From: Mobula birostris
Taxonomy: Eukaryota
Assembly: GCF_030028105.1 (NCBI RefSeq)
Contig: NC_092382.1
Coordinates: 59,347,764 to 59,411,763 of the forward strand
Length of the DNA stretch: 64,000 nt
Reading direction: 5' to 3'
The notes under the pieces were generated by a model, which did no database searches, had not been told where the DNA came from, and saw only the letters and a list, made by a program, of their open reading frames with translations. Of this stretch, positions 1-64,000 are shown one piece after another (the stretch's first letter is position 1; each line of letters begins with the position of its first letter). Made by a program: the position numbers and the translations under genes.

Positions 1-734
1 CCAACCAGCTTCTTGAACAGGAAGTGCAAAGGACATTACAGACATGAGCAGTGCACTGTACAGTTGGTACAGAGTTCGCATCATGGTTGCATAAGCAGCA
101 CAATCTTGTAACTCTCCAGTGAGGGAGGAAGCAATGGGTTGAAGGAGTGAGTAAGGAGAGAGGAAGATACTGAAGGAAGACATATGATCTAGGGTCCGTG
201 GGGCGATTACAGAGGACTGATGAGCAACAAAAAAGACTGTTGCATGATGAGCTTGACCAATGGGAATGGAGACAAGTATGTAGGTTCCCCATGAGCATGG
301 GTGTGGGGAGGTGCCACTCGGTCTGGTATGTGAGTGACCGGGATGAACAGAATGTCGTGCATTGAAATAAACTTGAAGTGAAATGAATGTACAGATGCTC
401 TGATTAATTGAGTGACTGGAGCATACAGAGTCAGATCTGAGTATCCCTGGATGTTGCATCCTCGAGGATTATACCGAAGAGACTGACGAACAGGCAAGGA
501 GTGAATCAGAGTGTGGATGGCGGGAATTGTCAAAGAGTGTTATAGCCATCTTTTGGACAGATGGAGCTGTTTTGGATGGGATGATAAGTCAGCTGAGTAG
601 GATACGGAATGCAATGACTAGTGTTTGGGTAGGTGCTGTATAACTTTACATGAAAGGGTGTGATAGGCATGTGTTGGTACGTGGGTGAGCAGGATGAACA
701 GAAGATCATACCTTCATATAAACATGCAGTGAAA

Positions 735-2229
735 TAGACAATAGATAATAGGTGCAGGAGTAGGCCATTCGGCCCTTCCAGCCAGCACCGCCATTCACTG
801 TGATCATGGCTGATCGTCCACAATCAGTATCCAGTTCCTGCCTTATCCCCATAACCTTTGATTCCACTATCTTTAAGAGCTCTATCCATCTCTTTCTTGA
901 AAGCATCCAGAGACTTGGCCTCCACAGCCTTCTGGGGCAGAGCATTCCATATATCCACCACTCTCTAGATGAAAAAAGTTTTTCCTCAACTCCGTTCTAA
1001 ATGGCCTACCCCTTATTCTTAAACTGTAGCCTCTGGTTCTGGACTCACCCATCAGCAGGAACATGCTTCCTGCCTCCAGCATGTTCAATCCCTTAATAAT
1101 CTTATATGTTTCAATAAGACCCCCTCTCAGCCTTCTAAATTCCGGAGTATACAAGCCCAGTTGCTCCAATCTTTTGACATATGACAGTCCCGCCATCATG
1201 GGAGTTAACCTTGTGAACCTACGCTGCACTTCCTCAATAGCAAGAATGTCCTTCCTCAAATTTGGAGACCAAAACTGTACACAGTACTCCAGGTGTGGTC
1301 TCACCAAGGCTCTGTACAACTGCAGAAGGACCTCTTTGCTCTTATACTCAATTACCTTTGTTATGAAGGCCAGCATGCCGTTAGCTTTCTTCACTGCCTG
1401 CTGTACTTGTATGCTTGCTTTCAGTAACTGATGTATAAGAACACCTAGATCTCGTTTTACTTCCCTTTTTCCTAACTTGACTCCATTTAGATAATAATCT
1501 GCCTTCCTGTTCTTACCACCAAAGTGGATAACTTCACATTTATCCACATTAAACTGCATCTGCCATGCATCTGCCCACTCACCCAACCTGTTCAAGTCAC
1601 CCTGCATTCTCATAACATCCTCCTCACATTTCACACTGCCACCCAGTTTTGTGTCATCGGCAAATTTGCTAACGTTACTTTTAATTCCCTCATCTAAATC
1701 ATTAATATATATTGTAAACAGCTAGGGTCCCAGCACTGAACCCTGCGGTACCCCATCACCTGCCATTCCGAAAGGGACCCGTTAATCGCTACTCTTTTTT
1801 TCTGTCAGCCAGCCAATTTTCAATCCATGTCAGTACTCTGCCCCCAATACCATGTGCCCTAATTTTGCCCACTAATCCCCTATGTGGGACTTTATCAAAA
1901 GCTTTCTGAAAGTCCAGGTACACTACATCCACTGGCTCTCCCTTGTCCATTTTCATAGTTACATCCTCAAAAAATTCCAGAAAATTAGTCAAGTACGATT
2001 TCCCCTTCATAAATCCATGCTGACTTGGACTGATCCTATTACTGCTATCCAGATGTGTCGTAATTTCATCTTTTATAATTGACTCCAGCATCTTTCCCAC
2101 CACCGACATCAGGCTAACCGGTCTATAATTCCCTGATTTCTCTCTTACTCCCTTTTGAAGAGAGTGACAACATTAGCCACCCTCCAATCCACAGGAACTG
2201 ATCCCGAATCTATAGAACATTGGAAAATG
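735..2229 (-). mobile_element. CR1-type LINE, 5'-truncated (RT and 3' end), inactive
   Basis: ORFs 1789-2109 and 882-1634 (VVYLDFQKAFDKVPH, WQMQFNVDKC, LYRALVRPHLEYCVQFWSP). The 3' tail reads 'atagacaatagataataggtgcaggagtaggccattcggcc' on the plus strand. The RT is broken by indels. Confidence 0.95.
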
Positions 2230-3111
2230 AACGTATGTATGCAGGGGATTATTGACTTACATAGAGCAGAGGGTCAGATATGAGTATCCCTGGATGTTGC
2301 ATCCTCGAGAATTGTTCTGAGTGATGAACGTACAGGTAAGGAGTGACTCAGGGTGGGTATGAATGGAAATTGTCAAAGAGAGTTCTAGCCATCACTTGGA
2401 AAGATGGAGATGATTTGTTTGGGACAGCTGAGTGAACCTCTGATTGGAGGAGTAAGTGGAATGCAGAGACTGGCGGTTGGGTGAGTGGTGTATAACTTCA
2501 CACTGCGGCTGTGATGGGCATTTTCTGGGGCGATGGAAGGTTGGTTTTGATGAATCCTGTAACTTCCACTATCACAAGCAAACTCAATACTTCCTCTCTG
2601 GCACTCACCATGTGTCCCTGATTTAAAACAGATTCAGGGTCTAATGGGAACGGTAGGGTACAGAGCAGGTCTTTGTCCACAGTCACGTAACCACCTACAG
2701 GAACATTTGTTAGCAGTAGGGGTTGTAGAGATGGAGCCTCCCAAAAGTCTCTGCAGTCGAGCTTCCTCTGGACTGTGTTACCGGAACTATAGAGAAGTTT
2801 CTTGGGCACTGAAAGATCTGAATGCAGATAAGTCCTCTGAAATAGTGTACCTGCAGAGTTCTGGAAGAGATAGCTGAAGAGACTGTGGAGGTATTTGTAA
2901 TGATCTTTTAAAAATCATTACATTCTGGAATGGTTCTGGAAGACTGGAAAACGACAAATGTCATGCCACTCTTCAAGAAGCTGGAGAGGTAGAACAAGGG
3001 AAACTATAGTCCAGTTATTCTGACCTCATTGGTTGGGAAGATGTTGGATGACCATATGTGTGGTTAATTGTCTCTTCCACTGTTCTCACCATGTATCCCT
3101 GTTTATTACAG

Positions 3112-3204
3112 ATCCAGCATCTGTACCAACTCGACAGGCAGAGGGGACAACACCTGAGCCAAGTGATGATTTGTCCCCGATCACAGACCCAGACACAAGC
3201 TCAG
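3112..3204 (+). pseudogene. Repeat exon copy 1, donor lost (GT>AT)
   Basis: ttacag|ATCCAGCATCTG...ACAAGCTCAG|atatca; 93 bp; DPASVPTRQAEGTTPEPSDDLSPITDPDTSS. Confidence 0.75.
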
Positions 3205-3854
3205 ATATCACTTGTGGAGATGTGTGTTTTACACAGACTTCCCGCTGAAATTATCAATGAAGGGATTCAATCAGAACACAGGGACTGACTGAGTTGTGTG
3301 ATGGAGTGGCTGAGGGAGATGGTTGACAGAGTGGGCGAGGGGAATGTGTGCTGAAATGGCTGAGTATGAGTGGTGTCGGAGGGTCAAATGGTGTTTGAAG
3401 AGACAGAGAGGGAAGGGTTGATAAGGGTGTGACCAATTGGAATGAACGCATATGTCAGTATTTCCAGCCTTGGGATTCAACTAGAATCCGGTGGCTGATT
3501 GAGAGGATATTGGTGATGGAATGACTGAAGGGGTGGGTGATGGAGAGACAAAGGTGGGTGGGTGACTGATGGCGGGGGTGGTGGAGTGACTGAGGGGTGT
3601 GGGTGACAAAGTAAACGAGTGAGATGGGTGACAGATGGTCCGAGGACAGAGGTGACTGGGATGGCAGCAAGGGTGTGGAGGAGATTTGGGAAAGTATTGA
3701 GGGAGCAAGTAAAACAGTGTTGCGTGGTGGGTCTAACCAATGGCAATGGACAAAAGTATGTAGGTTTTCAATGAGCACTGGGGGTGTCGGATGCCACTGG
3801 GCCCGGTACATGGGTGAGCAGGATGTCCAGAATGTTGTACTTTCCGATAAACGT

Positions 3855-4728
3855 TGTTACGTACCCCGTAACTGGGTTGCCAAACCAGCAGAAATGGATC
3901 ACTCAGTTGGAGTCTGGATTACTAGAACTAAGAAAGTTTTATTAAAGAAACAAGCAACACAGTACTCTAATCAAAACGATAATAAATGCAACAGTTCAGC
4001 AATGATAAACATACATGTACACAGAATTAAGATAACAGGATCAATCAAGCTCTATCGTTGTCTAGGGGTAAATGACCAGTTTCAAAGTGACGCAAAGTTC
4101 AGTTCAATTTAGTTCAGTTCAGTTCGCAGTAATCGCTGCCATGGGAGATGGACAGTGGGGGGGAAGGAGAGAGAGAGCAAAACGAATGAATATTCAAGGT
4201 TTCCAGACAGACCTTCATAGTCAGCTTTCGGGCGAGTCCTTTGTGATGTCATCTGAGGTCACCGACCGTGACCCCTCGGTTTCCAGATACGATCGTTTCT
4301 CTGCGGTGAACCTGGCACCCAGGCAAGGGTGGACACACATCAGGTTCCCGCCGATCGTGCCTTTCCACCCTGAGCGTCTATGGCTTGATCCCGTGACCAG
4401 CCGTCCAAAAACTTCCCACCGGTTTGTGAGAGACGCACCGCTTCCAGGGTCTTGTTACCTCGGGGTGTCGTGTGTGTGTCGCCTTAGCGAACCTGTCCCT
4501 TTTTATCCCCCTGCTGGGGTATCGCCTGTCCATCACTTCAAACAGTTCAGGGTTCAAAGGGGGAGCCGATCTTGACAGTTCTCCTTCCCCTTCATTAACA
4601 TCTCCAAATGCTGCTCCATTGTTTTCCTTATCTCTCTCTCTCCTGAAGACAGGTGGCAGACCGACTGCTGATCCCACTGGTGCCAGCACAGGACAGATAC
4701 ATCTTAATCTATGTGTATTCTTGTCACA
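3855..4728 (-). mobile_element. Solo LTR (874 bp), 4-bp TSD ACGT
   Basis: TGTTACG...TGTCACA termini with ACGT on both sides (3851-3854, 4729-4732). It interrupts the array unit at 'gataaacgt^gaagtgaa'. TTTATT near 3938 suggests minus orientation. Confidence 0.85.
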
Positions 4729-5327
4729 ACGTGAAGTGAAATTATAGAGTTACCATAGCACAGAGGCCTAGATATGAGTATCCCTGGGTGTTCTGTCCTC
4801 GAGAACTGTTCTGAGTGACTGACGTACAGGCAACGAGTGACACAGAGTGGGTATGGAGGAATATTGACAAAGAGCGTTATCACCATCACTTGGACAGATG
4901 GAAGTGAATTGTTTGGATTGACTTAGGACAGCTGAGCGGACCTCTCATTGGAGGAGCAAGTCCCTGTAGTGGAGCTTTGACTTTCTGTGTTACCAGAACT
5001 AGAGAGAAACCTCTTGGGAAACTGCAACGTCTGAATGAGTTTGGTCATCTGGACTAGATAGTGTACCCCCAGAGTTCTGGAAGAGGAGACTGAAGAGATT
5101 GTGGAATTATTTATAATGATCTTTCAAGATTCATTAGAATTTGGAATGTTTCTGAAAGACTGGAAAATTACAAATGTCACTCCACACCTCAAGAAGGTAG
5201 AGAGATAGAAGGAAGGAAACTAAAGGCCAGTTTTTCCAGCCACAGTGGTAGCGAAGATGTTGGAGGTCCAAATGGGTGGTCAATTGTCTGTTCCTATGTT
5301 CCCACTATGTACCCCTGTTTATTGCAT

Positions 5328-5413
5328 ATCCAACATCTGTACCAACTCCTCAAACTGAGTGGATAACTCTTAAACCAAGTGACAATTTGTCCATGATCAT
5401 GACACAAGCTCAG
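5328..5413 (+). pseudogene. Repeat exon copy 2, acceptor lost (AG>AT) plus 7-bp deletion
   Basis: ttgcat|ATCCAACATCTG...ACAAGCTCAG|gtataa; 86 bp instead of 93. Confidence 0.75.
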
Positions 5414-5845
5414 GTATAAGTTGTGGGGATCTGTTTTACATAGAATCCCCTTTGACATTATCGTCCAATGGTTTCAACGAGAATTCAGGATTGAGGGAAG
5501 ATGGGTGACTGAACAGCCGAGGGAGTCAGGAAATCGACACGAACATGTTGGTTTCCCGTGAGGAGTGGGGCTGGGGGAGGCCACTGGGCCTGGTACGTGC
5601 GTAAGCGGGAAGAAGGTCATGAATTCAGACGAACATAAAGTATTTGGGGATAATTGAGCGACCGTAGCAGATAGGGTCAATTCTGAATATCGTTGGTTGT
5701 TCCATCCTTGAGAATTATAGTGAGGTGGCTAATGTACAGGCAAAGAGTGACTCAGAGTGGGAAGAGAGAAATTGTCAAAAATTGTCAACATATTTTGGAA
5801 ACTTGGAAGTTGGGATGTCTTAGGACAACGGAGCAGACATTGGAG

Positions 5846-8443
5846 AACACTAAGGGGCAGAAAACGCTGGTTGGAGTTGTGTACAGGCCACCTAACAGTA
5901 GTAGTGAGGTCGGAGATGGTATTAAACAGGAAATTAGGAATGTGTGCAATAAAGGAACAGCAGTTATAATGGGTGACTTCAATTTACATGTAGATTGGGT
6001 GAACCAAATTGGTAAAGGTGCTGAGGAAGAGGATTTCTTGGAATGTATGCGGGATGGTTTTTTGAAATAACATGTCGAGGAACCAACTAGAGAGCAGGCT
6101 ATTCTAGACTGGGTTTTGAGCAATGAGGAAGGGTTAATTAGCGATATTGTCGTGAGAGGCCCCTTGGGTAAGAGTGATGATAATATGGTGGAATTCTTCA
6201 TTAAGATGGAGAGTGACATATTTAATTCAGAAACAAAGGTTCTGAACTTGAAGAGGGGTAACTTTGAAGGTATGAGACGTGAATTAGCTAAGATAGACTG
6301 GCAAATGACACTTAAAGAGTTGACAGTGGATATGCAATGGCAAGCATTTAAGGATTGCATGGATGAACTACAACAATTGTTCATCCCAATTTGGCAAAAG
6401 AATAAATCAAGGAAGGTAGTGCACCTGTGGCTGACAAGAGAAATTAGGGATAGTATCAATTCCAAAGAAGAAGCATACAAATTAGCCAGAAAAAGTGGCT
6501 CACCTGAGGACTGGGAGAAATTCAGAGTTCAGCAGAGGAGGGCAAAGGGCTTAATTAGGAAGGGGAAAAAAGATTATGAGAGAAAACTGGCAGGAAACAT
6601 AAAAACGGACTGTAAAAGCTTTTATAGATATGTTAAAAGGAAAAGACTGGTAAAGACAAATGTAGGTCCCCTGCAGACAGAAACAGGTGAATTGATTATG
6701 GGGAGCAAGGACATGGCAGACCAATTGAATAATTACTTTGGTTCTGTCTTCACTAAGGAGGACATAAGTAATCTTCCAGAAATAGTAGGGGACAGCAGGT
6801 CCAGTGAGATGGAGGAACTGAGTGAAATACATGTTAGTAGGGAAGTGGTGTTAGGTAAATTGAAGGGATTGAAGGCAGATAAATCCCCAGGGCCAGATGG
6901 TCTGCATCCCAGAGTGCTTAAGGAAGTAGCCCAAGAAATACTGGATGCATTAGTGATAACTTTTCAAAACTTGTTAGATTCTGGACTCGTTCCTGAGGAT
7001 TGGAGGGTGGCTAATGTAACCCCACTTTTTAAAAAAGGAGGGAGAGAGAAACCGGGGAATTATAGACCGGTTAGCCTAACGTCAGTGGTAGGGAAACTGC
7101 TGGAGTCAGTTATCAAAGATGAGATAACAGCACATTTGGAAAGCGGTGAAATCATCGGACAAAGTCAGTATGGATTTGTGAAAGGAAAATCATGTCTGAC
7201 GAATCTCATAGAATTTTTTGAGGATGTAACTAGTAGAGTGGATAGGGGAGAACCAGTGCTTTTGACAAGGTCCCACACAGGAGATTAGTGTGCAAACTTA
7301 AAGCACACGGTATTGGGGGTAAGGTATTGATGTGGATAGAGAATTGGTTAGCAGACAGGAAGCAAAGAGTGGGAATAAACGGGACCTTTTCAGAATGGCA
7401 GGCGGTGACTAGTGGGGTACCGCAAGGCTCAGTGCTGGGACCCCAGTTGTTTACAATATATATTAATGACTTGGATGAGGGAATTAAATGCAGCATCTCC
7501 AAGTTTGCGGATGACACGAAGCTGGGTGGCAGTGTTAGCTGTAAGGAGGATGCTAAGGGGATGCAGGGTGACTTGGATAGGTTGGGTGAGTGGGCAAATT
7601 CTTGGCAGATGCAATTTAATGTGGATAAATGTGAAGTTATCCACTTTGGTGGGAAAAATAGGAAAACAGATTATTATCTGAATGGTGGCCAATTAGGAAA
7701 AGGGGAGGTGCAACGAGACCTGGGTGTCATTATACACCAGTCATTGAAAGTGGGCATGCAGGTACAGCAGGCGGTGAAAAAGGCGAATGGTATGCTGGCA
7801 TTTATAGCGAGAGGATTCGAGTACAGGAGCAGGGAGGTACTACTGCAGTTGTACAAGGCCTTGGTGAGACCACAACTGGAGTATTGTGTGCAGTTTTGGT
7901 CCCCTAATCTGAGGAAAGACATCCTTGCCATAGAGGGAGTACAAAGAAGGTTCACCAGATTGATTCCTGGGATGGCAGGACTTTCATATGAAGAAAGACT
8001 GGATGAACTAGACTTGTACTCATTGGAATTTAGAAGATTGAGGGGGGATCTGATTGAAACGTATAAAATCCTAAAGGGATTGGACAGGCTAGATGCAGGA
8101 AGATTGTTCCCGATGTTGGGGAAGTCCAGAACGAGAGGTCATAGTTTGAGGATAAGGGGGAAGCCTTTTAGAACTGAGATTAGGAAAATCTTCTTCACAC
8201 AGAGAGTGGTGAATCTGTGGAATTCTCTGCCACAGGAAACAGTTGAGGCCAGTTCATTGGCTATATTTAAGAGGGAGTTAGATATGGCCCTTGTGGCTAC
8301 GGGGATCAGGGGGTATTTAGGGAAGGCTGGTGCAGGGTCCTGAGTTGGATGATCAGCCATGATCATAATAAATGGCGGTGCAGGCTCGAAGGGCCAAATG
8401 GCCTACTCCTGCACCTATTTTCCATGTTTCTATGTTTCTATGT
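5846..8443 (+). mobile_element. CR1-type LINE ORF2 (partial APE endonuclease plus RT), 5'-truncated and disrupted
   Basis: Motifs GVVYRPPNS, MGDFNLH, KSPGPDGLHPRVLKE, GVPQGSVLGP and FADDTKL. Stop at ~6068. A deletion at ~7258 removes DVVYLDFQK (present in the 735-2229 copy) and shifts the frame. The 3' end is 'gcctactcctgcacctatttt' plus an (ATGTTTCT)n tail. Confidence 0.97.
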
Positions 8444-9083
8444 GGAATGCAGTGATTCATGGTTGGATGAGTTCTGTTTAAGTTTCCATGACTGCTGTGG
8501 TGGGCATTCGCTTGTGAGATGGAAGGAAGGTTTCGGTGATTCCTGTCATCTCTCCTATCACAAACAGCTCAATACTTTCTCTCCTAAACTCATAAAGTGT
8601 CCCTGATTTAAAACAGATTCACGGTCGCTTGGGTGCAGTAGGGTTCAGGGCAGGTTTTTGTCATCAAACCCATAAATAACTACAGGTACATCTGTCAGTG
8701 TTAGGCATTGTAGAAATCAATCCTCATAGAAGTTTCTAGGGTGGAGCTTCGACCAGTCTGTGTTACCAGAACTAGATAGAGAAGATTTTTGGGAAACTGA
8801 AAGGTCTGAATGTAAATGAAACATCTGAATGAAATGGTGTAGCCCCCAGAGATCTGGAAGAGGAGGCTGAAGAGATTGTGGAGGCATTTGTAATGATTTT
8901 TCAAGAATCCCTAGATTCTGGAATGGTTCTGGAAGACTGGATGATTAGGAAGGGTGTGAGGAAGAAGGAAGGAAACTATCGGCCAGTTATTCTGATCTCA
9001 GTGGTTGGAAAGATGTTGGAGTCCCATATGGATGGCCAATTGTCTGTTCCTCTGTTCCCACCATGTACCCCTTTATATTACGG

Positions 9084-9176
9084 ATGCAGCATCAGAACCA
9101 ACTCCGCAACCTGAGGAGACAACCCATGAGACAAGCGATGATTTGTCCACAATCACAGACCCAGACACAAGCTCAG
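9084..9176 (+). pseudogene. Repeat exon copy 3, acceptor lost (AG>GG)
   Basis: ttacgg|ATGCAGCATCAG...ACAAGCTCAG|gtatca; 93 bp. Confidence 0.7.
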
Positions 9177-10497
9177 GTATCAGTTGCAGGGATGTGTTTT
9201 ACACAGCCTCATCCCTGAGACTGACATTGAAGGGATTCTACCAGAATCAAGAGACTGACTGAGGGGTGATGGGTGACAGAGTGACTGAGGGAGATGGGTG
9301 ATAGAGTGACTGAGGAGATGGGTGACAGAGTGACTAGGAAGATTAGTGCAAGAGTCACAGAGGGAGAAGGGCGACGAGTGACCAAGAGAGATGGGCAACC
9401 AAGTTACCGAGGGAGATGGGCGACGGAGTGACTGAGGGGAGAGGGGTGAGGAAACAATTAAGCGTGTAACATAACAAGTCTGACCAATTGGAATGGACAC
9501 AAATATCTAGGTATTCTGAGCTTTGGGTTTGGCGGAGACCACTGGGCCTGGTACATGGGTGAGCGGGACATGAACAAAATACCATACCTTCGTATAAACA
9601 TGAAGTGAAATGAATGTACAGATGCAGAGGATTATCTTACATAGCACAGAGGGTCAGATATGAGTATCCCTGGATGTGGCATCCTCAAGAATTGTTCTGA
9701 ATAACAGACGTACAGGCAAGGAGTGACTCAGAGTGGGTATGGAGGGAAATTGTCCAAGAGAGTTCTAGCCATCACTTGGAAAGACGAAAATGATTTGTGT
9801 GGGACGACTTAGGACAGCTGAGTGAATCTCTCATTGGAGCAGCATGTGGAGTACAGTGACTGGTGTTTGGGTGAGTGGTGTATAACCTTACATTGTGGCT
9901 ATGATTGACATTTGCTGGTGCGACGGAAAGTGGGCTTTGATTCCTGTAATCTCTACTATCACAAGTGAGCTCAATATTTCCTCTCCTGCACACACCATGA
10001 ATCCCTGATATAAAACAGGTTTAAGGTCTTTTGGAAACAATGGGGTATAGAACTGGTCTTTCTCACAATCCCATAACCATTTACAAGCACATTTGTCAGC
10101 GTAGGGTTTGTAGAAATGGAGCCTGGTAAGTCTCTATGGTGGTACTTTGAATGCCTGTGTTACCATAACTGGAGAGAAGCTTATTGGGAAACTGAAAGGT
10201 CTGAATGTAGATAAGTCACCTAAACTAGATAGTGTTCCCCCAGAGTTCAGGAAGAGTTGCTGAAGAGATTGTGGAGGTATTTGGAATGATCTTTCAAGAA
10301 TCATTAGTTTATGTAATGGTTCCAGAAGACTGGAAAATTACAAATGCCACGCCACTCTTCAAGAAGGTAGAGACGTAGAAGAAAGGAAACTATAGGCCAC
10401 TTAGTCTAACCTCAGCCGTTGGAAAGAATTTGGAGTTCCAATAGGGTGGTCAATTGTCTGTTCCTCGGTCCCCAGCACGTACCCCTGTTTATTACAG

Positions 10498-10590
10498 ATC
10501 CAACATCTACAACAACTACACAAACTGAGGGGACAAGTCCTGAGCCAAGCGATGATTTGTCCACCATCACGGACCCAGGTACAAGCTCAG
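10498..10590 (+). CDS. Mucin-like repeat exon copy 4 (DPTSTTTTQTEGTSPEPSDDLSTITDPGTSS)
   Basis: Pyrimidine tract, ttacag|...|gtatca, 93 bp, phase 1-1, open. Confidence 0.75.
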
Positions 10591-11004
10591 GTATCAGTTG
10601 TGGGGATGTGTTCTACACAGAATCGTCACTAAAATTATCATCGAATGTATTCAGCCAGAATCAAGTGACTGACTGAGGGGAGATGGGTGACAGTGTGGCA
10701 GAGGGGAGATGGGTGACATTGTGGCAGAGGGAGAAGGGGAGCGGAGTAGCTGAGGGATCTGTGTGACGGAGTGGCCAAGGGATATTGGTGACTGAGGTGC
10801 TGAGAACAGAGGGGTGTTGGAGGGCCAAGAAGGTGTGGGATAGATAGAGGGAAGAGTGTTAAGGAAGCAAGTAAAATAATGTTGCATGACGGGACTGACC
10901 AATATGAATTGACACAAATATCTAGGACTTCCGAGCAGTGGATGTTGGGGAGGCCACTGGAACCGATACGTGGAACAGCAGGATGAACAGAAGGTCATGT
11001 GTTG

Positions 11005-11881
11005 TGTTACGTACCTCATGGATATCTTGTGACTGTCTTATGACCATGATGTAATTGAATATCTGATGAGCATGAGGTTATGGTCTTGTGGAGGTCACAT
11101 GATGTAATTTTCCCACCGATGTGAGGTCACGTGATGAATTGTTCACCACAGGTATATAAGGGGAGACCCCTGGTGATGCAGTTCGTTTTTCCATTTCAGT
11201 TTTGTGTTTGTTACTCTGTATTGCTGCGTATCTGTCTTATGACACAGTACATTTTTAAACCAGAGTTTTACTTTCTATTTTAAGGTAGAACCTTTGTGCT
11301 GGCAGTTTCGACAATATCCACCAGGATGTTTTGTTTTAGTTTTACCTTTGCAGTTTAATATTGGAGAGTGAAGATCTTTATAAAAGTACAAACCTGAAGG
11401 ATTGAGAAAAGTTGGTGTCATTCAACAGTTTCATAAAGGATCAACCTTTATTGAATCTTTGTTGAAGAAAAAGTGACCTGCAACTGAGATATCCCCTGCT
11501 GAAATAGGAAGCATAGTGCCGTGTTGATTCTCCAGAGGAAAAGGCCAGTTCCTTTAAACTATTTTATTTCTGTCGTCGTGAATCCTGCGGACGAGGCAGG
11601 TTCCGGCTTGGATCAGCTGTAGTGTCACGTCTTTGAGGAATTCTTTACTTCAGGAAAGTCTCTCCTAATTGACTGCATAAATCTCTTGAACTTTTGAATT
11701 TACCACTTTAAGAACTGTTTTTGCACTTACCCTTTTAAGATCTGTTCCGGAGTTGCGTATAGCAGTTAACTTCCAGTTAATCGTTTGAATATGTTTTTGC
11801 TATTGTTGATCAGAGTTTAATAAATGTTTGTTTTTATAAAACCTGACTCAATTGATATGCATTGTTGCCGGTCATGTGACA
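11005..11881 (+). mobile_element. Solo LTR (877 bp), 4-bp TSD GTTG
   Basis: TGTTACG...TGTGACA termini with GTTG on both sides (11001-11004, 11882-11885). TATA-like 'gtatataag' at ~11152 and AATAAA at ~11819. Confidence 0.88.
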
Positions 11882-12746
11882 GTTGTGAGAAATCTGAAGT
11901 GAAATTAATGTATAGATGCTGGGACTAATTGTGTGACTGTAGCATATAGGGTCAGATCTGAGTATGCCTGGATGTTACGTATAAGACAATTGTTCTGGAG
12001 TGTCTGATGTACAGGCAGGATTGTCTCTCACTGTGAATGGAGGGAATTGTCAAAGAGCCATCTAGTAGAAAGATGGAGGTGATTTGTTATGGACAACTTA
12101 GTTCAGCTGTGCGGCCCTCTCATGCGAGGAGGATGTGGGGTTCACTGACTGGTGGATTGATGAGTGCTGTATAAGCTTACATGGTGGAGCACAATTTGGC
12201 CTGTGATGGCATGATTGAATGCTGATTTTGGTGATTCCTGTAGGTCATCCCATCACAAACTTGCTCAATACTTCATTTGCAACCCTCACTATGTGTCCCT
12301 GATTTTGTCCACAGTCCCAGGACCACCTACAGGAGCATTGTCAGTGGTAGGGGTACTAGCAATTGAGGCTGTCCCATGTGACTGTGGTGGAAATTTGAAT
12401 GTCTGTGTTTCCATAACAAGAGAGGATGCTTTTAGGAAACACAAAGACATGAGTGTAGATAAATCACCTGGATCAGATAGTGTACACCCCAGAGTTCTAG
12501 AAGAGGTGGCTGAAAAGATTATGCAGGCACTAATAATGATCTTTCAAGAATCACTGGATTTTATATGTTTCTGGAAGACAAGAAAATTACAGATATCATT
12601 CCACTCTTGAAGAAGGTAGCGAGGCAGAAAGAAGAAAACTATAGGCCTGTTATTCTAATCTCAGTGGTAGGAAAGATGTTGGAGTCCCAAACCAGTGGTC
12701 TATTGTCTATTCCTTTGTGCTCACCACGTACCCCTGTTTATTTCAG

Positions 12747-12839
12747 ATCCATCATCTGTACCAACTCCACAAACCGAGGGGACAACTGCTGAGCCAAGTG
12801 ATGATTTGTCCACAATCACGGACCAGGGTACAAGCTCAG
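12747..12839 (+). CDS. Mucin-like repeat exon copy 5 (DPSSVPTPQTEGTTAEPSDDLSTITDQGTSS)
   Basis: tttcag|...|gtatca, 93 bp, open. Confidence 0.75.
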
Positions 12840-13289
12840 GTATCAGTTGTGGGGATGTGTTGTACACAGACTGTTCTCTGAAATTATCATCCAATGGATT
12901 CAACCAGAATCAAGGGACTGACTGAGCGGAGATGGGTGATGGAGCGACCGAGAGGGACGGGCGACAGACGGACCAAGGAGAGACGGGTGTGGGATGGCTC
13001 AAATGATGTGGGAGAGACCGAGGGGAGAGTTGAGGGAGCAAGTAAAAGATGGGTCTGACCAATTGGGATGGGCTTGGGGTTTGCTGTGAACAATGGAAAT
13101 TGTGGAGTTCACTGTGCCCGGGTGAGTGGGATGGGTGACTGTAACATTCAATGGTAATGGAGGGCCCGAGGGAGATGGGTGACGGAGTGGCAGAGGGGAA
13201 TGGGTGATGGATTATCTGAAGGGGATATGTGTCAGAGTGACCAAGGGAGGTGGGTGACTGAGTGGTTGAGGGAGATGTGTGATGGAGTG

Positions 13290-13700
13290 GGTGAGGGAGA
13301 TGGGTGTCAGGGTTACCCAGAGAGGTGTGTGACGGAATGGCCGAGGGAGATGGGTGTCAGGGTTACTGAAGAAGGTGGATGAATGAGTTGCTGAGGGAGA
13401 TGGGTGTCGGGGTTACTGAAGGAGGTGGGTGAATGAGTTGCTGAGGGAGATGTGTGTCAGGGTTACTGAAGGAGGTGGGGGAACAAGTTGCTGAGGGAGA
13501 TGGGTGTCAGGGTTACCCAGAGAGGTGGGTGAATGTGTTGCTGAGGGAGATGTGTGTCAGGGTTACTGAAGGAGGTGGATGAATGAGTTGCTGAGGGAGA
13601 TGGGTGTCAGGGTTATTGAAGGAGGTGGGTGAACGAGTTGCTGAGGGAGATGGATGTCAGGGTTACTGAAAGGTGGGTGAATGCGTTGCTGAGGGAGATG
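13290..13700 (+). repeat. 50-bp G-rich minisatellite, ~8 copies
   Basis: Unit gggagatgggtgtcagggttactgaaggaggtgggtgaatgagttgctga. Confidence 0.9.
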
Positions 13701-14854
13701 TGTGATGAAGATGCTGAGGACAGAGTTGTGAGGGAAGGCCGAGACTGTGTGGGAGTGATCGAGGGAGAGTGGAGTGGAATCAAGTGAAAGAGTGTTGCGT
13801 GACGGGTCTGACCAATTGGGATGGACACAGATATCTAGGTATCTCGAGCAGTGAGTGTTCAGGAGGCCACTGCGACTGGTATGTGGAAATGCGGGATGAA
13901 CAGAAGGTCATGCGTTTTGATAAAGATGAACTGAAATAAATGTACAGATGCTGGGATAATTAAGTGACGTAGCATACCGGGTCAGATCCTAGTAGCCCTG
14001 GATATTACAGCTTAGAGAATTGTTCTGGAGTGTCTGACGTACAAGGAAGGATCGACTCAGAGTGGAGGGAATTGAGGGAATTGACTCAGAGTGGATGGAA
14101 TGGAGGGAATTGTCAAAGATCCATCTGGTAGAATGATGGAGGTGTTTTGTTATGGACAACTTAGTCTGCTGAATGGACCTCTCATGCGAGGAGGATGTGG
14201 ATTGCAGTGACTGGTGTTTGAGTGAGTACTGTATAACCTTACATTGTGGAGAATGATGGGCCTGTGATGGCATGATGGAATGCTAATTTTGGTGATTCCT
14301 GTAGGTCGTCCCATCACAAACTTACTCAATATTTCCTCTCCAAACTCACCATGTGTTCCTGATATAAAACACATTCAGCGTCTCTTTGGAACAGTCAGGT
14401 ACAGAGAATGTCTTTGTCCACAATCCCATAACCATCTACAAGCACACTGTCAGTGGTAGGAGTGTTAGAAATTGAGGCTGTCCCATGTCTCTGTGATGGA
14501 AATTTGAATATTTGTGTTTCCATAACAAGAGAAGAGTTGCTTGGGAAACAGAAAGGTCTGAATGTAGATAGATCACCTGGACCAGACCCAGAGTTCTGGA
14601 AGAGGTGGCTGAAGAGACTGTAGAGGGATTAGTCATGATCTTTCAAGAATCACTAGATTCTCTAGATTCTACATGTTTCTGAAAGACAAGAAAATTACAG
14701 ATGTCACTCCACTCTTGAAGAAGATAGCGAAGCAGAAAGGAGGAAACTATAGGCCTGTTATTCCAATCTCAGTGGTAGGAAAGATGTTGGAGTCCCAAAC
14801 CAGTGGTCTATTGTCTGTTCCTTTGTACTCACCATGTGCCCTTGTTTATTTCAG

Positions 14855-14947
14855 ATCCATCATCTGTACCAACTCCACAAACCGAGAGGACAACTGCTGA
14901 GCCAAGTAATGATTTGTCCACAATCACAGACCAAGATACAAGCTCAG
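14855..14947 (+). CDS. Mucin-like repeat exon copy 6 (DPSSVPTPQTERTTAEPSNDLSTITDQDTSS)
   Basis: tttcag|...|gtatca, 93 bp, open. Confidence 0.75.
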
Positions 14948-16076
14948 GTATCAGTTGTGGGGACATGTTGTACACTGACTGCTCTCTGAAATTATCATCC
15001 AATGGATTCAACCAGAATCAAGGGACTGACTGAGCAGAGATGGGTGACGAAGCAGCCGAGGGGGAAAGACGACAGACGGACCAAGGACAGATGGGTGTGG
15101 GATGGCTCAAATGGTGAGGGAGAGACTGAGGGGAGCGTGTAGAGGGAGGAAATAAAAGTGCTGCATGATGGGTCTGACCAGTCGGGATGGGCTTGGGGTT
15201 TGCTGTGAGCAATGGGGATTGTGTTCACTGTGCCTAGCACCTGAGTGAGTGGGATGAGTGACTGTAACATACAGAGTCAAATCTCACTATCCCTGGGTGT
15301 TTCATAACCATGAATTGTTCTTGAGTGTATGATGTATTGGCAAGGATTGACAGTGTGGGAACAATTGAAAAAAGGGTTCTAGCCATCTGTTCGAAAGATG
15401 AAGGTGATTTGTTTGGGATAACTTGGGATCGCTCATGGCAGGAGGATACAAAATTCTGAGCCTGGTGGTTGGGTGAGTCGTTACATTTTCGGGTGTGATG
15501 TGCCTTTGTTGGTATGTTGGAAGTCTGGTTGTGGTGATTGCTGTAGGCTCGTCCCATCACAAGTTAGCACAGTACATCCTCTCCAACACATATTCATTGT
15601 CTCTTGGGAATATTAGGGTACAGATTTATGACTTTGTCCACAATCGCATAACCATCTACAAGTGCATTGTCAGTGGTAGGCGTGGTAGAAATCGATTTTA
15701 TTGCAAATCACAATGGTGGAGCTTTGACAAAAACTGTGTTACCATAATGAGAGAGGAGGTTCTTGGGAAACTGAAATGTCTGAATGTAGATGAAACATTT
15801 GAACAAGATGGTGTACCCCCAGGGTTCTGGAAGAGGAGGCTGAAGAGATTGTGGAAGGATTGGTAATGATATTTCAAGAATCACTAGATTCTGGATTGGT
15901 TCCGGATGACTGCAGAATTACAAATGTAACTCCACTCTTCAAGAAGGTAGAGGGATAGAAGGAAGGGTACTACAGGCCAGTTGTTCCGGCCTCAGTGACT
16001 GGGAGATGTTGGAGTCCCAACGCGGTGGGCAATTGTCTGTTCCTCTATTCGCACTATGTGCCTCTGTTTATTACAG

Positions 16077-16169
16077 ATTCAGCATCTGTACCAACTCCGC
16101 AACGCAAGGGGACAACTCCCGAGCCAAGCGATGATTTGTCCACAATCAATGACCCAGATACAAGCTCAG
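16077..16169 (+). CDS. Mucin-like repeat exon copy 7 (DSASVPTPQRKGTTPEPSDDLSTINDPDTSS)
   Basis: ttacag|...|gtatca, 93 bp, open. Confidence 0.75.
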
Positions 16170-17496
16170 GTATCAGTTGTGGGGATGTGTTTTACACAGA
16201 CGCCTCTCTGCAATTAACATTCAACAGTAATGGAGGGCTCGAGGGAGATGGTTGATAGAGTGACAGAGTGGGCTGGGTGACGGAGTGGCAGAGGGAGATG
16301 TGTGTCAAGGTGACCCAGAGAGGTGGGTGACGGAGTGGGCAACGGGTACGGGTGACGGAGTGGGCGAGGGTTATGGGTGACGGAGTGGCTGAGGGTTATG
16401 GGTGACGGAGTGGCCGAGAGAGATGGTTGTAAGGGTTATTTAAGCAGGTGAGTGAACGAGTGGCTGAGGGAGATAGGTGATGAGGGTGCTGATGACAGAG
16501 GAGTGTGGGAAGGCTGAGCAGGTGTGGGAGTGACTGAGGAGAGAGTGGTGAGGAAACAAGTAAAGAGTTTTACATGATGGGTCTGAACAATTGGACTGGA
16601 AACAAATATCTAGGTATTCTGAGCATTGAGTGTTGGAGAGGCCACTGGGACTGGTACATGGAACTACGGGATGTACAGAAGTTCATGCTTTGTGATAAAC
16701 ATAAAGTGAGATGAATGTACAGATGCTGGGGATAGTTGAGTGATCGTAGCATGCAGGGTCAGATTTCAGTATCCCTGGATGTTACATCCTAGAGAATTGT
16801 TCTGTAGTGTCTGACGTACAGGCAAGGATTGACTCAGATTGGGAAAAGAGCGAGTTGCCTAAAGGCCATCTAGTGGAAAGCGGGAGGTGGTTTGCTATGG
16901 ATGACTTAGTTTAGCTGACCAGACCTCTCCTGTGAGGAAGATGTATATTGCAGTGACCGGTGGTTGGGTGAGTGCTGTATAAACTCACATAGTGGAGCAC
17001 GATGGGCCTGTGATGGTATGACGGAAGGCTGGCTGTGGTGATTCCTGTATCTGGTCCATCACAAGCTCGCCCAGTAAATCTTCTCCAACACACACCATGT
17101 GTCCCTGATTTGAAACACATTCAGGGACTCTTTGGAGCAGTAGGGTACACAACACGACCTTGTCCACAATCCCAGAAACATCCACGAGCACGTTTGTCAG
17201 TGGTAGGGGTGATAGAAATAGAGCCTCCTGCAAAACACAATGATGGAACTTCGACTGGACTGTGTTACCATAACTAGAGAAGAGATTCTTGGGAAGCTGA
17301 AAGGTCTGAATGTAGATGAGACATCTGAATGAGATCATGTATTCCCAGAGTTCTGGAAGAGCAGGCTGATGAGTGTGTGGAAGGATTGGTAATGATCTTT
17401 CAAGAATCACGAGATTCTGGATTGGTTCCGGATGACGGCAAAATTACAAATGTAACTCCACTCTTCAAGAAGGTAGAGGGGCAGAAGGAAGGATAC

Positions 17497-17636
17497 CAAT
17501 AGGCTGGTCCTGGACTTATTTCCTGGCATAATTTACATATTGCTATTTAACTATTTATGGTTTTATTACGATTTATTTATGGTGCAATTGTAACGAAAAC
17601 CAATTTCCCCCGGGATCAATAAAGTATGACTATGAC
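17497..17636 (+). mobile_element. 140-bp extreme 3' end of a non-LTR retroelement (Rex1/L2-like tail)
   Basis: Ends 'cccgggatcaataaagtatgactatgac' (AATAAA plus short tandem tail). It is absent from the paralogous unit at ~23720. Confidence 0.8.
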
Positions 17637-17742
17637 TACAAGCCAGTTATTCTGGCCTCAGTGATTGGGAGATGTTGGAGTCCCAATGGGATGGGCATTT
17701 GTCTGTTCCTCTATTCACACCATGTGCCCTTGTTTATTACAG

Positions 17743-17835
17743 ATCCAACATCTGTACCAACTCCACAAACTGAGGGGACAAGTCCTGATCCAAGCGATGA
17801 TTACTCCACAATCACGGACCCAGATACAAGCTCAG
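17743..17835 (+). CDS. Mucin-like repeat exon copy 8 (DPTSVPTPQTEGTSPDPSDDYSTITDPDTSS)
   Basis: ttacag|...|gtatca, 93 bp, open. Confidence 0.75.
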
Positions 17836-18119
17836 GTATCAATTATGGGGATGTGTTTTACAGTGACTCCTCTCTGCAATTAACATTCGATGGATAGAAC
17901 CAGCATCAAGCAGCTGACTGAGGGATGATGGGAGATGGAGGGCCCGAAGGAGATCGGTGCGAGTGCCAGATGGGGATGGGTGATGGATTAGCTGAAGGAG
18001 ATATGTGTCAGCATGACCAAGAGAGGTGGGTGACTGGGTGGTCGAGGGAGATGTGTGCCGGAGTGGATGAGAGAGATGGGTGTCAGGCTTATCCAGAGAG
18101 GTTGGTGATGGAATGGACG

Positions 18120-20030
18120 AGGGAGATGTGTGTCAGGGTGACTGAAGGAGGTGGATGAATGAGTTGCCGAGGGAGATGGATGTCAGGGTTACTGAAGGAG
18201 GTGGGTGAATGAGTTGCTGATGGAGATGGGTGTCAGAGTTACTGAAGGAGGTGGGTGAACGAGATGCTGATGGAGATGGGTGTCAGGGTGACTGAAGGAG
18301 GTGGATGAATGAGTTGTTGACGGAGATGGGTGTCAGGGTTACTGAAGGAGGTGGGAGAATGAGTTGCTGAGGGAGATGGGTGTCAGGGTTACTGAAGGAG
18401 GTGGGTGAACGAGATGTTGATGGAGATGGGTGTCAGGGTGACTGAAGGAGGTGGATGAATGAGTTGCCGAGGGAGATGGATGTCAGGGTTACTGAAGGAG
18501 GTGGGTGAATGAGTTGCTGATGGAGATGGGTGTCAGAGTTACTGAAGGAGGTGGGTGAACGAGATACTGATGGAGATGGGTGTCAGGGTGACTGAAGGAG
18601 GTGGATGAATGAGTTGCTGACGGAGATGGGTGTCAGGGTTACTGAAGGAGGTGGGAGAATGAGTTGCTGAGGGAGATGGGTGTCAGGGTTACTGAAGGAG
18701 GTGGGTGAACGAGTTGCTGAGGGAGATGGGTATCAGGGTTACTGAAGGAGGTGGGTGAACGAGATGCTGAGGGAGATGGGTATCAGGGTTACTGAAGGAG
18801 GTGGGTGAACGAGACGCTGAGGGAGATGTGTGTCAGGGTTACTGAAGGAGATGGGTGAATGAGTTGCTGAGGGAGATGTGTGTCAGGGTGACCGAAGGAG
18901 GTGGATGAATGAGTTGCTGAGGGAGATGGGTGTCAGGGTTACTGAAGGAGGTGGATGAATGAGTTGCTGAGGTAGATGGGTATCAGGGTTACTGAAAGAG
19001 GTGGGGGAATGAGTTGCCGAGGGAGATGGGTGTCAGGGTTACTGAAGGAGGTGGGGGAATGAGTTGCCGAGGGAGATGGGTGTCAGGGTTACTGAAGGAG
19101 GTGGGTGAATAAGTTGCTGAGGGAGATAGGTGTCAGGGTTACTGAAGGAGGTGGGTGAACGAGATGCTGAGGGAGATGTGTGTCAGGGTTACTGAAGGAG
19201 GTAGGTGAATGAGTTGCTGAGGGAGATGGGTGTCAGGGTTACTGAAGGAGGTGGGTGAATGAGTTGCTGAGGGAGATGGGTGTCAGGGTTACTGAAGGAG
19301 GTGGGTGAATGAGTTGCTGAGGGAGATGGGTGTCAGGGTTACTGAAGGAGGTGGGGGAATGATTTGCTGAGGGAGATGAGTGTCAGGGTTACTGAAGGAG
19401 GTGGGTGACGGAGTGGCCGAGGGAGATGGATGTCAGGGTTACTGAAGGAGGTGGGTTAACGAGATGCTGAGGGAGATGGGTATCAGGGTTACTGAAAGAG
19501 GTGGGGGAATGAGTTGCCGAGGGAGATGGGTGTCAGGGTTACTGAAGGAGGTGGGGGAATGAGTTGCCGAGGGAGATGGGTGTCAGGGTTACTGAAGGAG
19601 GTGGGTGAATAAGTTGCTGAGGGAGATAGGTGTCAGGGTTACTGAAGGAGGTGGGTGAACGAGATGCTGAGGGAGATGTGTGTCAGGGTTACTGAAGGAG
19701 GTAGGTGAATGAGTTGCTGAGGGAGATGTGTGTCAGGGTTACTGAAGGAGGTGGGTGAACGAGATGTTGATGGAGATGGGTGTCAGGGTTACTGAAGGAG
19801 GTGGGTGAATGAGTTGCTGAGGGAGATGGGTGTCAGGGTTACTGAAGGAGGTGGGTGAATGAGTTGCTGAGGGAGATGGGTGTCAGGGTTACTGAAGGAG
19901 GTGGGGGAATGATTTGCTGAGGGAGATGAGTGTCAGGGTTACTGAAGGAGGTGGGTGACGGAGTGGCCGAGGGAGATGGATGTCAGGGTTACTGAAGGAG
20001 GTGGGTTAACAAGATGCTGAGGGAGATAGG
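18120..20030 (+). repeat. 50-bp G-rich minisatellite, ~38 copies
   Basis: Exact 50-bp period of actgaaggag gtgggtgaat gagttgctga gggagatggg tgtcagggtt with point variants. Confidence 0.97.
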
Positions 20031-21140
20031 TGATGGAGATGCTGAAGACAGAGTTGTGAGGGAATGCCGAGAATGTGTGGGAGTGACCGAGGGAGAGTGG
20101 AGTGGAATCAAGTGAAAGAGTGTTGCGTGACGGGTCTGACCAATTGAATGGATATAAATATCTAGGTATTCCGAGCAGTGGGTGTTCAGGAGGCCACTGC
20201 GACTGGTATGTGGAACTGCGGGGTGAAAAGAAGGTCATGTGTTTTGATAAACATGAACTGAAATGAATGCACAGATGCTGGGATAATTAAGTGACCGTAG
20301 CATACAGGGTCAGATCCCAGTATCCCTGGATATTACAGCTTAGAGAATTGTTCTGGAGTGTCTGACGTACAACGGAGGATTGACTCAGACTAGGAATGCA
20401 GGGAATTTTCAAAGATCCGTCTGATAGAAGGATGGAGGTGTTTTGTTATGGACGACTTAGTCAGCTGAATGGACCTCTCATGCGAGGAAGATGTGGATTG
20501 CAGTGACTGGTGTTTGAGTGAGTATGTATAACCTTACATTGTGGAGAATGATGGGCCTGTGATGGCATGATGGAATGCTAATTTTGGTGATTCCTGTAGG
20601 TCGTCCCATCACAAACTTACTCAATATTTCTTCTCCAAACTCATCATGTGTTCCTGATATAAAACACATTCAGCGTCTCTTCGGAACAGTCAGGTACAGA
20701 GAATGTCTTTGTCCACAATCCCATAACCATCTACAAGCACACTGTCAGTGGTAGGGGTAGTAGAAGTTGAGGCTGTCCCATGTCTCTGTGGTGGAAATTT
20801 GAATATTTGTGTTTCCATAACAAGAGAGGAGTTGCTTGGGAAACAGAAAGTTCTGAATGTAGATAGATCACCTGGACCAGACCCAGAGTTCTGGAAGAGG
20901 TGGCTGAAGAGACTGTAGAGGGATTAGTCATGATCTTTCAAGAATCACTAGATTCTACATGTTTCTGAAAGACAAGAAAATTACAGATGTCACTCCACTC
21001 TTGAAGAAGATAGCGAAGCAGTAAGAAGGAAACTATAGGCCTGTTATTCCAATCTCAGTGGTAGGAAAGATGTTGGAGTCCCAAACCAGTGGTCTATTGT
21101 CTGTTCCTTTGTACTCACCATGTGCCCTTGTTTATTTCAG

Positions 21141-21233
21141 ATCCATCATCTGTACCAACTCCACAAACCGAGAGGACAACTACTGAGCCAAGTAATGATT
21201 TGTCCACAATCACAGATCAAGATACAAGCTCAG
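21141..21233 (+). CDS. Mucin-like repeat exon copy 9 (DPSSVPTPQTERTTTEPSNDLSTITDQDTSS)
   Basis: tttcag|...|gtatca, 93 bp, open; near-identical to copy 6. Confidence 0.75.
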
Positions 21234-22365
21234 GTATCAGTTGTGGGGACATGTTGTACACTGACTGCTCTCTGAAATTATCATCCAATGGATTCAACCA
21301 GAATCAAGGGACTGACTGAGCAGAGATGGGTGACGAAGCAGCCGAGGGGGAAAGACGACAGACGGACCAAGGACAGACAGGTGTGGGATGGCTCAAATGG
21401 TGAGGGAGAGACCGAGGGGAGCGTGTAGAGGGAGGAAGTAAAAGTGCTGCATGATGGGTCTGACCAGTCGGGATGAGCTTGGGGTTTGCTGTGAGCAGCG
21501 GGGATTGTGGAGTTCACTGTGCCTAGCACCTGAGTGAGTGGGATGAGTGACTGTAACATACAGAGTCAAATCTCACTACCCCTGGGTGTTTCATAACCAT
21601 GAATTGTTCTTGAGTGTATGATGTATTGGCAAGGATTGACAGTGTGGGAACAATTGAAAAAAGGGTTCTAGCCATCTGTTCGAAAGATGAAGGTGATTTG
21701 TTTGGGATAACTTGGGATCGCTCATGGCAGGAGGATACAAAATTCTGAGCCTGGTGGTTGGGTGAGTCGTTACATTTTCGGGTGTGATGTGCCTTTGTTG
21801 GTATGTTGGAAGTCTGGTTGTGGTGATTCCTGTAGGCTCGTCCCATCACAAGTTAGCACAGTACATCCTCTCCAACACATATTCATTGTCTCTTGGGAAT
21901 ATTAGGGTACAGATTTATGACTTTGTCCACAATCGCATAACCATTTACAAGTGCATTGTCAGTGGTAGGCGTGGTAGAAATCGATTTTATTGCAAATCAC
22001 AATGGTGGAGCTTTGACAAAAACTGTGTTACCATAATGAGAGAGGAGGTTCTTGGGAAACTGAAATGTCTGAATGTAGATGAAACATTTGAACAAGATGG
22101 TGTACCCCCAGGGTTCTGGAAGAGGAGGCTGAAGAGATTGTGGAAGGATTGGTAATGATATTTCAAGAATCACTAGATTCTGGATTGGTTCCGGATGACT
22201 GCAAAATTACAAATGTAACTCCATTCTTCAAGAAGGTAGAGGGATAGAAGGAAGGGTACTACAGGCCAGTTGTTCCGGCCTCAGTGACTGGGAGATGTTG
22301 GAGTCCCAACGCGGTGGGCAATTGTCTGTTCCTCTATTCGCACCATGTGCCTCTGTTTATTACAG

Positions 22366-22458
22366 ATTCAGCATCTGTACCAACTCCGCAACACAAGGGG
22401 ACAACTCCCGAGCCAAGCGATGATTTGTCCACAATCAATGACCCAGAAACAAGCTCAG
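22366..22458 (+). CDS. Mucin-like repeat exon copy 10 (DSASVPTPQHKGTTPEPSDDLSTINDPETSS)
   Basis: ttacag|...|gtatca, 93 bp, open; near-identical to copy 7. Confidence 0.75.
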
Positions 22459-23829
22459 GTATCAGTTGTGGGGATGTGTTTTACAGAGACTTCTCTCTGC
22501 AATTAACATTCAATGGTAATGGAGGGCCCAAGGGAAATGCATGATGGAGTGACAGAGTGGGCTGGCTGACGGAGTGGCAGAGCGAAATATGTGTCAGGGT
22601 GACCCAGAGAGGTGGATGTTGGAGTGGGTGAGGGTGATGGGTGACGGAGTAGCCGAGGGAGATGGTTGTAAGGGTTATTTAAGCAGGTGAGTGAACGAGT
22701 GGCTGAGGGAGATAGGTGATGAGGGTGCTGATGACAGAGGAGTGTGGGAAGGCTGAGCAGGTGTGGGAGTGACTGAGGAGAGAGTGGTGAGGAAACAAGT
22801 AAAGAGTTTTACATGAAGGGTCGAATGGACACAGATATCTAGGTATTCTGAGCAATGGTGTTGGAGAGGCCACTGGGGCTGGTACATGGAACTACGGGAT
22901 GTACAGAAGGTCATGCATTGTGATAAACATGAAGTGAAATGAATGTACAGATACTGGGGATAGTTGAGTGATTGTAGCATGCAGGGTCAGATTTCAGTAT
23001 CCCTGGATGTTACATCCTAGAGAATTGTTCTGTAGTGTCTGACGTACAGGCAAGGTTTGACTCAGATTGGGAAAAGAGCGAGTTGCCTAAAGGCCACCTA
23101 GTAGAAAGTGGGAGGTGATTTGCTATGGACGACTTACTTCAGCTGACCAGACCTCTCCTGTGAGGAAGATGTGCATTGCAGTGACTGGTGGTTGGGTGAG
23201 TGCTGTATAAACTTACATAGTGGAGCACGATGGGCCTGTGATGGTATGACGGAAGGCTGGCTGTGGTGATTCCTGTATCTGGTCCATCACAAGCTCTCAC
23301 GGTACATCTTCTCCCACACACACCATGTGTCCCTGATTTGAAACACATTCAGGGACTCTTGGGACAGTAGGGTACACAACACGACCTTGTCCACAATCCC
23401 AGAAACATCCACGAGCACGTTTGTCAGCGGTAGGGGTGGTAGAAATAGAGCCTCCTGCAAAACACAATGATGGAGCTTTGACTGGACTGTGTTACCATAA
23501 CTAGAGAAGATATCCTTGGGAAACTGAAAGGTCTGAATGTAGATGAGACATCTGAACGAGATTGTGTACCCCCAGATTTCTAGAAGAGGAGGCTGATGAG
23601 TGTGTGGAAGGATTGGTAATGATCTTTCAAGAATCACAAGAGTCTGGATTGGTTCTGGATGACTACAAATTTACAAATGTAACTCCACTCTTCAAGAAGG
23701 TAGAGAGGCAGAAGGAAGGAGAATACAAGCCAGTTATTCTGGCCTCAGTGACTGGAAGATGTTGGAGTCCCAACGTGGCGGGCAATTGTCTGTTCCTCTA
23801 TTTGCACCATGTGCCTCTGTTTATTACAG

Positions 23830-23922
23830 ATTCAGCATCTGTACCAACTCCACAAACTGAGTGGACAACTCCTGAGCCAAGTGATGATTACTCCACAATC
23901 AAGGACCCAGATACAAGCTCAG
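23830..23922 (+). CDS. Mucin-like repeat exon copy 11 (DSASVPTPQTEWTTPEPSDDYSTIKDPDTSS)
   Basis: ttacag|...|gtatga, 93 bp, open. A 41-bp duplication follows and creates a second donor at 23963. Confidence 0.7.
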
Positions 23923-25333
23923 GTATGATTACTCCACAATCAAGGGCCCAGATACAAGCTCAGGTATCAGTTGTGGGGATGTGTTTTACAGTGACTCCTC
24001 TCTGCAATTAACATTCGATGGATAGAACCAGCATCAAGTGGCTGACTGAGGGATGATGGGAGATGGAGGGCCCGAAGGAGATCTTTGCAAGTGGCAGAGG
24101 GGGGTGGGTGATGGATTAGCTGAAGGAGATGTGTGTCAGGGTTACTGAGAGAGGTGGGTGACGGAGTGGCTGAGGGAGATGGATGTCAGGGTTACTGAAG
24201 GAGGTGGGTGAACGAGTTGCTGAGGGAGATAGGTGATGGAGATGCTGAGGACAGAGGGGTTTGGGAAGGCCGAGAATGTGTGGGAGTGACCGAGGGAGAG
24301 TGGAGTGGAATCAAGTGAAAGAGTGTTGCGTAACGGGTCTGACCAATTGGAATGGACACAAATATCTAGGTATTCTGAGCAGTGGGTGTTCAGGAGGCCA
24401 CTGGGACTGGTATGTGGAACTGTGGGATGAACAGAAGGTCATGCTTTGTGATAAACATGAACTGAAATGAATGTACAGATGCTGGGATAATTAAGTCACC
24501 GTAGCATACAGGGTCAGATCCCAGTATCCCTGGATATTACAGCTTAGAGAATTGTTCTGGAGTGTCTGCCGTACAAGGAATGATTGATTCAGAGTGGGAA
24601 TGCAGGGAATTGTCAAAGATACATCCGGTAGAAGGATGGAGGTGTTTTGTTATGGACGACTTAGCTGAGTGGACCTCTCATGCGAGGAGGATGTGGTTTG
24701 CAGTGACTGATGTTTGAGTGAGTACTGTATAACCTTACATTGTGGAGACTGATGGGCCTGTGATGGCATGATGGAATGCTGATTTTGTTGATTCCTGTAG
24801 GTTTTCCCATCACAAATCTACTCACTACTTCCTCTCCAAAAGTGTTCCTGATATAAAACACATTCAGCGTCTCTTGGGAACGGTAGGGTACAGAGAATGT
24901 CTTCGTCCACAATCCCATAACCACCTACAAGCACACTGTCAGTGGTAGGGGTGGTAGAAGTTGAGGCTGTCCCATGTCTCTGTGATGGAAATTTGAATGT
25001 TTGTGTTTCCATAACAAGAGAGGGGGTGCTTGTGTAACAGAAAGGTCTGAATGTAGATGGATCACCTGGACCAGACCCAGAGTTCTGGAAGAGGTGGCTG
25101 AGGAGATTGTAGAGGGATTAGTCTTGATCTTTCAAGAATCACTTGATTCTACATGTTTCTGAAAGACAAGAAAATTACAGATGTCACTCCACTCTTGAAG
25201 AAGGTAGCGAAGCAGGAAGAAGGAAACAATAGGCCTGTTATTCTAATCTCAGTGGTAGGGAAAATGTTGGAGTCCAAACCGGCGGTCTATTGTCTGTTCC
25301 ATTGTTCCCACCATTTACCCCTGTTTATTACAG

Positions 25334-25426
25334 ATCCAACAGCTGTACCAACTCCACAAACCGAGGGGACAAGTCCTGAGCCAAGTGATGATTTGTCCAC
25401 AATCATGGACCAGGATACAAGCTCAG
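25334..25426 (+). CDS. Mucin-like repeat exon copy 12 (DPTAVPTPQTEGTSPEPSDDLSTIMDQDTSS)
   Basis: ttacag|...|gtatca, 93 bp, open. Confidence 0.75.
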
Positions 25427-26716
25427 GTATCAGTTATGGGGATATGTTTTACACAGTCATCACTCTGAAATTATCATCCAATGGATTCAACCAGAATCAA
25501 GTGACTGACTGAGCGGAGATGGGTGATGGAGGGATCGAGGGAGATTGGTGATAGATGGAGGGATCAAGGGAGATTGGTGATAGAGTCACCATGGGAGATG
25601 GGTGATGGACGGGCTGTGGGAGACCGATGACAGATGGACCAAGGACAGAGGGGTGTGGGATGGCTCAAAGGGTGTGGGAGAGACCAAGGGAAGAGTGTTG
25701 AGGGAGCAAGTAAAAGTGTGTTGCATGATGGGTGTGACCAATCGGGATGGTCTTGGGGTTTGCCCTGAGCAGCGGGGGGATTGTGGAGGTCACTGTGCTT
25801 GGCACACGGGTGAGTGGGATGCACAGGAGCTTGGTTGTTCAGATAATATGATTTGAAATCAACTTAAAGGTGCTTTGGATAACTGAGTGACTATAGCATA
25901 CAGAGTCAAATCTCAGTATCCCTGGACGCTGCATCCCTGGAGAGAATGACACATTGGCAAGGAATGAGAGAATGGGACTGGAGAGATTGACCAAGAGGGT
26001 TCTAGCCATCTGATCGAAAGATGGAGGTGATTTGGTTGGGATGACCCAGGATCTCTCATGGGAGGAGGATGCCAAATGCTGATTGTGGTGGCTGGGTGAG
26101 TGCTGGATAACCTAACATGATCGGGTGTGATATGCCTTTGTTGGTACGTTGGAAGTCTGGTTGTGATGATATCAGTTATCTCATCCTGTCACAAACTAGC
26201 ATAATACTTCCTCTCCAACACTCACCATGTGCCCCCGATTAAAACATATTCAGGGTCTCGTGGGAACAGTAAGTCAAAGAGCATGACTTTGTCCACAATT
26301 GCATCACCGTCTGCACCACATTTGTCAGTGGTAGCGGTTGTAGAAATGGAGCCTCCTGCAAATCACAATGGTGTAGCTTTGACTGAGCTGTGTTACCATC
26401 ACTAGAGAGGAGGTACTTGGGAAACTGAAAGGTCTGAATGCAGATGAGACAGATGAACGAGAGTTCTGGAAAAGCAGGTTGAAGAGATGGTGGCGGGATT
26501 GGTAATGATCTTGCAAAAATCACTAGATTCCGGAATGGTTCCAGATGGCTGTAAAATTACAAATGTATTTCCACTCTTCAATAAGGTAGAGAGGCAGAAG
26601 TAGAGAAAATATAGGCCGGTTATTTTGACTTCAGTGATTGAGTAGATGTTGGAGTCCCAACTGGGTGGTCAATTGTCTGTTCCTGTGTTCCCAACATGTG
26701 CTCATTTTTATTGCAG

Positions 26717-26809
26717 ATCCAGCCTCTGAACCAACTCCACAAACTGAGGGGACAACTCCTGAGCTAAGCGATGATTTGTCCACAATCAAGGACCCAGATA
26801 CAAGCTCAG
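26717..26809 (+). CDS. Mucin-like repeat exon copy 13 (DPASEPTPQTEGTTPELSDDLSTIKDPDTSS)
   Basis: ttgcag|...|gtatca, 93 bp, open. Confidence 0.75.
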
Positions 26810-28589
26810 GTATCAGTTGTGGGGATGTGTTTTACAGAGACTCCTCTGCAACTAACATTCAATGGATTCCACCAGCATCACACAACTAAATGAGGGGAGA
26901 TGGATGGTGGAGTGGCAGAGAGGGATGCATGATTGAGTGGCTGAGGGGGATAAGTGATGACATGCCTGAGGGGAATGGGTGACGTGTATGGGAGACACCG
27001 AGTGAGAGGGGTGTGGAACCAAGTAAAAGTGTTGCATGGTGGGCTAGATCAATTGGAGTGGACACAAATATCCACTGTGCAGTGACTGTTTGGAGGCCAT
27101 TTGGTTTGGTACATGGGTAGAATAGAAGATCATGTGCTGTGGTAAACATGAAGTGATATGAATGTACAGATGTTTGGGATAATTGAGGGGCTGCAACATT
27201 TAGGGTCAGATCTGAGTATCCCTGGATGCTGCATACTAGACACTTGATCTGGTGTGTCTGACGTATTTGGAAGATGTGACCTAGATTGGGAATGGAGAAA
27301 TTATCAGAGGCTTTGAGCCATCTGGTAGAAAGATGGAGGAGATTCGTTTGGGATGACTTCGGATATCTCAGGGGAGGAAGATGCGGTCTGCAGAGACTGT
27401 TGGTTGGATGAGTGTTGTCTAACCTTAATGTCTGGGCGTGATGGACGTGTGTTGGTACGATGGAAGGCTGGTTGTGGTGATTACTGTTGTCTCCTCCCAT
27501 CTCAAGCTAGCACAATACATCCTCTCCTACACTCACCATGTGTCCCTGATTTAACACACATTCCCTCTCTTGGGAACAGTAGGGTGCAGAGCATGACTTT
27601 GTCCACAATCCCAGAACCATCTACAAGCACATTTGTCAGTGGGAGCTGTTTTAGAAATGGAGTCTCACCCAAGTCTCTGTGGTGAAGCTGTGGACTGGTC
27701 TGTGGGATGAAGTGAATAATGTCCCAGGTTACAAAACCTCTCCTTATAACTTTGATACTGAAATCCAGGCAAATGTCTTGAGAATATTTTACACAGTCTT
27801 TCTGTGAGTGCATGGACTGGGCTGACAGCAACAGTGGTGGAGGTAGATACAATGGTGTCTTTTAAGAGACTCTTGGACAGGTATATGGAGCTCAGAAAAA
27901 TAGAGGGCTATGGGTAACCCCAGGTAATTTCTCAGGTAAAGACATGTTCGTCATAGCTTGTGGGCCAAAGGACCTGTATTGTGCTGTAGGTTTTCTGTGT
28001 TTCTACGTTTCTCGTTTGATGACATCTTTCCGAAAACAGGATGGACGAAGCTGTGAGCCTGTTATTCTGAGTGCAGCCTCATCACCATCTCATAGCACTA
28101 CAGCATAACTTGTCACCTCCTTTGGTCAATGCCCTGATTGATGAAGGTCAGCATAATATGCAAACAGGTGAACCATCTGGCAAACTGTATTTTCCGTATT
28201 TGAGGAAATATCCATTCTTGCAAAGAAAAATAGGAAAACTCTTCAAACTGCATGGAAGCTCATTGGAAGCCAGTCTAGTATGAAATAACTTTGAATTTTT
28301 AAAGCTCTGTAGAGGTGGTAACTGAGTTTCCTCACCACAGCTCATAGGTGAATATGCTATTATTATTAATCTGAACATGCATCTGATGCTGTTTAACATT
28401 CAGGATCACTTAAGTAACCCGGCCGGTTCTCATCATTCTGAGTGAGGTGGTAGTTTTGCATCAATGTATCTTTTCAGGGAGATTTTCTCTGACAGTCTTA
28501 CTTACTCACACAAATATGCTGCATTTATTCAAGTCTTCAGTTTCACATTGATGGACTGATGGTTGAGTAATTGCCTGTCATGTCCTTAA

Positions 28590-29200
28590 AACCATAAGGC
28601 ATCTGGGAATGTACCCACTGGAACTCAGAAGAATGAGGGGGGATCTCATTGAAACCTATCGAATGTTGAAAGGCCTCGAAAGAGTGGATGTGGAGAGGAT
28701 GTTTCTTTTGGTAGGGGAGTCTTAGACCAGAGGACGCAGACTCAGAATAAAGAGATTTCCACTTAGAACATATTGAAGAGGATTTGTTTTCAGCAGAGAA
28801 TGGTAAATCTGTGAGTTTTTTTTATCACGGGTGGCTTAGGACGTCAAGTGATTGGGTATAGTTTCGGTAATGGTTCATCAGGGCATGAAGACAGAAGTTT
28901 GTAGCTGAGCATGAAATGTATCAGCCATGATGAAATGAAGCATAATTGATGGGCCAAATGGCCTAATTCTGCTCGAATGGTTGTATAAGAGCATAATTAG
29001 GCCATTTAACCCATTATGTGTGCCCCATTCCATTAATGCTCTCAACTCCATTCCCTGCCTTCTCCCCATAACGTTTGACACTGGAATAAACAAGAGTCTA
29101 TCAGCCGCGTCTTCAACTATACTCAATGACGTGACTACCACAGCCGTCCATGGCAACGAGTTTCACAGAAACACCCACCTGCTGGTTGAAGAACATCCTC
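28590..29200. mobile_element. Two decayed CR1 3' ends, tail-to-tail
   Basis: Plus: 'ctggaactcagaagaatgagggggatctcattgaaacctatcgaatgttgaaaggcct...gggccaaatggcctaattctgct'. Minus copy from ~28990: 'aattaggccattt...tctccccataacgtttgacac'. Confidence 0.7.
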
Positions 29201-29559
29201 CTTATTTTATGTTATTCATTTATTTAGTGATACTGAGAGGAGGAAGCCCTTTCAGCACTTTGAGCCATGATGTCCCAGCCAACACCGACAAACCTGATTA
29301 TTCCTAAACTAATCATGGGACAATTTACAATGGCCAATTATCCTAAACGGCATGTCTTTTGACTGTGGAATGAATCCTGTGCACCCAGGGAAAACCCACG
29401 CATTTCACAGAGAGGACACAAAAACTCCTTACAGAATGGCACCAGGGTTGATCTCCAAACTCCAGAATGTTCCGTGCTGTAATATTGTAGAGCTCACCAC
29501 TACGCTACTGTGACGCCCATCTCTGTAGTAAATGGACATTCCTCAAGTCAGATGTTTAA

Positions 29560-31000
29560 AAGATCATTACTAATGCTTGCACAATCCTTTAGGCTGCCTC
29601 CTTCAGACCCCTTGGGGTGTAGTCCATCTGGATCAGGTGAATTTTCTACCTTCAGACATTTTCTCTCCAAGCACCTCCTTCACCCGACACTCTCAAATTT
29701 GTGGCATACTGCCTCTGTCTTCCACAGTGAAGACAGACACAAAATAACTTCTTTGTCCCACGTTACTACCTCCCAGTGTCAGTTTCCAGCATTCTGATAC
29801 TAGCCCTCATTTCTCGTTTCCTGTTTATACAGCTGAAACTTCTGGGATCTTCGTTTATATTATTGAATAGCTTTCCTTCATATTTCAGCTTTTCTCTTAT
29901 ATTTTTTTTAGCTGCCTTCTTGTTTGTTTTCAAAGTTTCCTAATCATCTAACTTTCCACTAATCGTTGCTACGTTATATGCCCTCTCTTTTCCTTCAATG
30001 CATCTTTGACTTCCCTTGTCACCCACAGTCGTCTCGCCCTTCCTTGAGAGTACTGCTTCATCTTTGAGATGTATCTATCTTCACCTTCAAAAGTGCCTCG
30101 AGAAACTCTTGCAATTCTTTTTCTAAATTCTCTCTCTGCTACTATCCCCTTTCAATCAACTTTCACCACCTCCTGTCTCATGCCTCTGTAATTCCCTCTA
30201 CTCTGCTGAAATATGGATTCATCTGACTTCATTCTCCTTCTGAAACTGTAGGGTAAATTCTTTCACATCATGAACAGTGCCACGTAAGGGTTGTTTACCG
30301 TCATCCACTCATGCAATACTACCATCATCCAATTCCTGCTTTGTGAATGGGAGATATGTGACACTGGGAGTTATCCAGAGATTACTGCCTTGCTCTTCAG
30401 CCTCTTCCATAATTCCCTATACTTTCTGTGCAGGCCCCCTTCCCACTTTCTGACTGCTCACAATCCCTCCTGAAAATATTTTGCAGTCTCTCTGAGCCAT
30501 CCTTGATCCTAGCACCTGGAAGACCATCCTGTTGCCATAGAATTTGCTGTCAGTCCCTGAACGATTGAGTGTCCTACCACCATTGCTCAACTTGAATTTA
30601 CCCTTTCCCTCTGAGCCTTAGAATCAGCCACATTGCCACGACCTGGTAGATGTGACTGTGCTTTGATAGGTCATCCCCCCAACAGTATCCACAGGGTGCT
30701 GTATGGCACAGCCACTGGGGAACCGTGTACTATCTGCTTACTCCCCATAGATCTCCAACTGATCAACATTTTACAATCTGAAGGTTGCACACACCTCAGT
30801 GAAAGTTTCATCGAAGAGGTTTTCAGCCTCCAGGATGTTCCAGAGTACGTCTGGCTCAATTTCCTTGATCTCCTCAGTCAGGACCTCAAATTGGACTTCC
30901 TGCAGATGTCGAGTTCAGGGAGTCTCTAAGGTATGCGGAAATCCCATATAATACAGGAGGAACATTCCACTGCCTAAGCTATCATCCTGCCTACAATAGT
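29560..31000 (-). mobile_element. Highly decayed CR1 LINE internal fragments
   Basis: Plus-strand reads such as 'gggtgtagtccatctggatcaggtgaatt' (reverse of SPGPDGLHP) and 'tgcctctgtcttccacagtgaagacagacacaaaataac' (reverse of YFxSVFTVED). Confidence 0.6.
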
Positions 31001-31765
31001 GATATCTTTGACTCTTAACATCTTAAGCTTAAGTTCTGCAATCAACTACATGATTTCAAACAACTCAGAACCTTAGCCTCTGCCTGTTGAGTCAAAGCCT
31101 GACCATTCTTACTCCAACAATGGCTGCTCTGCTTATACTTCGTTTCTTTTTGTTGACCCTTGAAAAGTCACCAACAATCCAGGTGATTTTCTGCTCAACA
31201 CACATGTCCTATCAGGTCTCGGTCACATTTAAAAGCTGGTGCATAAAGTCTACAAGGAACCAGCTCCAACTCTCTCAGTGACTTTCTGCTCGTAGGCATG
31301 TCCTGACTTGCCCCTTTTGCTTTTTAAACCTGGCACGTGAAATCCACAAAAAAAAACTCAGATTCACTCTGTGATCTCCCACTCAGCAGATATAAGTAGG
31401 AAGAATAATAGTTACGCCTGGAGGAGAAGAATAAGGAAAGTGAGATGGGACCCATGCCAAGATGCAGGGTGAAGAAAACAGGAGTAAAAGAAAGGACTAG
31501 GTCTGGGATTGCCCATGTGCACAGTGATGTCCTCAGGCTCAGGAGTGATCAGTGAGGATTACTGCAAGGAAATGTGGCTCCCACATTTCTTCCCTGAAAT
31601 TCATCCCCGCCCAGAAGGAGGGTAATATCAATTGTTTGTGTGGGAAAGATGGTGAAGGTAAGAGGGATAAAATGAAGCCAGTTCTCTGCTCCACAAGCAT
31701 CTCTCCCAGCCCAATGACTATTCTCAAAGTCCTCACCCACAACTCTCTCTGTTGTTTTATTCCAG

Positions 31766-31861
31766 ATCCCCAGATATCCACAAGTGAAGAAGCTGGAAAA
31801 TCATCAACTGGAGGACACAACCAGGAACCATCATCTGTCCCAATGGGAGATACATCGACAG
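31766..31861 (+). CDS. Divergent Ser/Thr-rich exon (DPQISTSEEAGKSSTGGHNQEPSSVPMGDTST), phase 1-1
   Basis: 'ctctctctgttgttttattccag|ATCCCC...TCGACAG|gtacc'; 96 bp; same DP start and phase as the repeat exons. Confidence 0.7.
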
Positions 31862-31959
31862 GTACCAAATCCTGTGTCTGTGGGGTTCAATCAGTCTCTC
31901 CCATTCTCTCACCAAGAATGTCTCATGGGTTAATTCACCTGCTGGACATCCAGTGTAGT

Positions 31960-32542
31960 GCACAGTATTGCCAAAAGTTTGAAGCCCTGTATCTCAGGAA
32001 AAAAATGTTGTTATTGGAGAGAGTCCAGAGGACTCTACACAGGACCCTGCTCTGTAGGGTCCAGAGGGTGACTCTAGGAATGAAGGGATTGATATATAAG
32101 GAGCATCTGGCATCTTTTGGCCTTTGGTACTCACTGGAATTTGGAAGAATGCAGAGGGATCTAATTAAAACCTACCCATTGTTGAAAGGACTAGTAAAGA
32201 TGTATGTGGAGAGGATGTTTCCTATGGCAGCGGTGTCCAGAACTAGAAGGCATAACCTCAAAAGTGAGGGGCAACCCTTAAATAGAGCAGAGGTAAGGAG
32301 ACATTTTTTTAGCCAGAGGGTAGTGAATCTGTGTGGTGCTGCTCTGCCATAGACTGCTGTGTAGGCCAAGACCATGGGGATACTTAAGTGAAAATTGATA
32401 GTTTCCTCATCAGTAAGGGCAGCAAAGATTATAGCGAGAAGGCAGCTGTACAGGGTTGAGTGGGATCTAGGATCAGCAATGATGGAATAGCAGAGCAGAT
32501 TCAAAGGGGTGAATGGCCTAATTCTGTTCCTGTGTCTTATGG
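31960..32542 (+). mobile_element. Decayed CR1 3' end
   Basis: LERVQR...SLEFGRMQRDLIKTY...FFSQRVVNL in ORF 31552-32352; 3' end 'gaatggcctaattctgttcctgtgtcttatggtc'. Confidence 0.85.
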
Positions 32543-33586
32543 TCGAATTGTAGAGGTGAATGACATCAGGTTTTCATTTCCCTCCTTGGCCACATTTCAT
32601 CATTGTCTGAGATCAGTCAAAGCAATGGTCTGGACTTCCTGGAGGTTCATTCTGTTTCATGCTGAAAGCAGTGACAGTTGTTTAGGAGAGCAATCTGGTC
32701 GTGCAAGAGTAAATGCCATAGAGTCTTAAAGATTTCACCGCAGTTGGAAAGCATGCATTCCCCCAACTCCTATCTCACCCTGAGGCTATATTTTAGTGAT
32801 TGTAGTCTGTCGAACTGTTATGTTCCTTTTTTATTTTATTGTCTACATCTGCTGACTTCCAAAGGTAAAGGACACAGTGTGTCAACAACTACAGGACCCA
32901 TCTAAGAAACATCCTCTTCCCAAGGGAAAGAAACTTGCTCAGGTATTGTGTGTGTGCATGTGTCTGTGTGTGTCTGTCAGGGTGGCGGGGGGTTAATGCA
33001 AGTTGGTTTGCTGGAGGGCCCTCAGTCAGATTTGGTGCCCAGTGACATCATGTGTAATCTACCCACAGGATGCAGGAAGAAATACCATATTTGCACATTG
33101 TTGGAGGAACTTCTCTGAAACTATGTTATTCCTTGTGTAAATATCACAGCATACACTCCGCTTATATTTTCTCAGCCCATAGCTCCTATTCTGCACCCTC
33201 ACTCTTGTTCTTTGATGGTCTCTATATCTTCTTGCTGTATACCCCACACCTCATTCCAAACGCTTCCCATTGCACCAGACTGCCTTTTTGTGGCAGTCCG
33301 TACATCTTATTTGTGAAGATCAGTTAATCCCATTAGTTGTATCCAAAATTAGACTCAAATGAGACCCCTCCCTGTCACCTGCCTTTACCCCTTCTCATCC
33401 ATCCCCGTCCATTCAACCTTCTTGCCCTGCTGAGCCTCCTTTACATTTCAGTGCAGATCATGATGTGCTGCATTCTCTGGCAATGTGATTTCCAATCCCA
33501 CCTTCACAATCCCCCATACTTTGGGTGTCGCTGCCTCTGGGTCAGGCCAGGTGGAAATGTAACTCAAAACTGCGTTAATCTTCCAG

Positions 33587-33693
33587 TCAATGGACTCCCA
33601 ACAAAGGAGGAGTGTGAAAAGATGATTAACACGGCCCTAGTATTATATGTTGGACAGAACAACCTGGAAAACTCCAAGGAGTATCTCCATCAG
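33587..33693 (+). CDS. Candidate exon (V)NGLPTKEECEKMINTALVLYVGQNNLENSKEYLHQ, phase 1-0
   Basis: 'ttaatcttccag|TCAATG...CATCAG|gtgaga'; 107 bp; in frame with the 31766 exon. Confidence 0.6.
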
Positions 33694-34849
33694 GTGAGAG
33701 GTTTATTCCACATTTATTCTGGTTTGAAGATTCTGACTAATGTAGCTGTGGTTGTAGCTCCCCATCCCAGTGAGCCTGAATTTTCCCCTCCCATTCCCAG
33801 TGACCACCGTTTCTCATTGAATGGTGGATATCCATCCTCTGTGAGGAACAGTTGCTGCTCCCAGTTTGCCATTTGTAACTAACATTGTTTCCCAACCGCA
33901 ATCAAAGTTACTTAAACTCTCCATCAACACAGATTGAATGTCTCACCTTTTCATAGTTTGAATTTCCCCCATCAGCCTTACTCCTTCACTCCCAGATACC
34001 ACTGAGATTTCTGTTGTAGGGGTTCAGTGCAATCATATTTGGGTGTTGATTTGGACATGCGTCTCTGCCAAGTGAGGTGTTAGGGTGCTTCTTTTCTCTG
34101 GTGGCCTGCAGGCCACCCTCGGATAAACCCACAGATTAAGGTCACATGAAACCATGGGTGCAAGCGGTGAATGGTTGTATGAACAGTTGGTGCAGATCAC
34201 AAATCCTGATCATGCAACCCCAGGCAGACAAGATCTGAAGTTCATTGATACTGCCCAGAAGAAGGCAGTAACAAAGCACTTCTGTAGAATAAGATGGTAT
34301 TGCTTCACTGGTGGGAGGTGGGGGCTGGGGGTGATGTTTTTGCTAAAGCAGGTAGGGGGAGTGGGTGAGAGTACTGTTGATGGTTTTGCTGATGTTTATA
34401 CATGGGAGGGTGAGGAGGGTTTTGGGGTTTAAAATTTTCTGTCTGTCTTTGTGTTTTTTTCTGTTTTTTGAATGACTGTGGGGAGTAAGACTTTCAGGTT
34501 GCATAGATCATCACATACTGAACTATTACACAATCATGATCATGAACTGGCATGATGATGATGGTGAGTGGAATCATCTCAATAAAGAGCTCCCATTTTT
34601 TTAAGATAAGAATTCTCAACATTAATCGAGGAATCAATGGACCACAGGTTGAGGACACTTGAGCTAGACTGAGGGAGGTGAAAAGTATTCCCTGGTTTCT
34701 TTGGTTGGAGGCAGCATTCCATCTGAGGAAGAAGGGGCTAGGGTTTGAATATGAGGACTGAAATAGAAATTTTCTTCTGTCCAGTTAAAGGACAATGTAA
34801 TCCTTATTTAAGAGGAAGGCATTACCCCTAATATGGAGCAGAGACTGCC

Positions 34850-35290
34850 ACGCTTTTGGAGGAGGGGAAATCTCCTGCATGTGTCCAGCGTGGGGCCTTC
34901 AATGTTTTGGAAGAAGAGATGCCGGGGTGTGACAGGAAAAATCATTCTCCTGGTGATTTCCATGGAGATTTCCATAAATCCTCAGCAAAGGGTGTCCTTT
35001 AGTGGGAAGGAATTTCCTCTGGTAGGGGTAGATTTGTATATTGATTGACGAGGAATGTGAACAGTCCAATTCAGAAGGAATGGATTTCTGCCAGGGTACA
35101 GTGAATGTGGATTTCCCCTGCTAGGGGTAGATTTGTATATTGATTGATGAGGAATGTGATCAGTCCGATTCAGAAGGAGTGGATTCCTGCCAGGGTACAG
35201 TGGATATGGTTCCTGGTGTGAAGAGGAAGCAATCTCCTGATGTTCGGTGACAGAGTCTGTGGGTGATGGGGGGGAGGTGTGAGGGGTGTC
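34850..35290 (-). mobile_element. Ancient Penelope-like RT remnant with an internal 99-bp tandem duplication
   Basis: Minus-strand DSVTEHQEIASS resembles the Penelope RT N-terminal region. Similar to 37040-37400. 'aggggtagatttgtatattgattga' occurs at 35024 and 35123. Confidence 0.4.
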
Positions 35291-35370
35291 TCTGAGTCAT
35301 CATCCCCACATAGTGCTGTCTAACTCTGTTTCTTCATCTGTTCCTCACCATCGACTGCCCTCGTCAATAG

Positions 35371-35442
35371 GTTAGATGCCGAGAGAGTAGGTCTGTCTTG
35401 TCCAAGTGCAAAGGTTACACAGAACAGAAGGAAAAGAATTGA
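35371..35442 (+). CDS. Candidate terminal exon VRCRESRSVLSKCKGYTEQKEKN*
   Basis: ctaac branch-like site (~35320), long pyrimidine tract, 'tcaatag|GTTAGA'; phase 0 matches the previous exon; TGA at 35440-35442. Confidence 0.5.
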   Translation, partial: VRCRESRSVLSKCKGYTEQKEKN

Positions 35443-36680
35443 TACTCTGGATCCTGAATTACGATCATTCAATGTATCACTGGACAATGGGAGCTGTTGC
35501 TGATGATGTGGTACTGTGGCAGGAAATTTGGGATGATAGTGAGAAATATAAGCTGAAATTGTATGATTATCCGTTTAGCTTTTGCATTCTCTCGAAGTTA
35601 TTGTTAAACCAATTGTTCTTTCGTTCTGCCAATTGCAGAGAGTGCCCGGTGACCAGTGAACCCCAATGCTTTTCAGAATGCTACCTGCCTTACTCTGTGA
35701 GGACAGATGTTGCTCTTAATTTCCTTCAGTAATTACTTCAGTTCTCCATTATTGTGGTTAACCTTCCCACATATTCAGAGTTTTCCATTCCAGAGTCAGT
35801 CCTGCTTCCTCATTCCCTGATACCGCAGAGTTTCCCTTCACATTTCTGCCAATGATATCTCGACTCAGCTCCGGTTGCCATAGTTTGGTGTTGGTGGTGA
35901 CCACTTTATAACTTTTCTGGTGTTTAATGGCATGGTTTTCCCTTCACTTTGAGCAGATTAGGTTCCTCTGATTTGCAGAGTAGGAGGTTATCCGTGTACT
36001 AGTTGAAGTGTTTCCTTCAATTTTGGAGGGACAATTATCTCCCAATTTGTGTAAAGGAAATTACAGTTCTACTGGATTTGCAAATGCAATATGCAGTTAT
36101 GGGTGGGCTATTGATGGGAATCCAACTCTTTTGAATTTTGGATTTCCTGTGGTGTAGAAAGATGGGTGAGAATGCACACAAAAAAAAAAAAAACTGGAAA
36201 CACCCTTCAGAACAGGCAACACTGGGAAGGACAACCAGACTTAATGCTTCATCTCAAAGAACCTTTGTTGGAAGTATAAAGGAAACAGGAAAGTATGGGG
36301 AAGACAAGTGTGGCTCTATTTGAGAGACGAGAATACATTGCAATGAGAAAGGCAGTCTGATGTAGGAAAATTAATTTACCTGTCTGGAGGGGCTTATGGA
36401 ATATCCTATATTAAGGGAGTAGGAAATACTCCCTTGTTTTTTTTTCTGGGGAGGAGGTTTATGGAATATGCTATATTGAGGGAGTAGGAAATACTCCCTT
36501 GTTTTTTTTCCTGAATAATTGGTTTGAGATGGAGATCTGTTTTCTCCTGAGTCAAGGGAAATTGGAATACGTATTCCGTAAGAAGGAGTTAAATTACATC
36601 TAGTTTTTAAAATTATTATAAACAGGTTTCCTCCATCTAACACACAGACACCCCAAACATGACTTGCTCTGCTCACTCAC

Positions 36681-36765
36681 CAGGAACTCCAGTGACGGCA
36701 ATGACCGTGTACAATATTTTCTGCACAGTGCCGTACCTAACCCACATTTCAGACATTTTGTCCAT
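36681..36765 (-). pseudogene. Orphan first coding exon of a GPR139-like GPCR (MDKMSEMWVRYGTVQKILYTVIAVTGVP)
   Basis: 85 nt ending GTTCCTG|gtgagt, phase 1. Same pattern (Y..I...G[IV]P plus phase-1 intron) as exon 1 of the intact gene at 46085. No exon 2 found. Confidence 0.7.
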
Positions 36766-37039
36766 CCAGTGATTTGACCCCAGACACCACAGACGATCTC
36801 TATGAATAAAATATTGTCTGTGATTTGAAATACCACTTAGCCACTCCAAAGTGACAGATTTCAACAGATTTAAAAATAAAGATTTTGAACAAGCCATTAC
36901 ATCACACGAGTGTAATCCCTGCACTGACAGATTGTGATTAATTTAGTGAATTATTTTAGGTACTATTTGTGTGAATTGGTTTGTTCCAACAAAGATTTGT
37001 GTCTGATTACAGAGGAAAAGATAGTCTTGTATGCAGAGT

Positions 37040-37400
37040 GAGGGATCTTCACAGGTTTGGAAAACAGGATTCCTTGGTGTGATGTGGAAGTTGATTCCCC
37101 TGGTGTACACACAGGGAGATTTCCATGAACCGTGAGGGAGGGGTGTTCTCTAGTGTTTTGGAAGGTGATTTGCTCTGGTGAGGGAAAAGTTGGTTGGTGA
37201 TTAATGAGGAACATGAATAATCTGATTTGGAAGCAATTAAGTCTCGCAGTGTTTTGGGGATGTGGGTCTTGGTGTGAAGGAAGGGGATTGTCTTGGTGTT
37301 AAGCGATGGATTTCTGTGGATGATGGTGAGTGGAGGGAAGCTCCCTGCTGTCTGGCTGGGGGTCATGAGCCCACGAGTGCAAATTAACCATGTTTCTTCA
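37040..37400 (-). mobile_element. Ancient Penelope-like RT remnant
   Basis: KTLRDLIAS and (other frame) HLPKH resemble Penelope RT motifs; paralogous to 34850-35290. Confidence 0.4.
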
Positions 37401-40199
37401 CCCATGGGTTTCTTCACCCATTTCTCATCATCAATTGCCCTGATCCACAGATACGTGAGATGCTGATAGAGCAGACACCCTGTAAGTACTTCCTGTCTAA
37501 GTGCAGAAGATAAACAGAACAGAGAAAGCAGGAAGATGGAAAAGAGTTGATACAGAAGATACTGGATTATGGTCATGAATGTATTATTCTATTCAATGTA
37601 TTGATGGGGTAGGGATGGGGTGGGACAGTGGGGTAATCTAAGTAAAAAATGCATAATTATCCAAGCAGTCTTTCTTCTGCATTTCCTACATCTTTTTGAT
37701 AAACAAGTTATTCTTTTCCAATTTTAAAGTAAATTCTATTATTAAACCACATATATATTACCATAAACAATCCTGAGATTTACTTTCTTGCATATCAATA
37801 GAATAACAATCATAACCAAATCAATGAAAGACCGCCCAACTAAGGTGTTCACCAGAGTGCAGAAGACAACAAACTGTGTAAATACAAAATGAAGAGATGA
37901 TCATAATAAATAAAAATGTGCTGAATATTGAAAACATGAGATGAAGAGCCCTTGAAAATGTATCAATTGGTTCAGGAAACATTTCACTGATGGACGAGGT
38001 GAAGTTGAGTAAAGTTATCCCCTTTGGTGCAAGAGCCTGATGGTTGAAGGGTGGTAACTGTTTCTGAACCTGTCCTTGATGTTAGTTGTTCCTGTTGACA
38101 GCGGCAGCTTTCCTGCCATAGCACTTCATGTAGATGTGCAGAATAGCTGGGAGGCCTTTATCGCTGACTGATTAGGCTGTATCCTTTACTTTTTGTAGGA
38201 TTTTTTGTTCAAGTACATAGGTGTTTCCATTCTGCAAAGGCCAGTAAGTTGTCAATGATGGAATGCAAGGACAGATACATTCATGATATTCTTATCTGTT
38301 TCAGTAATTGTGTCTGCATCTGTTGATACAAGGTATATGTTCCCGTTTTACTTCAGTGTGACATTATGCTCATTTATCTACGTTGTGAAAGTCAATGTAC
38401 TAAAGACACAGAATAATGCACAAATGTTTCCAGATAACTTTATGACAATAGGAACCAATCTAAATAGATTGCAGATAACATAATATATGGTGGCCATGTC
38501 CATCGGTAGGATAGTCTTGGGTTACAGGATGATATTGATTACTGGGGAAAATCGACAGAAAAACTTGCCCCACTCTTCTTGAACTCTCCCTCCCATCCCC
38601 TGCATGATCACAGACTCCTTGGTTAATGGTTTTGGCTGTTAAGAAAAAAGAAGTTGGCAACCCTGGTCTACATGATAATTTCTCCATAATTTTATCAAGT
38701 TCTATCAAGATTCCCCTCAGCCCCGAACATACCAATAAAAGCCCATGATTGTTGAAACTCTAAACTCTGTTTATAAACCTTGGGACAGGCAGCATCCTGG
38801 TAAATCTTACCTGTACATTTTGAAAGTCACCTTAGGGAGATTGGAATTGCACAATTGTATTCCAAGTGGAAACCGGAACGTTTCATGGAGCTGCTGTTGA
38901 CCTCCAACCAATAACAACAGGCGTGTCAATAAAAACAGGCCTTCGCCATTTTGTTGACTTGCATACCTTTGTTCACTTTTAACCTATTCTAAAATCAAAC
39001 TGAACTCTTCCTGCATGGTCGTTAAATATTTAATGGGGTAGTAAGTCCGGAATTTGATTGTAAATAAGGTGGGGCACTAGAAAACTGATTGAATGAGGAT
39101 GAACCAATCAGGATGGATGGACGATGGAGACCATGCTGTCTCCCTTTTTTGGGGATATGCTCCCATGGTGGAGGGGGTGGGTAGGTTAAGCATCTGCTAC
39201 TCGTTGTCCAAGGGTGACCTGCAGACTAGAGAAGGGAAGGAGCACATCAGGAAGAAGCGTGTGTACTACCCTTGTGGGGTTCAAGTTTAGGGGTTCAGGC
39301 TCAGGTGTTGTAGGAAGGATCTTTGTTTCGTCAGCCACTCCTGTCACCACTCACAGTCCTGGCAGTGAGGCAGTGGGATACATGTGCTTAAACACCTGGG
39401 AGGGTAGCGGATAACAGTCTATTAATCCCGAGCTTCTAAATAATCTGGAATAAACCAGCAATGGCAGACAAGAAGATCAATGCGCCTTGATGTACCTTGC
39501 AAGATTGGTTTATTGTTGACACCTGTACCGAGGGACAGTGACAGTCTTGTCTTGAGTACCGTACACAACAATCAGAACACTACACTGTGCACTGCGGTAG
39601 AACAAGGTAAATCAATAACAGAACGCAGAATCGAGTATAACTGCCTCAGATAAAGAGATAAAGTGCAGTGCAGTTAAACAATAACGATATTGTGGCGCAC
39701 CGGACGGCAACTTGTTAAACGGCAATACGGAGTCGAACAGCGATTCCCGCCACGACTCAAAGTTTCTTCTCATCGAGGTCGTCCGAGTGCGCGCTCTTGT
39801 CACAGAATCTTCTTGGAGCCAGCAAAGCGCTGGATCACTCAAACCATCTCCAGGCTGTAAATCGCAGCCTTTACCTGTCCCAGAAACACATTAAAGATAA
39901 AAAAAAAACAGACATAAAAGAAGTAAAAAATATATATATATTCGTGTCCTATGAGAGAGATGTCGACCGAGAGAGCGTTTCTCCAGCATTTGTGTCTGTT
40001 TTGGAAGAAGATGGTTGGATTCTAATCCAGGATCATTCCTCCCCCGAAGTCCAGTGCGGATGCCACTACATCACTGGCCAGATGGACAATAAGGTGCAAG
40101 ATGCTAATCCAGTACATTGAGGTCGAGTCCATCTAGTTATAGTAGGGATATTCTTATCGCATAAGAATATTATAAAACGTAATCATTGTCCTTATAACA

Positions 40200-40460
40200 G
40201 ACTGTCCATGAGCCTGGCAGTGTCAGCTTTCAGGCTTTAGTATCTTCTGTCCAGTTAGAGGGGAGACAGGATGTCTGGGGTGAGTGATTATACTGGCTGC
40301 TCTACAAGGCAGTGGGAAGTGAAGACAGAGTCCACGGAGGGGAGGTTGGTTTCCGTGACATGCTGAGATGTGTTCGTAACCCTCTGCAGTTTCTCACAGT
40401 CACAGGAGGAGTATTTTGCTGTACCAAGCCATGATATCAGGATGCTTTCCGCCAAGGTCA
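40200..40460 (-). mobile_element. Rex1/Babar-type LINE C-terminal fragment
   Basis: ESILISWLGTAKYSSCDCEKLQRVTNTSQHVTETNLPSVDSVFTSHCL in ORF 40288-40665. Confidence 0.7.
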
Positions 40461-40999
40461 AGGTGGATGTGGCTACAGGGGCGTGGGCTGCCACATTTAC
40501 CTGTCTGGATAGGGGGAGGAAATTGCGATGTGGCCCCACAGATGTTTCCATGGCCTGTGGTGGGGAGGTGGGTGATCTTACGTCTGGCTCTGTGTATGAA
40601 CCTCTCAGTCCACGACGGGAGTCCAGCTCCTTGTGTTCGAGGGAGGAAGTGCTGTGGCCGTTCACTTCGGCTGATCACTGTATCCACCTGTCCCGGTGCA
40701 GAACAAACATCCTCCAGCAGTTCTCCCACCTATTGCTTGTCGGAACATCGCAGACTCCGCCCACCCGTAGGTTCCTCTTGACCGGAAAACTCTGGTTTTC
40801 TATGGAACTCTGGTCAGATTGCACGTGGGGTATTGCATTTAGTTTCGGTCGCTCCATATCAGATGAATGCCGAGGATTTGGAAAAGGCATAGAAGAGGTT
40901 GTAAGGAGGACCTTTAGGAGGGGATCTAGAAGGTGGAGTTGCACAAAGTTGGATTGTTCTTTCCGGAGTGGTGGGAGCCAAGGGGAGAACTGAGAGGAT

Positions 41000-41500
41000 C
41001 ATTATTGTCATAAAAGGAAGTGATGTTACAGCTTTATCAATCTCTGGTTAGGTTGCATCTGGAGTTTGCAGTCGCCCCATTACAAGAAGGAGGCCAAGGC
41101 TTTGGAGAGGGGAAAGAAGAGGTTTATAGGGAGGAGATCTATAAGGAGGATTTGCAAGAACTTGTGTTATTCTTTCCAGAATGGCAGCTACCAAGGGGAG
41201 ATAGAGAGGCCTATAAGAGTCATAAATGCGGTAGGCAACTGTGATCTTTCTCACAATATCAAAATACCGTATAACAGAGGACACACAGTTAAGGTGAGAG
41301 AGGAAAATGTTCAAAGGAGGTCTGCGGAGAAATGTTTAATATAAAACAAAGCCGAGAGTTGCGGTTTCTGGAATGTATTTCTAGCTTGGTAGTGAAGGCA
41401 GTGGTGTGTTTCAGATTCTGTGATAGACAAACAAACACACAGAGAAAGGATGGATATAGACAACACGCAGGCAGGGTGATTAGTATAATTAGGCATCATC
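41000..41500 (+). mobile_element. Decayed CR1 3' region
   Basis: MLQLYQSLVRLHLEF and SPHYKKEAKALE, broken across frames. Confidence 0.75.
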
Positions 41501-42280
41501 GGCTAAATCATATCAACCCAACATCACAGACTGAATTGTCTCTTCCTGTCCTACAATGTCTAACTGGAGAAATAATCACTGATGAGGGAAATTTATTTTC
41601 CACTTCATGTTGAATATCAGTTCCTTCATTCTGAGTCTGTGACCGATGGTAATAGAATTCTCATTCAGGGGAAACGTCCTCCCAGCCATCGGTCCGAATT
41701 ATCTGGAAGAATCCATCAATTCTCCTCACAATTCCAGAAAATACAGGCCTAGCTCATTCACTCTCCCCTCACACAGACAGCTTGCTATCTCTTGAAGCAG
41801 TCAAGTCAGTGTGAGGAACTGTGATTAGACCTGGAAATAATATTCAATGTGCATTCAGGCAGAGGGATTAGTTTAATGAGGCTTAATTACGTCAGCCCAA
41901 CATCACAGACCAAATAGCCTTCTCCTTTCCTGCACTGCTGTATGTTTTAACTGGAGAAAGAATCACTGATTAAGGACATTTGCTTTCCACTCCTTCCTGA
42001 ATATCCATTCCTTCATTCTGGGACTGTGACACATGGTATTAAAATTATCATTCAGGGGAAACATTCTCCCTGCAATTGGTCTGAATGATCTGAAATAAGC
42101 CAGCAATTCTCCTCACAATTCCGGAGAATACAGACTCAGTCTCCCCGCACGCAGCAAGTGTGTCCTCCCAGGAACGAGACCTGTCAGCGTGAGGAATAGT
42201 CTCCGCACCCTCTCTTCAATAGGGATAACTTTCCCAAGGAAATGCGACAAAACCTGGAACTAATATTCAACGTACATTCT
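41470..42280. repeat. Diverged ~390-bp tandem duplication of CR1-derived sequence
   Basis: 'cccaacatcacagac...taactggagaaa.aatcactgat...ttccttcattctg...tcattcaggggaaac' occurs at ~41517 and ~41896. Confidence 0.75.
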
Positions 42281-43398
42281 CACCACACCCTGTAGGACCC
42301 CTCCCAGTCAGACATCTCTATACCTCTTCTCCAATCCTCCTGTATCACGGCACAGAATATCATTTGGCTCCCTAATTATTTGTGATACGTGAACGTTAAC
42401 TATTAGTGATTTTTTGACAAGGACTGTCAGGTCCCTATGAACCGGTCACTCTGTCCCCATGTAAATGTGGATTTTCTAGTTTGTTCCTCTGGGAATGAAT
42501 GGCCTCGCATTCCCCCATATTCTGTCTGTCTGCCACATCTTCACTCCGTCACTTCTGTCTGCATCCCCAAACTCTCGCTGCGTCCTTCTCAAACCTTGCC
42601 TTTCAGCTCTGTACAACAGCCAACATGGATATAATAAAGTTGGTCCTCACATCCAAATCGCCAATGTAGACTATGAACAGCTGGGGTCTCAGCCACAAAC
42701 CCTGAGTCACCTAAATGTTGAACGTGTTCCATTTACTTCCTCTATCTGACCTTCACCTGCTGACTAATTCTCACACAGGCATAGTGTCCCGAACCCCATG
42801 TGCTTATCCGATCCTTTCTTAGGTTCTTCCAATAGCACATTCATCAGCTCTCAATTAAACGTCTGTTTGTCCAATCCTGAATCCACACTGACTCTGCCAG
42901 CCCCAGTGAGTATTTGGGGACTTGGTCTGTGTCTCTACCTGTAAGATACTGATACACAATTCAATGGGAATATTACCCATCTGTGGTTCAGTGTAACCGT
43001 TGTATTGGTGACCTGTGTCGGGGTCTTGGGTTCAGTGTGGGACTGAATCTGAATATCTCTGCTGTCTGAAACTGTGGAACTGATGAGCTGTCAGTGTCTC
43101 TGTGTTCTGTAACATACCTTGTGTGTCAGACAGGAGCGGCTGATCTGGTGCCTCGACAGGAGGGAATATGGTAGTTGATTGCAGTTTGTTTTTCCAGTGG
43201 GTACGAGAAAGAAACTCGGTCAGTGAGGGAGAGGTAAATGTCATGTGGTTCTGTGAAGCGGCCGTTGCAGCCTGTGCCATTGTCAATCTGTCGGTCTGAC
43301 TCTCTCTCTCTCTTTCACACATATATAACATTGCATCTGATGCTTGTCTTTCTTTCATTCACGTTCAGCTATCCTGCATCAATTCACCTCCCAATTTA

Positions 43399-43935
43399 TT
43401 AGATTATGAAGACATGCAGTCCTCTTCTACTGTCATTTAGTAATGCATGCATTAAGAAATGATACAATATTTCCTCCGGTGTGATATCACAAAACACAGG
43501 ACAAGCCAAGACTGAAAAAAACTGACAAAACTACATAATTATAACATATAGTTACAATAGTGCAACAATACTGTAACTTGATGAAGAAGCCCATGTGCAC
43601 AGTAAAAGTTCAAAGTCTCTCAAATGTCCCTCATCTCACGCAGACGGGAGAAGGAAGAAAAACTCTCCCTGCCATGCCCGATCACAATCCGTCTCTGAGT
43701 CATCCGAAAGCTTCGAGACTCCGAATCAGCTCTCCGACACCAAGTACTGAGTGCAATCTCTGTACGAACGATTCGACCTCAATCTCGGTCGCCAACAGCA
43801 GGCAAAGCCGGGGATTTTGAGTTCTTCCCTCCGGAAGATTCCCGACCGCGCCATAACGACAGCAGCGAGCGAGTGCTTCTGAAATTTCTCCAGATGTTCC
43901 CCTGTGCTTTCACGTCCGTCTCCATCAAATCAGAA
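43399..43935 (-). mobile_element. Non-autonomous SINE-like element (second copy at 63586-64000)
   Basis: 'ttagattatga.gaca...gtcatttagtaatgcatgcattaagaaatgatacaat...gtgtgatatcaca' is shared with 63586 onward. Confidence 0.75.
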
Positions 43936-44371
43936 TTTAGAGTCCTGTTTTTAATATTTAAGCGGTCTTCGCATTCCTTTGCCGATCGAAGCATTTCTTT
44001 GTAATTTTCGTTTGATCTCTTGCAGGTTTGAGATGCTCTTAAACGCCTATTACATCAGTAACATGTCAAAATTCTCCGCAGAGCTTTGCCAGCACTTTGT
44101 GTGTGTTGCCTTGAATTTCCAGCATCTGCAGGTTATCTCATGTTTTGTACATCAGCATCGTGATCATCTGATCACTGCCATCCCGTATGTGTGTGTGTGT
44201 GTGTGTGGCCAGGATGATGTCGAACGTGCAAAACCGCAGGGACAGAAGTTGGGAGTCGGACGTGTCGTTGAACTCTGTTTACAAATGGATAATTAGCGAA
44301 GACAAAATTGAAATCTGTAAATGTGGCTGCTTCGGGTCTTTGTCAATAGAACTCCGACATTCTTTTCAATA

Positions 44372-45675
44372 GAACACACATCAAAGTTGCTGGTGAATGC
44401 AGCTGGCCAGGCAGCATCTCTAGGAAGAGGTACAGTCGACGTTTCAGACCGAGACCCTTCGTCAGGACTAACTGAAGGAAGAGTGAGTAAGAGATTTGAA
44501 AGTTGGAGGGGGAGGGAGGGGGAGATCCAAAATGATAGGAGAAGACAGGAGGGGGAGGGATGGAGCCAAGAGCTGGACAGGTGATTGGCAAAGCGGATAT
44601 GAGAGGATCATGGGACAGGAGGCCTAGGGAGAAAGAAATGGGGGAGGGGGAAGCCCAGAGGATGGACAAGAGGTATAGTGAGAGGGACAGAGGGGGAAAA
44701 AGGAGAGAGAGAGAAAAAGAATGTGTGTATATAAATAGATAAATAACGGACGGGGTACGAGGGAGAGGTAGGGGATTAGCGGAAGTTTGAGAAGTCAATG
44801 TTCATGCCATCAGGTTGGAGGCTACCCAGACGAAATATAAGGTGTTGTTCCTCCAACCTGAGTATGGCTTCATCTTTACAGTAGAGGAGGCCGGGAATAG
44901 ACATATCAGAATGGGAATGGGACGTGGAATTAAAATGTGTGGCCACTGGGAACTCCTGCTTTCTCTGGCGGACAGAGCGTAGGTGTTCTGCGAAACGATC
45001 TCCCAGTCTGCGTCGGGTCCCGCCAACATATAGAAGGCCACATCGGGAGCACCGGACGCAGTATATCACCCCAGCTGACTCACAGGTGAAGTGTCGCCTC
45101 ACCTGGAAGGACTGTCTGGGGCCCTGAATTGTAGTGAGGGAGGAAGTGTAAGGGCATGTGTAGCACTTGTTCTGCTTACAAGGATAAGTGTCAGGAGGGA
45201 TATCGTGGGGGCGGATGGGGGCCGGGGTGGGGGTGGGGGGACGAATGGATAAGGGAGTCGTGTAGGGAGCGATCCCTGCAGAAAGCAGAGAGTGGAGGCG
45301 GGGGCGAGGGGGGGGGGGAGGGAAAGATGTGCTTAGTGGTGGGATCCCGTCGGAAGTGGCGGAAGTTACAGAGAATTATATGTTGGACGTGGAGGCTGGT
45401 GGGGTGGCAGGTAAGGACCAGGGGAACCCTATTCCTATTTGGGTGGAGGGAAGATGGAGTGAGAGCAGATGTGTGTGAAATGGGGGAGATGCGTTTGAGA
45501 GCAGAGTTGATGGTGGAGGAAGGGAACCCTCTTTCTTTAAAAAAGGAGGACATCTCATTCGTCCTGGAATGAAAAGCCTCATCCTGAGAGGAGATGCGGC
45601 GGAGACGGAGGAATTGCGAGAAGAGACAGGGTGAGAAGAGGAATCGTCCAGATAGCTGTGAGAGTCAGCAGGGTT
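44372..45675 (-). mobile_element. Penelope-like element, 5'-truncated (RT C-terminus, GIY-YIG endonuclease, terminal region)
   Basis: DSHSYLD, MSSFFKERGFPSSTI, GVIYCVRCSRCGLLYVGGTRRRLGDRFAEH, RLEEQHLIFRLGSLQPDGMN; terminal 'gtcgacgtttcagaccgagacccttcgtcaggact'. Confidence 0.93.
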
Positions 45676-46084
45676 GTTTCCACTGCCACATGTCCAGTCC
45701 TGGTATTCAGCATTCTCGGATTGGAATCGAAACCAGCCTCTATGGATTCTGAAATCTGGATCTAAAAATAAACCGCTGTAGGATTCATCGATAGACCTCA
45801 GTGGGTCACGCAGATTTCCTTTCTCGAGGTGAGTAACCGCTGAGGTAATGCCTAGGAATTTAGAAGTGCTTGTCTTCAGTCGGCTGAATATTGACATCAG
45901 AGACAATGAATGGTGTTCAATTCCCATGTTTATTCAAGTGACTGTTGTCAGTTCGTCAGCGGCATAACCGTATCTCTGGAGACTGATCCTTTGTATAAAT
46001 CAGAGCCGTTTTGAATGCATTAGCTCAGAGTTGCTGAAGGAGCTGTGAGTTCAGAAGCAAGACAATTGGCAGATTATTCCTGAA

Positions 46085-46154
46085 ATGGGGTATCCAGTCC
46101 TTTTGCGGATAGGAGAAGTTTACTATCCATTTATTTCAGCCTTTGGAATTCCCG
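46085..46154 (+). CDS. GPR139-like class A GPCR, exon 1 (MGYPVLLRIGEVYYPFISAFGIP)
   Basis: ATG at 46085; ends ATTCCCG|gtaagc, phase 1; supplies the first half of TM1. Confidence 0.88.
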
Positions 46155-47464
46155 GTAAGCCGCCGTATCAGCTGCCGTTGGTGGGAATTGAAGTTAAATG
46201 CCAACGTAGTGATCGTTTCTGTCGCTGGTTTCCACGGTCACATGCTCAGTCCCAGTGTTCGGCATTCTCGGAATGGAATCGAAACCAGCCACTGTGGATT
46301 CTGATGTCTGGATCTAAAAATAAACGCTGTAGAAATCATCGGTGGACCTCAGTGGGGCAGGCGGATTTCTTCCAGCGGTTTGTGTTTCAATGATGTAATG
46401 CTCGGGTCTCTGTGCTTTTGGTCTCGAAGCAGCTACACTGCATTTGCCAATATTGTGTTTATACTGCTGTGGAGATTTTAACAATTGCTTGTCTGCATTG
46501 GTATGTCAGCGGTCGTGTGAGCCACGTGTAATGATCAAACCATCGATTAGTGATAACGATTTAGGAAATGTGATGAGTTCCATGTTGCAGCATGGAACTT
46601 GAGGATTTTTAGTAAATGTGTGCGGTGTGACAGAAAATAAAACAGTTGATGGACAACACAATGACGTCGCTGCTGATCAATACTGTGAAGTGTATTCTAT
46701 CATATCCACATCTGACCCCTCTACAGACATTGCACTGCGTCACCGAGTCTGCTACTGGACGTTGAATACCTCTCCCCGGCTTCGTTGTGATGGATTCAGT
46801 CGGAGGCTTCGAGTATATCTGTGAGACTGTATCAGTCTACGCTGTGACTGCTGCCTCGGACAATGTTCTGTTGTAAAATCAGCGAGGTGAGAAATGCTGG
46901 TATAGGGAACAAACACGGGGCATGCTGGAGGCACAAAGTAGCATCTATAGAAAGAGAAAGTCGTGTCATAGGGGCTCTCTGTAAACAGTTCAAACAAAAT
47001 ACACGCTAACTGCTTTCCCACATATTCTATTTTGCCTGGATGAGTGGTTCCGGGATTTCCTGTTTCTGTTTCGTCCTTCGGCTATTCTGTCGCTGACAGG
47101 GAGTTGCATGGAAGTTGATGATTGTCTAATGCCAGAATCCCGCCATCAGCGTCCAGATTTATTAATTTCATTCATATCAGACGCGGATGACGCCGATAGA
47201 AAATGTTTCAACCAGTACTGACTCTGAGGTTACCTTGCTTTATCTTTCCGCTGCCTCTTCACATTTTGGTCATCAGAAAGGAATCTGAATTCAAATCATT
47301 TGGCTTTATTTTTATGCATAAACTCAGTCAGCTCTTCGACATTTCTTCACCCTTCTACCGCTAAATGCAGCATTAAAGTCCAAATATTACATGATCCCCG
47401 AAAACTGCTGCATTGGGTTCTGCTCAGTTTTTTCTCAATTTGCTATTTCCTGTCTCTCTTCCAG

Positions 47465-48372
47465 CGAACCTGGTGGCGATCGTGATCCTTTCCCGGGGGA
47501 AGTGCGGTCTCTCCAAATGTGTTACTCGCTACCTGGTGGGAATGGCAGCGGCCGATCTCCTGGTCGTTATCTCGCAACCGCTGTTGATGTGGACTGCTTG
47601 GATTTATTTTCCACAATCATTCCTGTTCATTACTCCTGTGTGCAGTCTCGCCAGATGGTTGATTTTTGCGAGCACCGCGGCCTCTGTCTGGCTAACTGTC
47701 GCTTTCACCGTCGATCGATTTGTGGCTATTTGCTGTGAGAAGCTAAAAACAAAATATTGCACCGAGAGAACGGCGGCTGTGGTTATCGGGACAGTGAGTG
47801 TGCTGGCCTGTTTGGAGAATGTCCCTTGGGGCTTTACTTCTGAACCTCTTGTAATAATTGATGGTGTTCCCTGGTATTGTGTTCCTACATCGAGCTACAA
47901 ATACTCTTCTTCATGGGCGGTATTTGAGATGCTTCACCGCATTTTTACCCCTTGTGTCCCATTCTTTCTGATTTTGTTGTTCAATATTCTGACAGCCAGG
48001 CGGATTCTAGTGGCCAGTCGAGCCCGCAGAAGGCTCCGGGGACAAAAGAGTGGAGAGAATGACAAGGACCGGGAGATGGAGAACCGACGCAAATCCATCG
48101 TTTTGCTCTTCAGCATAACCGGTAGTTTCATATTGTTGTGCGGAACACGTTTGGTATTTTATATCTATCAACGGATTTCAATGAGTTTTGTTTATTATTC
48201 TGTCATGCATCCTGTTTACATTGTACAAGAGACATCGGGAATGCTTCAGATCATCAGTTCCTGCACCAACACGTGCATTTACGCCCTGACTCAGAGCAAA
48301 TTCCGACAGGACCTCAAGAATGCGGTGATATACCCACTGAAATGGATTTTGAAACTCATTCAGCGGATATAA
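47465..48372 (+). CDS. GPR139/GPR142-like class A GPCR, exon 2 (spliced product 325 aa)
   Basis: 'ctctcttccag|CGAACCTG'. Motifs: ANLVAIVILSRGKCGLS, MAAADLLV (TM2), FTVDRFVAICC (DRY-like), NTCIY (NPxxY-like), seven hydrophobic segments. TAA at 48370-48372. Confidence 0.93.
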
Positions 48373-49064
48373 ATAAATGCTGTGCAGTGGTACAATTCAG
48401 CTGCTTTCATGTCCCTATTCTGTACTCCCACTTGTGAGCAAACGGAAACAATACGATGAACAGAGTTACAAACAAAGCATGAGAAACTCGGTCGATGCTC
48501 GAAATACAGAACGCACACGAAATCATGAAGATTGTCGGCCCGAATAGTTGAATGTTTACTTTTTTCCAAAGTTGCCCCCTATCTGCTGAGTTGCTCCAGC
48601 ATTTTGTGTGTGTTGCCTTACCGTTATAAAACAGCTATTTACAGCCGATCCCGACGGCACCAGTGGCCTCAGCATCCCAGAAAAATCCCCTTTGCATCTC
48701 ACCCTCGCCACACTGAAATTGAATCCTGAGGCGAACCTGTCACCCCTTCTTCCCGATTCTGACAAAACTGTCTGTTTTTGGAGTATAATTTCGTCGGTAT
48801 CAAGCACTCCTGTTCCCATCATTACCTGTCCTTTCCTTCGCGATCTTTTTCTCTTCTGTCTCTACTTTTGCTTTTGTTTTCCCGTTTGAACTAACTTTCA
48901 GTGTCAGAATTTTAGCTCTCAGAGAAAGAGTTGCGGGGGCGGGAGGTGTGGTTGAGTGGAAGAGGAGATGCTGTGAACCCAGAACAAAAGACACAGTGAA
49001 GAAACTGGGAACTGATATGGTCTAATCCTACACATAGTGCTGGAGAAAAGCTTCAGCTCAGGCA

Positions 49065-49065
<1 letters not shown>

Positions 49066-49127
<62 letters not shown>
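49066..49127 (+). repeat. (AG)n microsatellite, ~31 units
   Basis: Uninterrupted AG run. Confidence 0.97.
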
Positions 49128-49130
<3 letters not shown>

Positions 49131-49163
49131 AAAAGAAAGAATGAATATCCAATTCTGCCCAAA

Positions 49164-49658
49164 ATGTCCACAGTTTACTCTTCTCCATAGATGCTGATGT
49201 CCACAGTTTACTCTTCTCCATAGATGCTGATGTCCACAGTTTACTCTTCTCCATAGATGCTGATGTCCACAGTTTACTCTTCTCCATAGATGCTGATGTC
49301 CACAGTTTACTCTTTTCCATAGATGCTGATGTCCACAGTTTACTCTTCTCCATAGATGCTGATGTCCACAGTTTACTCTTCTCCATAGATGCTGATGTCC
49401 ACAGTTTACTCTTCTCCATAGATGCTGATGTCCACAGTTTACTCTTCTCCATAGATGCTGATGTCCACAGTTTACTCTTCTCCATAGATGCTGATGTCCA
49501 CAGTTTACTCTTCTCCATAGATGCTGATGTCCACAGTTTACTCTTCTCCATAGATGCTGATGTCCACAGTTTACTCTTCTCCATAGATGCTGATGTCCAC
49601 AGTTTACTCTTCTCCATAGATGCTGATGTCCACAGTTTACTCTTCTCCATAGATGCTG
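49164..49658 (+). repeat. 33-bp minisatellite, 15 copies, inside a Penelope terminal fragment
   Basis: Unit atgtccacagtttactcttctccatagatgctg with one variant at ~49314; continues into 'cctggtctgcagaactcctccagcgttttg'. Confidence 0.96.
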
Positions 49659-50099
49659 CCTGGTCTGCAGAACTCCTCCAGCGTTTTGGATTTCTAAAAT
49701 CTGCAGAGCTCCTCTTGTTTGTGTTTGGTCTAATCCTAGTCAGTGTCAACGAGATGTTCGGCTGTGCCAACACAGAACCGACCCTGGACAAAGAACAAGC
49801 GAATAATGGTTGAAAAGGACAGTGTTACAGAAACAGACACTTGATAATTAATGGAACAGAGGCTCAGTTAATTTTGAACTCATGCAACTGGAAAATTGGA
49901 GGATCTCTCTAAACAAACGCGATCAGGGATATTATTGTTTATACAATTAGAAAGGTGATGAGAGTAGTGGCAGTTTGTATTCAGATATTACATACTCCAG
50001 ACAAAACTGAATTGAGGAATCAATCTGAATCATTCAGTGGTTGGTCCGTGATGTCAATTAATGTTCATTGTGAGGGGATGATATCTAAATATAAACTCT

Positions 50100-53000
50100 A
50101 AATGTAAGGTTGGTTAAGACGGGTAATAGGTAGTGAGGATAACCCTGTTAATTGTATAACCATGACTCCTGGCATTAATGAAGGCTAAATATTTGAAGGG
50201 AATTCTTCGCGATAGGGTTGACAAATATTTGTAGAAGCATAATTAGAGACAGTCAAATGGCTTTGTGAGGGGAAGATCATGCCTTACGCACCTGAATGAC
50301 TTTCTGAGGGGTTGACAAAACAAAGGCTAGAGTGGTGGACGCTGTATGTATGGAATTGAGTGAGGCGCTTGACAAGAGCCCCACAATAGATTCACCCAGA
50401 ACGTCGGGAGGCATGGGACTGATGGAAACTCAGCCGCCTGGGTTTGGACTTACCTTGCCCAGTGAGTATGGGACTGGCAGTAGGTGGGGCGTTTCCAGGA
50501 GATCTACTTTTTCTCATATTTGTAAACGACTTGAAAGAGGAAGTGGATATGTGGGTTGGTAACTTGCAGTTTGAAGCTCCACGTAGCGTAGCGCTTAGAA
50601 TCAGACTATTCCAGCTCGGGGCACTGGAAATCAGAGCTCAATGCCGGTGTTTTGCTGGAAGGAATTTGTACTAAATCCCCGTCACATTTATGGGTTTTCT
50701 CCCAAGTTAAAAAAGGAAACAAAACTTAGCGATTAGGCTAGAGTAACGTTGAGGTTGCTGGGCGCTGCGGCTCATTGTTCCTCACTTCATCTCTAATTGA
50801 ATCAAGGACACCTATGTGCTGCAGCTGTGGATAGTGTAGAATTTCATCATAGGTTACAATGGGACGTCGACACGGTGTAGAGCTGGGGTACGATGTGATA
50901 GATGGACTTCCATGAGTAACAGTACGAGCTGATACATAATAAAAATTCAAACTGGATTACAGAGCACAAATGGCAGATTTTATCGTAGTGTGGAGGATCA
51001 GGGGAGTCGTGCTATGCAAGTCTATAGATCCCTCAAAATTTCCAAACAAGTTAATTGAGTAGCTAAGAAGGTTGATGGTTTAAGAACTGGCAACTCCGGA
51101 AAAGTGATCTCACTATTACTTCCCGTATCACGGGCTTAAGAGGGAAAAGATGCTAAGGAAGAACAGGTAAATGTGTGGCTAACAATTTGTGCAGGAGGAA
51201 GGGCATCGTATACACATATTATTGGGCTCTCTTCGAGGTTTGGTGGACTGGTGTAAGAACATTGGTTTTACACCTGCACTGAAAGGGAGTTGATATTCTA
51301 ACTGGCAAGTTTGATGTATCTGCCCTGGCATTAACATGTGGCATGTGCAGGCCTGGTCTTGGGGGTTGGGCGGGAGAGTGGGAAATGGAACTGCAAGTGA
51401 GTAAGTAGGATTGAGTAAAAGGTAGAGACGAGGTCAAGGAATGCCAAAATGAAGTCCAGCCAGGACCCCGTTAATGAGCCCGGTGTCTCCGAGGGGCTGA
51501 AGTGAGGTTATGTCAGTAAAGGTGTGTAACACTTAAGACAGACGTACTTAGAACCTGGATTAGTACGTGACACAGTGAGCCAGATATTGCAGAGCTCTGG
51601 TTGAGAGAAGGTCAGGGCTGGTCGCTAACCATTCCAGAATTCAGATGATTCAGGCAATCCAGAGGGTGAGGTGGTGGTGTGGGTGTGGGGGGTCCTGAAC
51701 TGCTGATCAGGCAGAATTTCAGAATGTCCCAGGTCCGAGATCATCCCATAGGCTTCATCAGTAACATGATGCAGGTAGAGCTCAATAATAAGGAATGTGC
51801 AATCGCTCTGATGGTGTTCTACCTGCAGCCTGTAAGAGAGAGCAACAGACAGGTCGGGAGGTTATGGGCTGATGTAAAAGCAATCATGCAGTTATTGCGG
51901 GTAAATAATCACTCCAACATTACTGGCATTCCCTTATCCCTTGAGGATGGATGGGGCTTTGTGGTTCAGATGGGTCCTGGAATGCTTCCTGAAAGAGTAT
52001 TTAGATGGACGACCAGGGAGGGAGACGGGCTTGACTTAGTAGTATCAGTAGTATAATTCTGGAGGTTCGCAAACAGTTTTTGATAAGGATAAGACTGGAG
52101 CTGCAGGGGGATAAATGTAAATTCGGTGAAGGATAATGACAGTAGAATTGGGCATCGACTTGCAAACCAAATTATCCCCAAACTAGAATCATTCCAACCA
52201 TTCACAGGATGACAAAATATGTGTACACCCCCAAATCTGCACACTCCTCTCATATAAATGTGTACCTCAAATCCAGCGACACCCCCAAATATGCGTGTAC
52301 CCCCAGAACTGAGTGAAAAACATTCTAAGGAACAGGATATATAAGTCAATCGTTATATGGTAAACTGGATTTTCAGATGACACCTGGATTCGGAGTGTGA
52401 GTGGACAGCGAAGTAGGTTATGAAAACTTTTAGCGTGAGTGAAGCAGCTGGAAAAACGGGCTGAACATTTTGAAGTTGGAACTTAATGTGAAATTCCATC
52501 GAGTTGGGATCTAGTGTGAGCTGTTGCACTTTGGCAGGACCTACCAGGGCAGGACTTATACAATTAGTGGAAGGTAATTCAGATGTGCAGGAGAGCAGAG
52601 GGTTCTGAGAACACAGTTTCAAAATTCCTAGATAAGGTCACGAGGAGAATCTTTGCACACACGCCTTCATATATCAGAGTACCGAGTACACGAATTAAAA
52701 TGTTATGTTGAAGTTGTGTAAGACGTTATTGAGGATCAGCGTGGAGCATTATGTATAGTTCAGATCACATATCTGCAGGAAAGAGATCAATAAACTTGAA
52801 AGATTACAGAGATAATTTATAATGATGTTTCAGAAATTGAGGGGTTGAGTCAGAAGGAGAGAATCAATAGGCCTATTCTCTCCCAAACTGACGCACTCTC
52901 CCCTCAAGTTAGGTGAGACTGGAACAAGAGTTCATATTTTAAAGGTGAAAGTAGACCACGAGAGGAAGCTTCTTCACTCAGAGGGCGGTATGAACGTGGG

Positions 53001-54350
53001 ATGAGTAGCCGGAGAAAGTGGTGAATGCAGGCTCAATCACAACATTTAGGAGACACTTGAACGGGTAAATGGATGGGAAGTATATGAAAGGCTATGGTCT
53101 TAATGCAGGTCGTTGGGACCAGACCAGAAAACAGCTCGGCAGAGATTGGAAGAGCCAGAGAAAATGTTTATGTGTGTGGTGTTCGATAACACTACATCTA
53201 ATCCCGAAGAATCCTCTCCAGTAAGTTTCATACCCCGAAGTGTGACTCAGAAGTTGATATTTTCCAGGATAACCCATCCCCTTTTATGAATAATGGAATA
53301 CCATTTATCTCCGCTTTTTGGGTATCTTGCTTGCAGCTACAGAGGAGAGGTCCTCAGAGTTGTAATCTCCCGCTTCTCCAAGTAATCTGTAAGTATATCC
53401 CGCCTGGCCCTGGAAAATTATCCACCCTAATGCTCTTTAAGAGACAAAACACTACCCCCTTAGAGGTCCTGTACTTAAACAAATTTAAAAGACACTGTTG
53501 GTAACTACAGGATAGAAAAGGTTCGATCAACGACTCTTACGGCACGGAAAAGTCTCTTCAGACCCAATGCCTTGTGACTGAGATGTACATTCAGGCAAAT
53601 TGCCGTCCCAGGGCAAACGGGACAAACGCAGGCAGATGGAAATGTTTTGGATGGCACCAGAACGCTATGGAGGGGTGGGCCGAAGGGCCACTGTCAATGC
53701 TGTAATGGAAATGTTGTCGCTGAAAGGTCGACTCTACTCCTCTCGATAGATCCGGCCTGACCCGCTAAGTTCCGTGAAAATGCTGCATTCAGCTCTGGTT
53801 AGCATTCTATATCAATGATACTTTGTGCTGGAAGACTGCAGAGGAAGTTGACCAGGACTGGGGCTTACGTCATGGGGAAGATCAGTATGTGTTGATATAC
53901 TGTGTTGATCTACAAGGGGGTTTGGGATCCCAGTTCATTACTCTCTTTAGGTGCTGCACAGGGTGAGGGGTTGCTGCGAGCGACGTAGGGCCTGCTTGTC
54001 TTTAGCAGTCGAGGCACTGAGTTCCAGGGTCAGGTAGTTATGTTGCAGTTTTATAAATCTCCAGTTTAACCACATCCTGAGTATTGGATTCTATTATTGG
54101 AAAATTGTGGGGGTTTTGAACTGAGAGTCGAAGAGCCTTAACAGGATGCTTCCTTGATAAGGAGAGATTAGACAGTCTTGGGATATTTTATCTGGAGCGG
54201 CAGAGGCTGAGGGAGGCCTGATTGAAGTTCATAGGAACATGAAAGGCACCAACATCGTGGACAGCCCGTTTTTTTTCTTTTCGCTGAACATGAGACATGA
54301 AATAACTAATACCAGAGGGCATGTATTTAAGATGGAAGGCCAGCGAAATC
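50100..54350 (+). mobile_element. Patchwork of old CR1 LINE fragments
   Basis: 'ggctttgtgagggggaagatcatgcct' (GFVRGRSC), VDAVCMELSEALDK, 'ttcttcactcagagggcggtatg', 'tctggagcggcagaggctgagggagg'; no intact frame. Confidence 0.65.
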
Positions 54351-54536
54351 AGCATGGCGGTTGTTGTCAGATCTGTGCCTGGACGAAAGGAGCAAAAAAT
54401 CAAGCAGTTTGTAGGTTGGGGGAAGAGGCAGAACGAGCCTCTTGTTGGATTTGGAGTAGGCGAGAGGAGGGGAGCTGGAAGCCAAGAGGAGATGGGCAGT
54501 GATTTGGCCACCACTGCCGGCCCATCAACTGGAGAG

Positions 54537-54892
54537 TGTCGTGGTTAAGGGTCGAAACACTCTGTGAAGGTTGGGAACCACCTGATGACATCTGCTCCTG
54601 GCTGAAGGCTACGGATACCTTATAAGGTAACTGGAGAATGCATCCTAACAGGTATATGTAACAAGGTGAAAGGGGGAAAACTACTGGTGAGAGAATTTAT
54701 TGGGCTAATGATAATGTGTGACTGATGAAAATGGAGCATTATGAACTGTAAATTCAGAATCGCCGCTCTGAGAAACGATTCTCACATGGCCACGGAAATA
54801 AAAGACATTCAAATATCTGAGTCCGCGTGTTGTTTTGTATTCTCCGACAATATCACTATTTGAGTCCGAACGTGATTTGACTTGGCCTGACA
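54537..54892 (+). mobile_element. 5' LTR of an endogenous retrovirus
   Basis: TGTC...GACA termini, AATAAA at ~54797, PBS directly downstream. Confidence 0.8.
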
Positions 54893-54896
54893 AATT

Positions 54897-54913
54897 TGGC
54901 GACGAGGATGGGA
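54897..54913 (+). promoter_or_regulatory. Primer-binding site complementary to the tRNA-Ser(GCU) 3' end
   Basis: TGGCGACGAGGATGGGA is the reverse complement of UCCCAUCCUCGUCGCCA; 4 nt after the LTR end. Confidence 0.85.
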
Positions 54914-55321
54914 GCCTTTAAACGCGATATAGTGAACCCTTGACCGAGAATTTGGCCCCTCGGACTGCGCCAGAAAAGGTTGTCCCTCACCAGCCGGTGA
55001 CCAGTGTACCTGCGTTCGGGTAAGAAAAAGAAGGAAACTGCGAGAAGGGACAGGGAACCATGAAATTTAAAATTGCTTTAAAATAAAACTGATCCATTTT
55101 GGGACCCAGATGTTCGCTGTTATATTCAATGGATTGTACAAGTGTATAACTGAGGCGCGCGAATGTTGCAACATCTGTTAAGTACACTTTAATTCTGAAA
55201 AGTGTTGGGTTACCGTCCTAGTAGGTTGGTGGACCCCTCTAAAGGTAAACCGGCGAGAACCGCGCCTCACGAGCGACGCCCGAGTGATCCTAAAACGAAA
55301 GTACCGGTAAACGACACCACG

Positions 55322-56290
55322 ATGTAGAAAGTCGAAAAGTACAAGACAAAGAATTTGTTGGTTTCCTGCAGGGTCGCCCGCTGATAAGGTTTGGTTGAGA
55401 ACAGGGGATAGCATGTACTCTGTCACATTTTCTAGTGAGTTATATGCTTGGAGTCAAGGGGATTGGACTTGTGGCGGTGCTTTCGATTTGCTAAAACTAA
55501 AATATTAGACTTCGATTACATGTTGTGGTTTACTAACAAATGGGACACCAACAACTTACAGCTGAACGCAAGAAAGAACATATTTCTAACAAATGAATCA
55601 TGATTTCGAGGACTGGCGCTCTCTGCGTCGGCTATTGTTTCCGCCGAGGAGCCGGGTCAGAATGGTTCCCCGAATTAACACCTATTCGTCGGGAACAGAC
55701 AGGTCAGAAAACAAAAAAAAAACAAAGGGAACAGGAGCAGAAGCAGCAGATAGATCTACTGGAGAAGATATCAGTGAGTTTCCCCAAAAATTGTGGGGGA
55801 AATCACAATTGTAAAGCCCTGGGTCGCGCCTGTGGTATAGAATACCGTTAATTAATCTCCTAACCCGCTAAGACAACCAACTGGCTCACACAAACTTGTC
55901 AAGTTTTCCAGCTCCTGCCCGGGGATTTGCGCGCACTCCTCAGTGTTACATATGGAACTTCTTGGGGAGGGACACACAGTAGGTTCTCCAGTCCCAGACA
56001 GACGTCCGAACGTGACTGGAAACCAGGTCGGGCGGGCGATGTAAGACGAGCCATGGGTCGCTAAGGTAATGGAACCCATTTTAATGACGGCCCGACAGCA
56101 CGGGGAGTTTTGCGAACTTTCCCGAAGTCTACATATAAAAGGCGAATCCCTTTCGGACATTATAGCTCGTTTTAAGGATACCTGGTAGTCCAATGCTGGC
56201 AAACTCCTAGACCATCAGAATACCCAGCTGGCAGTGTAGACTTTTCTGAACTGCCTCCGACCTGCGATTGCCCAGTCCTTTCAGTTAACT
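55322..56290 (+). pseudogene. Decayed retroviral gag (matrix-like and capsid MHR-like segments)
   Basis: FPAGSPADKVWLRTGDSMYSVTFSSELYAWSQGDWTCGGAFDLLKLK (~55362-55505) and KGESLSDIIARFKDTW*SNAGKLLD...TFLNCLRPAIA (~56138-56273); stops and frameshifts; no pol follows. Confidence 0.7.
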
Positions 56291-56299
56291 AATCTTAAT

Positions 56300-57360
56300 T
56301 GGCAGACCCAGCAATTATTATTAAAGTTTCTATAAATGAAACATTCTTGAGATTTTTCACTCCCCACCCCCCCACCCCAAATCGGTGTGCAAATATATTT
56401 GCCAACATACCCCTAAATTTGTGCACATTCCTAAATCAGCACGCACCACAAAATCCTTGTGGAATCCCAAATCTGTGTCGGCTTCCAAATTCACGCAACC
56501 CGCAAACTCGCTGACATCTCCACATGCACATTAGATTATTCTTGAGCAAAATAATTTCAAACAGATCACAATCTATCTGCTTCCACCTTATAAAACAGTA
56601 AGAACAAAGTTTATAATTGAAAGTGCTTTAATTAATAAAATATCGGAAGTAAAGGAATGTTGAGATTTGTCACAACTCCACATACAACGGCTCCCACAAA
56701 TCCGTGTGCAGCCCCACTTGCCTGTGCAATCCCATCTTGTTAAAATGATTCTTCTTTGAAAATCAAATGTGCATACGTGGGTGTCAGCTGGGTTGGTGGT
56801 GCATACGGTCTGAGGGTGCTTACAGATTTGGGGATGTCGGTCGATTTTGAGTTGTAACGAATCTCAAGGTTGTTTCATTGATCGGTACTTCATTAATAAA
56901 TACACATTTAATGTTCTTCTCTGCTGTTACTATGACTTTTTAAGATGGAGGTTGCTACTGAGTGGACTATTTGAAATTATTCCTCCTCTGGGATAAGCTG
57001 ATGTATATCTGGAGGGTGTTGGCGGGTTCGCAGTGAGCAGCGTTATGGGTGTCCATCCGTATTTGTGAGTGCATCTCGATTTGTGGGTCTGGGTGGATTT
57101 GGGTTAATGACAAATATCAAGGTTGTTTCGTTTAGAGATACTTTAATAAATAATGCACTTCAACAGCGAACTTTGCTCTTGCTATTTTCAATGTGGATTC
57201 AGCCATCTTGTGAAAAAGATCGAAATGATTCTTGCTCCAGGATAAACAATCGTACTTGCAGGAACGCACTCGTATTTGAAGGTGCACAGACATTTGGAGA
57301 TGTTCACGGCGAGATTGAGTACACATGGATCTGGGGATGTCTCAAGGTCTTTTTGATATT
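56300..57360. repeat. Imperfect foldback (inverted) repeat built from ~150-bp AT-rich blocks and short C-rich/G-rich motifs
   Basis: 56530-56680 resembles the reverse complement of 56850-57000. Further copies at 56310-56360 (partial) and 57100-57245. Confidence 0.65.
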
Positions 57361-57949
57361 TCAGTCGACTTAGCTGAATATTAAGTTGAAAAAATGGCTC
57401 TTAAATAATAAACAAATGTATGTATTTTGTTTTAAAATCCCGTGTAAGGAATGAGGTAAATAAGTCAAAAATCACATGTGATTCTTCCTTGGTGTGTGTA
57501 AAATAAGAAATGCAAAACAGCGGTTCTGAAACAGCGCATTAGCTTAGGACGTGTTAATTTTTATAAGAGAGAAAGACTATCAGCCTTTCTAGAAAAGGGG
57601 TTCCCTTGGTAGCCGGGAGTGGCGAGTAGACAAGAGCGGCAGACATGTGGAGAGGAGGAAGACAGAAGGTGAGGGAGAGAAAGTCAGAAACAGAGTCAGA
57701 GAATGATGGAATTAACTGTCGGCAACTGGGTTCCCTCCAGCACAGTGTGGATCAGATCACCGAGTGGCCGCTAAGTATTCATTGCACACAGTCTTACTGT
57801 GCCTTTACACGTGGCTGATTAGTATTTCTCATGTCATTCTGATATAGTAGTAGATTAATAATCTTCAACATGTGTACTCTGTCTCACTTTACTGCGAATT
57901 CTTCATGCTGTTAAATCAGAAAGAAACAAGGAAAAAAATAACCCCTTAC

Positions 57950-60551
57950 TGTCGATACCCGTATACCATACAAGAGGCCAGGACGCATTCATACATACAT
58001 TACTACTCTCCGGCAGCTGATGCAATTCCGCTGGGTGAAAAAAGTCGATGTGACAGAGAACACTTAAATCTAGGAGCATCAGCACCTTTCTATGAAATGA
58101 CTTTGTATTTATTGGCAAGCAAAGGTGACGCTGTCCGTTTGTACAATTTACCCTCCATTGAAAATCACACAAAAAACAAAAGACACCAGTGCTCTAAATC
58201 GGTTATTCGGTTTACTTTATTATGTTTCTCCTCTTTATGTGCCTTCTTGCAATGTTTCCTGTTCTTTAACAGTATCTGCCTTCATATATTATTTGAAAAT
58301 CTTTGGAAACTGGTGTTATTTTCATTTCCCTGAATAATGTCATGGCATATTTGTGAGACTGCAAAGATCGAACGGGAACTAGTGAAACACGTCTCTTCTT
58401 GACTGTTATTAATCTCTGTTGTGGTTTGCAATGAGCTCCTCTTAAAGCTTAGAAATGTAGAAACAGCAGAACGGGCACGTTTATTCACAATGGTCACCGC
58501 AATAAATTTGACAGAATGGTGTTCAAAGCGGTAAGCTTTTGATTAAAAGCGTACACGTTGCAATAAAACATATTTCTTCGTCACACAAAACATCAGGCAA
58601 GCACAGTTGTGCACAGCAGGTGTCGAAGTAAAGGTATTCTTAGATTTCTTTTGTCGGCACCATTACCTCCAGCCACTAAATACAAGCGGCACATAGTTCT
58701 TTGTCTGCTAATCAACTGAGCAGTGATCAGATTTAGATTTGTGCATATAAATCACACATTTCAACAAATTCTTTTTACAGATGTGTAACCCTGTGCGATA
58801 AACACTCGTTTTCCCTGCTGTGCTCGGAGTGTAACCACGTCTGATGTGATGATAACGATAAAACACAGCGAGCGTTATTCCCCAACAGCATGTGTTTACT
58901 GATATTCTAGTGTAAAAAAATATATCTAGGTCTCCCATCAATGGTACCAATCCTGAGCCACTGACTCTGCAGTTTTGTATCTTGCTCAAACAGCTGTTAT
59001 ATTTGCCTGCATGTGAGCGGCCATTGACAATCGAATATATTATGAATATTTTCATATTTGCCTTTCGTAACCCGTGACAATGGGATCACTGATAATTGGA
59101 CATCATCTTTAGTCGAATAGCTCTGCTGAGTGAATTGTTTAAAGACAGAGCTTCGCACTGCCAGTGACGGTGTTGGAGTAGCAGCGACATTACTAGTGTG
59201 GAACATAATGAGATTGAGCAAGCCGCTTAGTTATCCTTGCGGAGAGTGATGGGACTGGATATGCAGTGTGATTATCACTGTGGTCAGGGATGTGGATTTG
59301 ATCAGTCGTGACTCTGTCAGTCTGGTCAGAGATGTGTCTGGATCTGCAATGATAACAAGGAATAGCATATTTCCCTCAGCAATCAGGATTCTGAAAGGGC
59401 ATTGAACCCAACAATACTCCCTCACTACATGTTGTCCTCTTTTTTCACTAATTAAATTTAGTTTTTTTTTTTACATATTATCTTCCAACTGTGACTTACA
59501 GATTTTATTATTATGTATTGCAACGCATATCGACACATTTCACGACATATGCCGGTGATATTCAACCTCATTCCGGTTCTGATTTTGTACACTCTGTGAT
59601 TCGCTTCTAAGATTCGCGGCTGCTCCATTTATTACTACTCGGGTCCATTTCAGGAATAAACTATGCCTCTGATAGCCGTCACGTTCCAGAAGTGCAAACG
59701 ATTTTTCTCCTTCAGATCTGACAACTTTCTCTATCTACTGTGCAATATTACACTTGTAAATGTTTTGAGTTTACACTCTAACACGAATCACCTTATTCAG
59801 AACATTTGAGATTCCTCTGACATATGTTTGGAAGAGTTTTTCCTCAGATCCTTCTGTATTACCAATCCCTTTACACAGTTCTATTGTCGAAATACTCTCC
59901 CGTCTCATCGGGTGAGAAAGCTGTCCGGTTTTGAGTATTTCACCACCAGATGCAATGAAGAAGATATTGATTATGACTTATCTTGTGCGTAAGTCTATAC
60001 TACACACGCGGAGTTTGAAACATTGACTGCACAGAAGCTAAAGCTGAAATTAGCAAAATGTTTTCCACCAAGTTGCATTACTGCTTTGCTCAATCGCTTC
60101 GCTCCGTCGTCCGAGCTATAACACAAGTTATTTCTGTTGGTGTCTGTTTCATAGAATTGGCAATCAGGTGTGCGGTGGCTTACCTATATAGATTCCAGGC
60201 CAGATGCAGTTTAATAATTTGCAATCTATTGGCACTATAATAACGACATATGGGCTGCACGTTTAAGATAAAAGCCGATGTTCGGGCTAGGCGCTGATCC
60301 TGCACCTGAGATTAGCGCTGAATCTACAGGACAGTAGATGGAGCAATAATGTAGAGCATCTATTGACGCCTTTGATCAATATAATCGCGATCATCTGACT
60401 GCAGGGAGCTCTCACTTGATAATTCTCAACTTGGATTCCACGCAAAGTGGAGGAATTTAAAATATGGGTGCCCTGACAATGACCAGGACACGCTGTTACA
60501 TAACCAGTACTGTCAGTGTTAAGGCCACAGAGACAACAACATTATCATCAT
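57950..60551 (-). pseudogene. Tentative decayed multi-exon type-I membrane receptor (leader, Ig-like, Ser/Thr stalk, TM, tail)
   Basis: Splice-bounded segments 60184-60323 (tgtag/gtaag), 59062-59343 (282 bp, one TAA) and ~58790-58906 (hydrophobic after frameshifts), plus ~59680-59950, ~58331-58448 and ~57950-58031. Confidence 0.35.
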
Positions 60552-61699
60552 GGTCAACGGTAGTAATGACGCGGCAGCTTGGCCTGCAGTGAGATCATCC
60601 AGTCAGCTGAGCTGAGTTCCAGAGAAGCAGTGACAACACCAGGGTGTTCAGTGACGTGCTTTGAAAGTGCAATCCATTCTGCGTATTGAATACAACAGCC
60701 CGTAGCGGTTCTGACGCTCCAGCATTACACTCAATGTGTCGGCATCGTGCCTGCTGTTCTGCATTTCCAATGCAGGGAGTGGCTCCCTGGAGGTCGGAGA
60801 GATGAATCTGACCGCGTTTAGTGGAGACTTCGGCCAGATTTATCAAGGCTGTGTTTTACATCCGTCCCCATCTGCAGAGTCCTTCTCCGTAGAATATTGA
60901 CTCCCATTGTAGCAAACATTTCAAATTATTGCACAATACTTAGTAATAACATGTCGTACTCTCATTTTATACCAGCATATGGCGCATTCCATATTTCTAC
61001 ATGTACTGAACTACATCTGTTTCTGACTGCAGTTAATCTGATTTGTGATGTGCAATAATTCTCTTTGTTGTTGTACACTGCCTGGCTGGCACAGTACAAA
61101 CCCCAACATTTATTTGCAGCACTCTTTGCAATATGTTGACGCGTTTAAACATGTGAAACGTATGTTTACGTGCATACAGGATATTTTAATAATTATATTC
61201 ACAATGTTATTGCCAGTATGGGAGACCAGAAATAAAGAAGCAGCTGTATAAAGCTGAAAGCGATGTAGACTTGGTATTTTTCGGTTCCCTGGTGAGTTCT
61301 GTTACCTGCACCTCTGAACACAAGCTGCATCACTTTTCATACGTGATGCTCTTTATCCACTAATCCACTGAAAATTGTTCAGAATTATTTTTGTGCAGAT
61401 AGACCAAATAAAAGAGATGTACGCGGCTCCTTCCCTCTGCCAGTTTGCAGGTTACTCTTGAGCATGGTTCGCCCACCTACTTAAACAATTACTCTGCTTC
61501 TCCCTCCGCCCGACAGATCAGGGGGACATGCAGTCTTGGGACTTGGTAGAGTATGGCCGTATTTGCAGCTAACGTACATCACAGGTCCCGGTCATGCGAC
61601 CACTAGCACCAGGCTCTGAAGAGTGTAAGTCATGCCTCGGGTCCTCAGTTAAGGGACGATTTGTTGGCTTTTTGGTCATTGGCATTAATGTTGTGAATG

Positions 61700-62880
61700 A
61701 GTTAGTTGTTGAGACTGTGGTTGAGATTCTGGGGAGGGTACGACCGGTACGAGAGGGATGGGTTACAACTGAACCCGAAGGATCCAATATCCTAGCGGGC
61801 AGGTTGGCCTCAGTTGCTCGGGTGGGTTTAAATTAATTTGTTACAGGAATGGGAACCTGCAAGATGGTGCTGAAGATGCAGTCGTTGGTTTACAAGCAGA
61901 GGCAATGTATAGAGAGACTCCTTGAAAGGAAAGGCCGCTGATAGGACAAAATTGCAGTTAGGAGGACGAGTTGCAACATCAAAGCGGGAAAAATCGAAGT
62001 GTCAGAATCAAGGAATGTTGGTGTGACATTGAATGCACGCAGTACACTGGATATGGTAGAGGAACTTGTAGCACAGTTACTCATTGTCATACATGCATAT
62101 GCAAAACGGAATCATAGTTGAAAGAAGTTTATAGCTAGGAGATTAATATCAAGGATACACATTGTAGCAAGGGACAGGCAGGAAGCTAGAGGGGGCGGCT
62201 TTGCTCTGTTCTGCAAGATTAAAGCAAATCATTTAAAAGAGGTCCCATAGGATCAGAAGGTGTTAATTCATTGTAGATAGATCTATGATCGAATTCATCC
62301 TGAAATTTGAGAAGGAAAAGCGAATATCAGATGTATCAGAACTTCAATGGAGTAAATGAAATTACAGAAGCATGAGAGAGGAATTGGCCAGAATTGATTG
62401 GGGGGAAAAGACACGAGCAGACATGGCTACAGAGCAGCAGTGCCTGCAATTACGGAAAGGATTTAGAAGGCACAGGATTCGTGCGTCACAAGAGAAGCGG
62501 TATTGTAAAGAAAAACATGACAAACTGTGTCGAACAAGAGAAGAGAAAAACAACTTAATATCCAAAAATTAGGCACATAAAAGAGCAAGAATTAGTGGGG
62601 TTAGATGATTGGGACGTTTTTAAACATTCAACAGAAGGCAACTAAAATGTCAATAAGAAGGCATCGAAGGGATGCAAAATAACGCTAGCCAACAATATTA
62701 AAGACGGTACCCACATTTTTTTAGATATATAAAGTGAAAGAGAGTGACCAGACTGGACATCGGACAGCTGGAAAACGATGCTGGACAGATAGTAATGGGG
62801 AACAATGAAATGGCGGACGCGCTGTAACATTTTGCATCAGTTTTCACCGTGGAAGACAGCAGCAGTGTGGCAGAAGCTCC
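61700..62880 (+). mobile_element. Decayed CR1 LINE (ORF1 end to ORF2 start)
   Basis: NILAGRLASVARVGLN (ORF1 end), MREELARIDWG, 'ttttgcatcagttttcaccgtggaagac' (FASVFTVED). Confidence 0.75.
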
Positions 62881-63585
62881 AGATGTCAGGATTCATAAGT
62901 GAAACCAACACTCTCCCCAATAATCCCAAAATCAGAGTTGCTAAGTATATAATGTTCTGCATACGTGCGAGTAAATTTCCTGTCACATTACAAGTACTTC
63001 AATGCTACGTGATCTATCATGGCAACAAACGTTCAGTAGTCTCTTCATTATAGTAGCACATTAGGTGGTGCATGGCGTTTCTGAAGTTGTTAATGTTGGG
63101 GAAAATTTGATAGACCGGGGAATACTATATACAGCACTGAACGGACCATTTGGCGCACAATGTTTGCCGACTTTGACACTAAGTTCCGCTTTTATTTTCA
63201 AACGGATTGCACACAAAAATGAACCTGAGATTCACGTGAGAAAAATGTCACCAATAATGGACATAACTACGTGTTGGGAAAACACTCCATCACATTCGAT
63301 CCCTCCAAGTGTAAATATTTTGAAGACTAATAATAACACAGCGAGTTTTTCAGTCAACGGACTGTGCCATTCCCGATATTATAGCGAATAGAATATAAAA
63401 GTTAATGCTGAATGCTTCTGTATTCCTCTGTCATATCCGTAAATATCTCTCCTCAGATCTCTAGATTATCAAGCTCATAACAACTTCTCGGACAATTCTG
63501 TCCGCGGCATCGGTAGTATTTTGGTCTGAAAGGGATTGGAAACGTCATCATTACTGTCAATGGGTTTTGTCGATTGTAGCTTGGA

Positions 63586-64000
63586 TTAGATTAGATTATG
63601 AGGACAGAAATCCTCTTTTATTGTGATTTAGTAATGCATGCATTAAGAAATGATACAATTTGTTCCTCCAGTGTGATATCACAGAAACACAAGACAGACC
63701 AAGACTAAAAACTGACGAAAACCACATAATTACAACATACAGTTACAACAGTGCAAGCAATACCGTAATTTGATAGAAGAACAGAACACGGACACGGTAA
63801 AAATAAAGTCTCTCGAAAGTCCCATCATCTCAGGCAGACGGTTGAAGGAAGAAAACCCTTCATGCCAAGAGCTTCCAGCGCTGCAAACTTGCCGATGCAG
63901 CATCCTGGAAGCACCTGACCACAGTCCGACTCCGAGTCCGTCCGAAAACTTCGAGCCGCCGACCAGCACTCCGACAACAAGCACCGAGCACCATCTCTAC
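63586..64000 (-). mobile_element. SINE-like element (same family as 43399-43935), running off the window
   Basis: (ttaga)n tail followed by 'tagtaatgcatgcattaagaaatgatacaat'. Confidence 0.75.

What the first reader, a model, noticed from the sequence alone, without database searches (positions are those of the whole stretch)
3112..35442. Hidden gene: an acidic mucin-like stalk built from 13 tandemly duplicated 93-bp exons
Seen: what looks like a TE-derived satellite holds one 93-bp cassette per unit, with a pyrimidine tract plus AG before and GTAT after, in symmetric phase 1. Ten consecutive copies (10498-26809) have no indel or stop, while the surrounding unit sequence has many indels. Spliced, they give ~310 aa of a 31-aa repeat, D[PS]xSVPTPQTEGTTPEPSDDLSTIxDxDTSS. 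This continues in frame into exons at 31766, 33587 and 35371. Inference: a secreted, O-glycosylated, acidic protein whose stalk grows by whole exon-plus-intron duplication rather than by a VNTR inside one exon. Symmetric exons would also allow length tuning by exon skipping. Repeat masking would hide it. The signal-peptide exon(s) would lie upstream of the window.
Basis: partly seen in the sequence, partly recalled or inferred. Interest (0 to 1): 0.85.

Follow-up and report, generated by a model that had tools for sequence, protein, structure and literature searches.

The report
Ray glycoprotein stalk of repeated exons
This stretch is the rear part of a ray gene for a secreted, uromodulin-like glycoprotein whose acidic, sugar-bearing stalk is encoded by a row of near-identical 93-base exons; related rays, skates and sharks already carry predicted genes of this kind, so it is real but a fairly ordinary member of an unstudied family.

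Summary
There are 13 copies of a 93-bp cassette on the + strand. The ten from 10498 to 26809 have AG/GT borders, no indel and no stop, and sit in phase 1-1. The first three are dead: donor GT>AT; acceptor AG>AT plus a 7-nt deletion; acceptor AG>GG.

A profile of the cassette peptides hit only six proteins among 1.84 billion, all NCBI models from rays and skates. These models carry 2-5 uromodulin/GP2-type D8C domains, then the 31-aa repeats, then a short cysteine tail.

- The tail maps to window exons 31766-31861, 32865-32942, 33587-33693 and 37451-37513.

Contigs of run X1 join cassettes exactly at the predicted GT..AG borders. They come from a 90-99% similar locus, so expression of this very locus is not shown.

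Verdict: these are real exons and a new member of an annotated but undescribed elasmobranch family. The locus may be partly decaying.

The parts
231..3111 (+). Remainder of one more array unit. Positions 231-685 and 2245-3111 match unit-internal intron sequence. Positions 734-2227 are an inverted insertion also present in unit 5328-9083. This implies a further cassette, or the preceding exon, just upstream of the window.
   Evidence: blastn of 1-3111 against six units
3112..3204 (+). Cassette 1: 93 nt, open, acceptor AG intact, donor GT>AT. Probably skipped.
5328..5413 (+). Cassette 2: acceptor AG>AT and a 7-nt deletion (86 nt, frame-breaking). Dead.
9084..9176 (+). Cassette 3: 93 nt, open, acceptor AG>GG, donor intact. 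Dead or skipped.
10498..10590 (+). Cassette 4: intact phase 1-1 exon
12747..12839 (+). Cassette 5: intact
14855..14947 (+). Cassette 6: intact. Twin of 21141 (29 of 30 residues).
16077..16169 (+). Cassette 7: intact. Twin of 22366 (28 of 30 residues).
17743..17835 (+). Cassette 8: intact
21141..21233 (+). Cassette 9: intact. An X1 contig reaches its acceptor carrying the tail of another cassette.
22366..22458 (+). Cassette 10: intact. An X1 joint runs 22458|26717 (depth 13.9).
23830..23922 (+). Cassette 11: intact. An X1 contig continues past 23922 with the start of a cassette, so the first donor is used.
23923..23963 (+). 41-nt tandem duplication of the cassette tail plus donor, giving a second donor that would break the frame.
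25334..25426 (+). Cassette 12: intact. An X1 joint runs 25426|26717, GT..AG, depth 369.
26717..26809 (+). Cassette 13: intact, last of the array
10169..10438 (+). Sense-strand retroelement (LINE reverse-transcriptase-like) fragment about 60-330 nt upstream of the cassette. One lies in every unit, e.g. also at 22039-22306 and 26404-26657.
   Evidence: Translations and coordinates. High-depth contigs over these parts in all 4 runs. Atlas look-alikes named RNA-directed DNA polymerase score only 0.87-0.88. Pfam found nothing. The LINE motif itself is recalled.
18061..20032 (+). Largest block of the G-rich 25/50-nt minisatellite that begins about 80 nt after every cassette donor. Others lie at 3512-3607, 9252-9449, 10673-10804, 13159-13704, 16241-16426, 24090-24250, 25515-25609 and 26899-26973.
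   Evidence: Tandem Repeats Finder. GGG counts are 16-28 in the first 400 nt of each intron against 2-7 in the last 400 nt.
14000..17493 (+). Source or copy of a two-cassette block duplication. Its partner is 20328-23720, at 93.6% identity over 3497 columns.
31766..31861 (+). 96-nt exon, phase 1-1: the second repeat type (DPQISTSEE...). It is 70% identical to P0012 residues 629-661.
32865..32942 (+). 78-nt exon, phase 1-1, AG/GT borders. It is homologous to P0012 658-686 and P0005 390-414, but has an in-frame TAA at 32903-32905 where those two have Q.
33587..33693 (+). 107-nt exon (VNGLPTKEECEKMINT...) ending in phase 0. It is 56-63% identical to P0005, P0012 and P0016.
34897..35477 (+). Decayed duplicate (65-69% identity, 29 gap positions over the coding part) of 37047-37584.
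37451..37513 (+). True terminal coding exon (IREMLIEQTPCKYFLSKCRR, then stop), with acceptor cag. It is 76% identical to the end of P0012. AATAAA/ATTAAA signals lie at 37741 and 37905.

Best explanation
Positions 3112-37513 are the rear part of a gene from an elasmobranch family of secreted glycoproteins.

By homology, the exons upstream of the window encode a signal peptide and several uromodulin/GP2-type D8C (D10C) domains. Within the window:
- Each 93-bp cassette is a phase 1-1 coding exon for one 31-residue acidic, Ser/Thr/Pro-rich repeat.
- Together the repeats form a mucin-like spacer between the D8C heads and a short cysteine-containing tail.
- The tail is encoded at 31766, 32865, 33587 and 37451.

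The array grew, and still changes, by unequal exchange between 1.2-1.5 kb exon-plus-intron units. Each unit carries the same retroelement fragment and a G-rich minisatellite.

Because every cassette is symmetric, loss of a splice site removes one repeat without breaking the frame. This has happened to three cassettes here. Skipping at the RNA level has the same effect.

Shown: the anatomy, the homology, and splicing of this cassette type in a close relative's RNA-like contigs.

Inferred: O-glycosylation, secretion, a pathogen-decoy role like GP2, UMOD and the fish omcins, and whether this particular copy still makes protein.
For: - Ten intact cassettes with AG/GT borders in phase 1-1.
- The cassette is the least diverged part of the unit: 0.41 against 0.67 minimum changes per site, and no indel against 21 gap intervals in intron -450..-51.
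- A profile of 12 cassette peptides found 6 proteins at E<=1e-3 in 1.84e9, the best at 3.7e-107. All are ray or skate NCBI models.
- Pfam D8C_UMOD is present in 4 of 5 models tested, and in 3 of 3 further ones.
- The third D8C of P0012 matches GP2 structure 7p6r at E 5.7e-26.
- The tail exons of P0005, P0012 and P0016 map in order to 31766, 32865, 33587 and 37451.
- The tails of models P0001 and P0002 are translations of the intron that follows a cassette, e.g. P0002 600-659 against 12743-12922 at 78%. P0014 ends in a similar stretch by my reading of its letters; I did not align it to the window.
- Skate isoform X4 ends a D8C exon at ...VYCT and resumes at DPASV. Isoform X3 lacks exactly one 28-aa repeat.
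- X1 contigs join 25426|26717 (GT..AG, depth 369) and 22458|26717. They carry cassette sequence directly across the borders at 21141, 23922, 26717 and 26809.
Against: - dN/dS among the cassettes is about 0.87, so there is no visible constraint on the residues.
- Three cassettes lack a splice site.
- The 78-nt exon carries an in-frame TAA.
- No D8C exon lies in the window, so linkage to D8C domains is by homology only.
- X1 is only guessed to be RNA. Just 5 of its 345 laid contigs are >=99% alike. After 26809 its contig continues into another cassette instead of the 31766 exon, so it stems from a related locus.
- The X1 joints rest on one contig each, with 29 letters on the short side.
- Runs X2-X4 show only the retroelement parts.
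Confidence: 0.8

Rival explanations
1. The locus is a decaying paralogue, i.e. a pseudogene or one on the way. The cassettes were exons, but this copy no longer yields a complete protein. What looks like conservation is recent duplication and gene conversion.
For: - In-frame TAA in the 78-nt exon.
- Three dead cassettes at the 5' side.
- A frame-breaking second donor after 23922.
- A decayed duplicate of the last exon.
- dN/dS about 0.87.
- The family is large and many copies lie on small scaffolds.
- No run holds this locus at high identity as RNA.
Against: - All defective exons are symmetric (93 or 78 nt, phase 1-1), so skipping them keeps the frame.
- Model P0016 of Hypanus sabinus lacks the 78-nt exon altogether.
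- Ten consecutive cassettes, the 96-nt and 107-nt exons and the terminal exon with its stop are all intact.
- The cassette evolves more slowly than its introns.
Confidence: 0.3
2. The array is a non-coding, retroelement-derived macrosatellite. The open frame and the AG/GT borders are chance survivals.
For: - Every unit holds a retroelement fragment and a minisatellite.
- Stops are rare by composition: 6 of 270 substitutions.
- dN/dS is near 1.
Against: - The same 31-aa repeat sits in frame behind D8C domains in NCBI models of at least five ray and skate species.
- Cassettes 3 and 4 resemble repeats 3 and 4 of P0001 and P0002.
- X1 contigs lack the intron exactly between GT and AG.
- The exon is the slowest-evolving part of the unit.
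Confidence: 0.02
3. The cassettes are mainly alternative exons. Individual transcripts carry varying subsets, so stalk length is set at splicing rather than by the genome.
For: - The donors are weak (CAG|GTATCA) in every cassette.
- X1 has a minor joint 22458|26717 that skips two cassettes, at depth 13.9 against 369 for the neighbour joint.
- Skate isoform X3 lacks one repeat.
Against: - The skipping contig also holds unspliced upstream intron and is only 92.5% alike, so it may reflect a relative's different cassette order.
- Contigs cannot give isoform proportions.
- The NCBI models P0001 and P0012 include 9 and 6 consecutive repeats.
Confidence: 0.3

Closest known systems
Elasmobranch multi-D8C 'uncharacterized protein' models. 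Examples: Hemitrygon akajei XP_072893130, XP_072894514, XP_072894523; Mobula hypostoma LOC134341447; Hypanus sabinus LOC132401290; Rhinoraja longicauda LOC144611043.
   Same: - The same 31-aa acidic repeat: up to 26 of 30 residues per cassette and profile E down to 3.7e-107.
- The same second repeat type and the same tail exons, in the same order.
- The same intron sequence after the cassette.
   Different: - The window holds more consecutive repeats of one type (10-13) than any model seen (at most 9).
- Its first three cassettes are dead, whereas the matching repeats 1-3 are included in P0001 and P0002.
- Its 78-nt exon has a stop.
- The D8C part is outside the window.
- None of the 89 listed relatives was marked as the window's own protein.
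Uromodulin (UMOD) and glycoprotein 2 (GP2)
   Same: - The relatives' heads are D8C/D10C domains: Pfam PF23283, GP2 7p6r at E 5.7e-26, UMOD 6tqk at 3.5e-22.
- The sequon at GP2 N65 aligns with NHT in P0012. [quoted passage not shown]
- The ...YCTDP(S/A)SV end of the domain is shared.
   Different: - Pfam detects no EGF or zona pellucida module in the seven models that carry D8C, so filament formation of the UMOD kind is not expected.
- The UMOD N275 sequon is absent at the aligned place; this is my reading together with the recalled UMOD sequence.
- UMOD and GP2 have no exon-array mucin stalk (recalled).
Teleost omcins (omc1-15; PMC11415648; abstract and sections 2.2 and 2.6 read)
   Same: - Several D10C domains in a row.
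- Lineage-specific clustered gene expansion.
- A demonstrated role in resistance to bacterial infection, which is the best functional lead for this family.
   Different: - Omcins keep EGF IV, a ZP module and a predicted GPI anchor.
- The paper calls the family teleost-specific.
- It describes no acidic repeat stalk.
DMBT1 / salivary agglutinin, LPA kringle IV-2 and titin PEVK (exon-unit arrays)
   Same: These work alike: tandem exon-plus-intron units with symmetric phases change protein length by copy number. DMBT1 is a secreted pathogen-binding glycoprotein with copy-number variation (abstracts seen in the listing). The exon structure of these three genes is recalled, not checked.
   Different: The domains are unrelated. 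Here the unit is a single 93-nt low-complexity exon with a retroelement fragment and a minisatellite in its intron. Copy-number variation between individuals was not tested.
Gel-forming and classical mucins
   Same: Ser/Thr/Pro-rich tandem repeats, likely O-glycosylated. NCBI names some relatives 'mucin-5AC-like'.
   Different: - In classical mucins the repeats lie in one large exon (recalled).
- Pfam finds no VWD, CysD or SEA domain in the relatives.
- The strong acidity here, 65 D+E in 310 residues, is unusual for mucins (recalled).

Membership tests
Elasmobranch multi-D8C / 31-aa-repeat glycoprotein family (NCBI models, no published name) | 31-residue acidic repeat D-P-x-S-V-P-T-P-Q-x-x-G-T-T-P-E-P-S-D-D-L-S-T-I-x-D-x-D-T-S-S | tested here: met
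   A profile of 12 window cassettes hits P0001-P0006 (E 3.7e-107 to 7.4e-4), with 2-9 matched stretches each. tblastn back to the window gives 60-87% per cassette.
Elasmobranch multi-D8C / 31-aa-repeat glycoprotein family (NCBI models, no published name) | C-terminal exon set: second repeat type, short Cys exon, (V)xGLPTKEEC... exon, ...EQTPCKY... last exon | tested here: met
   All four map in order to 31766, 32865, 33587 and 37451, at 56-76% identity to P0005 and P0012. The Cys exon has an in-frame TAA.
Elasmobranch multi-D8C / 31-aa-repeat glycoprotein family (NCBI models, no published name) | Signal peptide and two or more D8C domains encoded upstream of the repeats | not testable with these tools
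   tblastn of six family proteins finds no D8C in the window; the only hit is E 0.63 on the other strand.
UMOD/GP2 D8C (D10C) domain proteins, Pfam PF23283 | D8C_UMOD domain above Pfam's gathering score | tested here: inconclusive
   Met in relatives: 53.8-147.5 bits against a cut-off of 27. Not testable for the window's own gene.
UMOD/GP2 proper (ZP-module filament formers) | EGF domain(s) and a zona pellucida module with a membrane anchor | tested here: not met
   Pfam lists no EGF or ZP family in the seven elasmobranch models that carry D8C. ZP (PF00100) appears only in the reptile uromodulins at the bottom of the hit list. The window's tail exons end in a short soluble-looking peptide.
Exon-unit tandem arrays (DMBT1 / LPA type) | Repeated exon-plus-intron unit, symmetric exon phase, evidence of recent unit duplication | tested here: met
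   Thirteen units of 1.2-3.8 kb, phase 1-1, and a 3.5-kb block duplicate at 93.6%.
Exon-unit tandem arrays (DMBT1 / LPA type) | Copy number differs between individuals or haplotypes | not tested
   No second assembly or DNA run of the species was laid on the locus.
Classical mucins | Ser/Thr/Pro-rich repeat domain within one large exon, flanked by VWD/CysD or SEA domains | tested here: not met
   Repeats are single 93-nt exons. No such Pfam domains occur in the relatives.

The most novel reading that the evidence does not exclude
Sharks and rays may have built their own large, fast-changing family of soluble multivalent GP2-type glycan decoys, with several D10C heads and no ZP filament module. 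The heads would be held on an acidic O-glycosylated stalk whose length is adjustable at two levels. In the genome, the G-rich minisatellite and the retroelement fragment in every intron would drive unequal exchange of exon units. In the RNA, weak GTATCA donors backed by the G-triplet-rich minisatellite would make each symmetric cassette individually skippable. Dead cassettes would drop out silently, so the gene tolerates mutations that would kill an ordinary gene.
Probability: 0.2. Interest if true: 0.6.

Novelty: new member of a known kind. Interest (0 to 1): 0.4.

Why it matters
The finding shows that a stretch which looks like retroelement-derived satellite holds real coding exons. It ties them to an elasmobranch-wide expansion of uromodulin/GP2-type D8C proteins: 85 of the 89 relatives found are shark, ray or skate models.

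I found no paper describing this family. The closest studied analogues are GP2, UMOD and the fish omcins, which defend mucosal surfaces against bacteria (PMC8930769, PMC11415648).

For annotation, the arrays matter because at least two NCBI models in a related species, and probably a third, stop inside them by reading into an intron. Repeat number is therefore probably under-called across these genomes.

As biology it is a clean example of a protein spacer that grows and shrinks by whole symmetric exons. That principle is already known from other genes.

Tried and rejected
- **Single tail exons against Pfam.** Three exons at E up to 10 gave nothing.
Not pursued to a fold. An Atlas look-up of P0012 residues 662-742 gave only noise-level hits of 0.81 and 0.77.
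Rejected as the terminal exon. It is a 65% identical duplicate with 29 gap positions, and relatives align to 37451 instead.
- **'No stop codons' as evidence for coding.** Rejected as weak: only 6 of 270 substitutions give a stop.
- **Apparent tblastn extensions of D8C ends into the 3' ends of the introns** (for example P0001 213-274 on 3051-3215). Judged to be carried by the adjoining repeat, and not followed up.
- **Cassette orthology.** A comparison with relatives' repeats is too short to resolve history. It suggests only that cassette 3 and the SAS...IN type predate the split from Hemitrygon.
- **Retroelement fragment.** Pfam gave nothing. The Atlas gave only lead-level reverse-transcriptase look-alikes.
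- **Species.** Two earlier notes call this genome giant manta ray. I did not test that, and run and organism names were coded.
- **Supplements.** Supplementary files of papers were not consulted. The supplements of PMC11415648 (omcin alignments) could bear on how close the fish family is.
- **Spliced model.** Protein searches used single exons, an alignment of single-exon translations, or database proteins. Stalk composition was summed cassette by cassette.

Full report
**What is in the sequence.** A blastn of the cassette at 10498-10590 against the window finds 13 full or near-full copies. All lie on the + strand, at 3112, 5328, 9084, 10498, 12747, 14855, 16077, 17743, 21141, 22366, 23830, 25334 and 26717. 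There is also a 39-nt partial copy at 23925-23963.

The ten copies from 10498 onward share these features:
- Each is exactly 93 nt.
- Each is preceded by a pyrimidine-rich tract and AG, and followed by GTATCA (GTATGA at 23830).
- Each is open in the frame in which two bases finish a codon and one base starts the next, i.e. phase 1-1.

The first three copies are defective:
- 3112 has donor AT instead of GT.
- 5328 has acceptor AT and a 7-nt deletion, leaving 86 nt.
- 9084 has acceptor GG.

After 23922 a 41-nt tandem duplication repeats the cassette tail and the donor.

**The unit.** Units are 1222-3756 nt long. Each has the following parts:
- A sense-strand fragment that translates like the start of a LINE reverse transcriptase lies about 60-330 nt upstream of the cassette. 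Pfam gave nothing for it. Atlas look-alikes were only lead-level. The motif itself is recalled.
- A G-rich 25/50-nt minisatellite starts about 80 nt after the donor. It runs from a few copies up to 2 kb.
- GGG counts are 16-28 in the first 400 nt of each intron, against 2-7 in the last 400 nt.

A two-cassette block, 14000-17493, recurs at 20328-23720 with 93.6% identity. Positions 231-685 and 2245-3111 are the rest of a further unit, so another cassette should lie just left of the window.

**Is it more than chance?**
- The cassette is the least diverged part of the unit. Mean pairwise difference is 0.11-0.13, against 0.17-0.25 in the introns.
- Minimum changes per site are 0.41 in the cassette against 0.67 in intron -450..-51.
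- There are 21 distinct gap intervals in that intron stretch and none within the 93 nt.

Against the reading:
- Only 6 of 270 single substitutions would create a stop, so the open frame alone says little.
- Variable sites are spread 11/8/12 over codon positions 1, 2 and 3, and dN/dS is about 0.87.
- So the constraint is on length, borders and nucleotide sequence or composition, not on particular residues. The 50 nt of intron next to each border are also conserved.

**What the cassettes belong to.** I aligned 12 single-cassette translations (A1) and searched the profile against 1.84 billion representatives. Six proteins reached E<=1e-3, five reached 1e-10 and three reached 1e-30. All six are NCBI models from rays and skates: Hemitrygon akajei (3), Mobula hypostoma, Rhinoraja longicauda and Amblyraja radiata. 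NCBI names them 'uncharacterized', 'cell surface glycoprotein 1-like' or 'proteoglycan 4-like'.

Their sequences show a hydrophobic leader, two to three repeats of a cysteine-rich domain, then the 31-aa repeats. Pfam calls the domain D8C_UMOD in 4 of 5 models tested, and in 3 of 3 further ones. The third domain of P0012 matches the GP2 decoy-module structure 7p6r (E 5.7e-26) and uromodulin 6tqk (3.5e-22).

A search with P0005 listed 89 relatives at E<=1e-5 among 5171 candidates. Of these, 85 come from 18 shark, ray and skate species and 4 from reptiles or a goby. None was marked as the window's own protein.

**The 3' end.** tblastn of six family proteins places their tails in order on the window:
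- 31766-31861: the second repeat type, 96 nt, phase 1-1.
- 32865-32942: 78 nt, phase 1-1.
- 33587-33693: 107 nt, ending in phase 0.
- 37451-37513: last coding exon, 76% identical to the end of P0012, followed directly by a stop.

The 78-nt exon carries TAA at 32903-32905, where P0012 and P0005 have glutamine. Because that exon is symmetric, skipping it keeps the frame. Model P0016 of Hypanus sabinus lacks it altogether.

That copy has 29 gap positions across the coding part, so it is a decayed duplicate. No D8C exon lies in the window.

**Evidence that each repeat is an exon in relatives.** The indirect evidence is:
- Models P0001 and P0002 end, after a repeat, in about 28 residues that are the translation of the window's intron start, up to the TGA at the head of the minisatellite. 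For example, P0002 600-659 aligns with 12743-12922 at 78%. P0014 ends in a similar stretch by my reading of its letters; I did not align it to the window.
- Among five Rhinoraja isoforms, X3 lacks exactly one 28-aa repeat. X4 lacks the stretch from GAHP... to ...VYCT and resumes at DPASV, which puts an exon border right before the first repeat.
- I have not seen what evidence NCBI used for these isoforms.

**RNA-type evidence.** A search for runs holding 28001-38000 listed four, all kept as Logan contigs and all only guessed to be RNA. X1 (organism A) held 0.11 of the words. X2-X4 (organism B) held 0.00-0.01 (one search was a one-base length slip).

I laid all four on 21000-26950 at 92% likeness. 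In X1:
- 24 of 30 bins are covered.
- One joint skips 25427-26716 (GT..AG, cut +3, depth 369, one contig, 29 letters on the short side).
- One joint skips 22459-26716 (GT..AG, depth 13.9).
- Loose ends put cassette sequence directly against the borders at 21141, 23922, 26717 and 26809.

Against over-reading this:
- Only 5 of 345 laid contigs are >=99% alike (148 at 95-99%, 192 at 90-95%).
- The intron pieces are 93-96% alike, at depth 5-16.
- After 26809 the contig continues into another cassette rather than the 31766 exon.
- So X1 samples a closely related locus or species, not demonstrably this one.
- X2-X4 cover 8 of 30 bins each, all on or beside the retroelement fragments.

**How it most likely works.** The ten intact cassettes add up to 310 residues: 125 Ser+Thr, 47 Pro, 65 Asp+Glu and 7 Lys+Arg (summed per cassette and never joined). 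That is the make-up of an extended, O-glycosylated, strongly acidic spacer. Glycosylation is inferred.

In GP2 and UMOD, the D10C decoy module presents a high-mannose N-glycan that captures the bacterial adhesin FimH (PMC8930769, passages read). The GP2 N65 sequon aligns with N-H-T in P0012. The same D-P-C-x-N-x-S/T pattern is visible in the other D8C repeats of the models (my reading). Zebrafish omcins carry five D10C domains plus EGF, ZP and a predicted GPI anchor, and protect against bacterial infection (PMC11415648, abstract and sections 2.2 and 2.6).

I therefore take the family to be secreted multivalent glycan decoys on a stalk, without the ZP polymerisation module. This function is inference.

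Growth of the stalk by unit duplication is shown. Removal of a repeat by splice-site loss without frame damage follows from the phases. A helper role of the G-rich minisatellite for the weak donors is a guess. It is based on the known stimulation of splicing by intronic hnRNP F/H sites (PMC1326234, title and abstract start in the listing only).

**Known or new.** Three searches found no paper on an elasmobranch D8C-repeat family: D8C/uromodulin/shark, uromodulin-like/elasmobranch/stingray/skate/mucus/D10C, and Hemitrygon/Mobula/uromodulin/GP2. The omcin paper calls its family teleost-specific.

The gene kind is, however, already predicted by NCBI in many relatives, and exon-unit arrays are known from other genes. 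DMBT1 copy-number variation was seen in the abstracts; the exon structures of DMBT1, LPA and titin PEVK are recalled. I therefore rate it a new member of a known kind, of moderate interest.

The scan's own index had no note with the words uromodulin or D8C. One note on this window (s1-894434) had flagged the C-terminus as decaying, which my stop codon and duplicate exon partly bear out. Two notes elsewhere in the genome call it giant manta ray, which I did not test.

Noticed in passing
window 47413-48372 (+): An intact single-exon ORF of 319 aa matches rhodopsin-family 7TM receptors (Pfam 7tm_1, E 8.2e-19). The N-terminal 131 residues of the chimeric Hemitrygon model P0002 align to 47920-48318 at 45%. 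So a receptor gene of this type also lies next to a D8C-repeat gene in that species.
   Followed up: partly
window 49067-49658: An (AG)30 run is followed by 15 near-perfect (99%) copies of a 33-nt unit.
   Followed up: no
window 734-2227 and 6961-8433: A roughly 1.5-kb element is present in opposite orientations in two array units (77% identity). It is presumably a transposon insertion that explains the long unit 5328-9083.
   Followed up: no
window 35012-35209: Two copies of a 99-nt unit (90% match) lie inside the decayed duplicate of the terminal-exon segment.
   Followed up: no
P0001, P0002, P0014 (NCBI models of Hemitrygon akajei and Mobula hypostoma): P0001 and P0002 end by reading about 28 codons into the intron after a repeat, and P0014 appears to by eye. 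P0002 is also fused to a receptor fragment. The arrays seem to be truncated or mis-joined in public annotation.
   Followed up: partly
window 45376-45927 (-): A 183-aa ORF gives a weak (E 0.63) tblastn match to the start of a D8C domain (…HRGWFRFQS…). I judged it to be chance.
   Followed up: no
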